This document shows, one piece after another, positions 1-24,962 of a stretch of 24,962 nt of DNA (positions within the stretch are counted from its first letter, which is position 1; every line of letters starts with the position of its first letter). The stretch is from a candidate division WOR-3 bacterium. Its GTDB lineage: Bacteria; Hydrothermota; Tepidihabitantia; Tepidihabitantales; Tepidihabitantaceae. The notes beneath the pieces are model-generated. The model worked only from the letters and a program-made list of their open reading frames with translations, was not told the DNA's origin and made no database searches. The translations under genes and the position numbers were made by a program. The stretch covers positions 1 to 24,962 of the forward strand of contig JBDRUL010000001.1 of NCBI GenBank assembly GCA_039801305.1. The letters run 5' to 3'.

Positions 1-519
1 GATCTGGAACCTGTTATTCCCGCCCGTACTCCAGAAGGGCACACTGTCGCATTTAACGATGAAACTGTCATTATCCGCGCTGCGCCAGTACCAGAGTGAA
101 GCGTTGTTCGTCGGCTCGAAGATCAGATCAGAGAGCATTGCCGCCAGAGTATTGTTAGACCGCGCTGGCGACGGAATCCGCTGAAAGGGCGAAGCGTTCA
201 TCTTGTTATCGTGGAAAGAGATATACCCGTTTGAGCCGATGTATATCTGATTCACCTTATACCAGTAGTACGGGAAATCGAACCCCAGCGCAAACGGACC
301 AACGATATTATCGTCGCCCATCATACTAGTGATCTCGGTTCCGATGCCCTTGATCTCGATCCAATTGTAGGTCGGTGCGCCCGGACAGACAGTATCCGAA
401 TCCAGATACCGATATCCGAAGGAATCCGGGCCACCCCCGCCCCAGGCCGGAGCCGGCGAGACACTGCCCACCGGACTCAACGCCACAAGCATCGTCGTGA
501 TTACAGCTACAGCCATCAT
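1..519 (-). CDS. Secreted protein, N-terminal fragment (signal peptide followed by a GGPDSFGYRYLDSD domain, NIDO-like beta domain); runs off the left edge
   Basis: Not in the ORF track. Manual translation from ATG 519 gives MMAVAVITTMLVALSPVGSVSPAPAWGGGGPDSFGYRYLDSDTVCPGAPTYNWIEIKGIGTEI...GPFALGFDFPYYW...IYIGSNGYISF, open to base 1. SD AAGGAGG lies at 521-527. The GGPDxFGY...YNWI...GPFxLGFxFPYY...SNGYISF pattern is typical of large secreted proteins of WOR-3/Zixibacteria-like lineages. Confidence 0.88.
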   Translation of the reverse strand, partial: MMAVAVITTMLVALSPVGSVSPAPAWGGGGPDSFGYRYLDSDTVCPGAPTYNWIEIKGIGTEITSMMGDDNIVGPFALGFDFPYYWYKVNQIYIGSNGYISFHDNKMNASPFQRIPSPARSNNTLAAMLSDLIFEPTNNASLWYWRSADNDSFIVKCDSVPFWSTGGNNRFQI

Positions 520-532
520 GCCTCCTTGCGAC

Positions 533-605
533 TGGTGAACAGTGACCGGTGACTATTCACTGTTCACCACTCTCTTGTTCTCTACCAACTACTCACCGTT
601 CACCA
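533..605. repeat. 13-bp perfect inverted repeat (533-545 / 557-569) plus a third 1-mismatch copy (593-605), within a heptamer-periodic tract
   Basis: TGGTGAACAGTGA-N11-TCACTGTTCACCA, with TCACCGTTCACCA at 593-605. Seen directly in the sequence. Confidence 0.8.
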
Positions 606-632
606 ATATAACCTTACCCGCTTCGCAGTCAA
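605..632 (-). promoter_or_regulatory. Putative sigma70 promoter for the 1-519 gene
   Basis: Minus strand TTGACT-N16-TATATT. Confidence 0.55.
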
Positions 633-644
633 GCCGTCTCAACG

Positions 645-2267
645 CTACTTTTCTCCTTCCCACTCCTGAACGCGCCTCTGCCATACCACTGACGAATCCA
701 CCTCACCGACGAGCCGGTAAAGCCGGCTGAGATTGTATGCGATACTCAGGTTTGCCGGATCCATATCTGCTGCCTGTCGCAAAGCCTCGATCGCTCCCTG
801 CTTATCACCCAGCCGGTATAGTCCGATCCCCAGATTCGCGTACGCCGGAGCAAAATCCGGACGACGCTGCACCACTGCCCTATATATCGCAACCGCCTGC
901 TCCGGTTCATTCCTCGCTAACAATAACGCGCCCAGATTCAGGCTTGTCGATACCAACTCAGAATCAAGTGCCAACGCCCGGCGGTAAGCCGCCTCTGCTC
1001 CTAGGCTATCCCCAGACCTCACCAGTGCAGTACCAAGATTATGAAAACCCTGAGCATAACCCGGCGCATCTACCGTCATTCGGGAAAACAGCGTCACCTC
1101 ATCCCGCCACCAGCTGATCCGCCACCACAACGACGGCACCATCACGACGAACCAGACCACTGCAATGCCTGCCACAACCACCGTTCTCCTCCGGCTGGTG
1201 GCGAACCTGAGCCCGGCAAGCACGAGCAGCGCAACCCACCCCATACCCGGTACATAGAAGAACCTTCCCACTGGTCCAAATTGCATAACCCCCGCAAACG
1301 GCAGGAGAAAGAGTACGCTCCAACCCCACATCAGCAGCCACTTTGCCCTCCAATCCGGATCGGTGCGCCACACAAATGCAACTGGCAGCGCCAGCACAAC
1401 CAGACCCAGCAGTAACCAAGGAGTAAACCTTGCCAGTACGCCAGGACTCCAGAAGAAAAGAGCGCCTACCGGCAGAACAAACTGCGCGAGCAGATATCCG
1501 GAACTGTTCAGCGACAGCACAACAAAGTCGCCCGCTTCTGGCAGCTCCATTCTAAACACACTGCCAAGCACCATGATCCGGCAAGCAAGATATATGCCAC
1601 AAACCAGAAGCAGCCCAACCACCAAGAGCCAGCTTCGCCGCAACAGTCGATGCGCTGCCAGCCATAAGACCACCAGCACCGGCAGCAACAGCGAATTCTC
1701 CTTCGCACCCGTGGCGATTGCAAATCCACCGAGAATCAACCAGTCATGCCTCCCGTAAGGCTGCGAAACCTGAACCCGACCGGAACACCGGTAAGATGAG
1801 ACTACATGCTGCAACATGCCGTTCAGCGCAAGAACTAACCCTAACCCAGCAAGGAGATCTGTCCTGCCGCTGACATATGCCACGCTATCTGCTGTCAGAC
1901 GGTGAGTGCCAAGATCGAAGGCTCCAAGCGCCGCGGCAGGTGACGACCTGCCGAGTAGAACCAGCGCCCGATAGAATAGGAATATAACAACGGCGTGCAG
2001 GACGACGTTGGTAAGATGAAAATACCAAGTTTTGCCGCCACCGATGACCCGATCGATCGCCATCATAAGTGTAACAAACGGACGGTAGTACTGGTCTGTA
2101 CCCGTTCCCGTTGTCCAGAAACTCCTGCCAAGAGCAGACCAGAGTGTCGCTTTCTGGGGAATTGTACCAGCATCATCCCAGACAAGCCTGTTACGCAATG
2201 CCGGCAGATGGCATGTAACTGAAATCAGCGCTACCAAGAAACCTAAGCCTGGGCGCCGCAAGCGCAT
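645..2267 (-). CDS. TMTC-like multi-pass membrane protein with C-terminal TPR repeats (putative GT-C protein glycosyltransferase)
   Basis: The first loop has VWDD, followed by YYRP, HLTNVVLH and VSGRTDLL, about 10 hydrophobic segments, WRDEVTLF and then TPRs (FHNLGTAL, AYANLGIGL, AYNLSRLY). Start moved from 2612 to ATG 2267 because the longer version overlaps murA head-to-head and a promoter sits just upstream of 2267. Confidence 0.85.
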   Translation of the reverse strand: MRLRRPGLGFLVALISVTCHLPALRNRLVWDDAGTIPQKATLWSALGRSFWTTGTGTDQYYRPFVTLMMAIDRVIGGGKTWYFHLTNVVLHAVVIFLFYRALVLLGRSSPAAALGAFDLGTHRLTADSVAYVSGRTDLLAGLGLVLALNGMLQHVVSSYRCSGRVQVSQPYGRHDWLILGGFAIATGAKENSLLLPVLVVLWLAAHRLLRRSWLLVVGLLLVCGIYLACRIMVLGSVFRMELPEAGDFVVLSLNSSGYLLAQFVLPVGALFFWSPGVLARFTPWLLLGLVVLALPVAFVWRTDPDWRAKWLLMWGWSVLFLLPFAGVMQFGPVGRFFYVPGMGWVALLVLAGLRFATSRRRTVVVAGIAVVWFVVMVPSLWWRISWWRDEVTLFSRMTVDAPGYAQGFHNLGTALVRSGDSLGAEAAYRRALALDSELVSTSLNLGALLLARNEPEQAVAIYRAVVQRRPDFAPAYANLGIGLYRLGDKQGAIEALRQAADMDPANLSIAYNLSRLYRLVGEVDSSVVWQRRVQEWEGEK

Positions 2268-2275
2268 CTCGAGGA

Positions 2276-2345
2276 AGAGTAGACGCTCGCACAGTTGTGT
2301 CAATCCTACTAGGTCGCTTGACTTTGCTGCGCCCCATTTGACAAT
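2276..2345. promoter_or_regulatory. Divergent promoter pair (TPR gene on minus, murA on plus), both apparently leaderless
   Basis: Minus: TTGACA(2303-2298)-N16-TACTCT(2281-2276), 8 nt before ATG 2267. Plus: TTGACT(2318-2323)-N16-GACAAT(2340-2345), 7 nt before GTG 2353. Neither gene has an SD. Confidence 0.5.
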
Positions 2346-2352
2346 ATCAACG

Positions 2353-3615
2353 GTGGATAGATTTCTCATCACTGGGCAAACTCCTCTTACAGGTTCACTA
2401 TCCATTTCGCGCGCGAAGAATGCAGTTCTGCCCCTCTTAGCTGCATCTCTGCTGAGCGAGGAGCCCTGCACCATCAAGGCTGTGCCCTTGCTGGAAGATG
2501 TAAAGACAATGCTTGCTCTGTTGCACTCGCTTGGTGTAGAGGTGAAGCAGAAGAACCGGTCTGTTACCGTCTGCGCCCGCGGCAATCTGAAGCCTGTCGC
2601 AGAGTATGACATCGTACGAAAGATGCGTGCGGGTTACTATGTACTGGGTCCGCTGCTGGCACGGTTGGGAAAGTGCCGGGTTTCGCTGCCTGGCGGATGC
2701 GCCATCGGCGCAAGACCGGTAGACCTGCATCTGAAGGGTATCCAGGCACTAGGTGCACGTGTCCAGATTGAGCACGGCTATATCTGTGCGAACGCAAGTA
2801 GACTACAGGGCAATACCGTGGTGCTGGAGGGGCACCGTGGTCCCAGCGTAGGCGCCACGGCCAATACGATGATGGCAGCAGTGTTGGCAGAAGGCACGAC
2901 GGTAATTCAGGCAGCGGCGTGTGAGCCGGAGATTGTAGATCTGGCTCGGTTCCTGAACCGGATGGGCGCGAAGGTACGCGGCGCAGGTACACCGACAATC
3001 ACGATCTGCGGGGTAAGAATGCTTGCCGGCGCCAGCCATACACCGATCCCTGACCGTATTGAAGCCGGAACCTTTGCAGTCGCCGCAGCAATCACCCGAG
3101 GCATCGTCGAAGTTACTCACTGTAATACAAGCCACCTGACCGCAGTGATAGACCGACTCCGTGCAGCAGGCGCGACTGTTGAAACAAGCCGAAGTTCGCT
3201 GCTGGTATCGATGAGGAATAGGCCGAAGCCTACCGACGTCAGCACCGCACCGTATCCCGGGTTCCCAACTGATCTGCAGGCGCAGTTCTGCTCTCTGCTC
3301 TCAGTAGCAGAGGGAACGAGTACTGTGACCGAGAACATCTTTGAGTCCCGTTTTCTGCACTGCGTTGAGCTAAACCGGATGGGCGCATCGATCGACGTTG
3401 CTGGTAATATGGCGGTAATCCGCGGAGTGAAGCGACTATCCGGAGCACAGGTGATGGCTTCTGACCTACGGGCTTCAGCCGCATTGGTACTCGCTGGACT
3501 GGCGGCCGAAGGCAAGACCGAAGTGCTACGGATTTACCATCTGGACCGAGGCTATGAGCGGCTGGAGCAGAAGCTGGCAGCACTGGGAGCAAGAATTGAG
3601 CGGATCAAGGCGTAA
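2353..3615 (+). CDS. murA: UDP-N-acetylglucosamine 1-carboxyvinyltransferase
   Basis: Motifs AKNAVLPLLAA, LPGGCAIGARPVDLH (catalytic Cys present), PDRIEAGTF, PYPGFPTDLQ, DLRASAAL and HLDRGYE. GTG 2353 gives the typical MDRFLITG start; the track start is 2338. Confidence 0.97.
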   Translation: MDRFLITGQTPLTGSLSISRAKNAVLPLLAASLLSEEPCTIKAVPLLEDVKTMLALLHSLGVEVKQKNRSVTVCARGNLKPVAEYDIVRKMRAGYYVLGPLLARLGKCRVSLPGGCAIGARPVDLHLKGIQALGARVQIEHGYICANASRLQGNTVVLEGHRGPSVGATANTMMAAVLAEGTTVIQAAACEPEIVDLARFLNRMGAKVRGAGTPTITICGVRMLAGASHTPIPDRIEAGTFAVAAAITRGIVEVTHCNTSHLTAVIDRLRAAGATVETSRSSLLVSMRNRPKPTDVSTAPYPGFPTDLQAQFCSLLSVAEGTSTVTENIFESRFLHCVELNRMGASIDVAGNMAVIRGVKRLSGAQVMASDLRASAALVLAGLAAEGKTEVLRIYHLDRGYERLEQKLAALGARIERIKA

Positions 3616-4654
3616 ACAACAACGGTTTGCGGTGAGAATAGGCCGTGTCTGGATCGGCGGCTCGAATCCGGTAGCAGTGCAGTCGATGACGAACACTCAA
3701 ACTGCCGATGTGAAGGCAACGCTTGCGCAAATCCGGCGGCTGCAGCGCGCTGGTTGTGAGATTGTGCGGATTGCGGTACCGGATTCTGCCGCAGCAGAGG
3801 CGCTGCCGGCAATCAGGGCGAGGACAGCTATGCCGCTGGTGGCAGATGTGCATTTTGATTACCGTCTTGCCCTGTCTGCTTTGGAAGCCGGGTTTGATAA
3901 GGTACGGATCAACCCTGGTAATATCGGTGCAACTTGGAAGGTGAAGGAGATTATCCGAGCGGCAGCCGATTGCGGTGCGGCGATCAGAGTAGGGGTAAAC
4001 TCGGGCTCAATCAGTCGTCAGATCCTGAAGAAATACGGCGGTGCCACCCCGCTGGCGATGATCGCCAGTCTTGCTGACTGCCTTGAGCCTTTTGAGCAGC
4101 TGGGTTTCCGCTCGCTGGTGCTTTCGGCAAAGACAACTGTGCCAAGAGATGCAATCGATGTCTGCCGCTTGATAGACGAGAATTGGCGCTATCCGCAGCA
4201 CCTGGGCTTAACCGAATCGGGTCTGCCTTTTGAGGGTGCAATACGCTCTGCCGCAGTGTTGGGAGTACTGCTTGCCGAAGGAATCGGCGATACAATCCGG
4301 ATTTCGCTCGCCGGAGATCCGGTACCTGAAGTAACAGCAGCTTGGGAGCTACTTGCTGGACTCTCGCTTAGGCAGCGGGGACCAGTGGTCTACGCCTGCC
4401 CGACGTGCAGCCGCACCGGCATCGATGTCTGTGGGCTGGCACAGGCGGTGAAACGGGCTCTGCGCGACGAGACCAGACCTTTACGGATCGCGGTCATGGG
4501 TTGTGTGGTGAACGGTCCGGGTGAAGCAGCAGCAGCAGATTTCGGAATCTGCGGGGGCAAGGAGAGAGGGGTGGTCTTTGCCCGAGGTAAGAGAGTACTC
4601 ACATGTTCAGAAGCGAGGCTGGTGCCAGAGCTCATAAGGCTCATCCGCGGCTAA
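3596..4654 (+). CDS. ispG: (E)-4-hydroxy-3-methylbut-2-enyl-diphosphate synthase (flavodoxin/ferredoxin)
   Basis: Motifs VQSMTNT, ADVHFDY, RINPGNIG, IRVGVNSGS, HLGLTESG, GIGDTIRISL, CPTCSR and MGCVVNGPGEA. TTG 3596 is preferred because GGGAG lies 6 nt upstream; the track start is 3554. Confidence 0.96.
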   Translation: MSGSRRKQQRFAVRIGRVWIGGSNPVAVQSMTNTQTADVKATLAQIRRLQRAGCEIVRIAVPDSAAAEALPAIRARTAMPLVADVHFDYRLALSALEAGFDKVRINPGNIGATWKVKEIIRAAADCGAAIRVGVNSGSISRQILKKYGGATPLAMIASLADCLEPFEQLGFRSLVLSAKTTVPRDAIDVCRLIDENWRYPQHLGLTESGLPFEGAIRSAAVLGVLLAEGIGDTIRISLAGDPVPEVTAAWELLAGLSLRQRGPVVYACPTCSRTGIDVCGLAQAVKRALRDETRPLRIAVMGCVVNGPGEAAAADFGICGGKERGVVFARGKRVLTCSEARLVPELIRLIRG

Positions 4655-6087
4655 GTCTTCTGGCGCTTGCACTCCTCAGCGGACTGCTTCCTCCAAGACG
4701 GACAAGTGCCTGCACCATCGGAGCCTTTTCCCCGCTTTCGACGCAGAGTGGAGCAGCGATTCTCTGGAAGAACCGTGACGTAGCGAATCCGGATCAGGAA
4801 ATCAAGTTTTTTTCTGGCGGCAGGTTTCGTTTCATAGCCAATGTCTATGCCGGCGAGAGTACCGATGTCTGGGCTGGGATCAATGAAGCTGGTTTCGCAA
4901 TAATGAACTCGAACTCATATAACCTCGGGGGCAGAAAGGGGAAGACAGCTGACGACGGCAATGTAATGTATATGGCGCTTGGGCGGTGCGCCAGTATTAC
5001 CGATTTCTGCAAACTGATGGACTCGCTGAATGTCGTGGGCAGAAGTACACCAGCAAATTACGGCGTGTTCGACTCCACCGGCGCCACTTTAATCTTTGAG
5101 GCAGGCAACACTTTCTACAAGATTTGCGATGCCAGCCTAGACTCTTACAACTTCAGTCTGCGCGCCAACTACTCCTTTTCGGGCGATTCGATAAGACTGC
5201 GCGGCCGCAACCGCTGGCTGCGGGCAATGGAGCTAGCAATTCCTGCTCGGCAGCAGAACATCATTTCGGCCGATTGGATTCTGCAAGTACTCTGCCGGGA
5301 TCTGGGCCAGCTAGGATTCAATCCCTATCCTTTGCCTTTTACCGGCCGCTATGGCAATCTTCCCCGTGGGTATCTACCCACAGAGAGCACCATATCCCGA
5401 CAGACCACCCGATCGGTCGAGATAATGGTCGGCAGGCTGCCAGAGTGTCCAGTAGGTTCAGAGATGATGTGGGCAGTACTCGGTTCGCCCGATGTTGGCC
5501 TGCCGGTCCCGCTCTGGATAGCTGCCGGCAAGGTACCGCCTGCACTCGATGGCTACGTCCGCTCGCAGATCTGCGACGAAGCCGCTCGGGTACACTCATA
5601 CATCCACTCTGACCCGCGCTATCCGGCAGCAGTTAACACGGTTGCACTCTATACTGTCCAGACCTTTCTTGCACCGGTGGAGTCCTTGATATTTGCCATG
5701 GTCGAAAGTTCGGCTAACACATGGCATAAAAACACCCCCCTGCCCGAGCAGGCTTATGACCTGAGCCAAGCAGTTTGTGAGACAATCCTCGCTGCCTATC
5801 GACGGTTCCGGGAGAACTTGGAACCAGAGCGGGCAGTTTCACTCACTCTGGCACGACTGGTTACGCCGGCAAACTCGCGCGAGCTGCTGATTCAGCTGCC
5901 TACAGAACTAGTCAACCGTGAACTCTTTATCTACGACGCCATAGGGAGGCGCCGGTTAACTATAACTGCACCTACGGACAGGAACTCGTACAGCTGCGAC
6001 ATCTCTTCTCTTCCACGTGGCAGCTACTTCATTCTCACTGGCGGTGACAGACAGCAAAGGCTCTTCCGGCTCGACTACTTCCGCTGA
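4603..6087 (+). CDS. Secreted C45/AAT-like Ntn hydrolase (Cys nucleophile) with a T9SS-like C-terminal tail
   Basis: A hydrophobic leader is followed by SA|CTIG...ILWKNRD, then GINEAGFAIMNS and ANYGVFD, the C45 / acyl-CoA:6-APA acyltransferase pattern. The C-terminus reads IYDAIGRR...ISSLPRGSYFI. The start is uncertain (52 bp overlap with ispG). Confidence 0.8.
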   Translation: MFRSEAGARAHKAHPRLSLLALALLSGLLPPRRTSACTIGAFSPLSTQSGAAILWKNRDVANPDQEIKFFSGGRFRFIANVYAGESTDVWAGINEAGFAIMNSNSYNLGGRKGKTADDGNVMYMALGRCASITDFCKLMDSLNVVGRSTPANYGVFDSTGATLIFEAGNTFYKICDASLDSYNFSLRANYSFSGDSIRLRGRNRWLRAMELAIPARQQNIISADWILQVLCRDLGQLGFNPYPLPFTGRYGNLPRGYLPTESTISRQTTRSVEIMVGRLPECPVGSEMMWAVLGSPDVGLPVPLWIAAGKVPPALDGYVRSQICDEAARVHSYIHSDPRYPAAVNTVALYTVQTFLAPVESLIFAMVESSANTWHKNTPLPEQAYDLSQAVCETILAAYRRFRENLEPERAVSLTLARLVTPANSRELLIQLPTELVNRELFIYDAIGRRRLTITAPTDRNSYSCDISSLPRGSYFILTGGDRQQRLFRLDYFR

Positions 6088-6842
6088 ACCAGTGTTGCAC
6101 CCAGCGCCGCCGCATAGAGCGGCTGCTGACATACTGTAACCTCCACTCCTAGCGCCTTTGCCAGCGCCCTCACCATTCCCGGATTCTGTGCAACTCCGCC
6201 GGTGAATACGACGGGTGGTACCACCCTGATCCGTGCTGCCAGTGCGGCAATTCTTCGCGCGAGCGCCTCGTGCAAACCGGCAAGAATATCAGCAACCGGT
6301 GTGTCGGCGGCCGCGAGCGAAAGGATCTCTGACTCTGCCATCACGACACACAGACTCGATATCGGTGCCGGGCGAGAGGACTCAAGACTGATCTCGCCAA
6401 AACTCGCGAGCGGCAGGTTAAGGGAGCGCGACAGCACTGCCAGAAAGTTGCCGGTACCCGCAGCGCAGCGGTCGTTCATCGCAAACTCCAGTACCGCGCC
6501 ATTCTCAAGCGCAATCACCTTTGAATCCTGACCACCGATGTCTACGATCGTCCGGCAGGTAGGATGCCAAAAGAGAATACCAGCTGCCGCTGCGCTGATC
6601 TCGGTTACACTGCCCGTGGCAAAATCGACCGTATGCCGGGCATAACCGGTCGCTGTCACGGTGGCAACCTGCTCTCCAGACAGCCCAGCTTCTGCAAGAC
6701 AGCGATCAAACAACCGTGCTGCAGTCTCCCGCGGCTTCAGTCCCGTCGGCTCGGTCCGGGTGCATACGATCCTGCGAACAGCTGAATCAAACAGCAGCAC
6801 TTTGGTGTTCACCGAGCCGGCATCAACTCCCGCGTGAATCAT
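6075..6842 (-). CDS. ATP-dependent [4Fe-4S] activator, HgdC/BcrAD_BadFG (acyl-CoA dehydratase activase) family
   Basis: Motifs GVDAGSVNTK, TGYAR, DIGGQDSK, MNDRCAAGTG, ISSLCVVMAESE and GGVAQN. ATG 6842 has GGAGG 5 nt upstream and an ATGA overlap with the upstream stop. Confidence 0.93.
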   Translation of the reverse strand: MIHAGVDAGSVNTKVLLFDSAVRRIVCTRTEPTGLKPRETAARLFDRCLAEAGLSGEQVATVTATGYARHTVDFATGSVTEISAAAAGILFWHPTCRTIVDIGGQDSKVIALENGAVLEFAMNDRCAAGTGNFLAVLSRSLNLPLASFGEISLESSRPAPISSLCVVMAESEILSLAAADTPVADILAGLHEALARRIAALAARIRVVPPVVFTGGVAQNPGMVRALAKALGVEVTVCQQPLYAAALGATLVQRK

Positions 6843-7891
6843 CCGTTCCTCCAAGAATCAAAATCCGGATTTCTCCCCGCCGTCTTGGCTGATCGCACAA
6901 AAGCATCGATGTTCTCGGCTGGGGTAGCCAGCGGCACCTCGCAGCCGGTCGCCGCAACGAAACCCGCGGGACAATTTTTCCCCTGCCCGACCATCGCTGT
7001 CACCTCCCGCTCAATCTCATCAGCACTCTTAAGCAGCAGACTGGTCGTGTCGTAGTTACCAATTATTCGGCAGCGGTCGCCTGCCGCCTTGATGGCCTGA
7101 CTGATCTCAATTCTGTCCACGCTAAGAAGATCGGCTCCACTCAAAGGCATCAGCTCGATAATAAGACTTGTATCCCCACAGATGTGCAGTACCACATCGA
7201 GGTCAAACCGGTGCAGGTAGCGGATTACCTCCCTTTCGTAAGGCAAGGCAAACTCCTGATACTGCTCCGGGCTGATCACACTACCCGAAGCTAGCGGATC
7301 TACCAGTATCGGCAGCCCGCCTGCCCGAATAATTGCCTGCGCAAATCGCTTCACCGAACGAGTGGCAAAATCCAGCAGGTGATGGATACGGTCGGGCGAA
7401 ACCAACAGACCGGTCAAGAACGCCTCCTGATCCAGTAGCTGCTGCGCGGTCGTAAAAGGTGCGGGCACATAGGCGACTATCGGCACCCGGTCGGAACAGG
7501 CGTCATAGGCGTAGCTTATGCCCTCAAGATAGACCCGCAGCCGACCGTCCCGGTGCGGGTCTGCCACATAGTCACCCGGCTCAACCGGTTCCTGCCAGCG
7601 CGGTTCGGACAGATACGGCAGGTCGTCCTCCGGATAGAAGTAGCGCGAGCCAAGCGCCTCGGCAATCAGGCCCACCTCGGAAAAGAACGAGATGAAATCG
7701 ATCCCGTACCTCTCCTGCGCTGCTAGTTGTGCCCGCGCCATCGTGAAACCATTGGTGTAGTAATCGCGCAAAGAAAAGCCGGCTGCCACCGCCGCGTGAG
7801 CGGTCAGGAGCGGGAAAACCGGAACCCTATCCTGTGGCTCATCGATGACCAGCAGCCCGAACCGCTCCCGGGGAGTGAGCAGGTCTTTCAC
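6839..7891 (-). CDS. URO-D superfamily protein, MtaA/MtbA/CmuA-type methylcobamide methyltransferase (copy 1)
   Basis: Motifs DRVPVFP, AEALG, PFTTA, DPLASGSVISP, LHICGD (Zn HxC), IGNYD and ATGCEVP (third Zn Cys). It neighbours a corrinoid protein. GTGA overlap with the upstream gene. Confidence 0.88.
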   Translation of the reverse strand: MKDLLTPRERFGLLVIDEPQDRVPVFPLLTAHAAVAAGFSLRDYYTNGFTMARAQLAAQERYGIDFISFFSEVGLIAEALGSRYFYPEDDLPYLSEPRWQEPVEPGDYVADPHRDGRLRVYLEGISYAYDACSDRVPIVAYVPAPFTTAQQLLDQEAFLTGLLVSPDRIHHLLDFATRSVKRFAQAIIRAGGLPILVDPLASGSVISPEQYQEFALPYEREVIRYLHRFDLDVVLHICGDTSLIIELMPLSGADLLSVDRIEISQAIKAAGDRCRIIGNYDTTSLLLKSADEIEREVTAMVGQGKNCPAGFVAATGCEVPLATPAENIDAFVRSAKTAGRNPDFDSWRNG

Positions 7892-9327
7892 CTTTTATCC
7901 CTCAACAGTTCCAGAAACGCCTCGATGCGAGTAGCAAGCTGCCGATCTATCTCGCGTGCTGGTGGAGCGACATCAAACTCCAGTACCGGCAAACCGGTCT
8001 CCGCCTTGACACGGTCAGCAATCAGGCGTGCCTCCATTGCGCAGTGAGAGCCGCCAAGAATGCCGGATATGACCACTCCCTCAGCCCGGTTAGCGTATAG
8101 CTGCTGGATAATAAGTTCTGAACGCTGCCGGCTCGTGCCGATGAGCGAAGCCGCCATGAATGACTCGGCAATTGCTGTCAACGGCTCCTTCTCTTCGTCG
8201 ATCGGCTCCAGCGCCTGATTTATCACATACTCGGTGCCCACCAGCCTTGCCCCGCGGTCTTCCACAAATGTAAGCAACAACGGATCAGCCGGCGGTGTTA
8301 CCCAGACCAGTCGCAGGGCGTCTTCAAGGACCACGCGCCGGTTCGCCTGCCGGCGCTGGCGGGCAGTCTGCAGCAGGTGCTCGACGACCCGCTCCCATTC
8401 GTCCGGATCAGAGTAGCAGTGCAGATTACCGAACTCCACAACCATCATCTCCAGTGCCGGCAGCACCCCATCACCATAGGCAAGCCTGCGCAGTTCCATT
8501 ACCATCCGGCGCAGACGGTTTGTCCGCCTTATACTCCTGCCCAGCTCCTCGTCAGTAACCCGGCAACCGGTCAGATGCTCAAGACGCTCAACCACCCGTC
8601 TGAACTCGCTCACCAGCAACTCACGGGCTTGAGCCTCGTAGACCATGCCGGTAAAAGTCTGGCAGGTACCAAGACGCCGCAGGGGCAGCTCCACCCAGAG
8701 CAGTTCCCGGGCAATGTCAGCCACCAGTTGCTCCACCCCGGAATAGTCATCGCAGGAGGCACCGGTCGCTGCAATTACCATCTCCGGGACGGGAAAGTAG
8801 GCGCGTCGGGCAAAAGCTGCCAGTGCTGCGCGCGAAAAGCAGGTTGCCTCGCCGATCCCAAGCTCCGCCGCGGTCTCCAACAGCACCTTTGACTCCATTA
8901 CGAAGGGTGTCCACCAGGAACAGTCCGGATAGAAAGCAATGCAATCGGGAAACGAGTTCACAATAACCGGCACTGCACCCAAGTCGCCCATCGTGGCAAT
9001 CACGTGCCTGCCGATCTGACGCGCACGGAAAAGCCGCTCGGTCTCGTTCTGCACAAATCCCCAGAGCCGCAGCGCTGCCAGCGAATTGTCAAACTTGAGC
9101 CGACGCAAATGACGGCAGCCATAGATGGCAAAGGTCTGGGGAGGGAACAGATACTGCGACCAGTGATTGCTTGTGTCTGAATGTACCCGAGGAGACTCCG
9201 ACTCATCCGGTCTGCGGAAATATCGAAAACTCTGTATCAGCTCGTCTGGAACCGTCTCGAAAAGCTCTGCCCACTCGTCAAAGGTGATCCTTGCTGGCAA
9301 CGGGTCCTGCCAGAGATTCGGTTTCAC
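7888..9327 (-). CDS. 2-hydroxyacyl-CoA dehydratase family (HGD-D) subunit, divergent, with an N-terminal extension
   Basis: Motifs TCFSRAALAA, GASCDD, ELGRSIRRTNRLRR, RLVWVTPP, EGVVISGILGGSHC and QLATRIEAFLELL (the family C-terminal motif). Confidence 0.85.
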   Translation of the reverse strand: MKPNLWQDPLPARITFDEWAELFETVPDELIQSFRYFRRPDESESPRVHSDTSNHWSQYLFPPQTFAIYGCRHLRRLKFDNSLAALRLWGFVQNETERLFRARQIGRHVIATMGDLGAVPVIVNSFPDCIAFYPDCSWWTPFVMESKVLLETAAELGIGEATCFSRAALAAFARRAYFPVPEMVIAATGASCDDYSGVEQLVADIARELLWVELPLRRLGTCQTFTGMVYEAQARELLVSEFRRVVERLEHLTGCRVTDEELGRSIRRTNRLRRMVMELRRLAYGDGVLPALEMMVVEFGNLHCYSDPDEWERVVEHLLQTARQRRQANRRVVLEDALRLVWVTPPADPLLLTFVEDRGARLVGTEYVINQALEPIDEEKEPLTAIAESFMAASLIGTSRQRSELIIQQLYANRAEGVVISGILGGSHCAMEARLIADRVKAETGLPVLEFDVAPPAREIDRQLATRIEAFLELLRDKR

Positions 9328-10433
9328 AGAGCCTCCAGAAAAGCCTCTATTCGAGTTCTTACCTGTTCCTGATTCTCGCCAGCATAGTCAGAATCGACTG
9401 CCAGTACCGGAATCCTGAGCTTCTGGCGCAGCCGCCTGATCTCAAAACTCCAAGGGTCACAGTAGAGCAGGGTCTTGACAACGATCCCTTGCACCCCACG
9501 TTCAGCGATAAGCTGCCGGGCAAATTGATATAGCTCATCATTGGGTCGGCGACAGGCGCAGGCTGGACGGCTGTAATAAAACCAAGCAAGCGACTCCAAC
9601 GAATCTCCCCGGCCTACCTGAGTCTCTGCCGACCAGCGTGCACCGGTGCAGAGTACGTCCCCCACAACATCTGCACCTGCCTCGAGCACATTGAGAAACC
9701 AGCGGTCAGCCGGTAGAAAGATACTACCTGCAAGCAGCAGCCTGGGGCGTACTGTCATACCGGCAGAAGCCGTCGGCAACAAGGAGAGTAGTCTTTCCAG
9801 CAGCGCCGTTGCCTGATCTGGATCCAAAGTGACGGCAAGAGCGGTCAGGTCAAGAATATCTGACTGTGACACCGCTGGCGCCGGTAGGGCACGATTCGCA
9901 TCAAACTTGCGGAGCAATTCTCGCAGCCGGTCGTAGCTGGTAATGGCATCGGCAAGACGGGTGCTCTCTGCACGCACACCAGTGAAACAAGCAAGCCAGT
10001 CTGCAAGTAACCTGAGCTGACGCAGAAACTCCCCGACTCTTGGCGAAAGCGGTTCTGAAGTCCTCGGCAGGTAAAGAGTGAACGCAGGCACACCCGCAAA
10101 GGCACTGACCGCTTCGCCCAAGCGCCGCATCATATCGCAGGTACTCACGTTGACTACGCCATCGACGAACCGGTAAAGACTTTCGGTCTCAAAACCGCCC
10201 AGACACACCTTGCAAAACGAGCAGGCATCTGACCGCAGATACTTCTCACCTCTTTCTTCTGCTTCGCGACTCGCGCGCAGTAGCCGCACCGGAATCGCAC
10301 CACTAGCGTGGATGAGCTCTGCCGGCACGTACTGACACCAGTAGCCGATGACCTTCTTGCCAGCGGCTCTGGCTTCGGAAAGCTCCTGCAACCGCTGCCG
10401 CTGCAGTCTCTCAAACTCTGCTGTCCTAATCAT
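9324..10433 (-). CDS. 2-hydroxyacyl-CoA dehydratase / double-cubane-cluster-like protein
   Basis: Motifs VIGYWCQYVPAELIHASG, DACSFCK, STCDMMRR, DVLCTG, PACACRRP, LLYCDPW and EQVRTRIEAFLE. ATG 10433 gives an ATGA overlap with the upstream stop; the track start is GTG 10439. Confidence 0.9.
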   Translation of the reverse strand: MIRTAEFERLQRQRLQELSEARAAGKKVIGYWCQYVPAELIHASGAIPVRLLRASREAEERGEKYLRSDACSFCKVCLGGFETESLYRFVDGVVNVSTCDMMRRLGEAVSAFAGVPAFTLYLPRTSEPLSPRVGEFLRQLRLLADWLACFTGVRAESTRLADAITSYDRLRELLRKFDANRALPAPAVSQSDILDLTALAVTLDPDQATALLERLLSLLPTASAGMTVRPRLLLAGSIFLPADRWFLNVLEAGADVVGDVLCTGARWSAETQVGRGDSLESLAWFYYSRPACACRRPNDELYQFARQLIAERGVQGIVVKTLLYCDPWSFEIRRLRQKLRIPVLAVDSDYAGENQEQVRTRIEAFLEAL

Positions 10434-11593
10434 CCCCACGGCGCGAACTCCATTGCCGAGATGAACTCCTGTTCAAAATCCGGTCTGCCTGAGAGCAATA
10501 TCTCCCGGCAGCGGTCAGCAAGCGTCCGCGCCACTGTCAACCGGCGGCTGTTAGCTGCCACTATCACCGCGCCGCGCAGAGCAAGATTGCGATGTTGCCG
10601 CTTCCGAGCTGTTGTATTGGGCAGCAGACCGATTATCAATGCTGCGTGCAGATCTGCCGCTCCGCCGAACCGGCCGGTGAGAAATATCCGTTCGATGTCA
10701 GCCGGTCTTGCGCCGATGCACTTCAAGAGTATTCTGATGCCGGCAGCGATCGCCGCCTTTGCCAGCTGAATCTCACGGAGATCGCGCTGACTAATGTAGA
10801 GACCGGTCTTCCCGAGCAGCAATCGCTCACCGCTGCGCAGCCGGCCGCTACTCTCTATGAGTCCGAGCCTCAGACCAGCTGCAACTGCAGCCAGAACCCC
10901 GGAACCACATATCCCGGTCGCCGGCTTACCCTGGATCGTTTCCACCAGCATCCTTCCACTTCGGACTCTCACACTGCTAACCGCGCCTGGGCAGGCGATG
11001 CTGCCGCACTCGAGCGTGGCGCCCTCGAAAGCCGGCCCCGCGGCTGTTGAACAGACCAGGATCCTCTCGCGGTTGCCCAACGCGACCTCACCGTTGGTAC
11101 CGGCATCAACTAGCAGCGAGAGCTGGCGGCTTCTGTGCATTCCGGCTGCTAATATTGCCGCGCAGCAGTCACTCCCCACAAACCTGCCCAGCAGTGGCAG
11201 CATCCGGATTCTGAGACGGGCAGTACCAATCTGCCTCACAGCAGAAAGAATCTTCCCCGTTGCCAGCTGCGACCGGTACGGATGTACTCCGAGCCCGGTG
11301 GGATCCCTGCCGAGCAGAAAATGCGCCATCACCGTGTTTCCCACTGCGGTTATTGATGACCGTCTGTCGATCTGCCAATCTGTCCTGACCCGGTCAATAA
11401 GCTCCAGTAGGCCTGCCCGGGCAACATCTGGGGCACGTTCAATCCGGCTGATCACATCAGAACCGAAGCACATCTGGGGATTCAGAATATCTTTACGCCG
11501 CACCACCCGGCTGGTGCATCTTTCTACGGCAGCAAAAGAGACTGTTGTGGTTCCGACGTCAACCGCCAGAACGCAGCTACTCAACTCGACCAT
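10430..11593 (-). CDS. ASKHA-domain (DUF4445) reductive activator of corrinoid enzymes, RACo/RamA-like, without an Fe-S ferredoxin domain
   Basis: Motifs AVDVGTTTV, NPQMCFGSDVISRI, AVGNTVM, GRFVGSD, LLVDAGTNGEV, CSTAAGPAFEG, GICGSG, ISQRDLREIQLAKAAI and LTGRFG. Confidence 0.88.
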   Translation of the reverse strand: MVELSSCVLAVDVGTTTVSFAAVERCTSRVVRRKDILNPQMCFGSDVISRIERAPDVARAGLLELIDRVRTDWQIDRRSSITAVGNTVMAHFLLGRDPTGLGVHPYRSQLATGKILSAVRQIGTARLRIRMLPLLGRFVGSDCCAAILAAGMHRSRQLSLLVDAGTNGEVALGNRERILVCSTAAGPAFEGATLECGSIACPGAVSSVRVRSGRMLVETIQGKPATGICGSGVLAAVAAGLRLGLIESSGRLRSGERLLLGKTGLYISQRDLREIQLAKAAIAAGIRILLKCIGARPADIERIFLTGRFGGAADLHAALIIGLLPNTTARKRQHRNLALRGAVIVAANSRRLTVARTLADRCREILLSGRPDFEQEFISAMEFAPWG

Positions 11594-12561
11594 TCTCTGA
11601 CTGCCGCAACCATTGCCCGGATATTTTCAAACGGCGTCTGGACAGGTACATCACAACCGGATGAAAGAATCAGCCTCGACAATCTCAACTCAAGACTTCG
11701 GCGAACCTCCGCCTGTACGTCTTCAGCAGTACCATCAAGCAGCAGGGTAGTCGAGACGCCGCCCATGATGGTCGCTTTCCCGTCAAGTTCTGGGTAAACT
11801 GATACCAGCCTGACATCCTCAATGCTGACAAAGTCGGCTCCAGTCCCAAACAGCTGCCCCAGTATCCGTGAGGTATCGCCGCAGACATGCAGACCGACCG
11901 GACTGCCCATGGAATGGGCATCTTCAACCAACCGCTTGAGATACGGTTGAGCAAAGTTGGAAAACTGTTCCGGGCTGATCACGCTCCCCGATGCCACCGG
12001 GTCTCCAATGAAGGGCACAGCGCCTGACCTGACAATCGCCGAAAGATAGCGGCGCTGATTCTCGGTGGCAACAAGAAGGAAATCCCTAGCCCTGTCCGGT
12101 TGCCCAATTAAGTCGATAAGGAACCTCTCAGTCCCCGCTAGCATTGACGCAAGCGAGAATGGACCCTTCAGCGAACCGAGTATCGTAGCCCTGCCACCGG
12201 TAAGCTCTGACAGCCTCAGGATTGCCTCCAGCACAACCGGCATCCGGCCGTCACGATCCGGGTCAGCTGGCTCGAGCCGTGAGACCTGCGGCGGCATCAA
12301 TAGGAACGGGTCTTCGTCTTCGGGAATGATGACCTGCGCGCCCATCGCCTCGGCTTCGACGACCGTGTCGGTGAAGACGGTTATTCCGTCGTAGTCGTAG
12401 AACCGGTAGGCGGAGAAAAGAGCCCGCGCCAGCGCGGTCGGCTGGGTCACCACCTCTGCCATAGAATAGCCTCCCAGTCGCGCTGCGTGATTCGCAGCCA
12501 CCATCGGAATAATCAGTTGTCGGCCAGACGCGCCGTCTGAAAAAACGCCGCCGAAACTCAT
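11581..12561 (-). CDS. URO-D superfamily protein, MtaA-type methylcobamide methyltransferase (copy 2)
   Basis: Motifs VEAEAMGA, GPFSLA, DPVASGSVISP, LHVCGD, IMGGVST and SSGCDVP. ATGA overlap with the corrinoid gene. Confidence 0.88.
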   Translation of the reverse strand: MSFGGVFSDGASGRQLIIPMVAANHAARLGGYSMAEVVTQPTALARALFSAYRFYDYDGITVFTDTVVEAEAMGAQVIIPEDEDPFLLMPPQVSRLEPADPDRDGRMPVVLEAILRLSELTGGRATILGSLKGPFSLASMLAGTERFLIDLIGQPDRARDFLLVATENQRRYLSAIVRSGAVPFIGDPVASGSVISPEQFSNFAQPYLKRLVEDAHSMGSPVGLHVCGDTSRILGQLFGTGADFVSIEDVRLVSVYPELDGKATIMGGVSTTLLLDGTAEDVQAEVRRSLELRLSRLILSSGCDVPVQTPFENIRAMVAAVREWSS

Positions 12562-13208
12562 CTGCGGCTTAGTCGCTCAAACTCCAATACCGCGCCGTGT
12601 GCATCCGCAGCCCAGCCGTCTGCACCAATCCGCCGGCTGAATTCCAGCGATACGGGTGCGCCACCAACTATAACCTTAACACAATCACGCAGACCGGCGC
12701 TCTGGAGTGCTCTGATCACCGCTGCCATCTTGGGCATTGTAGTGGTCATCAGGGAAGACATTCCCAGTGCCAGTATTCTCTCCTCGCGAACTGCCCGCAG
12801 GAAACCCTCAACCGGCACATTCCGACCAAGATCGATCACCTCGAAACCGGCAGCCTCAAGCATCACTTTCACGATGTTCTTGCCAATATCGTGAATGTCG
12901 CCCTGAACAACCCCGAGCGCCACTCTAATGGCAGTCCCTGCTCTGTCAGAGCCTTCGCTCACCAGAACCGGCCTGAGAATCTCGAATCCGGCATACATTG
13001 CCTTTGACGCTAGCAGTACTTCCGGAACAAAGCACTCCCTAGCTGCAAACCTCTCGCCCATCCGGCGCATGCCGGCGGCAAGACCAAGTGTAATTGCCTT
13101 CTCGGCAGAAAGCCCTTTTTTCACAACCTGTTGTGCCAGAGCTGCTACCAGCTCCGGCCTCATAGCAACTACGGCGTCGGCAAGCTGGCTGTAAAGCGAT
13201 TCATCCAT
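12558..13208 (-). CDS. Corrinoid (cobalamin-binding) protein, MtaC/MtmC-like (B12-binding_2 cap + B12-binding domain)
   Basis: GLAAGMRRMGERF...FVPEVLLA cap, then GDIHDIGKNIV (DxHxxG), LGMSSLMTTT and VGGAPV. Confidence 0.96.
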   Translation of the reverse strand: MDESLYSQLADAVVAMRPELVAALAQQVVKKGLSAEKAITLGLAAGMRRMGERFAARECFVPEVLLASKAMYAGFEILRPVLVSEGSDRAGTAIRVALGVVQGDIHDIGKNIVKVMLEAAGFEVIDLGRNVPVEGFLRAVREERILALGMSSLMTTTMPKMAAVIRALQSAGLRDCVKVIVGGAPVSLEFSRRIGADGWAADAHGAVLEFERLSRR

Positions 13209-13214
13209 CAGATA

Positions 13215-13243
13215 ATCTTATGCTTGGAAACGCGACGGTGCAA
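13215..13243 (-). promoter_or_regulatory. Putative sigma70 promoter, leaderless, for the corrinoid/methyltransferase/dehydratase sub-operon
   Basis: Minus strand TTGCAC-N17-TAAGAT, 6 nt before ATG 13208, with no SD. Confidence 0.6.
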
Positions 13244-13254
13244 CCGCCGGCGAC

Positions 13255-14292
13255 TCAGATCACCCTGACCCGGCCTGTACCAGCTTCAACCCGGCCGATT
13301 GCCACCGCTGTGTCAATCCCGGCCGAGTGCAGACGGCTGACCAGATAGTCAGCACGGTCAGCTGGTACCGACAACAGCAGACCACCTGAAGTCTGGGCAT
13401 CACATAGCAGCAGGCGCTTCGTCTCAGGAACGTCAACACCAAACTCAGCGCGCGACTGCATGAACTCGTAGTTTCTTATCGACCCACCCGGAAAAAACTC
13501 CCTGCGGGCGAGCTCCTCTGCCCCGGCAACGAACGGTATCCGCTCTGATTCAATCTCGAGATCGACCCTGCTCGCACCTGCCAGCTCCCAGGCATGACCC
13601 AGCAACCCGAAACCGGTGACGTCAGTAGCAGCATTCACCCCTACTTCGCACATCACCTCAGCAGCAGTACGATTAAGCTCGCACATGACCCGGTTTGCCG
13701 CTGTGACTGTCTGCGAATCCGCAATACCAGCCTTTACCGCGGTCGTGATCACTCCGATACCCAGTGGCTTCGTTAGAACCAGTACGTCCCCCGGGCGGGC
13801 GCCAGCATTGGTCACGATCCGATCGGGATGGACCAAGCCCGTCACCGCCAACCCGCACTTCAGTTCCGTATCCCTAGTTGTATGTCCACCGGCAACAACC
13901 GCGCCAGCTTCCATCACCTTGTCCCAGACGCCAACGAGCATATCCCTAATCGTCTCATGCGCCAGCTCGCCGACCGGAAACCCGACAATGCAGAGAGCCG
14001 CCACTGGTCTGCCGCCCATTGCATAGACATCGGAAAGGGCATTCGCTGCCGCAATCTGTCCAAAAACCCTCGCATCTTCAGCAACCGGCGTCAACACATC
14101 AACCGTCAGCACGAGAGCCGTGTCTTCGCTGATCGCATAGATCCCGGCATCATCGGCGGTGTCACTGCACACCAGCAGCCGCGGATCAGAGAAAACAGGA
14201 AGCTGCCGCAGGACCTGCAGCAGGTCTTCCTGACATACCTTGCTGGCTCAGCCGGCTGCACGCGCGTAGTCGATCAGTCTTTTTTCTCGCAT
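13255..14292 (-). CDS. selD: Selenide, water dikinase (selenophosphate synthetase), selenocysteine form, 345 aa
   Basis: The track ORF starts at 14172, but the frame extends through an in-frame TGA (14248-14250) to ATG 14292, giving MREKRLIDYARAAG-U-ASKV. This matches the SelD GC/U-x-x-K active-site motif. The rest shows DDAGIY, TVDVLTP, AANALSDVYAMGG, TDVTGFGLLGH and DAQTSGGLL. Confidence 0.96.
14218..14245 (-). promoter_or_regulatory. SECIS-like hairpin of selD
   Basis: Immediately 3' of the UGA: CAGC-A-AGGT...ACCT-GCTG, a bulged stem with a G-starting apical loop. Confidence 0.75.
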
Positions 14293-14296
14293 GGCT

Positions 14297-14890
14297 TCAT
14301 ATCCTGAGAACGTCTGTTGCCGCGGTCATGATCTCAACGAGCTCGTACATGTTGGACACCTGCCCGACCCGGGTCTCGCCTTTGAGGCCGTAGTAATCCA
14401 GACAGGTACCGCAGACACGGATTGTAAACCCCAGACGCTCCAGCCGATTCAAAGTATCAAGGACAGCCGAACCAGCAACAGCCAGCTTCACTCCGCCATG
14501 TACAAGGACGATGGTAGCCGGCTTGGCAGGTACCTCGGCCAGCGAACGAAGAAAGAGCTCCATCAGCAGCTTGCCCAGCTCTTCGCTGCCTGTTCCAAAC
14601 TGTTCAGAAGCAATCATCACGACCCGGTCTGAGACCGCCGGTTTCTGGATTGACCCACCACCGGGACTGAGTTCGATCGAATACGTGTCTGGTACGTCAT
14701 CCAGCATGAGAACCGAGTATCCGCATTTTCTGGCAAATCTTGCAATATTGTCACAGACATCGGCACTATCTGCGACCACTCTCAACGTCCGCCCAGGATT
14801 CGATTCTATGGCTGAACGGACGCGAATAACGGGTTCAGGACAGTTGAGACCCCGAACGTCCACCAGTACCGGTGCGCCGTGTCCAGTCAC
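14297..14890 (-). CDS. yedF: Sulfurtransferase-like selenium metabolism protein YedF (TusA/SirA domain + DsrE-like domain)
   Basis: N-terminal VDVRGLNCPEPV (TusA CPxP motif). C-terminal FGTGSEELGKLLMELFL...GVKL...VCGTCLDYYGL...GQVSNMYE. Directly upstream of selD. Confidence 0.88.
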   Translation of the reverse strand: MTGHGAPVLVDVRGLNCPEPVIRVRSAIESNPGRTLRVVADSADVCDNIARFARKCGYSVLMLDDVPDTYSIELSPGGGSIQKPAVSDRVVMIASEQFGTGSEELGKLLMELFLRSLAEVPAKPATIVLVHGGVKLAVAGSAVLDTLNRLERLGFTIRVCGTCLDYYGLKGETRVGQVSNMYELVEIMTAATDVLRI

Positions 14891-15177
14891 TACGTACCTC
14901 CGTTCGGACAGTAGGTGTCTACGGAGTCGGGCGCGATACCAGAATTCCTGAGCAGACTCAGGGCAGCCGGCACCTGCGTATCATCAAGTACAAGAACAAC
15001 ACCACAATCAGCCAGCCGACGGGGGGCAGCTATCACTTCGATACCCCGATCTTTCAGGACCCTTGCGGCCGAAATCAACTCCTGCACCGTTGCAAACGAG
15101 AACGAAGTAAGTTCCTGCAGACAGGGTTCGGCCAAATGCTGTTGGCCAGAACTGGCATCTTCTCTTTCGCCGTTCAT
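14890..15177 (-). CDS. DUF3343 family protein (putative Se/S carrier)
   Basis: FATVQELISAARVLKDRGIEVIAAPRRLADCGVVL matches the F-x-S/T...LK..GI...PR...CG..L pattern. Its stop abuts the yedF start. Confidence 0.75.
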   Translation of the reverse strand: MNGEREDASSGQQHLAEPCLQELTSFSFATVQELISAARVLKDRGIEVIAAPRRLADCGVVLVLDDTQVPAALSLLRNSGIAPDSVDTYCPNGGT

Positions 15178-15261
15178 TCGCTTCTCTTATTACGTCGCAA
15201 CACAATTACAGTCCATAGTGTCCGTCACCTTCAGCTTGTACGCTGCTTTCAGTACCACAGA

Positions 15262-15918
15262 CTATTTCACGAGCACACATAACCGTGGCGCAGAGCCTCC
15301 CGCAACAGACCAGAGCAAATATACGCCCGCAGGCAGGTGACGAATACTGTTCTCTCCCGGCCACAGATTGCCTACACGACGACCAGCTGCATCAAACAAC
15401 TCGTACCGTCCGTAACCACGGAGCCAACCGACAGCAACTGTCGCTGTTGAACCATTCTTACCAAGACCAGCCTGATTTAGCTCATCCACACCAGCACCTG
15501 CAAATGTGCGGGTCGTAATAGAATCCTTCAACGTCGGATCGCCCAACGACCGTACCCACAGATTTACAACTGCTTCACCAGGAGTTGTGCTGGTATAGAC
15601 GGTAACATGTATCGCCGTATCTGCCTCGCCAACTGCGAGGGTGTCGTACAGCAAGACACCCGGCTCGGCTCAGCCGAAGCGCGTACAGTAACTGACCACC
15701 CAATCCGGGACAATGCTAATGACCCGGCAATCCAGTTCGTAGACATCGCGCTCCGTGCCGGTATTGACCAGCGAGAAGTGATATTCGACCACTTCCCCGG
15801 GCTGGACATACTGAACAGTGTCACTCCGGCAGAAGAAGTCGAAGGCGTGGCCGGCATGTACCAGTGGAGTGTTGATTGCCACCAGCAGTCCTGCCATCAA
15901 CAGCAAGCGGAGTGCCAT
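15262..15918 (-). CDS. Putative secreted selenoprotein, 218 aa (signal peptide, Ig-like domain with W-x4-C-x4-U, T9SS-like C-terminal tail)
   Basis: Track ORFs 15670-15918 and 15262-15654 are in the same frame and separated only by TGA 15670-15672 plus 5 sense codons: ...PDWVVSYCTRFG-U-AEPGVLLYDTL.... SD AAGGAG precedes ATG 15918, no SD precedes 15654, and a SECIS-like hairpin follows the TGA. Confidence 0.85.
15636..15667 (-). promoter_or_regulatory. SECIS-like hairpin after UGA 15670-15672
   Basis: CGAG-ccg-GGTGTC-ttgctgtac-GACACC-CTCG: a 6-7 bp perfect upper stem with a bulged lower stem. If U-A closes the loop, the apical loop GCUGU starts with G, 17 nt from the UGA. Confidence 0.75.
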
Positions 15919-15921
15919 CTT

Positions 15922-16698
15922 TCATCTCCTTTCCAAAACAGGCGTTCGCGCCGCCTGCAACACTTTTCGCGTCGTTCCTTGTTGAATGAAGGCTACTACC
16001 GCTAACCGATCCCGGCGCCAGAAGCCGGCCAAGGGTAATCTCTCGGCAACTTCACTTGTCTCAGCTCTTGAAATAACCACTGGACGGCCTTCTGGATCGG
16101 GTAGCAGCGCCCGCATCACCGAATTGAATACTGAGTCTGTTGCACCGGTCTGGGTAGCCCGTATGCTATCTTCGGTAATCACCGTGAGCAGCCGTAATGT
16201 CTCGGCCGGAGTCGAATCAACCCCCCAGAGCCGCACAACCACTCTGATGGTATCAGTGCTGACGTCCGCCTCGACAGCAATCTGTGCCAAGGGTCTGCTG
16301 CTCCTGGCTCCCAAAATATAGTTACGGAAAGTCGGATAGTTGTATTGCGGACCCGGAGTCCGCACGACCTCGCCGCCGTCAAAGACCGTTGCGGGCTCAC
16401 CACCGGTCTCGTAGTAGAACGCCCGCCGTCTCTCTACATACTCGGGCGAAAGAGTGTCGCCGGCAACTCGACGATGATAAGCGATAACAACGACACTGTC
16501 CTTGAACTCGCGCACCAGGCTGTCCAGAGCATGCGCCGCATACGGACAGTAGACACACCGCTGCCAAGTGAAGAATTCGGCCAGCACAATCCGGTTCGTC
16601 GGCACCAGCGGCACCAGCGGCGCATCTGAACAGCCTGCTGCAACCAGCAGACCAACAGCTACCACCTGCCTCCTAGCAGTACGGCACATCGGCGACAA
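15922..16698 (-). CDS. Omp28-like thioredoxin-fold lipoprotein (CxxC)
   Basis: Lipobox LVAAG|C, then RIVLAEFFTWQRCVYCPYA, VIAYH, GEPATVFDG, FNSVMRALL and VVAFIQQ...VLQAA. The exact start is uncertain. Confidence 0.85.
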   Translation of the reverse strand: MSPMCRTARRQVVAVGLLVAAGCSDAPLVPLVPTNRIVLAEFFTWQRCVYCPYAAHALDSLVREFKDSVVVIAYHRRVAGDTLSPEYVERRRAFYYETGGEPATVFDGGEVVRTPGPQYNYPTFRNYILGARSSRPLAQIAVEADVSTDTIRVVVRLWGVDSTPAETLRLLTVITEDSIRATQTGATDSVFNSVMRALLPDPEGRPVVISRAETSEVAERLPLAGFWRRDRLAVVAFIQQGTTRKVLQAARTPVLERR

Positions 16699-16714
16699 TA
16701 CCCCTTCTCCTGTG

Positions 16715-18502
16715 TTACCGCACCACTACGACTGGTACGACCCTTGCTTCTGTTTCAGCTGCCAGACGCAGAAAATAGGTACCAGCGACAACCGGACCGC
16801 CGGTAGCGTCCCGAAGATCCCATACCAGCCTGCCGGCACCGGCGACTCTGTCTGCAAGCTTGCGCACTATACGACCCGTGACATCGCATACCACCGCTGT
16901 ACCGCAGACGCCGCTAACCAGCGAATAGTCGATTACTGCCTGCTCCCGGACCGGATTACCTGCTCCTGCCAACCGGCAGCGCAGAGTTACTCCCGCCTCA
17001 TCGACTCCTGACACATACGGGTTTACAACGATGTCGTCGACAAACCAGCCCTGATCGGTGACGCTGGCGTCGGATATAAACCGAAATCGCACGCGCAGCG
17101 TCGAGCCCACATATGGAACAAGGCTGAATGTCTGGGGAAGCCAGCTGGTAGCTGCCCCGGTGAATGTTCCCAGTGTGCGCCAGAAGCGACCACCCATATT
17201 GACCTCAACCAGACAGTAGTCCCAGCCCTGCTCAACCGAGTACCACTGATAGTACTGCAGCTGACCGCCGTCACCAACCAGCACGTAAGGACTCACCAGC
17301 CACATATCTGACTCGTTCGGGTACTGACCGCTGGCAGTGGTTCCCCATGACCGGGTTGGCGAGTGCGCCCTGGTGGTTGTCTGTGCCCAGCGGCAGTTGA
17401 TTCCGGATGTCGTCCAGCCATTGAGTCCATGTTCAACGTCGTCGGAGAGTCCGGAACCAACCGTAATCAGCATCGGGAAGGTCGCGCTGCCCAGATCTCC
17501 CTCGACACCGCTGAACTGTAATGTCAGCTCAGCCAGGTGGCCTGAAGGGCAGGCGGTATCTATACTCACCTCAAACGCGCTGGACGGCTCGCGCATCTCG
17601 GCAACACCTATATCCGGGTAACTCGCGTTGGCGGTCACAACCGTGACATACGGATCGTTCGTTGAAAGTGTTGCAGTCGCACCAACTGCAGTCGCTGAGC
17701 CAACGTTGCAGAGTATCGGGCGCAGTTGAACAACCGTGCCCGGTCGAGCCGGTGAGTTGGTATAGCCATAGTACTCCAGTATCGGCCGCTGAACTACGTC
17801 GCAGACCGCGCCCTGATGAATCGCCCGGGTCGAATTGTTCTGAACAAAAACCACGAACCGGCAGTTTCTGGCCACCCAGGACTGTTGCAACGTAAAGTTG
17901 CGGGTACGGACTATTGTGTCATTTGCCGGTACCGTAATTGCCTCGCCTGAAGCATTCGGCAGCATTGTTCTCTCGACGTCGTGCAGACTGTCCATCCCCT
18001 GCCAGTAGTAGGGAATGTGGCTCTCGGTAAGCACGACCTGCAGCTGACCGCTGATCGGCGAACCGGTACTGTTGCGGATAACAATTGTCAGCACTCCACT
18101 GCGGGTTACTGAGTCGTAGGTGGAACTCAGGTCAATACCCAGCTGCACCGGATTGTTGACATGAGTGCGGAAGTAGTCCCAGTAGATCGGAAACATCGTG
18201 CCCGTGTGCATCCCGCCGACAACGCTCGAATCGCCTTCAAGAATCACGGTTGGGTACCCACTGACACCGTAGAAGCTCCGGCGTGCGTTGGCAGTGGCAG
18301 TGTAGAACGGGTCGCTGCTCGACGAGTGGTAGGCAATTGCCGCTACCGAGTCGATGCCCCGGAACTGCAACTCCTCTATCCCGCGTGCCGCGCCCGGGCA
18401 GTACTGGCACCATGTGGCCGTAAAGTCTTCAACCACTACAACACGATGGCCAGCCAGCACCGGCAACGATGCAATCAGCAGTATCGCTAAGAGACTCCTC
18501 AA
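16715..18502 (-). CDS. Secreted Omp28-like CxxC protein with Ig-like and jelly-roll (immune-inhibitor-A/MAM-like) domains and a FlgD/T9SS-like tail
   Basis: Signal peptide, then VVVEDFTATWCQYCPGAA, AIAYH, GYPTVILEG and CRFVVFVQ; later SPYVLV...DYCLVEV...VRFRFISDASVTDQGWFVDDI; tail CDVTGRIVRKL...WDLRDATGGPVVAGTYF. TTG start with SD AAGGAG. Confidence 0.9.
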   Translation of the reverse strand: MRSLLAILLIASLPVLAGHRVVVVEDFTATWCQYCPGAARGIEELQFRGIDSVAAIAYHSSSSDPFYTATANARRSFYGVSGYPTVILEGDSSVVGGMHTGTMFPIYWDYFRTHVNNPVQLGIDLSSTYDSVTRSGVLTIVIRNSTGSPISGQLQVVLTESHIPYYWQGMDSLHDVERTMLPNASGEAITVPANDTIVRTRNFTLQQSWVARNCRFVVFVQNNSTRAIHQGAVCDVVQRPILEYYGYTNSPARPGTVVQLRPILCNVGSATAVGATATLSTNDPYVTVVTANASYPDIGVAEMREPSSAFEVSIDTACPSGHLAELTLQFSGVEGDLGSATFPMLITVGSGLSDDVEHGLNGWTTSGINCRWAQTTTRAHSPTRSWGTTASGQYPNESDMWLVSPYVLVGDGGQLQYYQWYSVEQGWDYCLVEVNMGGRFWRTLGTFTGAATSWLPQTFSLVPYVGSTLRVRFRFISDASVTDQGWFVDDIVVNPYVSGVDEAGVTLRCRLAGAGNPVREQAVIDYSLVSGVCGTAVVCDVTGRIVRKLADRVAGAGRLVWDLRDATGGPVVAGTYFLRLAAETEARVVPVVVVR

Positions 18503-18562
18503 CTTACGCTCCTTTCTTGTAGGTATGTCCCTACCAGAACGTGACGGAAATGCTGTCTTTCT

Positions 18563-18748
18563 TCATACCAGTCCCATGCAGGAGAGACATATCTGTGTAC
18601 TGAGATGCTCGACCCTTGACCAGTCATCCGCGAGAGTACCGATCAGTATTGTGGCAATGGCTAGAGCCAGCAGCCCCACCCCCAAAAGCCGGCGAAATGG
18701 ACGTGTTCCTGATATCAGGGACGAACCGCCCCTCTGTAATTTAGTCAA
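18563..18748 (-). CDS. Small membrane-anchored CxxC protein, CD1871A-like
   Basis: One hydrophobic helix followed by QICLSCMGLV at the extreme C-terminus (ICxxCxG family motif). TTG 18748 has GGAGGT 7 nt upstream; the track start is 18757. Confidence 0.75.
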   Translation of the reverse strand: MTKLQRGGSSLISGTRPFRRLLGVGLLALAIATILIGTLADDWSRVEHLSTQICLSCMGLV

Positions 18749-18802
18749 CTGTTCCACCTCCGCCCCTGTACCAGTAGAAACGCGACGCCGTTCATGTTTT
18801 TC

Positions 18803-18985
18803 TCAAATCCTCCTGTCTGACTCCGGGCACAGTACGGCAACGGATTTCTCTCCACATGTGGGCTTAATGTTGAGCCGCCGGCTGCGAGGGCACATCACAT
18901 GGCAATTCGGCGCAGCACAACCGGTCAGCGCAACCGGCGGCTCAAACCCGACCCGGCCAGACAGGGAGAATAATGTCCCACCCAT
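18803..18985 (-). CDS. Possible small Cys-rich protein (60 aa)
   Basis: ATG lies 4 nt after the activase stop. The product has 5 Cys, including CxxxxCxxxCP and a second CP. It has no SD and no recognised family. Confidence 0.3.
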   Translation of the reverse strand: MGGTLFSLSGRVGFEPPVALTGCAAPNCHVMCPRSRRLNIKPTCGEKSVAVLCPESDRRI

Positions 18986-18989
18986 TAGT

Positions 18990-19757
18990 TCACATCCGGC
19001 TTCGCCACACCGCCCCATTGCCAGTCAGCGCCGCACCGAGCGCACCGACAAGTTGAGGCTCGCGGGGTATCAGCAGCGATACGCCCAGCCTGCGCTCCAC
19101 CAGCGCCCTGACACACGGGTTGAGTGCGACTCCGCCGCACATCACCACCGGTGGCTCAAGCCCCACCCGGCCAACCAGCGCCAGTAGCCGGCTCACAATT
19201 GCCTCGTGCAGCCCCAGTGCAATTGCACGCCTGCTGGTACCACGCGCGATCAGGGAAACCACCTCTGACTCGGCAAACACTGTGCACATCGAGCTGATCG
19301 CTGCCGACTCTTCTGCAAGAAGAGCCTCAGTACCGAACTCGTCCAGCGCATATCCGAGTGTGGTTGCCATCACTTCGAGGAATCGACCCGTTCCGGCTGC
19401 GCAGCGGTCGTTCATTTCGAACTCGCGCTGGCGGCCATTCTCCACGCGGATTGCCTTGGAATCCTGCCCCCCGATGTCGATCACTGTGCGGCAATCTGGA
19501 AACAGCGACTGTGCGCCAAGTGCGTGCGCCCTGATTTCGGTCACAGTGGAACAGCCAAGCCGTTCTGCTGCCAGATGCCGGCCATAGCCGGTTGCGACCA
19601 CCACATCAGGCAGATATTGATCGATCAGCTCTCGTACGCGTGCCCAGGGATCGGTACCGGTGTCGGTGATAACCCGGACACCGATCTGACCATCCTTGAG
19701 CAGAACCAGCTTGGTAGTCCGCGAACCGATATCAAGACCCGCGACAGTCGCTGCCAT
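18990..19757 (-). CDS. ATP-dependent [4Fe-4S] activator (DCCP-R / HgdC family)
   Basis: Motifs AGLDIGSRTTK, TGYGR, DIGGQDSK, MNDRCAAGTGRFL, ISSMCTVFAESEV and GGVALN. Directly downstream of the DCCP gene. Confidence 0.95.
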   Translation of the reverse strand: MAATVAGLDIGSRTTKLVLLKDGQIGVRVITDTGTDPWARVRELIDQYLPDVVVATGYGRHLAAERLGCSTVTEIRAHALGAQSLFPDCRTVIDIGGQDSKAIRVENGRQREFEMNDRCAAGTGRFLEVMATTLGYALDEFGTEALLAEESAAISSMCTVFAESEVVSLIARGTSRRAIALGLHEAIVSRLLALVGRVGLEPPVVMCGGVALNPCVRALVERRLGVSLLIPREPQLVGALGAALTGNGAVWRSRM

Positions 19758-19760
19758 CGC

Positions 19761-21032
19761 CTATTCGAGCTGCTCGATGAAAGCCTCGATGCGCGTGCGC
19801 AGCTGACCGGTATCCTCCTCGGAATAGTCAGTCACGATCTTCAGCGAAGGAATGCCAGCCTGTTTGAGCGCTGCCTCAACCCGCATGGCCTCGATGTTGT
19901 AGCCATGGCAGGTCTGAAGCACATACTGAATCGCGCCCTTCACGCCGAACTCTTGCGCCCGCTGCACCGCTGCGTCGATCCGTTCCTGATTTGGCGTAAA
20001 GCAGGCACAGTTGATCTTCAGATAGCGGTCAGCGATCGCAGTAATCTGCCCCTGCAGGTCCCGGGCGGTCTCGTCTATCAGATTCTCAAAGTAGCGCGAG
20101 CCGGTGCAGCTTTCATCCCAGACGATGACTCCGCCCGACTGCTCCACTAACGAATGGACTTTCCAGTTGCCCATCACTGTCGGGCAGCCGGCAATCATAA
20201 CCCGCTTCGCCCCGGGCTTCAGTGCCGAAACACCCTTGCCGATCCGCTCGGCAAGCTCAGCATTCAGGGCATTGACTGCTTGCGTGAATCTGACCGGCTC
20301 GTCAGCCAGCGCCACCTGCATCACCACCAGAGCGTCCAGCCCGGAGATCGGCGGCGGATCGACCTTACGGAGCTCAGCCAGCTTCTGCAGTGCCCGACGC
20401 TTCTCGTTCATTATCCGGATTGCTTCAGCGAGCCGGTTTGGCTCAACTTTCGTACCAGAAAGCTCCTCCAGTTTCAGCCGGAACTGATCCACTTCTGACC
20501 GCCACAACTCCGCATCCAGCCTGCCCTTCTTCTGCGGCAGCTCCATCACGTGGAAGTTCACCCTGCCCGAGAGAATCTCCCAAGTCTTCTTCTTTGCATC
20601 GCAGGTCGTCTCACCCACTGCCAGGCTCTTGACCGGCCCATACGGACAGGTCTTAGAAAACGCCAGACCCAGTGTGGACTTCACAAGGGGGCAGATGTCA
20701 CGTGGAAACATCTTCTCCGCATAGGGGATTGAAGCCTGTATTCCGCCACAAAGCGCGACCGGAACAGTGTTCGCTGCCATGGCAAGTTCTTCAGGAACGT
20801 AGATGCAGAAGGTACCGACAGTCTTCTTCCCGGCTTTCTTGCTCTCCACCAGCTCCGCCACCCGTCCACCGTGCGCCTCATGCAGCGCCTTGTCAAAGTA
20901 AGCCATCGCCTGCGGACGATTGGTCTGCGCACCAACAGTCATACGGAACAGCCGGTCGGTTGCCGCCTGCATCTCGTCATGCAGCGCCACATCCAAGCCC
21001 AGCTCCCTGAGCAGCTCTCTGTGTTCTGACAT
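19761..21032 (-). CDS. Double-cubane-cluster-containing anaerobic reductase (DCCP family, HGD-D fold)
   Basis: The N-terminus ELGLDVALHD...NRPQAMAYFD...HGGRVAEL is followed by VGTFCIYVPEEL, PRDICPLVKS, GETTCDAKKK, DESCTGSRYFEN, INCACFTPN, LQTCHGYNIE and DTGQLRTRIEAFIE. It is paired with an activator gene as in DCCP/DCCP-R. Confidence 0.9.
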   Translation of the reverse strand: MSEHRELLRELGLDVALHDEMQAATDRLFRMTVGAQTNRPQAMAYFDKALHEAHGGRVAELVESKKAGKKTVGTFCIYVPEELAMAANTVPVALCGGIQASIPYAEKMFPRDICPLVKSTLGLAFSKTCPYGPVKSLAVGETTCDAKKKTWEILSGRVNFHVMELPQKKGRLDAELWRSEVDQFRLKLEELSGTKVEPNRLAEAIRIMNEKRRALQKLAELRKVDPPPISGLDALVVMQVALADEPVRFTQAVNALNAELAERIGKGVSALKPGAKRVMIAGCPTVMGNWKVHSLVEQSGGVIVWDESCTGSRYFENLIDETARDLQGQITAIADRYLKINCACFTPNQERIDAAVQRAQEFGVKGAIQYVLQTCHGYNIEAMRVEAALKQAGIPSLKIVTDYSEEDTGQLRTRIEAFIEQLE

Positions 21033-21062
21033 CTTGCCCCCTCTCGGAGCAGCCCTTTGAAA

Positions 21063-21854
21063 CTACTTTTCTCCCAGATACCAGCCGCGACCAACCTTGT
21101 GAGCATGCGCGGCATCACGCCAGAGATTCACCAGCCCTTCGGCGAACATATACAGATCGTTTCCGAAGTTCTGCAGTATCGTCGGCTTCAAATCGACCTC
21201 GACCATTCTCTTGTACTGGTCAAAGCACTTGGCGAACTCGTCGGTCTGGTCTTTCACTTCAATCACCTTCAGCCCGTGCTTCTTCATCAGATCTGCCCAG
21301 CCCTGCAGTGTCTCCATGTACGGGAACGCCATCGTCTCATAGAGTTTGGCAAGCAGCGACTCCTCGACATCACCAGTGATCACCCAGTCGGTGAAGATGA
21401 TCTTGCCGCCAGGCTTGAGCACCCGTGCCGCCTCGGACATGAGCTGGTCTTTGTTGGTAACATAGCACCATGCTTCCTGCCCCCAGACCACATCAAAGGT
21501 ATCCTTCTTGAAGGGCATATCCATCGCGTTCCCTTCGACGAAGGTGATCAGATGATCAAGTCCGGCAGCCTTGGTTCTCTCGTTCGCCTTGGCAAGCATA
21601 GTCTTGGTGAAGTCAAGACCGGTCACCCGCACGCCATACTTCTTGGCGATGTGCCTTGCCGGTGCGCCCAGAGCTGAACAGACATCGAGCACATGCATCC
21701 CGGGCTTCAGGCCGACCGCGTTTGCCATCCGGTCGGTAATCTCGGCTCCGCCCGAATGAATCTGTTCGGACATCACCGCTTCCCACAAGAGTCCACCCGG
21801 ACCATCGTAGACGTCCTGTACGTCCTTGCCGGTATAGTCGTAGCGCTTTGGCAT
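21063..21854 (-). CDS. Class I SAM-dependent methyltransferase (sarcosine/dimethylglycine- or tocopherol-MT-like)
   Basis: Motifs EQIHSGG, LKPGMHVLDVCSALGAPAR, VTGLD, EGNAMDMPF, FDVVWGQEAWCYV and ARVLKPGG. SD AAGGGAGG. Confidence 0.9.
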   Translation of the reverse strand: MPKRYDYTGKDVQDVYDGPGGLLWEAVMSEQIHSGGAEITDRMANAVGLKPGMHVLDVCSALGAPARHIAKKYGVRVTGLDFTKTMLAKANERTKAAGLDHLITFVEGNAMDMPFKKDTFDVVWGQEAWCYVTNKDQLMSEAARVLKPGGKIIFTDWVITGDVEESLLAKLYETMAFPYMETLQGWADLMKKHGLKVIEVKDQTDEFAKCFDQYKRMVEVDLKPTILQNFGNDLYMFAEGLVNLWRDAAHAHKVGRGWYLGEK

Positions 21855-22082
21855 TTTTCCTCCCTTACAGTTTTGTACTTGTACGGACTAGAACTGACAG
21901 GTCAGCCGGCAGACCGCCGACACAAAGCCGGAACTTCATCTCTTGAGCCTGCCCGCCGTAAATTGTCCTGTTGGGATTGAACTGAACTCAGAACCGTTCT
22001 TCAGTCTCCGGAGCGCCCGGCTCCGGCAAACCTGCCGGATCACGGCATCCACCCCGAGGTTCTGTTTTCACTTCTGCTCATC
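21855..22082 (-). ncRNA. Candidate structured 5' leader (unassigned cis-regulatory RNA)
   Basis: About 225 nt lie between the promoter and the SD. An outer stem CAGAACC/GGTTCTG encloses two mutually exclusive 7-bp hairpins. No riboswitch consensus was recognised by eye. Confidence 0.35.
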
Positions 22083-22087
22083 AGAGT

Positions 22088-22117
22088 ATTCTAGCTGTGT
22101 TGATGTGCACCTGTCAA
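22088..22117 (-). promoter_or_regulatory. Putative sigma70 promoter for the methyltransferase-DCCP operon
   Basis: Minus strand TTGACA-N18-TAGAAT. Confidence 0.65.
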
Positions 22118-22196
22118 GATACTGCCCGCCAGAACCTCCCAGCTTTAGGTGATAAGACTGCCACTGTTAGGCCGGCTGAATCCCAACCCCAAGCGG

Positions 22197-22218
22197 AATA
22201 TTAGTTATAACTAATATT
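22197..22218. promoter_or_regulatory. Perfect 22-bp AT-rich palindrome (candidate operator)
   Basis: AATATTAGTTATAACTAATATT equals its own reverse complement and lies about 80 bp upstream of the -35 box. Confidence 0.6.
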
Positions 22219-22511
22219 GTAGTGACAAACTCTGTCGCCATAACCGATTGTCATTCAGAAAGCTGCAGTAACTCTGCCCCCCTGTACCCTCCCATTCCCC
22301 CAGTGGTCTGCCTGACCGTTTGCACAGCAGTACCTTCGGTTACGCCTCTCCCTGCTTCATCACTGATGCTGCCTGCTGCATTCCTGTTCAATATGCTATC
22401 TGCCTGTTCTCCGGCTATCATTCCGAATATGACTCCTGCCAGCTCTGCCATGTCGTATTCTGCCCATCAATCCATCATACGCGCAACAGTTGTAACGGCT
22501 GCCATGGCAAC

Positions 22512-22531
22512 CTGACGGACAAGACCGTCAG
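22512..22531. other. 7-bp hairpin downstream of the asparaginase gene (possible terminator or stabiliser)
   Basis: CTGACGG-N6-CCGTCAG, with no U-tract on either side. Confidence 0.35.
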
Positions 22532-22588
22532 CTACTCGGAGTTAAGCTGCTGTACTAAGACCGGCTGCCGCCTAGACTGTCGGGACTA

Positions 22589-23500
22589 TTACTGAATAAT
22601 CGGTTTCAACCTTCTGCGGCCAGCATTAGGAGTCCACAGGTAGGCATCAAATCTGGCCTTCATCTTCTGATTTGCTGCCACGCAGACTCTGCCCTGGCTG
22701 TCCATCGCGTGTATCATCACAGGACCGGTAAACCCTGACTTGACCCGCGCCAGATCTGCCAGCGCTTCCCTGCATGCATCCTCCACTGTGGCACCTGCCT
22801 TCATGTAAAGCACCACTGATCGCGCTGTCCCTGCTCTTATGGTCATCTCACCGATATGTGTACAGCCACACGCGCCATAACGGTTGTCCGCATATAGCCC
22901 CGCGCCAATCACTGGCGAATCACCGACCCTGCCCGGATAGCGGTATGCCCAGCCCGAAGTACTCGTTCCGGCTCCGATGTTGCCCTCCCTGTCCATCGCC
23001 AAATAGACAACGGTACCCTTGGTGGCGATATCGGCTGCTGCCAGCCAGCAAAGTTCAGCAAGCCGACCTCGCCTCAGCCTGTTCCGACTGCCCAGCCGGC
23101 GCAGAACCCAGCGTTCATACGCGCGCCTTGCCCGCGCTGTCAGCAACTCCGCTCTCTCTGCCGAAATCTCGGCAGCAAACCGCGCGGCTCCCTTACCGAC
23201 CAGCATGACATGCGGCAACCGCTCCATCAGCTTACGCGCCACGCTGATGGGATGCCGGTAACCCTCCAGACACGCGACCGCGCCAGCCTCCAGCGTGGAA
23301 CCATCCATTATCGCCGCATCGAGCGCCATCCTGCCCAGAATATCAGGGGTCCCGCCCTTCCCCACCGATCTGACCCTCTCGTCACCTTCCACTGCCCTGA
23401 TACCTGCCTCGACCGCATCAAGCGCGCAGCTCCCCTTCCGTAACAAACTTACCGCTGCCCCGATTCCTGGCCAGCCTTCGCAACTTGTCAGAAGTACCAT
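22589..23500 (-). CDS. Isoaspartyl peptidase / plant-type asparaginase (Asparaginase_2, Ntn hydrolase)
   Basis: Motifs ALDAVEAGI, SVGKGG, LDAAIMDG, AGAVA...HPISVAR, PHVMLVG, G|TV (Thr nucleophile), AGTSTSG and PGRVGDSPVIGAG. Confidence 0.93.
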   Translation of the reverse strand: MVLLTSCEGWPGIGAAVSLLRKGSCALDAVEAGIRAVEGDERVRSVGKGGTPDILGRMALDAAIMDGSTLEAGAVACLEGYRHPISVARKLMERLPHVMLVGKGAARFAAEISAERAELLTARARRAYERWVLRRLGSRNRLRRGRLAELCWLAAADIATKGTVVYLAMDREGNIGAGTSTSGWAYRYPGRVGDSPVIGAGLYADNRYGACGCTHIGEMTIRAGTARSVVLYMKAGATVEDACREALADLARVKSGFTGPVMIHAMDSQGRVCVAANQKMKARFDAYLWTPNAGRRRLKPIIQ

Positions 23501-23508
23501 CTCCTGAG

Positions 23509-23595
23509 ATTGTAAGCAAGACCCTGACGGTGATCAATCCGCAAAACCGCCAGCCGGTTCTCGCTATTGCCCAAAGTCTCTGAATATGATACAAT
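23509..23595. promoter_or_regulatory. Divergent promoter pair, both leaderless or short-leader
   Basis: Minus: TTGATC(23537-23532)-N17-TACAAT(23514-23509), 8 nt before ATG 23500. Plus: TTGCCC(23567-23572)-N17-TACAAT(23590-23595) with an extended TG, 6 nt before ATG 23602. Confidence 0.65.
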
Positions 23596-23601
23596 TAGGC
23601 G

Positions 23602-24189
23602 ATGAGGGCATCGGACTCCCGTCCCGAAAGACCGGTTGAGCCGAAGGCGACCTATGGAGTCTTCGCCTACCCACGGCTGGATGTCGAACCGGAGCTGAAG
23701 AGCCTGCGCGAACGGTTCGAGTCAGACTCTGTCCAGCTGAAACCCTATATTCCCCTGATTGTGCCTCTTACACCCGCAACCCTCGATGATCTTCTCAGTG
23801 CGACCGAGTTTGTCAGCCGGGCAAGACGCAACCTCAAACCGCTGGCGTGCGCCTTTCGCAATGCTGTCGAGCGTGGCAACCTGATAGTCGTCGAATGTAT
23901 CGAAGGCGCAAATAATCTCATCCAACTACGACAGAACATCACCGGCAGTGATCCAGTCAGCTACATAAAGGATGCTGAAGGATTTGAACCAAGACTCGTC
24001 ATCGCCCGGGCAACCGACCCGCCCCTGCGTCTACGAATTATGCTCGAAACCAATCGCCTTGGCCGTATCGTCGCTCTCATCGATGCACTCACCCTGGTGA
24101 GGCTCATCTCCGAGGAACGCTGGCAACCAGTCGCCCGCTTTCCCTTCGGCATCGGTCGAATCGACTACTACGAGAAGATACTCTCCTAG
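23602..24189 (+). CDS. 2H-phosphoesterase / 2'-5' RNA ligase-fold protein with degenerate catalytic motifs
   Basis: The layout matches 2H proteins, but the two PH(I/L)T motifs read KPYIPLI and EPRLVIAR. The C-terminus ERWQPVARFPFG is typical of the fold. Confidence 0.65.
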   Translation: MRASDSRPERPVEPKATYGVFAYPRLDVEPELKSLRERFESDSVQLKPYIPLIVPLTPATLDDLLSATEFVSRARRNLKPLACAFRNAVERGNLIVVECIEGANNLIQLRQNITGSDPVSYIKDAEGFEPRLVIARATDPPLRLRIMLETNRLGRIVALIDALTLVRLISEERWQPVARFPFGIGRIDYYEKILS

Positions 24190-24369
24190 CCAAGGCTCCC
24201 TGCAGGCCGTCTGACTGTCCCAACAGGTTCAAACCTGAACGTTTCTGTTCCTGTCCTCCCGGCCCGCATTCGTAGTAACACTCGTCTTTTCAGACTGTTA
24301 TATTGTTGGCATAACCGTTGCTATTCAGTTGTTCCGATGAGCTGCAAGACCAAAACACGGAGGTTCACC

Positions 24370-24962
24370 ATGAAGAAGCTCTTGTCACTCATTGTGCTTC
24401 TGGCTGCTGGCTGGGCATTCGCCGGCGGCACCGGCAGCATTGTCGGAACAATCACCGATGCTGCCAGCGGCAATCCGGTTCCAAATGCGCTGGTTACTGC
24501 GCAGGGCAGGAACAATTCGGGCGGTCAAGCCTACACCGATGAGCGTGGGCACTACCTAATTGAAAACCTCGAACCCGGGCAGTACCGTGTCCGGGCTGAG
24601 CACCGCCATTACGAGCCTGGTGCCTATGGCAGTCCGGTCAGGGTTATGGCAAATCAGCCGACTACCGGCGTTCACATCCGGCTTCGTCCCAAGCAGCAGG
24701 AACCCGGTGTCATAACCGGTCGCGTCACCGATCGTGCCACTGGCGAACCCATTTCTGGTGCAGCAGTCGTTGCCCGTGGTCCCAGCGGCGGCGGCCGCGC
24801 CACAACCAACCGTAATGGCGAATACGCCATTCAGGGGCTCCAGCCCGGACGTTATCAGGTGGCTGCCGCTGCAAAGCGTTACCTGCGCGAGCAGTATCCT
24901 GAACCGGTCACTGTTCAGGCCGGTCAGGTCACGCCTGATATCGACTTTCAGCTCTCACACAA
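24370..24962 (+). CDS. Secreted protein with tandem carboxypeptidase-regulatory-like (Cna-B/beta-sandwich) repeats, partial
   Basis: Not in the track. GGAGG 24359-24363 precedes ATG 24370. Translation: MKKLLSLIVLLAAGWAFA|GGTGSIVGTITDAASGNPVPNALV...TDERGHYLIENLEPGQYRV..., then a second repeat GVITGRVTDRATGEPISGAAV...TNRNGEYAIQGLQPGRYQV. Open to the window end. Confidence 0.92.
   Translation, partial: MKKLLSLIVLLAAGWAFAGGTGSIVGTITDAASGNPVPNALVTAQGRNNSGGQAYTDERGHYLIENLEPGQYRVRAEHRHYEPGAYGSPVRVMANQPTTGVHIRLRPKQQEPGVITGRVTDRATGEPISGAAVVARGPSGGGRATTNRNGEYAIQGLQPGRYQVAAAAKRYLREQYPEPVTVQAGQVTPDIDFQLSH

Follow-up and report, generated by a model that had tools for sequence, protein, structure and literature searches.

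Why should ATP-dependent low-potential reductases, a corrinoid methyl-transfer set and a selenophosphate synthetase be encoded side by side? This question is raised by a cluster of 16 genes in a 24,962-nucleotide stretch of DNA from a candidate division WOR-3 bacterium (the window, i.e. the whole stretch that was analysed). A previous reading of the sequence alone (the sequence-only reading) had proposed a single undescribed pathway coupling strongly reducing electron delivery to methyl transfer. Judging from the sequences, we lean towards regarding the cluster as one selenium-handling neighbourhood, in which an ATP-driven route would deliver selenide to the cluster's own SelD, and which would join two units that are separate elsewhere.

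Gene content and organisation

All 16 genes are located on the minus strand, running from 21854 to 6075 with the SAM methyltransferase gene first and the activase 2 gene last (Table 1), and the sequence-only reading was correct in content, order and strand. It had also described the genes as mostly translationally coupled, which agrees with the overlap or spacing of at most 4 nt at 10 of the 15 junctions (30, 3, 487, 16, 3, 84, -1, 4, 46, -4, -13, -10, -4, -4 and -16 nt in gene order, including 3 nt between DCCP and activase 1, a 1-nt overlap of DUF3343 and YedF, and a 16-nt overlap of MtaA-like B and activase 2). The seven final genes, from the corrinoid protein to activase 2, are truly coupled, and a gap of 487 nt separates the SAM methyltransferase, DCCP and activase 1 genes from the remaining 13. 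As had been claimed, no CoA-transferase, acyl-CoA dehydrogenase or Mo-hydroxylase genes were found in the window by family profile searches. Regarding the two promoters that had been proposed, the one upstream of the SAM methyltransferase gene was recovered as a consensus match, whereas the scan gave nothing at 13215-13243; promoter-like sites were overall not above chance (8 found versus 5.5 +/- 2.5 expected). The leader upstream of the SAM methyltransferase gene matched no Rfam family.

Table 1. Features of the cluster, in gene order, preceded by the upstream promoter-like site.
Feature	Position	Strand	Basis
Promoter-like site upstream of the SAM methyltransferase gene	22088..22117	-	TTGACA-18-TAGAAT, 11/12 matches; consensus match only
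Class I SAM methyltransferase, conserved Cys59 (motif I) and Cys130	21063..21854	-	Pfam Methyltransf_11/25/31
Double-cubane cluster protein (DCCP)	19761..21032	-	NF040772, 457 bits (cut-off 350)
HgdC/DCCP-R-type ATP-dependent activase 1	18990..19757	-	PF01869, 180 bits; TIGR00241, 231 bits
Secreted Omp28-like and MAM-domain protein, W-C-x-Y-C-P	16715..18502	-	PF11551 and PF20773
Second Omp28-like lipoprotein, C-x-Y-C-P	15922..16698	-	PF11551; NF033782/NF045500 under cut-off
Secreted 218-aa protein, candidate selenoprotein, C-x4-U	15262..15918	-	One in-frame TGA, 15672-15670
DUF3343, putative Se/S carrier	14890..15177	-	PF11823, 25.9 bits (cut-off 25)
YedF (TusA-like and DsrE-like domains)	14297..14890	-	TIGR03527, 172 bits (cut-off 110)
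SelD selenophosphate synthetase, Sec at codon 15 (TGA 14250-14248)	13255..14292	-	TIGR00476, 361 bits
Corrinoid (B12-binding) methyl-carrier protein	12558..13208	-	PF02607 and PF02310
MtaA-like zinc methyltransferase A, 326 aa	11581..12561	-	PF01208, 222 bits
RACE/RACo-type corrinoid reductive activase, middle and ASKHA domains only	10430..11593	-	PF17651 and PF14574
HGD-D beta subunit, six cluster cysteines (predicted BzdN/DCCP-like [8Fe-9S] carrier)	9324..10439	-	PF06050, 239 bits
HGD-D alpha subunit, three invariant cysteines (predicted catalytic [4Fe-4S] subunit)	7888..9327	-	PF06050, 136 bits
MtaA-like zinc methyltransferase B, 350 aa	6839..7891	-	PF01208, 219 bits
HgdC-type ATP-dependent activase 2	6075..6854	-	PF01869, 185 bits; TIGR00241, 232 bits

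Three HGD-D paralogues and their activases

With regard to DCCP, the protein aligns over its full length with that of C. hydrogenoformans (6ENO/7YYL, 417 bits), retains all cluster cysteines and, with its adjoining activase, is a full member of the known DCCP/DCCP-R family (NF040772). It differs from that system in being one of three HGD-D paralogues and in travelling with a SAM methyltransferase and an alpha/beta pair, a set of which we found no description in the literature consulted. DCCP and SelD co-occur genome-wide, with 955 of 970 strong DCCPs in SelD-containing genomes (Haft & Gwadz, bioRxiv 10.1101/2022.07.06.499078); here the association is one of direct adjacency. The two activases of the cluster are 46% identical.

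The two other paralogues had previously been named a DCCP-like protein and an HGD-D protein. Rather than a second DCCP, the pair is better read, on its cysteine patterns and profile scores, as a predicted heterodimer resembling BzdNO, the catalytic dimer of class I benzoyl-CoA reductase (PDB 8S02; PMC11971306). The beta cysteines, at positions 35/73/101/264/294/327, nearly match the [8Fe-9S] ligands of BzdN (36/73/100/263/293/327; PMC11971306), and beta scores 180 bits on the DCCP model, under its cut-off of 350. The alpha subunit exhibits only three cysteines (C163, C192 and C429, invariant in 45/45 sequences), comparable to BzdO with its open-site catalytic [4Fe-4S] cluster, and an HgdC/BzdPQ-type ATPase for ATP-driven electron input is common to both systems. 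Alpha-beta fusion proteins of 861-867 aa occur in other lineages. Nevertheless, the scores are far under the family cut-offs (83.5 bits versus 453.8 for bzdN), aromatic-CoA pathway genes are absent here, and alpha is extended N-terminally by about 100 aa, a conserved feature. As the alpha profile is closer to DCCP (92 bits) than to BzdO (33 bits), the resemblance looks like parallel derivation from a DCCP-like ancestor.

Methyl-transfer enzymes

The SAM methyltransferase is 57-86% identical across WOR-3, lies immediately upstream of the corrinoid protein in most WOR-3 families, namely those other than family f1, and reaches the cut-off of no named NCBIfam family; sarcosine/dimethylglycine methyltransferase and the DVU_1556 family come nearest. 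C130 is shared by all of 93 orthologues drawn from several phyla, and C59 by 89 of them. These conserved cysteines, a distant similarity to ArsM-type models and the presence of two methyl-transfer systems could fit a scheme in which methylation detoxifies or volatilises selenium or a soft metalloid (As, Te, Hg) once the reductases have prepared the substrate, as in a Challenger-type sequence; metalloid binding by the secreted thiol/selenol proteins is conceivable as well. We consider this very improbable, given that the score against the ArsM families is 68 bits for cut-offs of 263-510, that ars, mer and efflux genes are absent from the window, and that the tight linkage is with the selenium-assimilating selA/selB/selD and not with efflux or resistance genes.

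On the MtgC, MtbC and pyl_corrinoid models, the corrinoid protein reaches 169-177 bits, under their cut-offs. MtaA-like A and B, which are 35% identical, both have MtaA (4AY7) as top PDB match (115 and 93 bits, respectively). The H-x-C and third Cys of A align with the H-x-C and C-terminal Cys of MtaA and are taken to be zinc ligands; the His-Cys-Cys positions of B, which is 45-72% identical across WOR-3, align likewise. The RACE protein lacks the [2Fe-2S] domain, whereas most relatives have an N-terminal C-x4-C-x2-C ferredoxin domain; at least five more WOR-3 loci are also without this domain, and in another two it is replaced by no more than a short C-x2-C-x2-C stretch.

MtaA-like corrinoid clusters with DCCP/DCCP-R and sel genes have been described, with methyl-selenide salvage as their proposed function (Kountz & Balskus 2023, PMC10418091). 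As these clusters and the DCCP-SelD link are published, the pathway is not wholly undescribed, and the recovery of selenium from methylated selenium for SelD, one of the candidates of the sequence-only reading, is the very hypothesis put forward for such clusters. The WOR-3 cluster shares with them several MtaA-like proteins with a His-Cys-Cys zinc site, a corrinoid protein, a RACE activase, the absence of an H4folate methyltransferase from the cluster, a selenocysteine-decoding genome, accessory genes nearby for DCCP, its reductase and SelD, and the proposed role of releasing selenide from methyl-selenides. In contrast, it has only two MtaA-like genes, its core includes an HGD-D pair between RACE and the second methyltransferase as well as the pair's own activase, a class I SAM methyltransferase is a constant neighbour, and in this genome RACE no longer has its ferredoxin domain. 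Neither the text nor the supplementary trees of that study name WOR-3. ClMlp2 acts on selenide (PMC10418091). M. voltae requires the Sdm genes for dimethylselenide use, and in M. maripaludis selenium starvation induces them (PMC11097638).

Selenium genes and secreted proteins

The Sec residue of SelD lies in a G-U-A-S-K motif, and its UGA is followed by a strong hairpin (z = -3.4). When sel genes were sought elsewhere in the genome, as the sequence-only reading had suggested, SelA, SelB and another SelD, 46% identical to that of the cluster and next to SelB on contig C17, were found, whereas a tRNA-Sec was not recovered from this 63% complete MAG. The cluster SelD is thus a second, cluster-linked paralogue. 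The occurrence of SelD(Sec) with YedF and DUF3343 corresponds to a known neighbourhood (Lin et al. 2015, PMC5322559), from which the cluster differs by the absence of YedE and Sec lyase; HGD-D and activase genes are not discussed in that paper.

The candidate selenoprotein gene forms a single frame when TGA is read as U. Its TGA is kept in one relative (L024), while eight other WOR-3 homologues have Cys at that column; the hairpin 3' of the TGA is weak (z = -1.5), and the protein matches no family. The larger Omp28-like protein, with 71 bits on the Omp28-related selenoprotein model NF045500 (under cut-off), is the Cys form of a protein whose relatives have Sec at the first position (Cys32 versus TGA in L027 and L030), and the motif of the second is conserved among relatives.

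These neighbours bear on whether the substrate is methyl-sulfur instead of selenium, as in the minority 'non-selenium' mlp clusters (methionine salvage) or in the formation of methionine from methyl-corrinoid. The family of His-Cys-Cys MtaA-like enzymes is one of thiol methyltransferases (PMC10418091), the YedF and DUF3343 families act on sulfur too (PMC5322559), MetE was not found in five genomes searched, and the three f1 genomes among these (two of them 98-100% complete) yielded no MetH-type homocysteine methyltransferase domain. However, a Sec-containing SelD and secreted Sec/Cys proteins are encoded nearby, with selA/selB as neighbours in other phyla; SelD is encoded by 39 of the 40 alpha-bearing genomes of the WOR-3 sample versus 26 of 161 other genomes; and MarHDK-like or methionine-salvage genes are absent from the window. 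A role confined to sulfur is therefore improbable.

Conservation within WOR-3 and in other phyla

The seven-gene core (corrinoid protein, MtaA-like, RACE, HGD-D beta, HGD-D alpha, MtaA-like, activase) was observed in 39/39 related WOR-3 loci, with a sub-threshold RACE match in eight and, in three of those eight, a sub-threshold first MtaA-like match as well; such counts cover related, and hence non-independent, genomes. Around this core, in orders that vary between families, the SAM methyltransferase (27 of the 39 fetched stretches), SelD (12), DCCP with its activase (5) and Omp28-like proteins recur. The sequence-only reading had staked itself on its sub-blocks occurring together in other genomes, and so they do, differently ordered, across WOR-3 families. 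Directly demonstrated here are the gene content, this linkage, kept despite rearrangement, and the patterns of cysteines.

Three operons (SAM methyltransferase/DCCP/activase, Omp28-like and selenium genes, corrinoid/HGD-D) could nonetheless be juxtaposed by chance and kept together by inheritance alone. The 487-nt gap would fit this, as would those relatives whose core has no SelD or DCCP nearby, and part of the conservation is indeed plain inheritance, since the housekeeping neighbours (C45-like, ispG and aroA) are also syntenic in f1. Yet across WOR-3 families these partners reappear in differing arrangements, and they do so once more in Verrucomicrobiota, Planctomycetota and Lentisphaerota, with protein identities of 27-44%. 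Chance juxtaposition is already disfavoured and appears improbable; the linkage exceeds what chance would give.

Outside WOR-3, the alpha subunit, relatives of which are encoded by 439 species genomes, marks a module of DCCP, SAM methyltransferase, beta, alpha and activase (annotated examples: L055, L056, L058 and L059). Of the best 80 loci elsewhere, 76 contain beta, 64 activase, 62 SAM methyltransferase, 58 DCCP, 37 SelD, 31 SelA and 28 SelB. Where at least 8 kb flank both sides (30 loci), the full five-gene set is found in 24 and selA, selB or selD in 20, the other 10 showing no sel gene within 10 kb. The tie of the reductase and SAM methyltransferase part to selenium is borne out beyond WOR-3. 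Corrinoid or MtaA-like genes within 10 kb were found in none of these best 80 loci; an MtaA-like gene lies about 6 kb away in L057, a metagenome contig whose taxon is not assigned. Among the loci examined, only those of WOR-3 couple the reductases to corrinoid methyl transfer, and the constant partners of the reductases are the SAM methyltransferase and sel genes. Neither the BzdNO-like pair (six-Cys relay and three-Cys catalytic subunit) nor the cysteine-bearing SAM methyltransferase was found in the literature consulted as a constant sel-gene partner. Functional linkage and the tie to selenium thus remain from the sequence-only reading; a single undescribed pathway does not. Since in other phyla the five-gene module does without corrinoid genes, each unit may have a substrate of its own.

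Proposed function

In the selenide-delivering route that we slightly favour, we infer every substrate and direction of flow. One unit would be the widespread module (DCCP, cysteine-bearing SAM methyltransferase, BzdNO-like alpha/beta reductase and HgdC-type activase), the other the corrinoid protein, the two His-Cys-Cys zinc methyltransferases and RACE, of the kind implicated in demethylating methyl-selenides. The ATP-using activases would push low-potential electrons into DCCP and into the double-cubane cluster of beta, from which they would pass to the open-site [4Fe-4S] cluster of alpha. The reductases would then either bring selenium, whether oxidised, elemental or organic, to the level of selenol or selenide, or break C-Se bonds, while the SAM methyltransferase and the corrinoid set would put methyl groups on selenium or take them off. 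YedF and DUF3343 would ferry the product to SelD, and the secreted CxxC/UxxC proteins may capture extracellular selenium.

The presence of a SAM methyltransferase speaks against this route, which should end in unmethylated selenide; the enzyme suits biosynthesis more than salvage. The module could instead act downstream of SelD and turn selenophosphate into a selenium-bearing metabolite, with the help of the SAM methyltransferase, or into a Se-substituted bridging atom of the double-cubane cluster. WOR-3 f1 genomes keep a separate cluster SelD besides the SelB-linked copy, and a 2(4Fe-4S)-Se cluster is a possible formal explanation of the DCCP-SelD link (10.1101/2022.07.06.499078). However, the SelD adjacent to the module sits with SelA and SelB, the ordinary selenocysteine route, in Verrucomicrobiota and Planctomycetota, no glycosyltransferase, SenA/SenB-like or cofactor-assembly gene is present in the cluster, and the solved DCCP and BzdN structures were modelled with bridging sulfur (PMC11971306). 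We therefore regard a position downstream of SelD as unlikely, and retain the delivery of selenide to SelD as the favoured function. The gene set, which recurs across phyla, provides a testable lead on how anaerobes prepare their selenium.

Gene content of the cluster

The window corresponds to the entire contig C1 of a 1.5-Mb MAG, which is 63% complete; its named homologues place it in candidate division WOR-3. Searches with Pfam and NCBIfam models identified 16 cluster genes, all on the minus strand, spanning 21854 to 6075. Their families and order agree with those of the sequence-only reading, whose gene inventory was correct. The same reading had proposed a promoter at 22117-22088, and a consensus scan supports a promoter-like site there; it had also proposed an internal promoter at 13215-13243, where the scan has no match. 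Over the whole window, the number of promoter-like sites is not above chance. No riboswitch or other known RNA was found in the leaders, as there is no Rfam match at E <= 0.1 across the entire window.

Genes of the cluster and adjoining features of the window. Gaps are to the next gene in the cluster; negative values are overlaps.
Gene	Product	Position	Strand	Gap (nt)	Basis or remark
1	class I SAM methyltransferase (SAM-MT)		minus	30	Pfam/NCBIfam
2	true DCCP	19761-21032	minus	3	NF040772, 457 bits (cut-off 350); 417 bits end to end with PDB 6ENO/7YYL
3	HgdC-type activase		minus	487	Pfam/NCBIfam
	gap between genes 3 and 4	18503-18989			no recognisable gene, Rfam match or promoter-like match
4	Omp28-like, secreted	16715-18502	minus	16	Pfam/NCBIfam
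5	Omp28-like, secreted	15922-16698	minus	3	Pfam/NCBIfam
6	secreted 218-aa protein	15262-15918	minus	84	single in-frame TGA at 15672-15670
7	DUF3343		minus	-1	Pfam/NCBIfam
8	YedF		minus	4	172 bits (cut-off 110)
9	SelD		minus	46	Pfam/NCBIfam; Sec within G-U-A-S-K motif
10	corrinoid protein		minus	-4	PF02607 and PF02310
11	MtaA-like protein, first copy		minus	-13	Pfam/NCBIfam
12	RACE activase	10430-11593	minus	-10	PF17651 and PF14574
13	HGD-D protein, beta	9324-10439	minus	-4	Pfam/NCBIfam
14	HGD-D protein, alpha	7888-9327	minus	-4	Pfam/NCBIfam
15	MtaA-like protein, second copy		minus	-16	Pfam/NCBIfam
16	second activase		minus		Pfam/NCBIfam
	aroA, ispG (gcpE), C45/AAT-like gene	2338-6087	plus		converge on cluster end

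In relatives, a small FeThRed_B-like gene is located after the SAM-MT gene. We looked for it in the gap between genes 3 and 4, where it is absent; a homologue sits on contig C22 of the same genome. With regard to the opposite strand, the aroA, ispG and C45-like genes are syntenic with the cluster throughout f1, the WOR-3 family that includes the source genome (L009-L013, L050, L053). Inheritance alone thus accounts for some of the gene order here.

A BzdNO-like pair accompanies a true DCCP

HgdC-type activases perform ATP-driven electron injection, and DCCPs catalyse the two-electron reduction of small molecules. Gene 2 is the only one in the window whose product passes the DCCP cut-off, and all its cysteines are conserved. 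The two HGD-D proteins, beta and alpha, score 180 and 83.5 bits, respectively, with the same model, both below the cut-off. Beta (371 aa) exhibits cysteines at positions 35, 73, 101, 264, 294, and 327, of which three are invariant and three are found in 36-37 of the 43 homologues. Alpha (479 aa) keeps only C163, C192, and C429, which are invariant in 45/45 sequences. These occupy ligand positions two, three, and six, the other three of the six ligand cysteines being absent. In BzdNO, an [8Fe-9S] cluster bound by Cys 36, 73, 100, 263, 293, and 327 of BzdN acts as a relay to the open-site catalytic [4Fe-4S] cluster bound by Cys 95, 128, and 380 of BzdO (PMC11971306).

In its cysteine pattern, the pair resembles BzdNO, as a six-Cys, [8Fe-9S]-type beta is combined with a three-Cys, [4Fe-4S]-type alpha. 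In contrast, the score with the bzdN model is only 83.5 bits, against a cut-off of 453.8, which leaves the pair short of TIGR03190/TIGR03191 membership, and no aromatic-CoA pathway genes are present in the window. The best profile for alpha is that of DCCP (92 bits), with BzdO at 33 bits. With the HadC model, the score is 87 bits where 700 would be required, and HadB either has no match or stays under 31 bits. Because alpha is nearest to DCCP and both subunits are far under the BzdN, BzdO, HadB, and HadC cut-offs, the pair is outside the BzdNO family and is BzdNO-like in its predicted architecture. A role as 2-hydroxyacyl-CoA dehydratase or in amino-acid fermentation was ruled out by the family scores and by the lack of a CoA-transferase in the window.

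Two relatives, P0130 and P0141 (Ca. Sabulitectum and an unnamed metagenome protein), are fusions of 861-867 aa in the order alpha then beta, which supports a physical complex between the two subunits. A selenoprotein form of alpha, suggested by one TGA in nine relatives, was rejected: this TGA, at residue 477, is only the stop codon, past which the alignment had continued. In the SAM-MT, C130 is invariant and C59 is present in 89 of the 93 orthologues. Judging from the cysteine patterns, the combination of one subunit with an [8Fe-9S] relay cluster and another with an open-site [4Fe-4S] cluster would constitute a second natural example of the BzdNO type, outside aromatic metabolism.

The corrinoid genes largely match a described kind of cluster

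MtaA-like zinc enzymes catalyse thiol/selenol methyl transfer, and RACE proteins regenerate Co(I). The best PDB match of both MtaA-like proteins is MtaA from M. mazei (4AY7; 93 and 115 bits), and their TIGR01463 scores are 154 and 164 bits. The O-demethylase CdmB matches one of them at 30 bits and the other not at all. The two proteins are therefore closer to coenzyme M methyltransferases than to phenolic O-demethylases, as are those of type 1 mlp clusters. One exhibits the motifs LHICGD and TGCEV, and the other LHVCGD and SGCDV, where MtaA has LHICGN and PGCGI. The H-x-C and third Cys of both proteins line up with the H-x-C and the C-terminal Cys of MtaA, which are taken to be its zinc ligands. 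The two copies share 35% identity and are therefore old paralogues. The reading as an O-demethylase coupled to aromatic ring reduction was ruled out, since both methyltransferases are of the His-Cys-Cys kind and match MtaA, and aromatic-CoA genes are lacking. As these enzymes act on thiols as well as selenols, the processing of methyl-sulfur compounds is one of the main rivals to a selenium function of the cluster.

The RACE protein of the window consists of the middle and ASKHA domains only. In most WOR-3 relatives, RACE carries an N-terminal C-x4-C-x2-C ferredoxin domain. The window and no fewer than five further WOR-3 loci (L021, L029, L036, L045, and L046) lack this domain, and in two additional ones, L053 and L054, only a short C-x2-C-x2-C stretch replaces it. 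The missing domain is of the [2Fe-2S] ferredoxin type.

Much of what the sequence-only reading had proposed as a single undescribed pathway turns out to match a kind of cluster that has already been described, although it is unproven. Type 1 mlp gene clusters comprise two or three His-Cys-Cys MtaA-like proteins, a corrinoid protein, and RACE, without an H4folate methyltransferase; DCCP, its reductase, and selABCD are among the genes that accompany them, and Sec is decoded by 87% of the species that carry such clusters (Kountz & Balskus 2023, PMC10418091). The window likewise has the corrinoid protein and RACE, and no Pterin_bind protein. Demethylation of methyl selenides was proposed for these clusters, with support from M. 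voltae sdm genetics and from a selenide assay of ClMlp2 (PMC10418091). In M. maripaludis, an sdm-like operon is up 5.6-7.8 log2-fold under selenium starvation (PMC11097638). Strong DCCPs occur in SelD-containing genomes in 955/970 cases (Haft & Gwadz, bioRxiv 10.1101/2022.07.06.499078), and an HGD-D subunit and an activase already appear as partners of YedE, YedF, and DUF3343 in a STRING table (Lin et al. 2015, PMC5322559). WOR-3 is not named in the text or supplementary trees of Kountz & Balskus (PMC10418091). In the literature searched, we found no description of the BzdNO-like pair, or of the cysteine-bearing SAM-MT, as a constant partner of DCCP and sel genes.

Selenium genes and secreted Cys/Sec proteins

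The genome encodes SelA (486 bits), SelB, and SelD twice. The second selD, which also has an in-frame TGA, directly follows selB (contig C17:6655-9591), and its product is 46% identical to the SelD of the window. The latter is thus an extra, cluster-linked paralogue. The same two copies are found in several f1 genomes, the cluster copy being without TGA in some. ARAGORN found no tRNA-Sec, a result that the 63% completeness of the MAG makes too weak to be meaningful. Searches of five WOR-3 genomes for YqeC and SelU gave no match, which leaves selenocysteine as the sole selenium trait detected. Another main rival is that the module works after SelD and yields a selenium-containing product or cofactor.

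The hairpin 3' of the UGA of SelD is strong (z = -3.4), and that 3' of the TGA in the secreted 218-aa protein is weak (z = -1.5). The latter protein exhibits a signal peptide, a C-x4-U motif, and a sorting-type tail, and matches no known family. At the TGA column, eight WOR-3 homologues have Cys and one other (L024) has TGA. We consider it as a candidate new extracytoplasmic selenoprotein. The Omp28-like proteins contain a thioredoxin-like W-C-x-Y-C-P motif, the first Cys of which is replaced by TGA in two relatives from another WOR-3 family (L027 and L030). This shows that Sec and Cys replace each other in a redox protein of the cell surface whose gene is next to selD. With NF045500 (cut-off 200), the two Omp28-like proteins score 71 and 56 bits, and both have Cys in the window; they are thus Cys-form relatives and not members by score.

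A search of five WOR-3 genomes (including G041 and G024 of f1, and G149 and G187 of another family, f6) gave no MetE in any of them. Among these five, MetH-like and homocysteine S-methyltransferase genes were found only in f6. Family f1, including the source genome, may be without a known methionine synthase.

Linkage within WOR-3

We searched for alpha in 201 WOR-3 genomes, fetched 39 loci of carriers, and mapped all the proteins of the window onto them; the locus counts come from samples of related genomes. Alpha is present in 40 of the 201 genomes, all of which belong to one class. The core, i.e. the corrinoid protein, the two MtaA-like proteins, RACE, beta, alpha, and an activase, is present in 39/39 loci, with RACE as a sub-threshold match in eight and, in three of those eight, the first MtaA-like protein as well. 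SAM-MT is the most conserved gene of the cluster in WOR-3 (57-86% identity) and immediately precedes the corrinoid protein gene in families other than f1. In four loci, which represent three families, the genes for DCCP and its activase immediately precede that for this SAM-MT; in a fifth locus, they are beside selenium genes. SelD adjoins the core or is near it in twelve of the 39 loci.

In the window, the order is SAM-MT, DCCP, activase, Omp28-like proteins, and, further on, SelD and the corrinoid protein. Elsewhere in WOR-3, it is Omp28-like, SelD, DCCP, activase, SAM-MT, and corrinoid protein. That the same partners come together again in other orders speaks for selection and against inertia, with the reservation that the opposite-strand housekeeping genes keep their place within f1 too. 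SelD is above the cut-off in 39 of the 40 alpha carriers versus 26 of the 161 other WOR-3 genomes; these counts are given without a p-value because the relatives are not independent.

Linkage in other phyla

An exhaustive search of 1.84 billion representative proteins returned 313 relatives of alpha, including 40 at E <= 1e-30. The named ones are from Verrucomicrobiota, Lentisphaerota, and Ca. Sabulitectum. Four long contigs of Verrucomicrobiota type and Lentisphaerota (L055, L056, L058, L059) contain DCCP, SAM-MT, beta, alpha, and one activase. Their DCCPs are true DCCPs (410-413 bits), and their SAM-MTs are orthologous to that of the window (34-44% identity). Next to this five-gene set are SelA, SelB, and a SelD that has a CMD/AhpD domain fused to it; corrinoid genes are absent from these contigs. 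The fused SelDs are long, with 526-533 aa (L055:15622-17208, L056:1923-3521, L058:15921-17501, and L059:12257-13858). A further contig of unknown taxon (L057) exhibits activase, SAM-MT, beta, and alpha together with TusA- and DsrE-like genes. It also has an MtaA-like gene at a distance of about 6 kb, but neither DCCP nor sel genes.

A scan of one genome per species yielded 439 genomes with an alpha relative. The best 80 loci are from Verrucomicrobiota, Planctomycetota, Lentisphaerota, Armatimonadota, Sumerlaeota, and others, and are MAG contigs, the taxon labels of some being doubtful. Among these 80, we found beta in 76, activase in 64, SAM-MT in 62, DCCP in 58, SelD in 37, SelA in 31, and SelB in 28. 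Corrinoid, MtaA-like, or RACE genes were found in 0/80; in such genomes, MtaA-like genes sit elsewhere on the chromosome. Where at least 8 kb were available on both sides (30 loci), a sel gene was present in 20 and the full five-gene set in 24. The cluster could be viewed as three operons merely juxtaposed in WOR-3. Nevertheless, recurrence across phyla makes this unlikely. The constant parts are DCCP, the alpha/beta reductase, the activase, SAM-MT, and the sel genes, and the corrinoid methyl-transfer set and the secreted Sec/Cys proteins are a lineage-specific addition.

Proposed function

Our observations concern gene families, their linkage and recurrence, and cysteine patterns. The reading that they best support is a selenium-acquisition or salvage neighbourhood ending at SelD, in which two ATP-driven low-potential reductases and two kinds of methyl transfer would act on selenium compounds. 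The detoxification of metalloids is the remaining main rival to this selenium-supply reading. For the latter, we infer the substrates, the direction of flow, and the roles of SAM-MT and of the secreted CxxC/UxxC proteins.

More specifically, and tentatively, since we regard this as rather improbable, DCCP and the BzdNO-like pair could be the missing selenide-making enzymes that serve SelD in anaerobes. They would reduce, with energy from ATP, elemental or polymeric selenium, or methylated or oxidised organoselenium, beyond the reach of ordinary cellular reductants. Alternatively, they might cleave a C-Se bond at the open iron site. SAM-MT, together with the corrinoid set in WOR-3, would attach and detach the methyl group, which would keep selenium soluble and controlled between the steps.

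The distinction between constant and added parts narrows the experiments to a few selenium substrates and five to seven proteins. The cluster joins two open questions, namely the cellular role of DCCP, whose natural substrate is reported as unknown in the 2018-2025 literature, and the source of selenide for SelD in anaerobes, and the window has every suspected player in one place. If the selenide-making proposal is true, the natural substrate of double-cubane enzymes would be a selenium compound.

Follow-up and report, generated by a model that had tools for sequence, protein, structure and literature searches.

Paired six-cysteine and three-cysteine HGD-D proteins in a conserved, selenium-linked corrinoid methyl-transfer operon

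The 2025 structure of BzdNO from Aromatoleum sp. [quoted passage not shown] In this complex, BzdN holds an [8Fe-9S] cluster on six cysteines (Cys36, Cys73, Cys100, Cys263, Cys293 and Cys327), and BzdO holds a [4Fe-4S]-OH2 cluster on Cys95, Cys128 and Cys380 (PMC11971306). DCCP and DCCP-R have been described from C. hydrogenoformans (PDB 6ENO, 7YYL; PMC7317905, PMC9351452). Proteins of the DCCP family are common in anaerobes and have nitrogenase-like potentials, with a physiological substrate still to be found. Some type 1 mlp clusters carry DCCP/DCCPR and selenium genes, according to Kountz and Balskus (2023); the portions of their text considered here list DCCP and DCCPR among the accessory genes, with no mention of an unequal α/β pair (PMC10418091).

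Organization and conservation of the operon

The window (i.e. the whole 24,962-nucleotide stretch of WOR-3 DNA analysed) contains two adjacent minus-strand open reading frames, β and α, which both match Pfam HGD-D. They lie within the operon listed first below, and a second, associated unit is found in the same window.

12558..13208, minus strand: corrinoid protein (CP), first gene of the operon; Pfam B12-binding and B12-binding_2
11581..12561, minus strand: MlpA, second MtaA-like Zn methyltransferase; Pfam URO-D 1.1e-65; His225-x-Cys227...Cys303
10430..11593, minus strand: RACo-type corrinoid activase without Fe-S domain; Pfam Raco_middle and RACo_C_ter
9324..10433, minus strand: β subunit, HGD-D family, six Cys, predicted double-cubane type (P0002)
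7888..9327, minus strand: α subunit, diverged HGD-D family protein keeping three Cys (P0001)
6839..7891, minus strand: MlpB, MtaA-like Zn methyltransferase; Pfam URO-D 9.8e-65; His236-x-Cys238...Cys317
6075..6842, minus strand: activator, HgdC/DCCP-R-type ATPase ('archerase')
18990..21854, minus strand: associated unit, SAM methyltransferase, DCCP and DCCP-R
21063-21854: SAM methyltransferase of the associated unit
19761-21032: bona fide DCCP of the associated unit; 6ENO 7e-124; NF040772 457.2 bits, above the cut-off
18990-19757: DCCP-R of the associated unit

Start and stop codons overlap along this operon. The likely start of β, ATG 10433, overlaps the RACo stop as ATGA (β residue numbers below count from GTG 10439), and the GTG start of α overlaps the β stop (GTGA). 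MlpB lies directly 3' of α, again with a GTGA overlap, and the activator's ATG 6842 overlaps the MlpB stop (ATGA). The RACo gene begins right at the ASKHA motif. Directly upstream of the operon are selD and a TusA/YedF-like gene, and the true DCCP/DCCP-R pair is 9 kb from α and β. The first-pass annotation, made from the letters and translations, had assigned the pair an activator of its own at 6075-6842, and this assignment holds: the overlapping gene matches Pfam BcrAD_BadFG (2.2e-54) and scores 231.7 bits on TIGR00241, above the cut-off of 125.4. Its Cys130 and Cys169 lie in MNDRCAAGTG and SSLCVVMAESE motifs, and both are common to the DCCP-R of the window.

We found β directly upstream of α in ∼50 loci from several phyla, with the order β-α-MlpB kept wherever corrinoid genes occur. 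The longer order CP-MlpA-(RACo)-β-α-MlpB-activator is conserved among WOR-3, KSB1, LCP-89 and Calditrichota MAGs, and the activator is the operon's final gene in nearly all loci. The conserved operon often adjoins selD or a SAM methyltransferase gene. Members of the SAM methyltransferase, DCCP and DCCP-R families adjoin or are fused with α/β in L009, L010, L012, L022 and L062. Across the ∼50 loci, the operons contain no CoA ligase or transferase gene, no gene of the downstream benzoyl-CoA pathway and a single BcrAD gene each.

Cysteine ligands of the two subunits

The first-pass annotation had aligned six β cysteines with those of DCCP, and HMMER alignments agree column for column. Cys35, Cys73, Cys101, Cys264, Cys294 and Cys327 (codons 10335-10337, 10221-10223, 10137-10139, 9648-9650, 9558-9560 and 9459-9461) occupy the ligand columns of both DCCP 6ENO and BzdN 8S02_B, with a spacing almost equal to that in BzdN; in the ACAC pair, the conserved member is the first Cys (294). 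The protein matches Pfam HGD-D at 1.1e-70, and phmmer gives 2e-33 for DCCP 6ENO and 5.6e-27 for BzdN. Its AF2 model (pLDDT 93) superposes on DCCP with a VIA Z of 47 (rmsd 1.8 Å) and on BzdN with a Z of 44. The first ∼37 residues of DCCP are missing from β, as is DCCP's seventh, non-ligand Cys (Leu54 is at that column); class III DCCPs likewise have no seventh Cys, according to a review (PMC7317905). On the NCBIfam double_cubane model (NF040772), β scores 180.2 bits, below the cut-off of 350, and α scores 83.5.

All six β cysteines are kept in 12 of the 13 orthologous operons. Among β homologs, Cys35, Cys264 and Cys294 vanish as a set and Cys73, Cys101 and Cys327 are invariant, a pattern that points to two separable cubane modules. 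Variants of the former kind provide natural single-cubane controls. One caveat here is that, in principle, six cysteines would also suffice for two separate, unbridged [4Fe-4S] clusters instead of a double cubane.

For α, the match to Pfam HGD-D (3.9e-39) covers residues 165-475 only, and hhalign relates its family to the β/DCCP family with a profile-profile probability of 99.9. The profile-profile alignment places Gly114 at C1, Cys163 at C3, Cys192 at C4, Val368 (GTEYV) at C5, a gap or Ser394 (MAASL) at C6, and Gly426 at C7, with Cys429 (SHC) three residues on. Thus, α keeps the TCF, ASCDD and SHC cysteines and has VGTEY and MAASL at the CTG and CAC positions, just as first annotated. It has lost the same set as the β variants (C1/C5/C6) and kept the second set (C3/C4/C7). 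When α is aligned with BzdO, Cys95, Cys128 and Cys380 of the latter fall on Cys163, Cys192 and Gly426 of α. In the AF2 models of α and β, the Cys of the C7 region immediately precedes the helix that comes after the strand. Because Cys429 shares this helix N-cap position with the β Cys, we take it to correspond to C7, displaced by a loop insertion of 3 residues; in gap-free alignments it is 3 residues off the canonical column, and the third ligand could instead be His428 or some other residue. All three α cysteines lie on strand-to-helix linkers (AF2), and the elements C163, C192-D-D and S-H-C are kept in 14 of 14 orthologous operons. With such conservation, the Cys patterns of α and β are not chance occurrences. 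The extension of about 100 residues noted earlier is not one block: there is an N-terminal extension of ∼80 residues (the alignment starts at α 91 and β 12) and an insert of ∼20 near 215-232.

The α model (pLDDT 92.4) gives VIA Z values of 30-36 to all BCR-I/HAD chains, with higher values to BzdN, HadC and DCCP than to BzdO/HadB, and every one of the remote homologs of α scores best on the DCCP model. Both α and β are nearer to DCCP than to BzdO/HadB. Since α is, by these two measures, not an ortholog of BzdO/HadB, the function of BzdO cannot be transferred to it. Invariant α residues Asp193, Asp194, Glu366, Tyr367, Ser427 and His428 line the predicted pocket. Identity among orthologs is 38-80% for α versus 26-69% for β; this far better conservation of α fits a role as the catalytic subunit. 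In α we found neither a Sec nor an Se-binding motif, and the apparent in-frame TGA codons of relatives are ordinary stops.

A candidate low-potential reductase and its alternatives

Very probably, α and β form a heterodimer in which β is the double-cubane subunit and α, with its three Cys, bears a site-differentiated [4Fe-4S] cluster, the whole being served by its own ATPase. Such a heterodimer had been suggested in the first-pass annotation. Homology and conservation favor the two cluster types, and the pairing itself is argued from gene coupling, in that a translationally coupled three-Cys paralog invariably adjoins β. We further consider it fairly probable that the pair is the catalytic core of a BzdNO-like iron-sulfur reductase that depends on ATP, works at low potential and acts on a small, non-CoA substrate related to methyl-sulfur or methyl-selenium compounds. 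By homology, ATP hydrolysis by the HgdC-type ATPase (6075-6842) would drive an electron into β, where the [8Fe-9S] double cubane on the six cysteines would serve as relay and store. The electron would then move to the [4Fe-4S] cluster of α, ligated by just Cys163, Cys192 and Cys429, whose free iron is predicted to face a pocket in place of the second cubane, which α has lost. Catalysis is tentatively assigned to α.

Operon context suggests the class of substrate. The lack of CoA ligase and transferase genes in the operons argues for something other than a CoA ester, presumably a small molecule from the methyl-sulfur/selenium chemistry of the surrounding corrinoid/Mlp operon. The His-x-Cys...Cys motifs of Mlps are read as S/Se-type Zn sites (PMC10418091); together with selD, a neighbor of the operon in this window and at many of the loci, they point to a substrate of the S/Se class. 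It is by gene neighborhood that the pair itself is linked to selenium. The fixed place of the pair between the corrinoid protein and a thiol/selenol-type methyltransferase, beside selD, directs the search to methyl-S/Se compounds, and the operon is a defined seven-gene set suited to heterologous reconstitution.

An unlikely alternative, although the best of those considered, is that α-β and the ATPase act on the corrinoid protein itself, donating a low-potential electron that takes Co(II)/Co(III) down to Co(I) for repair or in each turnover, and so replace or feed the RACo-type activase. The RACo of the window has no Fe-S domain, and the gene is absent from 8 of the ∼50 operons, which still have CP, β, α, MlpB and the activator; in the smallest, L021, the operon is CP-β-α-MlpB-activator. 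However, where relatives have RACo, it carries its N-terminal CGGxGxCGxC domain, and in most of them this complete protein, with its ferredoxin-like domain, is encoded beside α-β. Moreover, α-β of L010, L012 and L062 is accompanied by a SAM methyltransferase and DCCP with no corrinoid or Mlp gene nearby, and the highly conserved polar residues of the α pocket would suit a small molecule more than a corrinoid bound to its protein.

Two further possibilities bring selenium into the reaction. In one, to which we give little credence, the pair would be an ATP-driven enzyme that reduces C-Se (or C-S) bonds or abstracts selenium: the free iron of α would bind the Se of a methylated or organic compound demethylated by the Mlp/corrinoid system, electrons stored on the double cubane of β would break the bond, and the cluster-bound selenide would pass to SelD. 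If true, this would be the first physiological role for DCCP-family proteins. Selenium might also bridge the cubanes of β, as Haft proposed for DCCPs. In the other, which we regard as distinctly improbable, α would be a TudS/HadC-type S/Se-abstracting enzyme, non-redox or reductive, that β and the ATPase just prime; the free iron would take up S or Se, giving a [4Fe-4S]-SeH/SH intermediate and selenide for SelD. A predicted three-Cys cluster with one open iron, the selD and TusA/YedF-like genes directly upstream, and the near restriction of DCCP-family proteins to SelD genomes (955/970; 10.1101/2022.07.06.499078) are consistent with such an activity, as are the known [4Fe-5S] states of HadC and TudS (PMC11971306). 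This support comes wholly from context, however; α yielded no Sec- or Se-related motif, and loci without a nearby selD have a SAM methyltransferase in its place.

There is only a slim chance that the two proteins do not pair, β being a short homodimeric DCCP and α a separate homodimeric enzyme, with co-transcription reflecting no more than a shared pathway. DCCP is a homodimer (PMC7317905) and the closest likeness of β (Z 47), and in L010 and L012 α is joined to a DCCP-like domain rather than to β. Nevertheless, every locus has β and α side by side, the stop codon of the one overlapping the start of the other, a β gene precedes even the α::DCCP fusions, and the characterised members with unequal paralogous neighbors (HadBC, BzdNO, MbdNO) are all heterodimers. 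Finally, an ordinary 2-hydroxyacyl-CoA dehydratase or benzoyl-CoA-type reductase, as in public annotations (the Atlas cluster carries the automatic name BzdO family), is highly improbable given six rather than three Cys in β, model scores for β far below the cut-offs (HadC, 87 versus 700 bits; BzdN, 83.5 versus 453.8), 23.7 bits for α on HadC with no match to BzdO (E ≤ 0.001) or HadB, a conserved operon without CoA transferase/ligase or other pathway genes, and one ATPase gene versus the BzdPQ pair.

Relation to known systems

A BzdNO-like cluster arrangement is already known; here it is predicted within a conserved, selenium-linked vitamin-B12 methyl-transfer operon. As in BzdNO, there are two HGD-D paralogs, one with six ligand Cys and one keeping three Cys, two of which align with ligands of BzdO, and a predicted ATP-driven input of electrons. 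A view of the pair as set apart from all known systems is not supported, the BzdNO core having the cluster complement predicted here (PMC11971306, 8S02). On the other hand, identity is only ∼25% for β-BzdN and ∼15% for α-BzdO, and scores are far below the TIGR03190/03191 cut-offs. Structurally, α resembles BzdN, HadC and DCCP at least as much as BzdO, and its third Cys, part of a conserved G-x-S-H-C motif, comes after 3 inserted loop residues. The setting also differs, with one HgdC-like ATPase gene, corrinoid, Mlp and selD genes, and no benzoyl-CoA pathway genes. Reduction of a double cubane is an evolutionary step proposed for benzoyl-CoA reductase; the present pair would represent a second lineage, probably independently derived, in which one double cubane was reduced to a three-Cys catalytic cluster and the partner's was kept.

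The distinction drawn earlier stands, both from HadBC/HgdAB, each subunit of which has three Cys, and from the DCCP homodimer. With DCCP, β shares its fold, all six of the ligand Cys, an HgdC-type ATPase of its own and a genomic SelD link. The DCCP homodimer contains two double cubanes, and the cluster is its active site, whereas β adjoins a three-Cys paralog, has neither the seventh Cys nor the N-terminal segment that closes the channel, and falls below the NF040772 cut-off. HadBC/HgdAB (PDB 3O3M) are heterodimers of two HGD-D paralogs, as predicted here; their catalytic α subunit, with a three-Cys [4Fe-4S] cluster, is the longer one, in line with the role proposed for α, and their activator, HadI/HgdC, is a homodimeric ATPase of the HgdC type also encoded here. 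HadC differs from β in having three Cys plus a sulfhydryl ligand rather than six Cys, and HadBC/HgdAB act on a CoA ester and have a CoA transferase gene in their operon; here there is no such gene, and the proposed substrate is not a CoA ester. Type 1 mlp clusters (PMC10418091) also combine a corrinoid protein, several MtaA-like methyltransferases with His-Cys-Cys Zn sites, a Ram/RACE activase, a selD neighborhood and accessory genes that include the DCCP type. As far as the considered parts of that source describe them, those clusters are mostly from Firmicutes and have no conserved gene order, whereas the operon described here has a fixed order, with an invariable β-α-MlpB block, and belongs to candidate phyla of the FCB group.

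The operon and its conservation

The two HGD-D proteins, here termed alpha and beta, are encoded in a tightly packed seven-gene operon on the minus strand of the window:

12558-13208, minus, corrinoid protein (CP)
11581-12561, minus, MlpA, MtaA-like methyltransferase
10430-11593, minus, RACo-type corrinoid activase, without Fe-S domain
9324-10433, minus, beta, HGD-D protein
7888-9327, minus, alpha, HGD-D protein
6839-7891, minus, MlpB, MtaA-like methyltransferase
6075-6842, minus, BcrAD/HgdC-type ATPase

All junctions around the pair are 4-nt overlaps (RACo/beta, ATGA; beta/alpha, GTGA; alpha/MlpB, GTGA; MlpB/ATPase, ATGA). Upstream of the operon and on the same strand are selD-like and TusA/YedF-like genes; farther upstream, a SAM methyltransferase (SAM-MT), a true double-cubane cluster protein (DCCP) and its ATPase (DCCP-R) form a separate unit. 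The window's own DCCP matches 6ENO with an E value of 7e-124 and NF040772 with 457 bits. The source of the DNA is a hot-spring metagenome, and the names of homologs assign the organism to candidate division WOR-3. A check for expression found the sampled words absent from the one RNA run of the source study.

Alpha was detected in 40 of the 201 genomes sampled from the phylum. The gene directly upstream of alpha is beta in each of the 14 loci fetched and in another 36 identified by a pattern scan of species-representative genomes, including records from KSB1, LCP-89, Calditrichaeota and Ca. Tariuqbacter. Every corrinoid-type locus has the order (selD or SAM-MT)-CP-MlpA-(RACo)-beta-alpha-MlpB-ATPase. 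As far as the contigs extend, CP, beta, alpha, MlpB and the ATPase form a constant core, while eight loci lack RACo and three lack MlpA. Identity to the window proteins is 42-75% for MlpB, 38-69% for alpha, 38-67% for CP, 34-64% for the ATPase, 31-58% for MlpA, 29-54% for RACo and 26-52% for beta. Because beta is less conserved than alpha, it behaves in these sequences like a relay-type subunit, probably little constrained outside its ligands, and alpha like a catalytic-type subunit.

In many operons the SAM-MT (window 21063-21854; UbiE/Methyltransf_11-type; 40-87% identical) directly precedes CP, and in the corrinoid-free loci it precedes beta; it was found at L009, L015, L020, L022, L023, L031, L032, L038, L040-L043, L046-L048, L050, L053 and L057-L060 (related loci). 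Its association with alpha-beta is as consistent as that of selD.

Cysteine ligands of beta and alpha

The first-pass annotation had placed six beta cysteines at the ligand columns of DCCP, and alignment with DCCP and BzdN, of the class I benzoyl-CoA reductase core BzdNO, confirms this. Among PDB sequences, phmmer matched beta to DCCP (2e-33), BzdN (5.6e-27), HadC (2.4e-21) and MbdN (1.7e-16); none of the chains matched was of the alpha type. In these alignments Cys35, 73, 101, 264, 294 and 327 each lie opposite a cysteine in DCCP and BzdN, and the numbering is almost that of the BzdN [8Fe-9S] ligands, Cys36/73/100/263/293/327 (PMC11971306). Six cysteines of the 7-Cys motif of DCCP serve as ligands, Cys94 being the exception (PMC7317905); this seventh position is a leucine in beta. 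Modelled with AF2 (pLDDT 93.2), beta superposes on DCCP, from DCCP residue 37, with a Z score of 47 and an rmsd of 1.8 A over 366 residues, and on BzdN with a Z score of 44. All six cysteines lie in strand-to-helix linkers, the elements that bind the clusters in BzdNO (PMC11971306).

No variation occurs at Cys73, Cys101 or Cys327 across the 31 beta/DCCP-type sequences, while Cys35, Cys264 and Cys294 are jointly missing in four (P0221, P0222, P0223, P0227) and partly missing in a fifth. This joint loss indicates that each triplet would bind its own, separable cubane, and shows that predicted single-cubane betas arise naturally. One example is P0221 (L009:8907-10004), which keeps Cys73/101/327, in an operon that lacks RACo and has the ATPase upstream. 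The third ligand position of beta lies in a CxxCxxC run, ACSFCKVC (Cys73, Cys76 and Cys79; window 10221-10223, 10212-10214 and 10203-10205); most of the closer WOR-3 betas retain Cys76, which BzdN has too (CPFC).

Alpha is more divergent: its Pfam match is confined to residues 165-475, and PDB searches with the single sequence or a WOR-3-only profile aligned only its C-terminal half. BzdO and HadB were reached only with a more diverse profile (1.4e-11 and 6e-7, respectively), in which BzdO Cys95 corresponds to alpha Cys163 and BzdO Cys128 to alpha Cys192. About 400 alpha relatives were detected at 90% clustering, and 313 representatives at 50% clustering. Among 38 alpha sequences with identities as low as 24%, Cys163, Cys192-Asp193-Asp194 and a handful of other residues are invariant and Ser427-His428-Cys429 is nearly so; Cys136 is confined to closer relatives.

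When the alpha family was aligned to the beta/DCCP family with hhalign (probability 99.9, 358 columns), the ligand columns paired as Gly114/C1, Cys163/C3, Cys192/C4, Val368/C5, gap-Ser394/C6 and Gly426/C7. Val368 at C5 and the gap-Ser394 at C6 bear out the proposed loss of the CTG and CAC cysteines from alpha. An extension of about 100 residues had also been proposed; it is not a single block, consisting relative to beta/DCCP of ∼80 N-terminal residues and an internal insert of ∼20. Relative to BzdO, the N-terminal extension is ∼68 residues. Alpha-type and beta-type relatives could not be told apart by their Foldseek TM-scores.

The canonical third ligand (BzdO Cys380, DCCP C7, beta Cys327) aligns to Gly426 of alpha, and Cys429 follows three residues later. 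Since a cysteine directly precedes the post-strand helix in both AF2 models (the helix starts at 328 in beta and 430 in alpha), we infer that Cys429 is probably the same ligand, displaced by a GGS loop inserted before it. Alternatively, His428 is a possible ligand in place of Cys429. Two alphas (L021:1595-2983 and L022:8001-9389), both from operons without RACo, have GCSHC rather than GGSHC/GASHC, and hence a cysteine both at the canonical seventh-ligand column and at +3.

Selenocysteine in alpha was considered, as nine orthologs carried a '1 TGA' flag (genomes G061, G135, G139, G143, G151, G157, G161, G163 and G181). Inspection of five of the nine by tblastn ruled it out: the alignments overrun the normal stop by two codons, with the stop at query position 477 in four and no stop in the fifth alignment.

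Corrinoid-free loci and the function of the pair

A second architecture, with the order SAM-MT-(DCCP)-beta-alpha-ATPase, is seen at L010, L012 and L062, from which corrinoid genes are absent altogether. At two of these loci alpha and a six-Cys DCCP-like domain make up one fusion protein (L010:8001-10604, 867 aa; L012:959-3544, 861 aa). Both fusions have a separate beta gene before them and one BcrAD ATPase after, with the SAM-MT before in L010, and no corrinoid or Mlp genes were found near either. Alpha-beta, DCCP and the SAM-MT thus recur together as a partnership that does not need the corrinoid module, and the natural fusions suggest that alpha-beta and DCCP act together in a single assembly.

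These loci also bear on whether alpha-beta serves to reduce the corrinoid protein. The RACo of the window is stripped of its Fe-S domain and some operons have no RACo, as might be expected if the pair took over this task. However, a CGGxGxCGxC ferredoxin-like N-terminal domain is present in seven of the ten RACo genes inspected, the window's included in the ten (present in L007, L016-L019, L023 and L024; absent from window 10430-11593, L015 and L020), and the second architecture is devoid of corrinoid genes. We therefore consider this role improbable. A general rule that alpha-beta replaces the missing Fe-S domain of RACo was rejected, as most relatives own both a complete RACo and alpha-beta.

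None of the operons contains a CoA ligase or transferase, or later genes of a dehydratase or benzoyl-CoA pathway, which argues against a CoA-ester substrate for the pair. Type 1 mlp clusters have been described as corrinoid S/Se-methyltransferase systems with a link to selenium use, in which DCCP and DCCPR figure as accessory genes, and a His-x-Cys...Cys Zn site is taken as the S/Se type (PMC10418091); both Mlps of the window have this site. Strong DCCP matches fall in SelD-containing genomes in 955 of 970 cases, and a Se-bridged DCCP cofactor has been raised as an idea (Haft preprint, 10.1101/2022.07.06.499078). STRING links an HGD subunit and its activase to YedE, YedF and SelD (Lin et al. 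2015). Given the absent CoA genes, the Mlp Zn sites and the SelD ties, context by itself would make the substrate a small methyl-S/Se compound or the demethylated product of one. We found no description of this alpha/beta pair in the literature.

Elsewhere in the same genome (G000), a third BcrAD ATPase (168 bits) adjoins two weak HGD-D-like frames (22-27 bits) at C36:571-4821 (L004, L006), and another such frame lies at C94:1585-4830 (L005). These may represent a further, more diverged archerase-dependent system.

Predicted clusters and comparison with known systems

The cysteine triplet lost by alpha is the one lost by the single-cubane betas, and the triplet it keeps is the one kept by BzdO. 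From this matching loss and retention, the predicted complement of the pair is an [8Fe-9S] cluster in beta and a three-Cys [4Fe-4S] cluster with one free iron in alpha. The first-pass annotation held the pair to be distinct from both the HgdAB/FldBC dehydratases and the DCCP homodimer. By cysteine counts a distinction from HadBC and DCCP stands, as HadBC, a 2-hydroxyacyl-CoA dehydratase, has three per subunit and DCCP six; the arrangement itself has a precedent, however, the predicted clusters being arranged as in BzdNO (PMC11971306).

To judge from sequence and model scores, the pair is not orthologous to BzdNO, because every equivalog model scored far under its cut-off, the alpha AF2 model is no farther from BzdN (Z score 36.4), HadC (35.1) and DCCP (34.1) than from HadB (31.7) or BzdO (29.9), and the DCCP model scores best for all of the ten remotest alpha homologs. 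These HMM and structural scores suggest that a DCCP-like ancestor of alpha may have lost one sub-cubane independently.

What the first reader, a model, noticed from the sequence alone, without database searches (positions are those of the whole stretch)
15262..15918. Hidden secreted selenoprotein with a C-x4-U motif and a T9SS-like tail: candidate new selenoprotein family
Seen: two track ORFs are one reading frame broken by a single TGA. The fused 218-aa product has a signal peptide (MALRLLLMAGLLVAINTPLVHA), an Ig-like body (FSLVNTG...DVYEL...DWVVSYCTRFG-U-AEPG...VTVY...GEAVVNLWVRS) and a sorting-type tail (YELFDAAGRRVG...LPAGVYLL). A strong hairpin follows the UGA with the same UGA-GCC start as the selD SECIS. 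The downstream half has no SD and would lack an export signal on its own. The gene lies about 1 kb from a Sec-type selD. Established: known bacterial selenoproteins are mostly oxidoreductases with UxxC/CxxU motifs. A C-x4-U pair in a secreted beta-sandwich protein is not among the families I know. From memory, similar W-x(3-5)-C-x4-C motifs occur in small Bacteroidota T9SS proteins, which would be the Cys homologs. Inference: an extracellular selenenyl-sulfide redox or metal-binding site, perhaps serviced by the adjacent Omp28-like CxxC proteins.
Basis: partly seen in the sequence, partly recalled or inferred. Interest (0 to 1): 0.92.

Follow-up and report, generated by a model that had tools for sequence, protein, structure and literature searches.

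The report
New secreted selenoprotein family, Cx4U hairpin
The broken reading frame is a real gene for a secreted, selenium-containing (selenocysteine) protein of a family not yet listed, and it always sits beside, or is fused to, a thioredoxin-like partner in a gene cluster tied to selenium activation.

Summary
On the minus strand, 15262-15918 is one frame with a single in-frame TGA. The TGA is at 15670-15672 (codon 83).

Main evidence that it encodes selenocysteine:
- In an alignment of 34 homologues from the same phylum (public records name relatives candidate division WOR-3), the TGA falls in one column in 6 members. These lie in three clades and come from independent assemblies. All 28 others have Cys.
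- Cys78 is invariant, giving the motif W-x4-C-x4-[C/U]-x-x-P-G.
- A hairpin, CUCGC-N5-GCGAG, lies 35 nt after the UGA. It is present in 6 of 6 Sec forms and fully paired in only 2 of 28 Cys forms. It fits the published bacterial SECIS model.
- The genome has selA, selB and a Sec-type selD.

AlphaFold gives an Ig-like beta-sandwich with C78 and U83 flanking a tight beta-turn, followed by a T9SS-type tail.

The gene directly follows an Omp28-like CxxC lipoprotein gene in 34 of 34 loci, and is fused to such a domain in 13 of 94 distant relatives. selD, selA or selB usually lies nearby.

No Pfam or NCBIfam model matches the body domain. A 2026 list of 119 prokaryotic selenoprotein families has nothing comparable.

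[quoted passage not shown] A role in selenium capture is possible but unproven.

Earlier scan notes cover only this same window.

The parts
15262..15918 (-). Whole selenoprotein gene: 218 codons plus a TAG stop, with one in-frame UGA
   Evidence: full-length Cys homologues
15853..15918 (-). Signal peptide, residues 1-22 (ends ...PLVHA, then GHAFDF)
   Evidence: Read from the sequence; helix 2-16 in the AlphaFold model; the position is variable in sequence but hydrophobic in all homologues
15469..15852 (-). Ig-like beta-sandwich body, residues 23-150. This is the family-defining domain
   Evidence: pLDDT above 90; Foldseek hits to MG, ASH/PapD and PorA-N type sandwiches; profile search found 205 relatives
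15685..15687 (-). Codon of Cys78, the invariant partner of U83
   Evidence: Invariant in the alignments
15670..15672 (-). UGA codon 83, read as selenocysteine
   Evidence: Same column is TGA in 6 and Cys in 28 of 34 members; N-terminal and C-terminal half-proteins in public databases end or begin at or near this column
15639..15661 (-).
   Evidence: A hairpin is present here in all six Sec forms with different sequences, but its energy is not clearly different from Cys forms
15624..15640 (-). Best SECIS candidate: CCUCGC / AGUUG / GCGAGG, loop starting 35 nt after the UGA, -9.3 kcal/mol
   Evidence: Core CUCGC-N5-GCGAG is identical in 6 of 6 Sec forms and fully paired in 2 of 28 Cys forms. It meets the bSECIS constraints (constraints quoted from PMC13188914)
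15265..15441 (-). C-terminal beta-sandwich sorting domain (T9SS type A-like), residues about 160-218
   Evidence: TIGR04183 matches 21 of 30 family members and PF18962 matches 10 of 30. P0001 itself is below threshold. AlphaFold pLDDT is 84-91
15922..16698 (-). Omp28-like lipoprotein with RCVYCP (CxxC), the obligate neighbour and proposed redox partner
   Evidence: PF11551 and NF045500 hits; immediately upstream in 34 of 34 loci; CxxC conserved, and UxxC in L047; fused to the Ig domain in other proteins
16715..18502 (-). Second Omp28-like protein (WCQYCP) with a MAM-like domain and a sorting tail
18563..18757 (-). Small single-helix membrane protein ending in C-LS-C-MGLV. The first Cys is TGA in five related loci
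14890..15177 (-). DUF3343 Se/S-carrier-like protein
   Evidence: PF11823; conserved downstream in several of the related loci
14297..14890 (-). YedF (TusA-like plus DsrE-like domains)
   Evidence: TIGR03527 at 171.9 bits
13255..14292 (-). selD with Sec at codon 15 (TGA at 14248-14250)

Best explanation
The gene encodes one exported 218-residue selenoprotein. It founds a small, so far unnamed Sec/Cys family found in the window's phylum (relatives are labelled candidate division WOR-3).

UGA-83 is decoded as selenocysteine by SelB and tRNA-Sec. Decoding is directed by a short hairpin about 35 nt downstream (15624-15640), possibly stacked on a first hairpin.

The mature protein is an Ig-like beta-sandwich. 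Cys78 and Sec83 sit on the two sides of a tight beta-turn, so they can open and close a selenenyl-sulfide bond.

It works as an extracytoplasmic thiol/selenol exchange module together with the thioredoxin-like Omp28-type CxxC lipoprotein encoded directly upstream. This parallels how the Ig-fold N-terminal domain of DsbD exchanges a hairpin disulfide with thioredoxin-fold partners.

The C-terminal domain sends it to the cell surface by a T9SS-like route.

Shown: one frame, Sec/Cys column, SECIS-like hairpin tied to Sec forms, Sec machinery, fold, obligate adjacency and fusion with the Omp28-like domain.

Inferred: redox exchange, direction of electron flow, surface location, and any link to selenium supply.
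For: One frame with a single TGA.

Cys in 28 and TGA in 6 of 34 aligned members at the same column, with C78 invariant. The Sec forms lie in three separate clades; at least 3-4 Sec/Cys switches are needed on the tree.

Further half-proteins end just before the Sec column or begin a few residues after it, in a search of 1.84 billion representative proteins.

Hairpin CUCGC-N5-GCGAG is present in 6 of 6 Sec forms and fully paired in 2 of 28 Cys forms. It satisfies the bSECIS rules for loop, G position and spacing of 35-36 nt in all six. Energies are -6.0 to -10.3 kcal/mol, and 5 of 6 pass the -7.5 limit (rules from PMC13188914).

selA, selB and Sec-selD are in the genome. selB and tRNA-Sec are present in all four other genomes with Sec forms.

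TGA is a normal stop for the upstream gene.

AlphaFold pLDDT is 86 for the whole protein and 92 for the body. C78 ends a strand and U83 starts the next one after a 2-4 residue turn.

The Omp28-like gene is directly upstream in 34 of 34 loci. Of 94 distant relatives, 13 carry an Omp28 or DUF1223 domain in front of one or more copies of this domain.

The partner's CxxC is UxxC in L047. The cassette's small membrane protein has U/C-xx-C, so Sec moves among the partners.

Distant relative P0077 has W-x4-C-x4-C-Y-P-P four times and a Pfam DsbD_N hit over that hairpin. In nDsbD the cysteines lie on opposite strands of a hairpin of an Ig fold and serve thioredoxin-fold partners (PMC7347389).
Against: There is no biochemical evidence of selenium in the protein.

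tRNA-Sec was not found in this genome. The assembly is only 63% complete.

The SECIS spacing of 35 nt is near the upper limit of the consensus model (16-37 nt).

Homology to nDsbD is not supported: hhalign was not significant, nDsbD is not in the Foldseek top 50, and none of 30 close members hits DsbD_N. The analogy may therefore be convergence.

No membrane electron donor of the DsbD or CcdA type was looked for.

P0001's own tail does not reach the T9SS model threshold. The PorU-like protein scores 398.6 bits against a cut-off of 420.
Confidence: 0.62

Rival explanations
1. Selenium capture relay. The C-x4-U hairpin, the two Omp28-like CxxC proteins and the small membrane U/CxxC protein would bind or reduce external selenium species (selenite, selenotrisulfides, elemental Se). 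They would hand the selenium inward to YedF, DUF3343 and SelD. This is a more specific form of the main explanation.
For: selD lies within 1.5 kb downstream in 24 of 34 loci, often with DUF3343 and YedF in between. selA is next door in G131, and selB plus tRNA-Sec are on the same contig in G139. Of the 58 genomes with a strong homologue, 53 have selA, against 69 of the other 214. YedF and DUF3343 are published candidates for Se handling (PMC5322559). The review states that no specific Se uptake system is known in prokaryotes.
Against: Related genomes are not independent, so the co-occurrence is inflated. In L050 and L051 the cassette has lost selD but keeps the corrinoid and URO-D genes. L053 has no sel gene nearby. 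Some fusion-type relatives occur in genomes where no selA was found. Selenoprotein genes sometimes sit near sel genes for regulatory reasons only. No transporter has been identified.
Confidence: 0.2
2. Soft-metal or metalloid binding site. The Cys/Sec pair would chelate Hg, Cu(I), As or similar at the cell surface, for detoxification or sensing rather than for redox exchange.
For: Several known bacterial selenoproteins are metal binders with close Cys/Sec pairs (Table 1 of PMC13188914). The invariant acidic residues D92, D100 and E146 lie near the motif.
Against: No metal-resistance or metal-transport genes are in the conserved cassette. The obligate partner is a thioredoxin-like CxxC or UxxC protein, which points to exchange chemistry. 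Two ligands on a tight hairpin make a poor chelate without further ligands.
Confidence: 0.1
3. Purely structural cross-strand disulfide in a surface adhesin or scaffold. Sec would be an occasional neutral replacement of Cys with no catalytic role.
For: Foldseek matches are generic adhesin, scaffold and MG-type sandwiches. Some repeat copies in distant relatives have lost both cysteines (P0057 first copy; P0068).
Against: Sec is costly and almost always occupies reactive sites. It is maintained, with a conserved SECIS, in three clades. The pair and its flanks (W73, P86, G87) are the most conserved part of the domain. Sec also appears in the partners' CxxC motifs.
Confidence: 0.06
4. Artefact or decay: a nonsense mutation, an assembly error, or two separate genes.
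For: Gene callers split it into two products, P0002 and the 82-aa ORF. tRNA-Sec was not found in this incomplete genome.
Against: The same TGA is in the same column in six independent assemblies, with protein-level conservation continuing across it. The downstream half has no start context and no signal peptide. Cys forms are single genes. Sec machinery is present.
Confidence: 0.02

Closest known systems
[quoted passage not shown]
   Same: Both are Ig-like sandwiches with two redox-active chalcogen residues on opposite sides of a beta-hairpin (C103-x5-C109 in nDsbD; C78-x4-U83 here). Both act outside the cytoplasm with thioredoxin-fold CxxC partners and occur covalently fused to such partners in some proteins. 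The local motif C-x4/5-C-Y-P-P is shared with distant relative P0077.
   Different: There is no detectable overall sequence or Foldseek kinship. There is no DsbD membrane domain. The protein carries a T9SS-type tail and uses Sec in some members. The partner is Omp28/DUF1223-like rather than DsbC, DsbG or CcmG.
Omp28-related selenoprotein, 'hypothetical protein GOS_C' (NCBIfam NF045500, UxxC)
   Same: It belongs to the same cassette logic. The two upstream genes are Cys-form relatives of this known selenoprotein family. In L047 the neighbour itself carries UxxC.
   Different: It is a different protein and fold. P0001 does not match NF045500. Sec sits in a thioredoxin-like UxxC there, and in a C-x4-U hairpin of an Ig domain here.
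DUF1573 domain selenoprotein (PF07610, UGC motif) from the Olavius symbiont study
   Same: Both are exported proteins with Sec close to Cys in the motif (Table 1 of PMC13188914). That DUF1573 is also a small beta-sandwich domain of the ASH/PapD-like kind is my recollection, not tested here.
   Different: There is no Pfam match to PF07610 for any of 30 members. The motif differs (UGC versus C-x4-U). My recollection of the DUF1573 consensus places its motif on a different strand; this was not tested.
CARDB, NPCBM_assoc (NEW3) and HYDIN-like Ig domains
   Same: Remote relatives found with the body profile carry these Pfam domains. The N-T-G strand motif is shared.
   Different: Those families have no conserved Cys pair and no Sec. 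The present family is a distinct subgroup defined by W-x4-C-x4-[C/U]-x-x-P-G and by its Omp28-like partner.

Membership tests
Bacterial selenoprotein (UGA-Sec recoding) | In-frame UGA aligned with Cys in homologues, with conservation continuing downstream | tested here: met
   6 TGA and 28 Cys in one column; strong conservation on both sides
Bacterial selenoprotein (UGA-Sec recoding) | bSECIS hairpin: loop of 3-9 nt with G in its first two positions, stem of 4-16 bp, 16-37 nt after the UGA, energy at or below -7.5 kcal/mol | tested here: met
   15624-15640: 6-bp stem, loop AGUUG, spacing 35 nt, -9.3 kcal/mol. Shared by all six Sec forms and rare in Cys forms. The rules are quoted. bSECISearch itself was not run.
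Bacterial selenoprotein (UGA-Sec recoding) | selA, selB, selD and tRNA-Sec in the genome | tested here: inconclusive
   selA 553.8 bits, selB 390.9 bits and Sec-type selD were found. tRNA-Sec was not found in this 63%-complete assembly, but it is present in the four other genomes with Sec forms.
Bacterial selenoprotein (UGA-Sec recoding) | Selenium demonstrated in the polypeptide | not testable with these tools
   Needs 75Se labelling or mass spectrometry
T9SS type A cargo | C-terminal sorting domain (TIGR04183 / PF18962) | tested here: inconclusive
   P0001 itself gives no hit at E up to 0.1-1. 21 of 30 aligned homologues hit TIGR04183 and 10 of 30 hit PF18962. AlphaFold folds residues 160-217 as a small sandwich.
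T9SS type A cargo | T9SS machinery in the genome | tested here: inconclusive
   A PorU-like protein covers 6-1083 of 1095 positions at 398.6 bits (cut-off 420). PorV-like matches are weak, at 70 bits or less. Other components were not searched.
DsbD N-terminal domain (PF11412) | Ig fold with a redox Cys pair on a beta-hairpin | tested here: met
   AlphaFold secondary structure: strand 74-79, turn, strand 82-84. The nDsbD description comes from PMC7347389. The distance was not measured.
DsbD N-terminal domain (PF11412) | Sequence or fold membership (Pfam hit, profile match, Foldseek) | tested here: not met
   0 of 30 members hit PF11412. hhalign probability was 0.6%. nDsbD is not among the top 50 Foldseek hits. 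Only distant relative P0077 scores 25.8 bits.
Omp28-related selenoprotein GOS_C (NF045500) | Match to the family model | tested here: not met
   No hit for P0001 or any of 30 members. The neighbours hit at 56-71 bits, below the cut-off of 200.
DUF1573 selenoprotein (PF07610) | Match to PF07610 and a UGC motif | tested here: not met
   No hit. The motif here is C-x4-U.

The most novel reading that the evidence does not exclude
The cassette would be a dedicated selenium acquisition relay. It comprises the small membrane U/CxxC protein, two Omp28-like C/UxxC proteins and the Ig-like C-x4-U/C protein. It would capture or reduce external selenium at the cell envelope and pass it, chalcogen to chalcogen, to YedF, DUF3343 and SelD. 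That would be the specific prokaryotic selenium uptake route that the field has not found.
Probability: 0.2. Interest if true: 0.9.

Novelty: new variant of a known kind. Interest (0 to 1): 0.68.

Why it matters
Selenoprotein families are still being catalogued. This one is absent from Pfam, from NCBIfam release 20 and from a 2026 inventory of 119 families, and gene callers split it in two.

It places selenocysteine in an Ig-type fold on a beta-hairpin of an exported, probably surface-bound protein. That is unlike the usual thioredoxin-fold UxxC/CxxU sites.

It shows Sec moving among three partner proteins of one conserved cassette, which marks those sites as chemically coupled.

The cassette sits beside selD, yedF, selA or selB. 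This gives a concrete, testable candidate for how some bacteria handle selenium outside the cytoplasm, where no specific uptake system is known.

In practice, annotation pipelines could recover dozens of mis-split genes with one new model.

Tried and rejected
- Pfam and NCBIfam scans of P0001 and of 30 members found no model for the body domain.
- A profile search of PDB sequences gave only noise.
- Foldseek with the whole model and with the body alone gave only generic Ig-like sandwiches.
- hhalign of the body profile against E. coli nDsbD was not significant; only the first-strand AFDF words aligned. I therefore claim analogy with nDsbD, not homology.
- The search for related loci on genome contigs returned one truncated locus because its peptide patterns were too narrow. 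The taxonomic range outside the phylum is therefore unknown.
- tRNA-Sec was not found in G000 by ARAGORN or by Rfam RF01852.
- The first hairpin as the SECIS: its energy does not separate Sec from Cys forms (-7.1 versus -5.2 kcal/mol on average), so I prefer the second hairpin.
- A weak NF041425 (OS_HP2) hit in P0057 and a weak NF040920 hit in the small membrane protein were not reproduced in other members.
- Literature searches for selenoprotein with WOR-3, Omp28 or T9SS found nothing relevant. The Haft and Tolstoy 2025 paper (PMC12013261) is not held, so I could not check it directly.
- An alternative genetic code was rejected because TGA ends the upstream gene three bases before this ATG.

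Full report
**1. The observation.**
The feature lies on the minus strand. The ORF list shows 15670..15918 (82 aa, ATG start) and 15262..15654 (130 aa, TTG start) in one frame. Translating 15262-15918 with TGA read as U gives a 218-residue product with one recoded codon, U83. The TGA occupies 15670-15672.

An AGGAG box precedes the ATG and overlaps the end of the upstream gene. That gene ends with TGA at 15922-15924. TGA is therefore a normal stop in this organism, and recoding must be local.

selD (13255-14292) has its own in-frame TGA at 14248-14250 in the known U-x-x-K position. It scores 360.8 bits against TIGR00476 when read through.

**2. Is it selenocysteine?**
A search of 5.8 billion proteins found three full-length homologues (219-243 aa, 47-61% identical) with Cys aligned to U83. 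It also found a 128-aa protein that is the C-terminal half of a second TGA-bearing gene. Its contig, L002, reads through one TGA at codon 83 with the same flanks.

A six-frame search of the 272 species genomes of the phylum found about 58 genomes with a strong match to residues 10-147. Five of these, the window's own genome among them, have one TGA inside.

In a MAFFT alignment of 34 members, the TGA falls in exactly one column in six of them. These are the window, L002, G223, G204, G139 and G131. All 28 others have Cys.

Cys78 is invariant. The local motif is W-x4-C-x4-[C/U]-x-x-P-G.

On a maximum-likelihood tree the Sec forms fall in three clades of two GTDB families. At least 3-4 Sec/Cys switches are required. 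This is the usual pattern of genuine selenoprotein families.

A profile search of 1.84 billion representative proteins found further half-proteins. They end just before the Sec column (P0065, P0079) or begin a few residues after it (P0073, P0085, P0088, P0103), so more Sec forms exist.

**3. Recoding signal.**
All six Sec forms carry CUCGC-N5-GCGAG at nt 34-48 counted from the U of UGA. Only 2 of 28 Cys forms can form all five pairs, and one of those is the closest Cys relative of the window's clade.

I scanned with the published bacterial SECIS constraints: loop of 3-9 nt, G in the first two loop positions, stem of 4-16 bp, spacing of 16-37 nt, and energy at or below -7.5 kcal/mol (PMC13188914). 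This hairpin is the best solution in all six Sec forms. Spacing is 35-36 nt and energies are -6.0 to -10.3 kcal/mol. The mean best value in Cys forms is -3.0 kcal/mol.

In the window the hairpin is at 15624-15640. It does not separate Sec from Cys forms.

**4. Machinery.**
The genome is 63% complete. It has selA at 553.8 bits and selB at 390.9 bits. tRNA-Sec was not found.

The four other genomes with Sec forms all have selB and tRNA-Sec above the cut-offs.

**5. The protein.**
AlphaFold with 30 homologues gives a mean pLDDT of 86 and above 90 for residues 23-144. The body alone gives 91.7.

The body is a nine-strand sandwich. C78 ends one strand and U83 begins the next after a 2-4 residue turn, so the two should be neighbours.

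Foldseek finds only generic sandwiches: complement MG domains, ASH/PapD-like domains and the PorA N-terminal domain.

The tail (residues 160-218) folds as a small sandwich. The aligned tails of 21 of 30 homologues match the T9SS type A sorting model TIGR04183. The genome has a near-full-length PorU-like protein at 398.6 bits.

**6. Context.**
In 34 of 34 loci the gene directly follows an Omp28-like lipoprotein gene whose CxxC motif is conserved. A second, larger Omp28-like gene usually lies further upstream.

selD lies within 1.5 kb downstream in 24 of 34 loci, with or without DUF3343 and YedF in between. Elsewhere:
- selA is adjacent in G131.
- selB and tRNA-Sec are on the same contig in G139.
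- The corrinoid protein and URO-D-type methyltransferase follow directly in L050 and L051.

Of the 58 genomes with a strong homologue, 53 have selA, against 69 of the remaining 214. Related genomes are not independent, so this figure overstates the link.

**7. Partner.**
Distant relatives found with the body profile include proteins with an N-terminal Omp28/DUF1223 thioredoxin-like CxxC domain. This is followed by one to five copies of the domain, with C-x4-C retained in at least one copy. Such fusions make up 13 of 94 relatives scanned.

In L047 the Omp28-like neighbour has TGA at the first Cys of its CxxC. That is the arrangement of the known selenoprotein family GOS_C, NF045500 (PMC13188914).

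The small membrane protein at the head of the cassette ends in [C/U]-x-x-C-x-G-L. The first Cys is TGA in five loci.

Sec therefore appears at the reactive position of three different proteins of one cassette. This is best explained if these sites exchange with each other.

**8. Mechanism and comparison.**
The nearest known working principle is nDsbD. It is an Ig fold whose C103 and C109 lie on opposite strands of a hairpin and exchange with thioredoxin-fold partners (PMC7347389).

A distant relative, P0077, repeats W-x4-C-x4-C-Y-P-P four times. It gives a Pfam DsbD_N hit over that hairpin.

Overall homology is not supported. I claim that the protein works like nDsbD, not that it is a member of that family.

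Whether the cassette serves general envelope redox chemistry or selenium capture for SelD cannot be settled by sequence. YedF and DUF3343 are only published candidates for selenium handling (PMC5322559).

**9. Novelty.**
No Pfam or NCBIfam model covers the domain. Public names for members are 'hypothetical protein' or 'T9SS type A sorting domain-containing protein'. The 2026 table of 119 prokaryotic selenoprotein families has no comparable entry. One relevant paper, PMC12013261, could not be read.

I rate it a new selenoprotein family with an unusual fold and site, within the known phenomenon of bacterial Sec recoding.

Noticed in passing
window 18563-18757 (-); L020, L028, L005, L043, L003: The 64-aa single-helix membrane protein at the head of the cassette ends in ...ST-x-I-C-LS-C-MGLV. 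In five related loci the first Cys is TGA, 7-8 codons before the true TAA or TAG stop. This is a second candidate Sec/Cys family with no NCBIfam match.
   Followed up: partly
L047 (G131:C137), Omp28-like gene upstream of the Sec-form Ig gene: The partner lipoprotein reads FTNAR-U-TYCPW, with TGA at the first Cys of its CxxC. This genome therefore has two selenoprotein genes side by side.
   Followed up: yes
L050, L051, L052; window 11581-13208: Where selD and yedF are missing from the locus, the cassette is still followed by the B12-binding protein and the URO-D/MtaA-like methyltransferase. The link to the corrinoid genes may be as old as the link to selD.
   Followed up: partly
G128:C225:2685-3053: One homologue has an in-frame TAA instead of TGA. 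It may be a pseudogene or an alignment that crosses two genes.
   Followed up: no
G131:C122:12901-13644: Two tandem copies of the body domain lie in one 388-aa frame, apart from the cassette copy.
   Followed up: no
G139 contigs C235 and C105: There are two full-length selB genes, each with a tRNA-Sec beside it, in one genome bin. This is either a duplication or a mixed bin; contamination is given as 4%.
   Followed up: no
window 6000-11600 and 19000-21000 (HGD-D and BcrAD-type genes): 2-hydroxyglutaryl-CoA-dehydratase-like subunits and their activase flank the selenium genes here. They also appear among the STRING partners of YedF and DUF3343 in Slackia (Table 1 of PMC5322559).
   Followed up: no
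P0023 (242 aa family member): One source names this member 'rhodanese-related sulfurtransferase', although no such domain was seen in the family. This is probably a transferred annotation.
   Followed up: no

Follow-up and report, generated by a model that had tools for sequence, protein, structure and literature searches.

The window, i.e. the whole stretch of 24,962 nucleotides from a candidate division WOR-3 bacterium that was analysed here, contains four minus-strand neighbours arranged head to tail, which we call A to D (Table 1). The question arises what four exported proteins with a dithiol-type motif each might do between a cytoplasmic double-cubane-cluster reductase with its activase on the upstream side and genes for a DUF3343 protein, YedF, a selenocysteine (Sec)-containing SelD, a corrinoid protein and MtaA-like proteins on the downstream side. 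The original prediction had described such a run of exported dithiol proteins, and the open reading frames together with the invariance of the motifs bear this out, as do the profile matches for the flanking genes that it had named. From our point of view, the four genes probably form a conserved module for thiol/selenol-disulfide exchange in the cell envelope, with electrons flowing as proposed further below.

Table 1. Features of the cassette and its flanks in the window
Feature	Position	Strand	Description
Double-cubane-cluster reductase	19761-21032	-	NF040772, 457 bits; upstream, cytoplasmic
BcrAD/HgdC-type activase of the double-cubane reductase	18990-19757	-	TIGR00241, 231 bits; upstream, cytoplasmic
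A (A1)	18563..18757	-	64 aa; membrane protein with one transmembrane pass and the C-terminus ICLSCMGLV; Cys representative of a small U/CxxC selenoprotein family
B	16715..18502	-	595 aa; secreted, with a thioredoxin fold of the Omp28/HBP35 kind; residues 31-37 WCQYCPG
B, domains after the thioredoxin part			MAM / choice-of-anchor J domain and C-terminal sorting-type domain
C	15922..16698	-	258 aa; lipoprotein (lipobox Cys23) with an Omp28/HBP35-like thioredoxin fold; residues 47-53 RCVYCPY
D	15262..15918	-	218-aa exported predicted selenoprotein (read-through translation); TGA at 15670-15672
D, parts			Signal peptide, Ig-like beta-sandwich with C78-x4-U83, linker, C-terminal sorting-type domain
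Candidate SECIS hairpin of D	15624..15640	-	C-CUCGC-AGUUG-GCGAG-G, 33 nt 3' of the UGA
DUF3343-type putative Se/S carrier protein	14890..15177	-	Pfam Se_S_carrier, 25.9 bits (cut-off 25); directly downstream of the cassette
YedF (TusA-like + DsrE-like selenium metabolism protein)	14297..14890	-	TIGR03527, 171.9 bits (cut-off 110)
SelD paralogue linked to the cassette	13255..14292	-	Itself a selenoprotein, AAG-U-ASK

D is, judged from its reading frame and its homologues, a selenoprotein with U83 in C78-x4-U83. Apart from one TGA codon, a single open frame runs from a signal peptide through YCTRFG-U-AEPG to the tail, and among 37 sequences C78 and C/U83 are invariant, the latter being encoded as Cys in 31/37 and as TGA in 6/37 (the window, L005, G223, G204, G131 and G139). 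All six TGA-form genes, which come from two families, have a hairpin of the type CUCGC-N5-GCGAG with a G among the first two loop bases, compared with 1/29 Cys-form genes; the stem never varies and, because of this, offers no covariation. D hence combines two features by which selenoproteins are recognised, namely a UGA at the position of the homologues' Cys and a stem-loop shortly after it. The genome of the window (G000) encodes SelA (contig C258), SelB (C17) and two SelD proteins, one selD lying beside selB on C17 and separate from the cassette-linked copy, and ARAGORN reported no tRNA-Sec among the 32 tRNAs of this 63%-complete genome. In its fold (AF2 pLDDT ~98 over residues 30-140), D is a generic sandwich of the NEW3/CARDB/FixG_C-like kind, for which structure searches returned no specific functional match. 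The tail is of the same type as that of B and matches the C-termini of at least nine other ORFs in the genome.

The N-terminal domain of DsbD (PF11412) found no support as an identity for D, as there is no Pfam hit and hhalign against E. coli nDsbD gives a probability of 0.1; nDsbD is also absent from the top structural matches. The only DsbD_N signal was one 29-position local match (25.8 bits) in a distant repeat protein, P0032. The Ig-like N-terminal domain of DsbD has Cx5C-YPP and distant D-like repeats read C-x4-C-Y-P-P, but the Cys pair of D lies mid-domain and that of DsbD near the C-terminus.

B and C both belong to the Omp28 family at the Pfam cut-off (PF11551; 68.3 and 47.6 bits, respectively, cut-off 34.9). 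In B, a signal peptide is followed by WCQYCPG, of which WCxYCPG is kept in 4/4 aligned orthologues; the protein further matches InhA-like_MAM (36.3 bits, Pfam), and its C-terminus gives a weak FlgD_ig match (E 0.003, 18 bits, below the cut-off of 27) and no match to the Por_Secre_tail model in a search for a T9SS-type sorting domain. In C, the lipobox LVAAG-C precedes RCVYCPY, and C23, C48 and C51 are invariant across 32 sequences. The AF2 model of C (pLDDT 87) finds its best PDB match in HBP35 (5y1a; TM 0.71 over 248 columns, E 2.4e-12), followed by 2axo and then by an Omp28 domain, 2r2c, and it has the thioredoxin fold, CxYCP(G) site and subsequent beta-sandwich of an HBP35-like protein. HBP35 of Porphyromonas gingivalis, which is exported by the T9SS, is a thioredoxin of the cell surface that also binds hemin, and its active site C48-x-Y50-C51-P-G-G reduces insulin in a manner that requires both cysteines (PMC2907840). 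B shares with it the C-x-Y-C-P-G pattern and has a putative export-and-anchoring C-terminal domain as well. However, sequence identity is ~15%, C, a lipoprotein, lacks a sorting domain, B has the additional MAM / choice-of-anchor J domain, and HBP35 has no known Ig-like Cx4C partner, small CxxC membrane protein or Sec forms.

The stricter Omp28 lipoprotein subfamily NF033782 does not take in B and C (56.5 and 61.7 bits, cut-off 150). A related family of selenoproteins is NF045500 (Omp28_seleno), listed as 'hypothetical protein GOS_C' with a UxxC motif (review PMC13188914). B and C match both it and the lipoprotein model across the whole thioredoxin-plus-sandwich region, and UxxC occurs at the same site in orthologues and paralogues, but both proteins of the window are Cys forms and score far below the equivalog cut-off (71.4 and 56.5 bits against 200), so that, by profile score, they are related to this family and stand outside the equivalog. 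UxxC in Omp28 homologues, for which the original prediction had suggested to look, was indeed found: C of G131 reads UTYC, and a second-locus paralogue in G197 has UAYC at the Omp28-type site.

A consists of five K/R residues, one hydrophobic helix and an acidic tail ending in ...STQICLSCMGLV, and because the K/R residues precede the helix, the tail is predicted to face outwards (positive-inside rule). Its longest open reading frame begins at a GTG at 18757, a small discrepancy with the 18748 given earlier. Both Cys residues (C37, C40) and G42 are invariant among 14 aligned sequences. Orthologues read I-U(TGA)-LSCMGLV or I-U-LPC at the motif, UxxC forms being found in L001, G223, G204, G183 and G188 as well as in NapH-linked copies in G000 and G197. 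A hairpin of the (G/C)GGCC...GGCC(C/G) type lies 3' of the UGA in 5/5 tested Sec-form genes, and post-UGA folding of the Sec forms (-9.1 to -11.4 kcal/mol) is stronger than that of the Cys forms (-6.5 to 0). Hmmscan returned no Pfam or NCBIfam match for A, whose family is present in 205/272 genomes of the phylum.

On contig C208 of the window's genome, a second locus combines DUF6029, a further family member (A2, UPSC) and a NapH-like gene, the product of which contains FCKLCPQG, CTGCGLCRKVCP and CIRCGECAWKCP. By coordinate comparison, ~40/44 genomes of the family have A2 at a distance of 0.25-0.8 kb on the upstream side of a Fer4_5 match, although such synteny counts are not independent because many of the genomes are related. 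In L036 and L052, the polyferredoxins exceed the cut-offs of the Fer4_5 and Fer4 models. The A-family partner has the Fer4_5 CxxCP loops and the two 4Fe-4S motifs of a NapH/MauN-type polyferredoxin, and it does not reach the NapH equivalog cut-offs. Across the phylum, the gene for this small membrane protein usually stands directly 5' of one for such a polyferredoxin, and A1 represents a duplicated copy. The basis for pairing the two proteins is gene order, and a single-helix protein such as A could not move electrons across the membrane unaided.

A comparable architecture is known from the CD1871A family (NF040920), tiny single-helix proteins that end in I-C-x-x-C-x-G and whose gene adjoins that of a membrane 4Fe-4S protein. 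The A family has this very arrangement with the NapH-like protein, but differs in that many of its members are selenoproteins. Membership was rejected, as NF040920 matches nothing in G000 at E<=10 despite the presence of two A-family proteins and hmmscan of A returned no hit; we found no mention of CD1871A in the literature.

Across orthologous loci, Sec takes the place of Cys at precisely the motif sites that had been flagged, giving UxxC in A and C and Cx4U in D, and putative SECIS hairpins are essentially confined to genes with a TGA. Fusions of C with D are moreover found in G164, G266, G034 and many representatives. A recurrent order consists of a TlpA-like redoxin gene followed by an Omp28-D fusion and DUF6029, and a TlpA-DUF6029 fusion adjoins a tandem-D protein. 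In the neighbourhoods of G131 and G034, genes for C, D, a TlpA-like protein, DUF6029, an A-like protein, a NapH-like protein and a GltD-like flavoprotein occur together. In other lineages, a ResA/TlpA-like redoxin is the gene most often found beside the module, and inside the class the double-cubane reductase with its activase is the commonest cytoplasmic neighbour of B-C-D. The cassette of the window itself has no TlpA-like, DUF6029 or NapH-like gene. Rrf2 regulators were seen in two loci and are not specific.

The original prediction of an extracytoplasmic thiol/selenol redox relay is thus strengthened by the Sec/Cys interchange, the HBP35 fold, the C-D fusions and the synteny with redoxins and polyferredoxins. 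From the genes, invariant motifs, Sec/Cys interchange, folds, fusions and synteny, we infer a direction of electron flow, its partners and a substrate as follows. At its very C-terminus, A1 would present a (U/C)xxC pair on the outer side of the cytoplasmic membrane. C would be attached as a lipoprotein and B displayed by means of its C-terminal sorting domain, both being thioredoxin-fold proteins of the HBP35/Omp28 type, and D would provide an Ig-like partner domain, the invariant Cx4C hairpin of which probably holds Sec in this genome. A cytoplasmic reductant would then deliver electrons to the polyferredoxin with its A-family protein and/or to a CcdA-type protein, from where they would pass to periplasmic thioredoxin-fold proteins, namely C together with a TlpA/ResA-like redoxin whose gene lies elsewhere, and then to D and the surface protein B, so that some surface substrate or protein would be held reduced. 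The logic of an Ig-like hairpin-Cys domain that exchanges with extracytoplasmic thioredoxin-fold partners is shared with the DsbD/CcdA - TlpA/ResA/CcmG pathways. However, the cassette has no DsbD_TM gene, and gene order suggests a NapH-type polyferredoxin and a small U/CxxC protein instead. CcdA/DsbD_TM was not found in the 63%-complete genome and is present in 33/44 relatives.

The location of the cassette could also be taken to mean that selenite, Se(0) or polysulfide from outside the cell is bound or reduced, as S-Se-S adducts, by the exported dithiol/selenol proteins and handed on to DUF3343, YedF and the second SelD, broadly as the original prediction had proposed. The DUF3343-yedF-selD genes follow within 84 bp, apparently in a common operon, the DUF3343 gene is syntenic with the cassette in L003, L005, L034, L035, L039 and L041, and the whole order is kept across family f1. 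The linked selD is, in addition, the paralogue that stands apart from the selB-selD pair on C17, and differing arrangements in G134 (B-B-D-C-SelD-DCCP-activase-SelA) and G131 (C-D-SelA) again join the module to selenium genes. We nevertheless regard such a capture as quite unlikely. In L046 and L047, no Se or Fe-S gene was recognised in the flanks fetched around B-C-D, and no Se gene is listed next to the C-D fusion or tandem-D forms of L051 and L054-L057; in L054-L057, the neighbours listed consist mostly of a TlpA-like redoxin and DUF6029. Genomes without SelD above the family cut-off also contain D (G173, which is 98% complete, G128 and G140), the widespread A family extends to families without a SelD match such as f6 and f15, and the cassette encodes no selenium importer. 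The original prediction had itself named occurrences elsewhere without Se or Fe-S genes as speaking against it, and such loci were largely what we found, which leaves capture unsupported as a general role. Selenoprotein genes often cluster with genes of the Sec machinery for regulatory reasons, and the position beside DUF3343-yedF-selD may be mere clustering of this kind. The adjacency to selD is confined to the family of the window and a few relatives. Since two different gene orders within the class connect the module with selD, selA and the double-cubane reductase, it may, however, have a lineage-specific selenium role there.

Handling of thiophilic metals (Cu(I), Hg) in the envelope, with the CxxC and Cx4C/U sites as ligands, appears very unlikely to us. 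The TlpA-like redoxin would in that case keep the sites reduced, the polyferredoxin would resemble the cupric reductase CcoG and DUF6029 would serve outer-membrane passage. The polyferredoxin does match CcoG/FixG weakly, as well as NapH, the fold of D matches the C-terminal Ig-like domains of FixG in AFDB (24% identity), and a distant fusion protein gives a faint, non-significant CtaG/Cox11 match (E 0.24, 11.9 bits, cut-off 25); TlpA-type redoxins are also known to reduce copper chaperones. However, every such match lies well below the family cut-off, the conserved neighbours include neither metal transporters nor metallochaperones nor metal-sensing regulators, and HBP35, the best characterised structural relative, is a thioredoxin and not a metal chaperone. 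HBP35 could rather bring to mind the capture of a tetrapyrrole (heme or corrinoid) at the surface, a role that has been proposed for HBP35 itself, in the service of the flanking corrinoid methyltransferase genes, given that it binds hemin through its non-thioredoxin part and that hbp35 mutants grow poorly under hemin limitation (PMC2907840), and that in f1, f4 and G129 the cassette is part of, or close to, a group of genes for a corrinoid protein, MtaA-like proteins and RACo. Yet hemin binding by HBP35 is independent of its cysteines (PMC2907840), whereas here the Cys residues are the invariant, Sec/Cys-exchanged feature, and corrinoid genes are mostly not nearby outside the class, which makes this idea highly improbable. 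That the TGA of D is a true stop, or D a pseudogene, and that the Cys pairs are no more than structural disulfides in surface proteins without a relation to each other is scarcely credible: public gene calls do divide D into ORFs of 82 and 130 aa, and the folding energy 3' of the UGA is unexceptional (z = -1.4), but the frame is open through the conserved sorting-type domain, six genomes of two families share the TGA at a codon that is otherwise invariably Cys, the hairpin is specific to these forms, Sec machinery is encoded in the genome, and in the tree TGA-form D falls among intact Cys forms.

Returning to the envelope exchange module, one could speculate, tentatively and at rather long odds, that the A family and the NapH-type polyferredoxin form a transmembrane conduit independent of DsbD/CcdA that feeds a Sec-rich surface relay, and that A1-B-C-D is a duplicate branch recruited to the selenium/double-cubane/corrinoid cluster. 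The relay would then extend to the cell surface by way of thioredoxin-fold and Ig-like Cx4(C/U) proteins. Overall, two of the cassette proteins belong, as far as sequence comparison can tell, to unannotated selenoprotein families, and it is the families A and D, together with the link between A and a polyferredoxin, that are new here.

The four cassette genes A to D lie within an array between about 21854 and 6075 in which every gene is on the minus strand and the intergenic gaps are small. The original prediction had described four consecutive exported proteins, each with a dithiol-type motif, embedded in a cytoplasmic Fe-S/corrinoid cluster, and the proteins are confirmed as such, while the flanking genes match the description by Pfam or NCBIfam matches on both sides. 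Upstream are a SAM methyltransferase, a double-cubane-cluster reductase (DCCP) and its activase; downstream follow DUF3343, YedF, SelD (with its own TGA, AAG-U-ASK) and a corrinoid protein, and further on two MtaA-like proteins, RACo, two HGD-D proteins and a second activase. The acidic tail of the small membrane protein A terminates in STQICLSCMGLV followed by a TGA stop, and by the positive-inside rule its CxxC would face outward. In the surface protein B, there is also an InhA-like MAM / choice-of-anchor J domain, with a tail that weakly matches FlgD_ig. When its TGA is read through, D consists of a signal peptide, the segment WVVSYCTRFG-U-AEPGVLLYDTLAVGE and a tail. No Pfam or NCBIfam model matches A or D, and membership of A in the CD1871A family was rejected, as the CD1871A model gives no match. 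Public annotation breaks D into two ORFs of 82 and 130 aa and ends the selenocysteine (Sec) forms of A ahead of their final residues, both of which are corrected here. Scanning the window for Rfam families and tRNAs returned no match, and a promoter and terminator scan yielded results at chance level only.

Features of the cassette in the window and of the second envelope redox locus in two genomes
Feature	Sequence	Coordinates	Strand	Characteristics
A (A1)	window	18563-18757	minus	64 aa; basic N-terminus (K6, R9, R19, R22, R23); one hydrophobic helix
B	window	16715-18502	minus	595 aa; signal peptide; WCQYCPG; Pfam Omp28 68 bits
C	window	15922-16698	minus	258 aa; lipobox LVAAG-C; RCVYCPY; Omp28 match 47.6 bits
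D	window	15262-15918	minus	single frame with TGA at 15670-15672
DUF6029	L063 (window's genome, contig C208)	16-1467		
A2	L063 (window's genome, contig C208)	1473-1622		50 aa; in-frame TGA, ...AAQI-U-PSCMGLV; Sec form
NapH/MauN-like membrane polyferredoxin	L063 (window's genome, contig C208)	1656-3347		563 aa
Omp28-like lipoprotein	L064 (G197, second locus)	12543-13268		VDE-U-AYC
A2	L064 (G197, second locus)	10377-10508		I-U-LGCMGLG

Homologues of D are present in 74 of the 272 genomes of the phylum according to a six-frame search, and they were also recovered by protein search, where one database homologue is labelled candidate division WOR-3 bacterium. About 45 loci were fetched and their proteins aligned. 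Only five columns of the D alignment are invariant (37 sequences), C78 and C/U83 among them. The lipobox cysteine and both active-site cysteines of C are invariant (32 sequences), as are both cysteines and the next glycine of A (14 sequences), and WCxYCPG is retained in every B orthologue examined. A word-based search with A returned two proteins only, because the query is short and its Sec forms are truncated in databases; a genome-wide six-frame search placed the family in 205/272 genomes, mostly as a single copy.

The AF2 model of C (pLDDT 87) comprises a thioredoxin-like alpha/beta half bearing the CxxC and a subsequent beta-sandwich. Among PDB structures, the top match to this model is HBP35 of Porphyromonas gingivalis (5y1a, E 2.4e-12, TM 0.71), followed by the DUF1223 protein 2axo and then the Omp28 domain 2r2c. 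HBP35 is a T9SS cargo whose C48-x-Y-C51-P-G-G site reduces insulin more quickly than E. coli thioredoxin, with both cysteines being required, and whose gene complements an E. coli dsbA mutant (PMC2907840). Both B and C are also relatives of the NCBIfam family NF045500 'Omp28-related selenoprotein', with scores under its cut-off; this family appears with its UxxC motif as 'hypothetical protein GOS_C' in a 2026 review (PMC13188914). For D, AF2 predicts a generic Ig-like sandwich (NEW3/CARDB/DUF11/FixG_C/MG-domain type) with a pLDDT near 98 across residues 30-140; strand 74-78 ends with the first residue of the cysteine pair, and the second is in the next loop. C-terminal to this domain, a disordered linker leads to a small beta-sandwich tail; at least nine further ORFs of the genome have C-termini resembling it. 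No solved structure related by sequence to D was found. Homology of D to the DsbD N-terminal domain was rejected (hhalign probability 0.1, no structural match, cysteine pair differently placed), and the likeness is retained as a functional analogy only. Literature searches on Omp28 with selenoprotein, on CD1871A and on WOR-3 with selenocysteine found nothing relevant.

Sec and Cys are interchanged in three of these proteins. The U83 codon of D is TGA in six genomes (the window, L005, which is an independent Logan assembly, G223, G204, G131 and G139) and TGC or TGT in all others compared; A reads I-U-LSCMGLV or I-U-LPC in L001, G223, G204, G183 and G188, and C reads R-U-TYC in G131. The Sec carrier varies from genome to genome: it is D only in the window's cassette, A only in those of L001, G183 and G188, A and D in G223 and G204, and C and D in G131, while the cassettes of G197 and G207 contain zero Sec and their linked SelD is a Cys form too. 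A UxxC motif, for which the original prediction had looked to homologous Omp28 proteins, indeed occurs, as UTYC in C of G131 and as UAYC in a lipoprotein at a second locus of G197. Genes for SelA and SelB, and two for SelD, are present in the genome of the window; tRNA-Sec was not found in this genome, which is 63% complete.

Candidate SECIS hairpins accompany the TGA codons. In D, a CUCGC-N5-GCGAG hairpin is located 33 nt 3' of the UGA in 6/6 TGA-form genes and can be formed by 1/29 Cys-form genes (Fisher's test p = 4e-6, uncorrected for relatedness). This hairpin is singled out only through cross-genome comparison, isolated folding of the post-UGA region being uninformative (z = -1.4). The one Cys-form gene, L003:2679-3338, has the SECIS-like hairpin nearly intact (CCCUCGCAGUUGGCGGGG), is nested within a Sec clade and seems to have changed from Sec to Cys only recently. 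In A, a (G/C)GGCC-loop-GGCC(C/G) hairpin whose outer pair covaries starts about 15 nt past the UGA in 5/5 TGA-form genes tested, and the same stretch folds with -9.1 to -11.4 kcal/mol in TGA forms versus -6.5 to 0 kcal/mol in Cys forms. The D tree requires at least three Sec/Cys changes. That the same hairpin occurs in two families suggests that the ancestral D was a Sec form that was repeatedly replaced by Cys.

The question arises how far the link to selenium genes extends. Throughout family f1 the cassette is followed by DUF3343-yedF-selD, or by selD, and the cassette-linked SelD is a second paralogue, with the other copy adjoining selB. Both selD genes of the window's genome contain a TGA (window 13255-14292, and G000:C17:6754-9588 directly downstream of selB), and the same two copies are found in most genomes of its family; the cassette-linked selD is a Cys form in G197, G206, G207, G208 and G210. 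Other gene orders within the class are linked to selenium genes too. In G134 the order is B-B-D-C-SelD-DCCP-activase-SelA, so that the ATP-driven double-cubane reductase and its activase sit between SelD and SelA, and the link of this reductase with selenium genes is recurrent. SelD is located at both sides in G129, and G131 shows C-D-SelA. DCCP plus activase is the commonest cytoplasmic neighbour of the cassette within the class, and was observed next to B-C-D in the window (18990-21032), L001, L035, L039, L043, L044, L045, L048 and L049. Loci of f2 and f4 contain DCCP-activase and no adjacent SelD, those of G173 and G179 contain neither, and more distant loci contain envelope redox genes only. 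No SelD above the cut-off was found in the D-bearing genomes G173 (98% complete), G128 and G140. From the loci without adjacent SelD and from D in genomes without a SelD match, it follows that the cassette is an autonomous module; selD adjacency is a feature of one lineage, and an adjacent selD alone is no guide to function. The original prediction is supported in part, namely for an envelope redox relay; selenium or polysulfide capture for yedF/selD is not supported as a general role.

B-C-D forms a conserved core across families of the phylum (tblastn mapping), with the order B-D-C in f13 and f14 and with B absent from G223 and G204. In G164, G266 and G034, C and D are a single fused lipoprotein. 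A profile search covering 1.8 billion representatives found 38 close members, many FTxxxCxNCP thioredoxin/Omp28 N-termini joined to at least one D domain with Cx4-6C-(Y)-P, and proteins built of tandem D domains. The neighbours outside the window's family are consistent: a ResA/TlpA-like redoxin is found 5' of the Omp28-D protein and DUF6029, which is probably an outer-membrane barrel, 3' of it in G266, G034, L054/L055 and L056. A TlpA-DUF6029 fusion adjoins a four-domain D protein in L057; this 658-aa protein (L057:8971-10947) joins a TlpA/AhpC-TSA-type redoxin to DUF6029, which argues that DUF6029 may work directly with the redoxin. The run in G131 comprises Rrf2, C(Sec), D(Sec), SelA, an ORF, a TlpA-like protein, DUF6029, an A-like protein, a NapH/MauN-like polyferredoxin and a GltD-like flavoprotein, and a similar set in G034 brings the full set into one neighbourhood in two lineages. 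The ORF between SelA and the TlpA-like redoxin of G131 (L036:5898-6509) encodes 203 aa without a Pfam match.

Contig C208 of the window's genome (L063:1-3373) carries a second envelope redox locus and ends on both sides of it. The complete locus, found in the better-assembled relatives G197, G188, G207, G183 and G194, consists of an Omp28-like lipoprotein (UAYC in G197), a TlpA-like redoxin, DUF6029, A2 and a NapH-like protein, with A2 being detected in four of these five genomes, by tblastn in G197 and G194 and by profile search in G188 and G183. In G197, the selD-adjacent cassette is all-Cys, but the second locus has Sec in the lipoprotein and in A2. According to a coordinate comparison, a copy of A lies 0.25-0.8 kb 5' of a Fer4_5 match in some 40 of the 44 genomes in the window's family. 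Both this family and G176 have a second copy, A1, that heads or trails the B-C-D cassette. A1 is hence a lineage-specific duplicate of the polyferredoxin's small partner.

Export signals, invariant motifs, Sec/Cys interchange, the HBP35-like thioredoxin fold, C-D fusions and conserved neighbours are all established by the analysis, and from them we infer a relay of thiol/selenol-disulfide exchange. In this relay, the polyferredoxin and the A-family protein and/or CcdA would bring reducing power across the membrane, and it would next be received by the thioredoxin-fold proteins, by D with its Ig-like fold and by B at the surface. CcdA is present in 33/44 relatives, and none was found, as a CcdA/DsbD_TM homologue, in the window's own incomplete genome. 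In G223 (L034, G223:C116:17042-17677), G196:C9, G197:C2 and G201:C14, 2.5-8 kb separate such a homologue from the cassette. One could alternatively imagine that the cassette serves selenium capture, the handling of thiophilic metals or tetrapyrrole capture. Selenium capture would fit the DUF3343-yedF-selD genes of f1; the G173 and G179 loci have no adjacent SelD. With regard to tetrapyrroles, the hemin binding of HBP35 has been assigned to the other half of the protein, away from the C48/C51 site (PMC2907840).

Overall, the cassette belongs with the envelope thiol-disulfide systems that have HBP35/Omp28-type thioredoxins, and it includes two unannotated families with selenoprotein members. The reduction of thiol enzymes beyond the cytoplasmic membrane, and at the surface especially, is known mainly via DsbD/CcdA. 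The present analysis defines two families without a Pfam or NCBIfam model that both switch between Cys and Sec, namely a tiny membrane protein and an Ig-like Cx4C/U domain, and gene order and fusions tie them to HBP35/Omp28-type surface thioredoxins, a TlpA-like redoxin, DUF6029 and a membrane polyferredoxin. It hence lists, in testable form, the components of what may be an alternative route of reduction in the envelope across an entire uncultured phylum.
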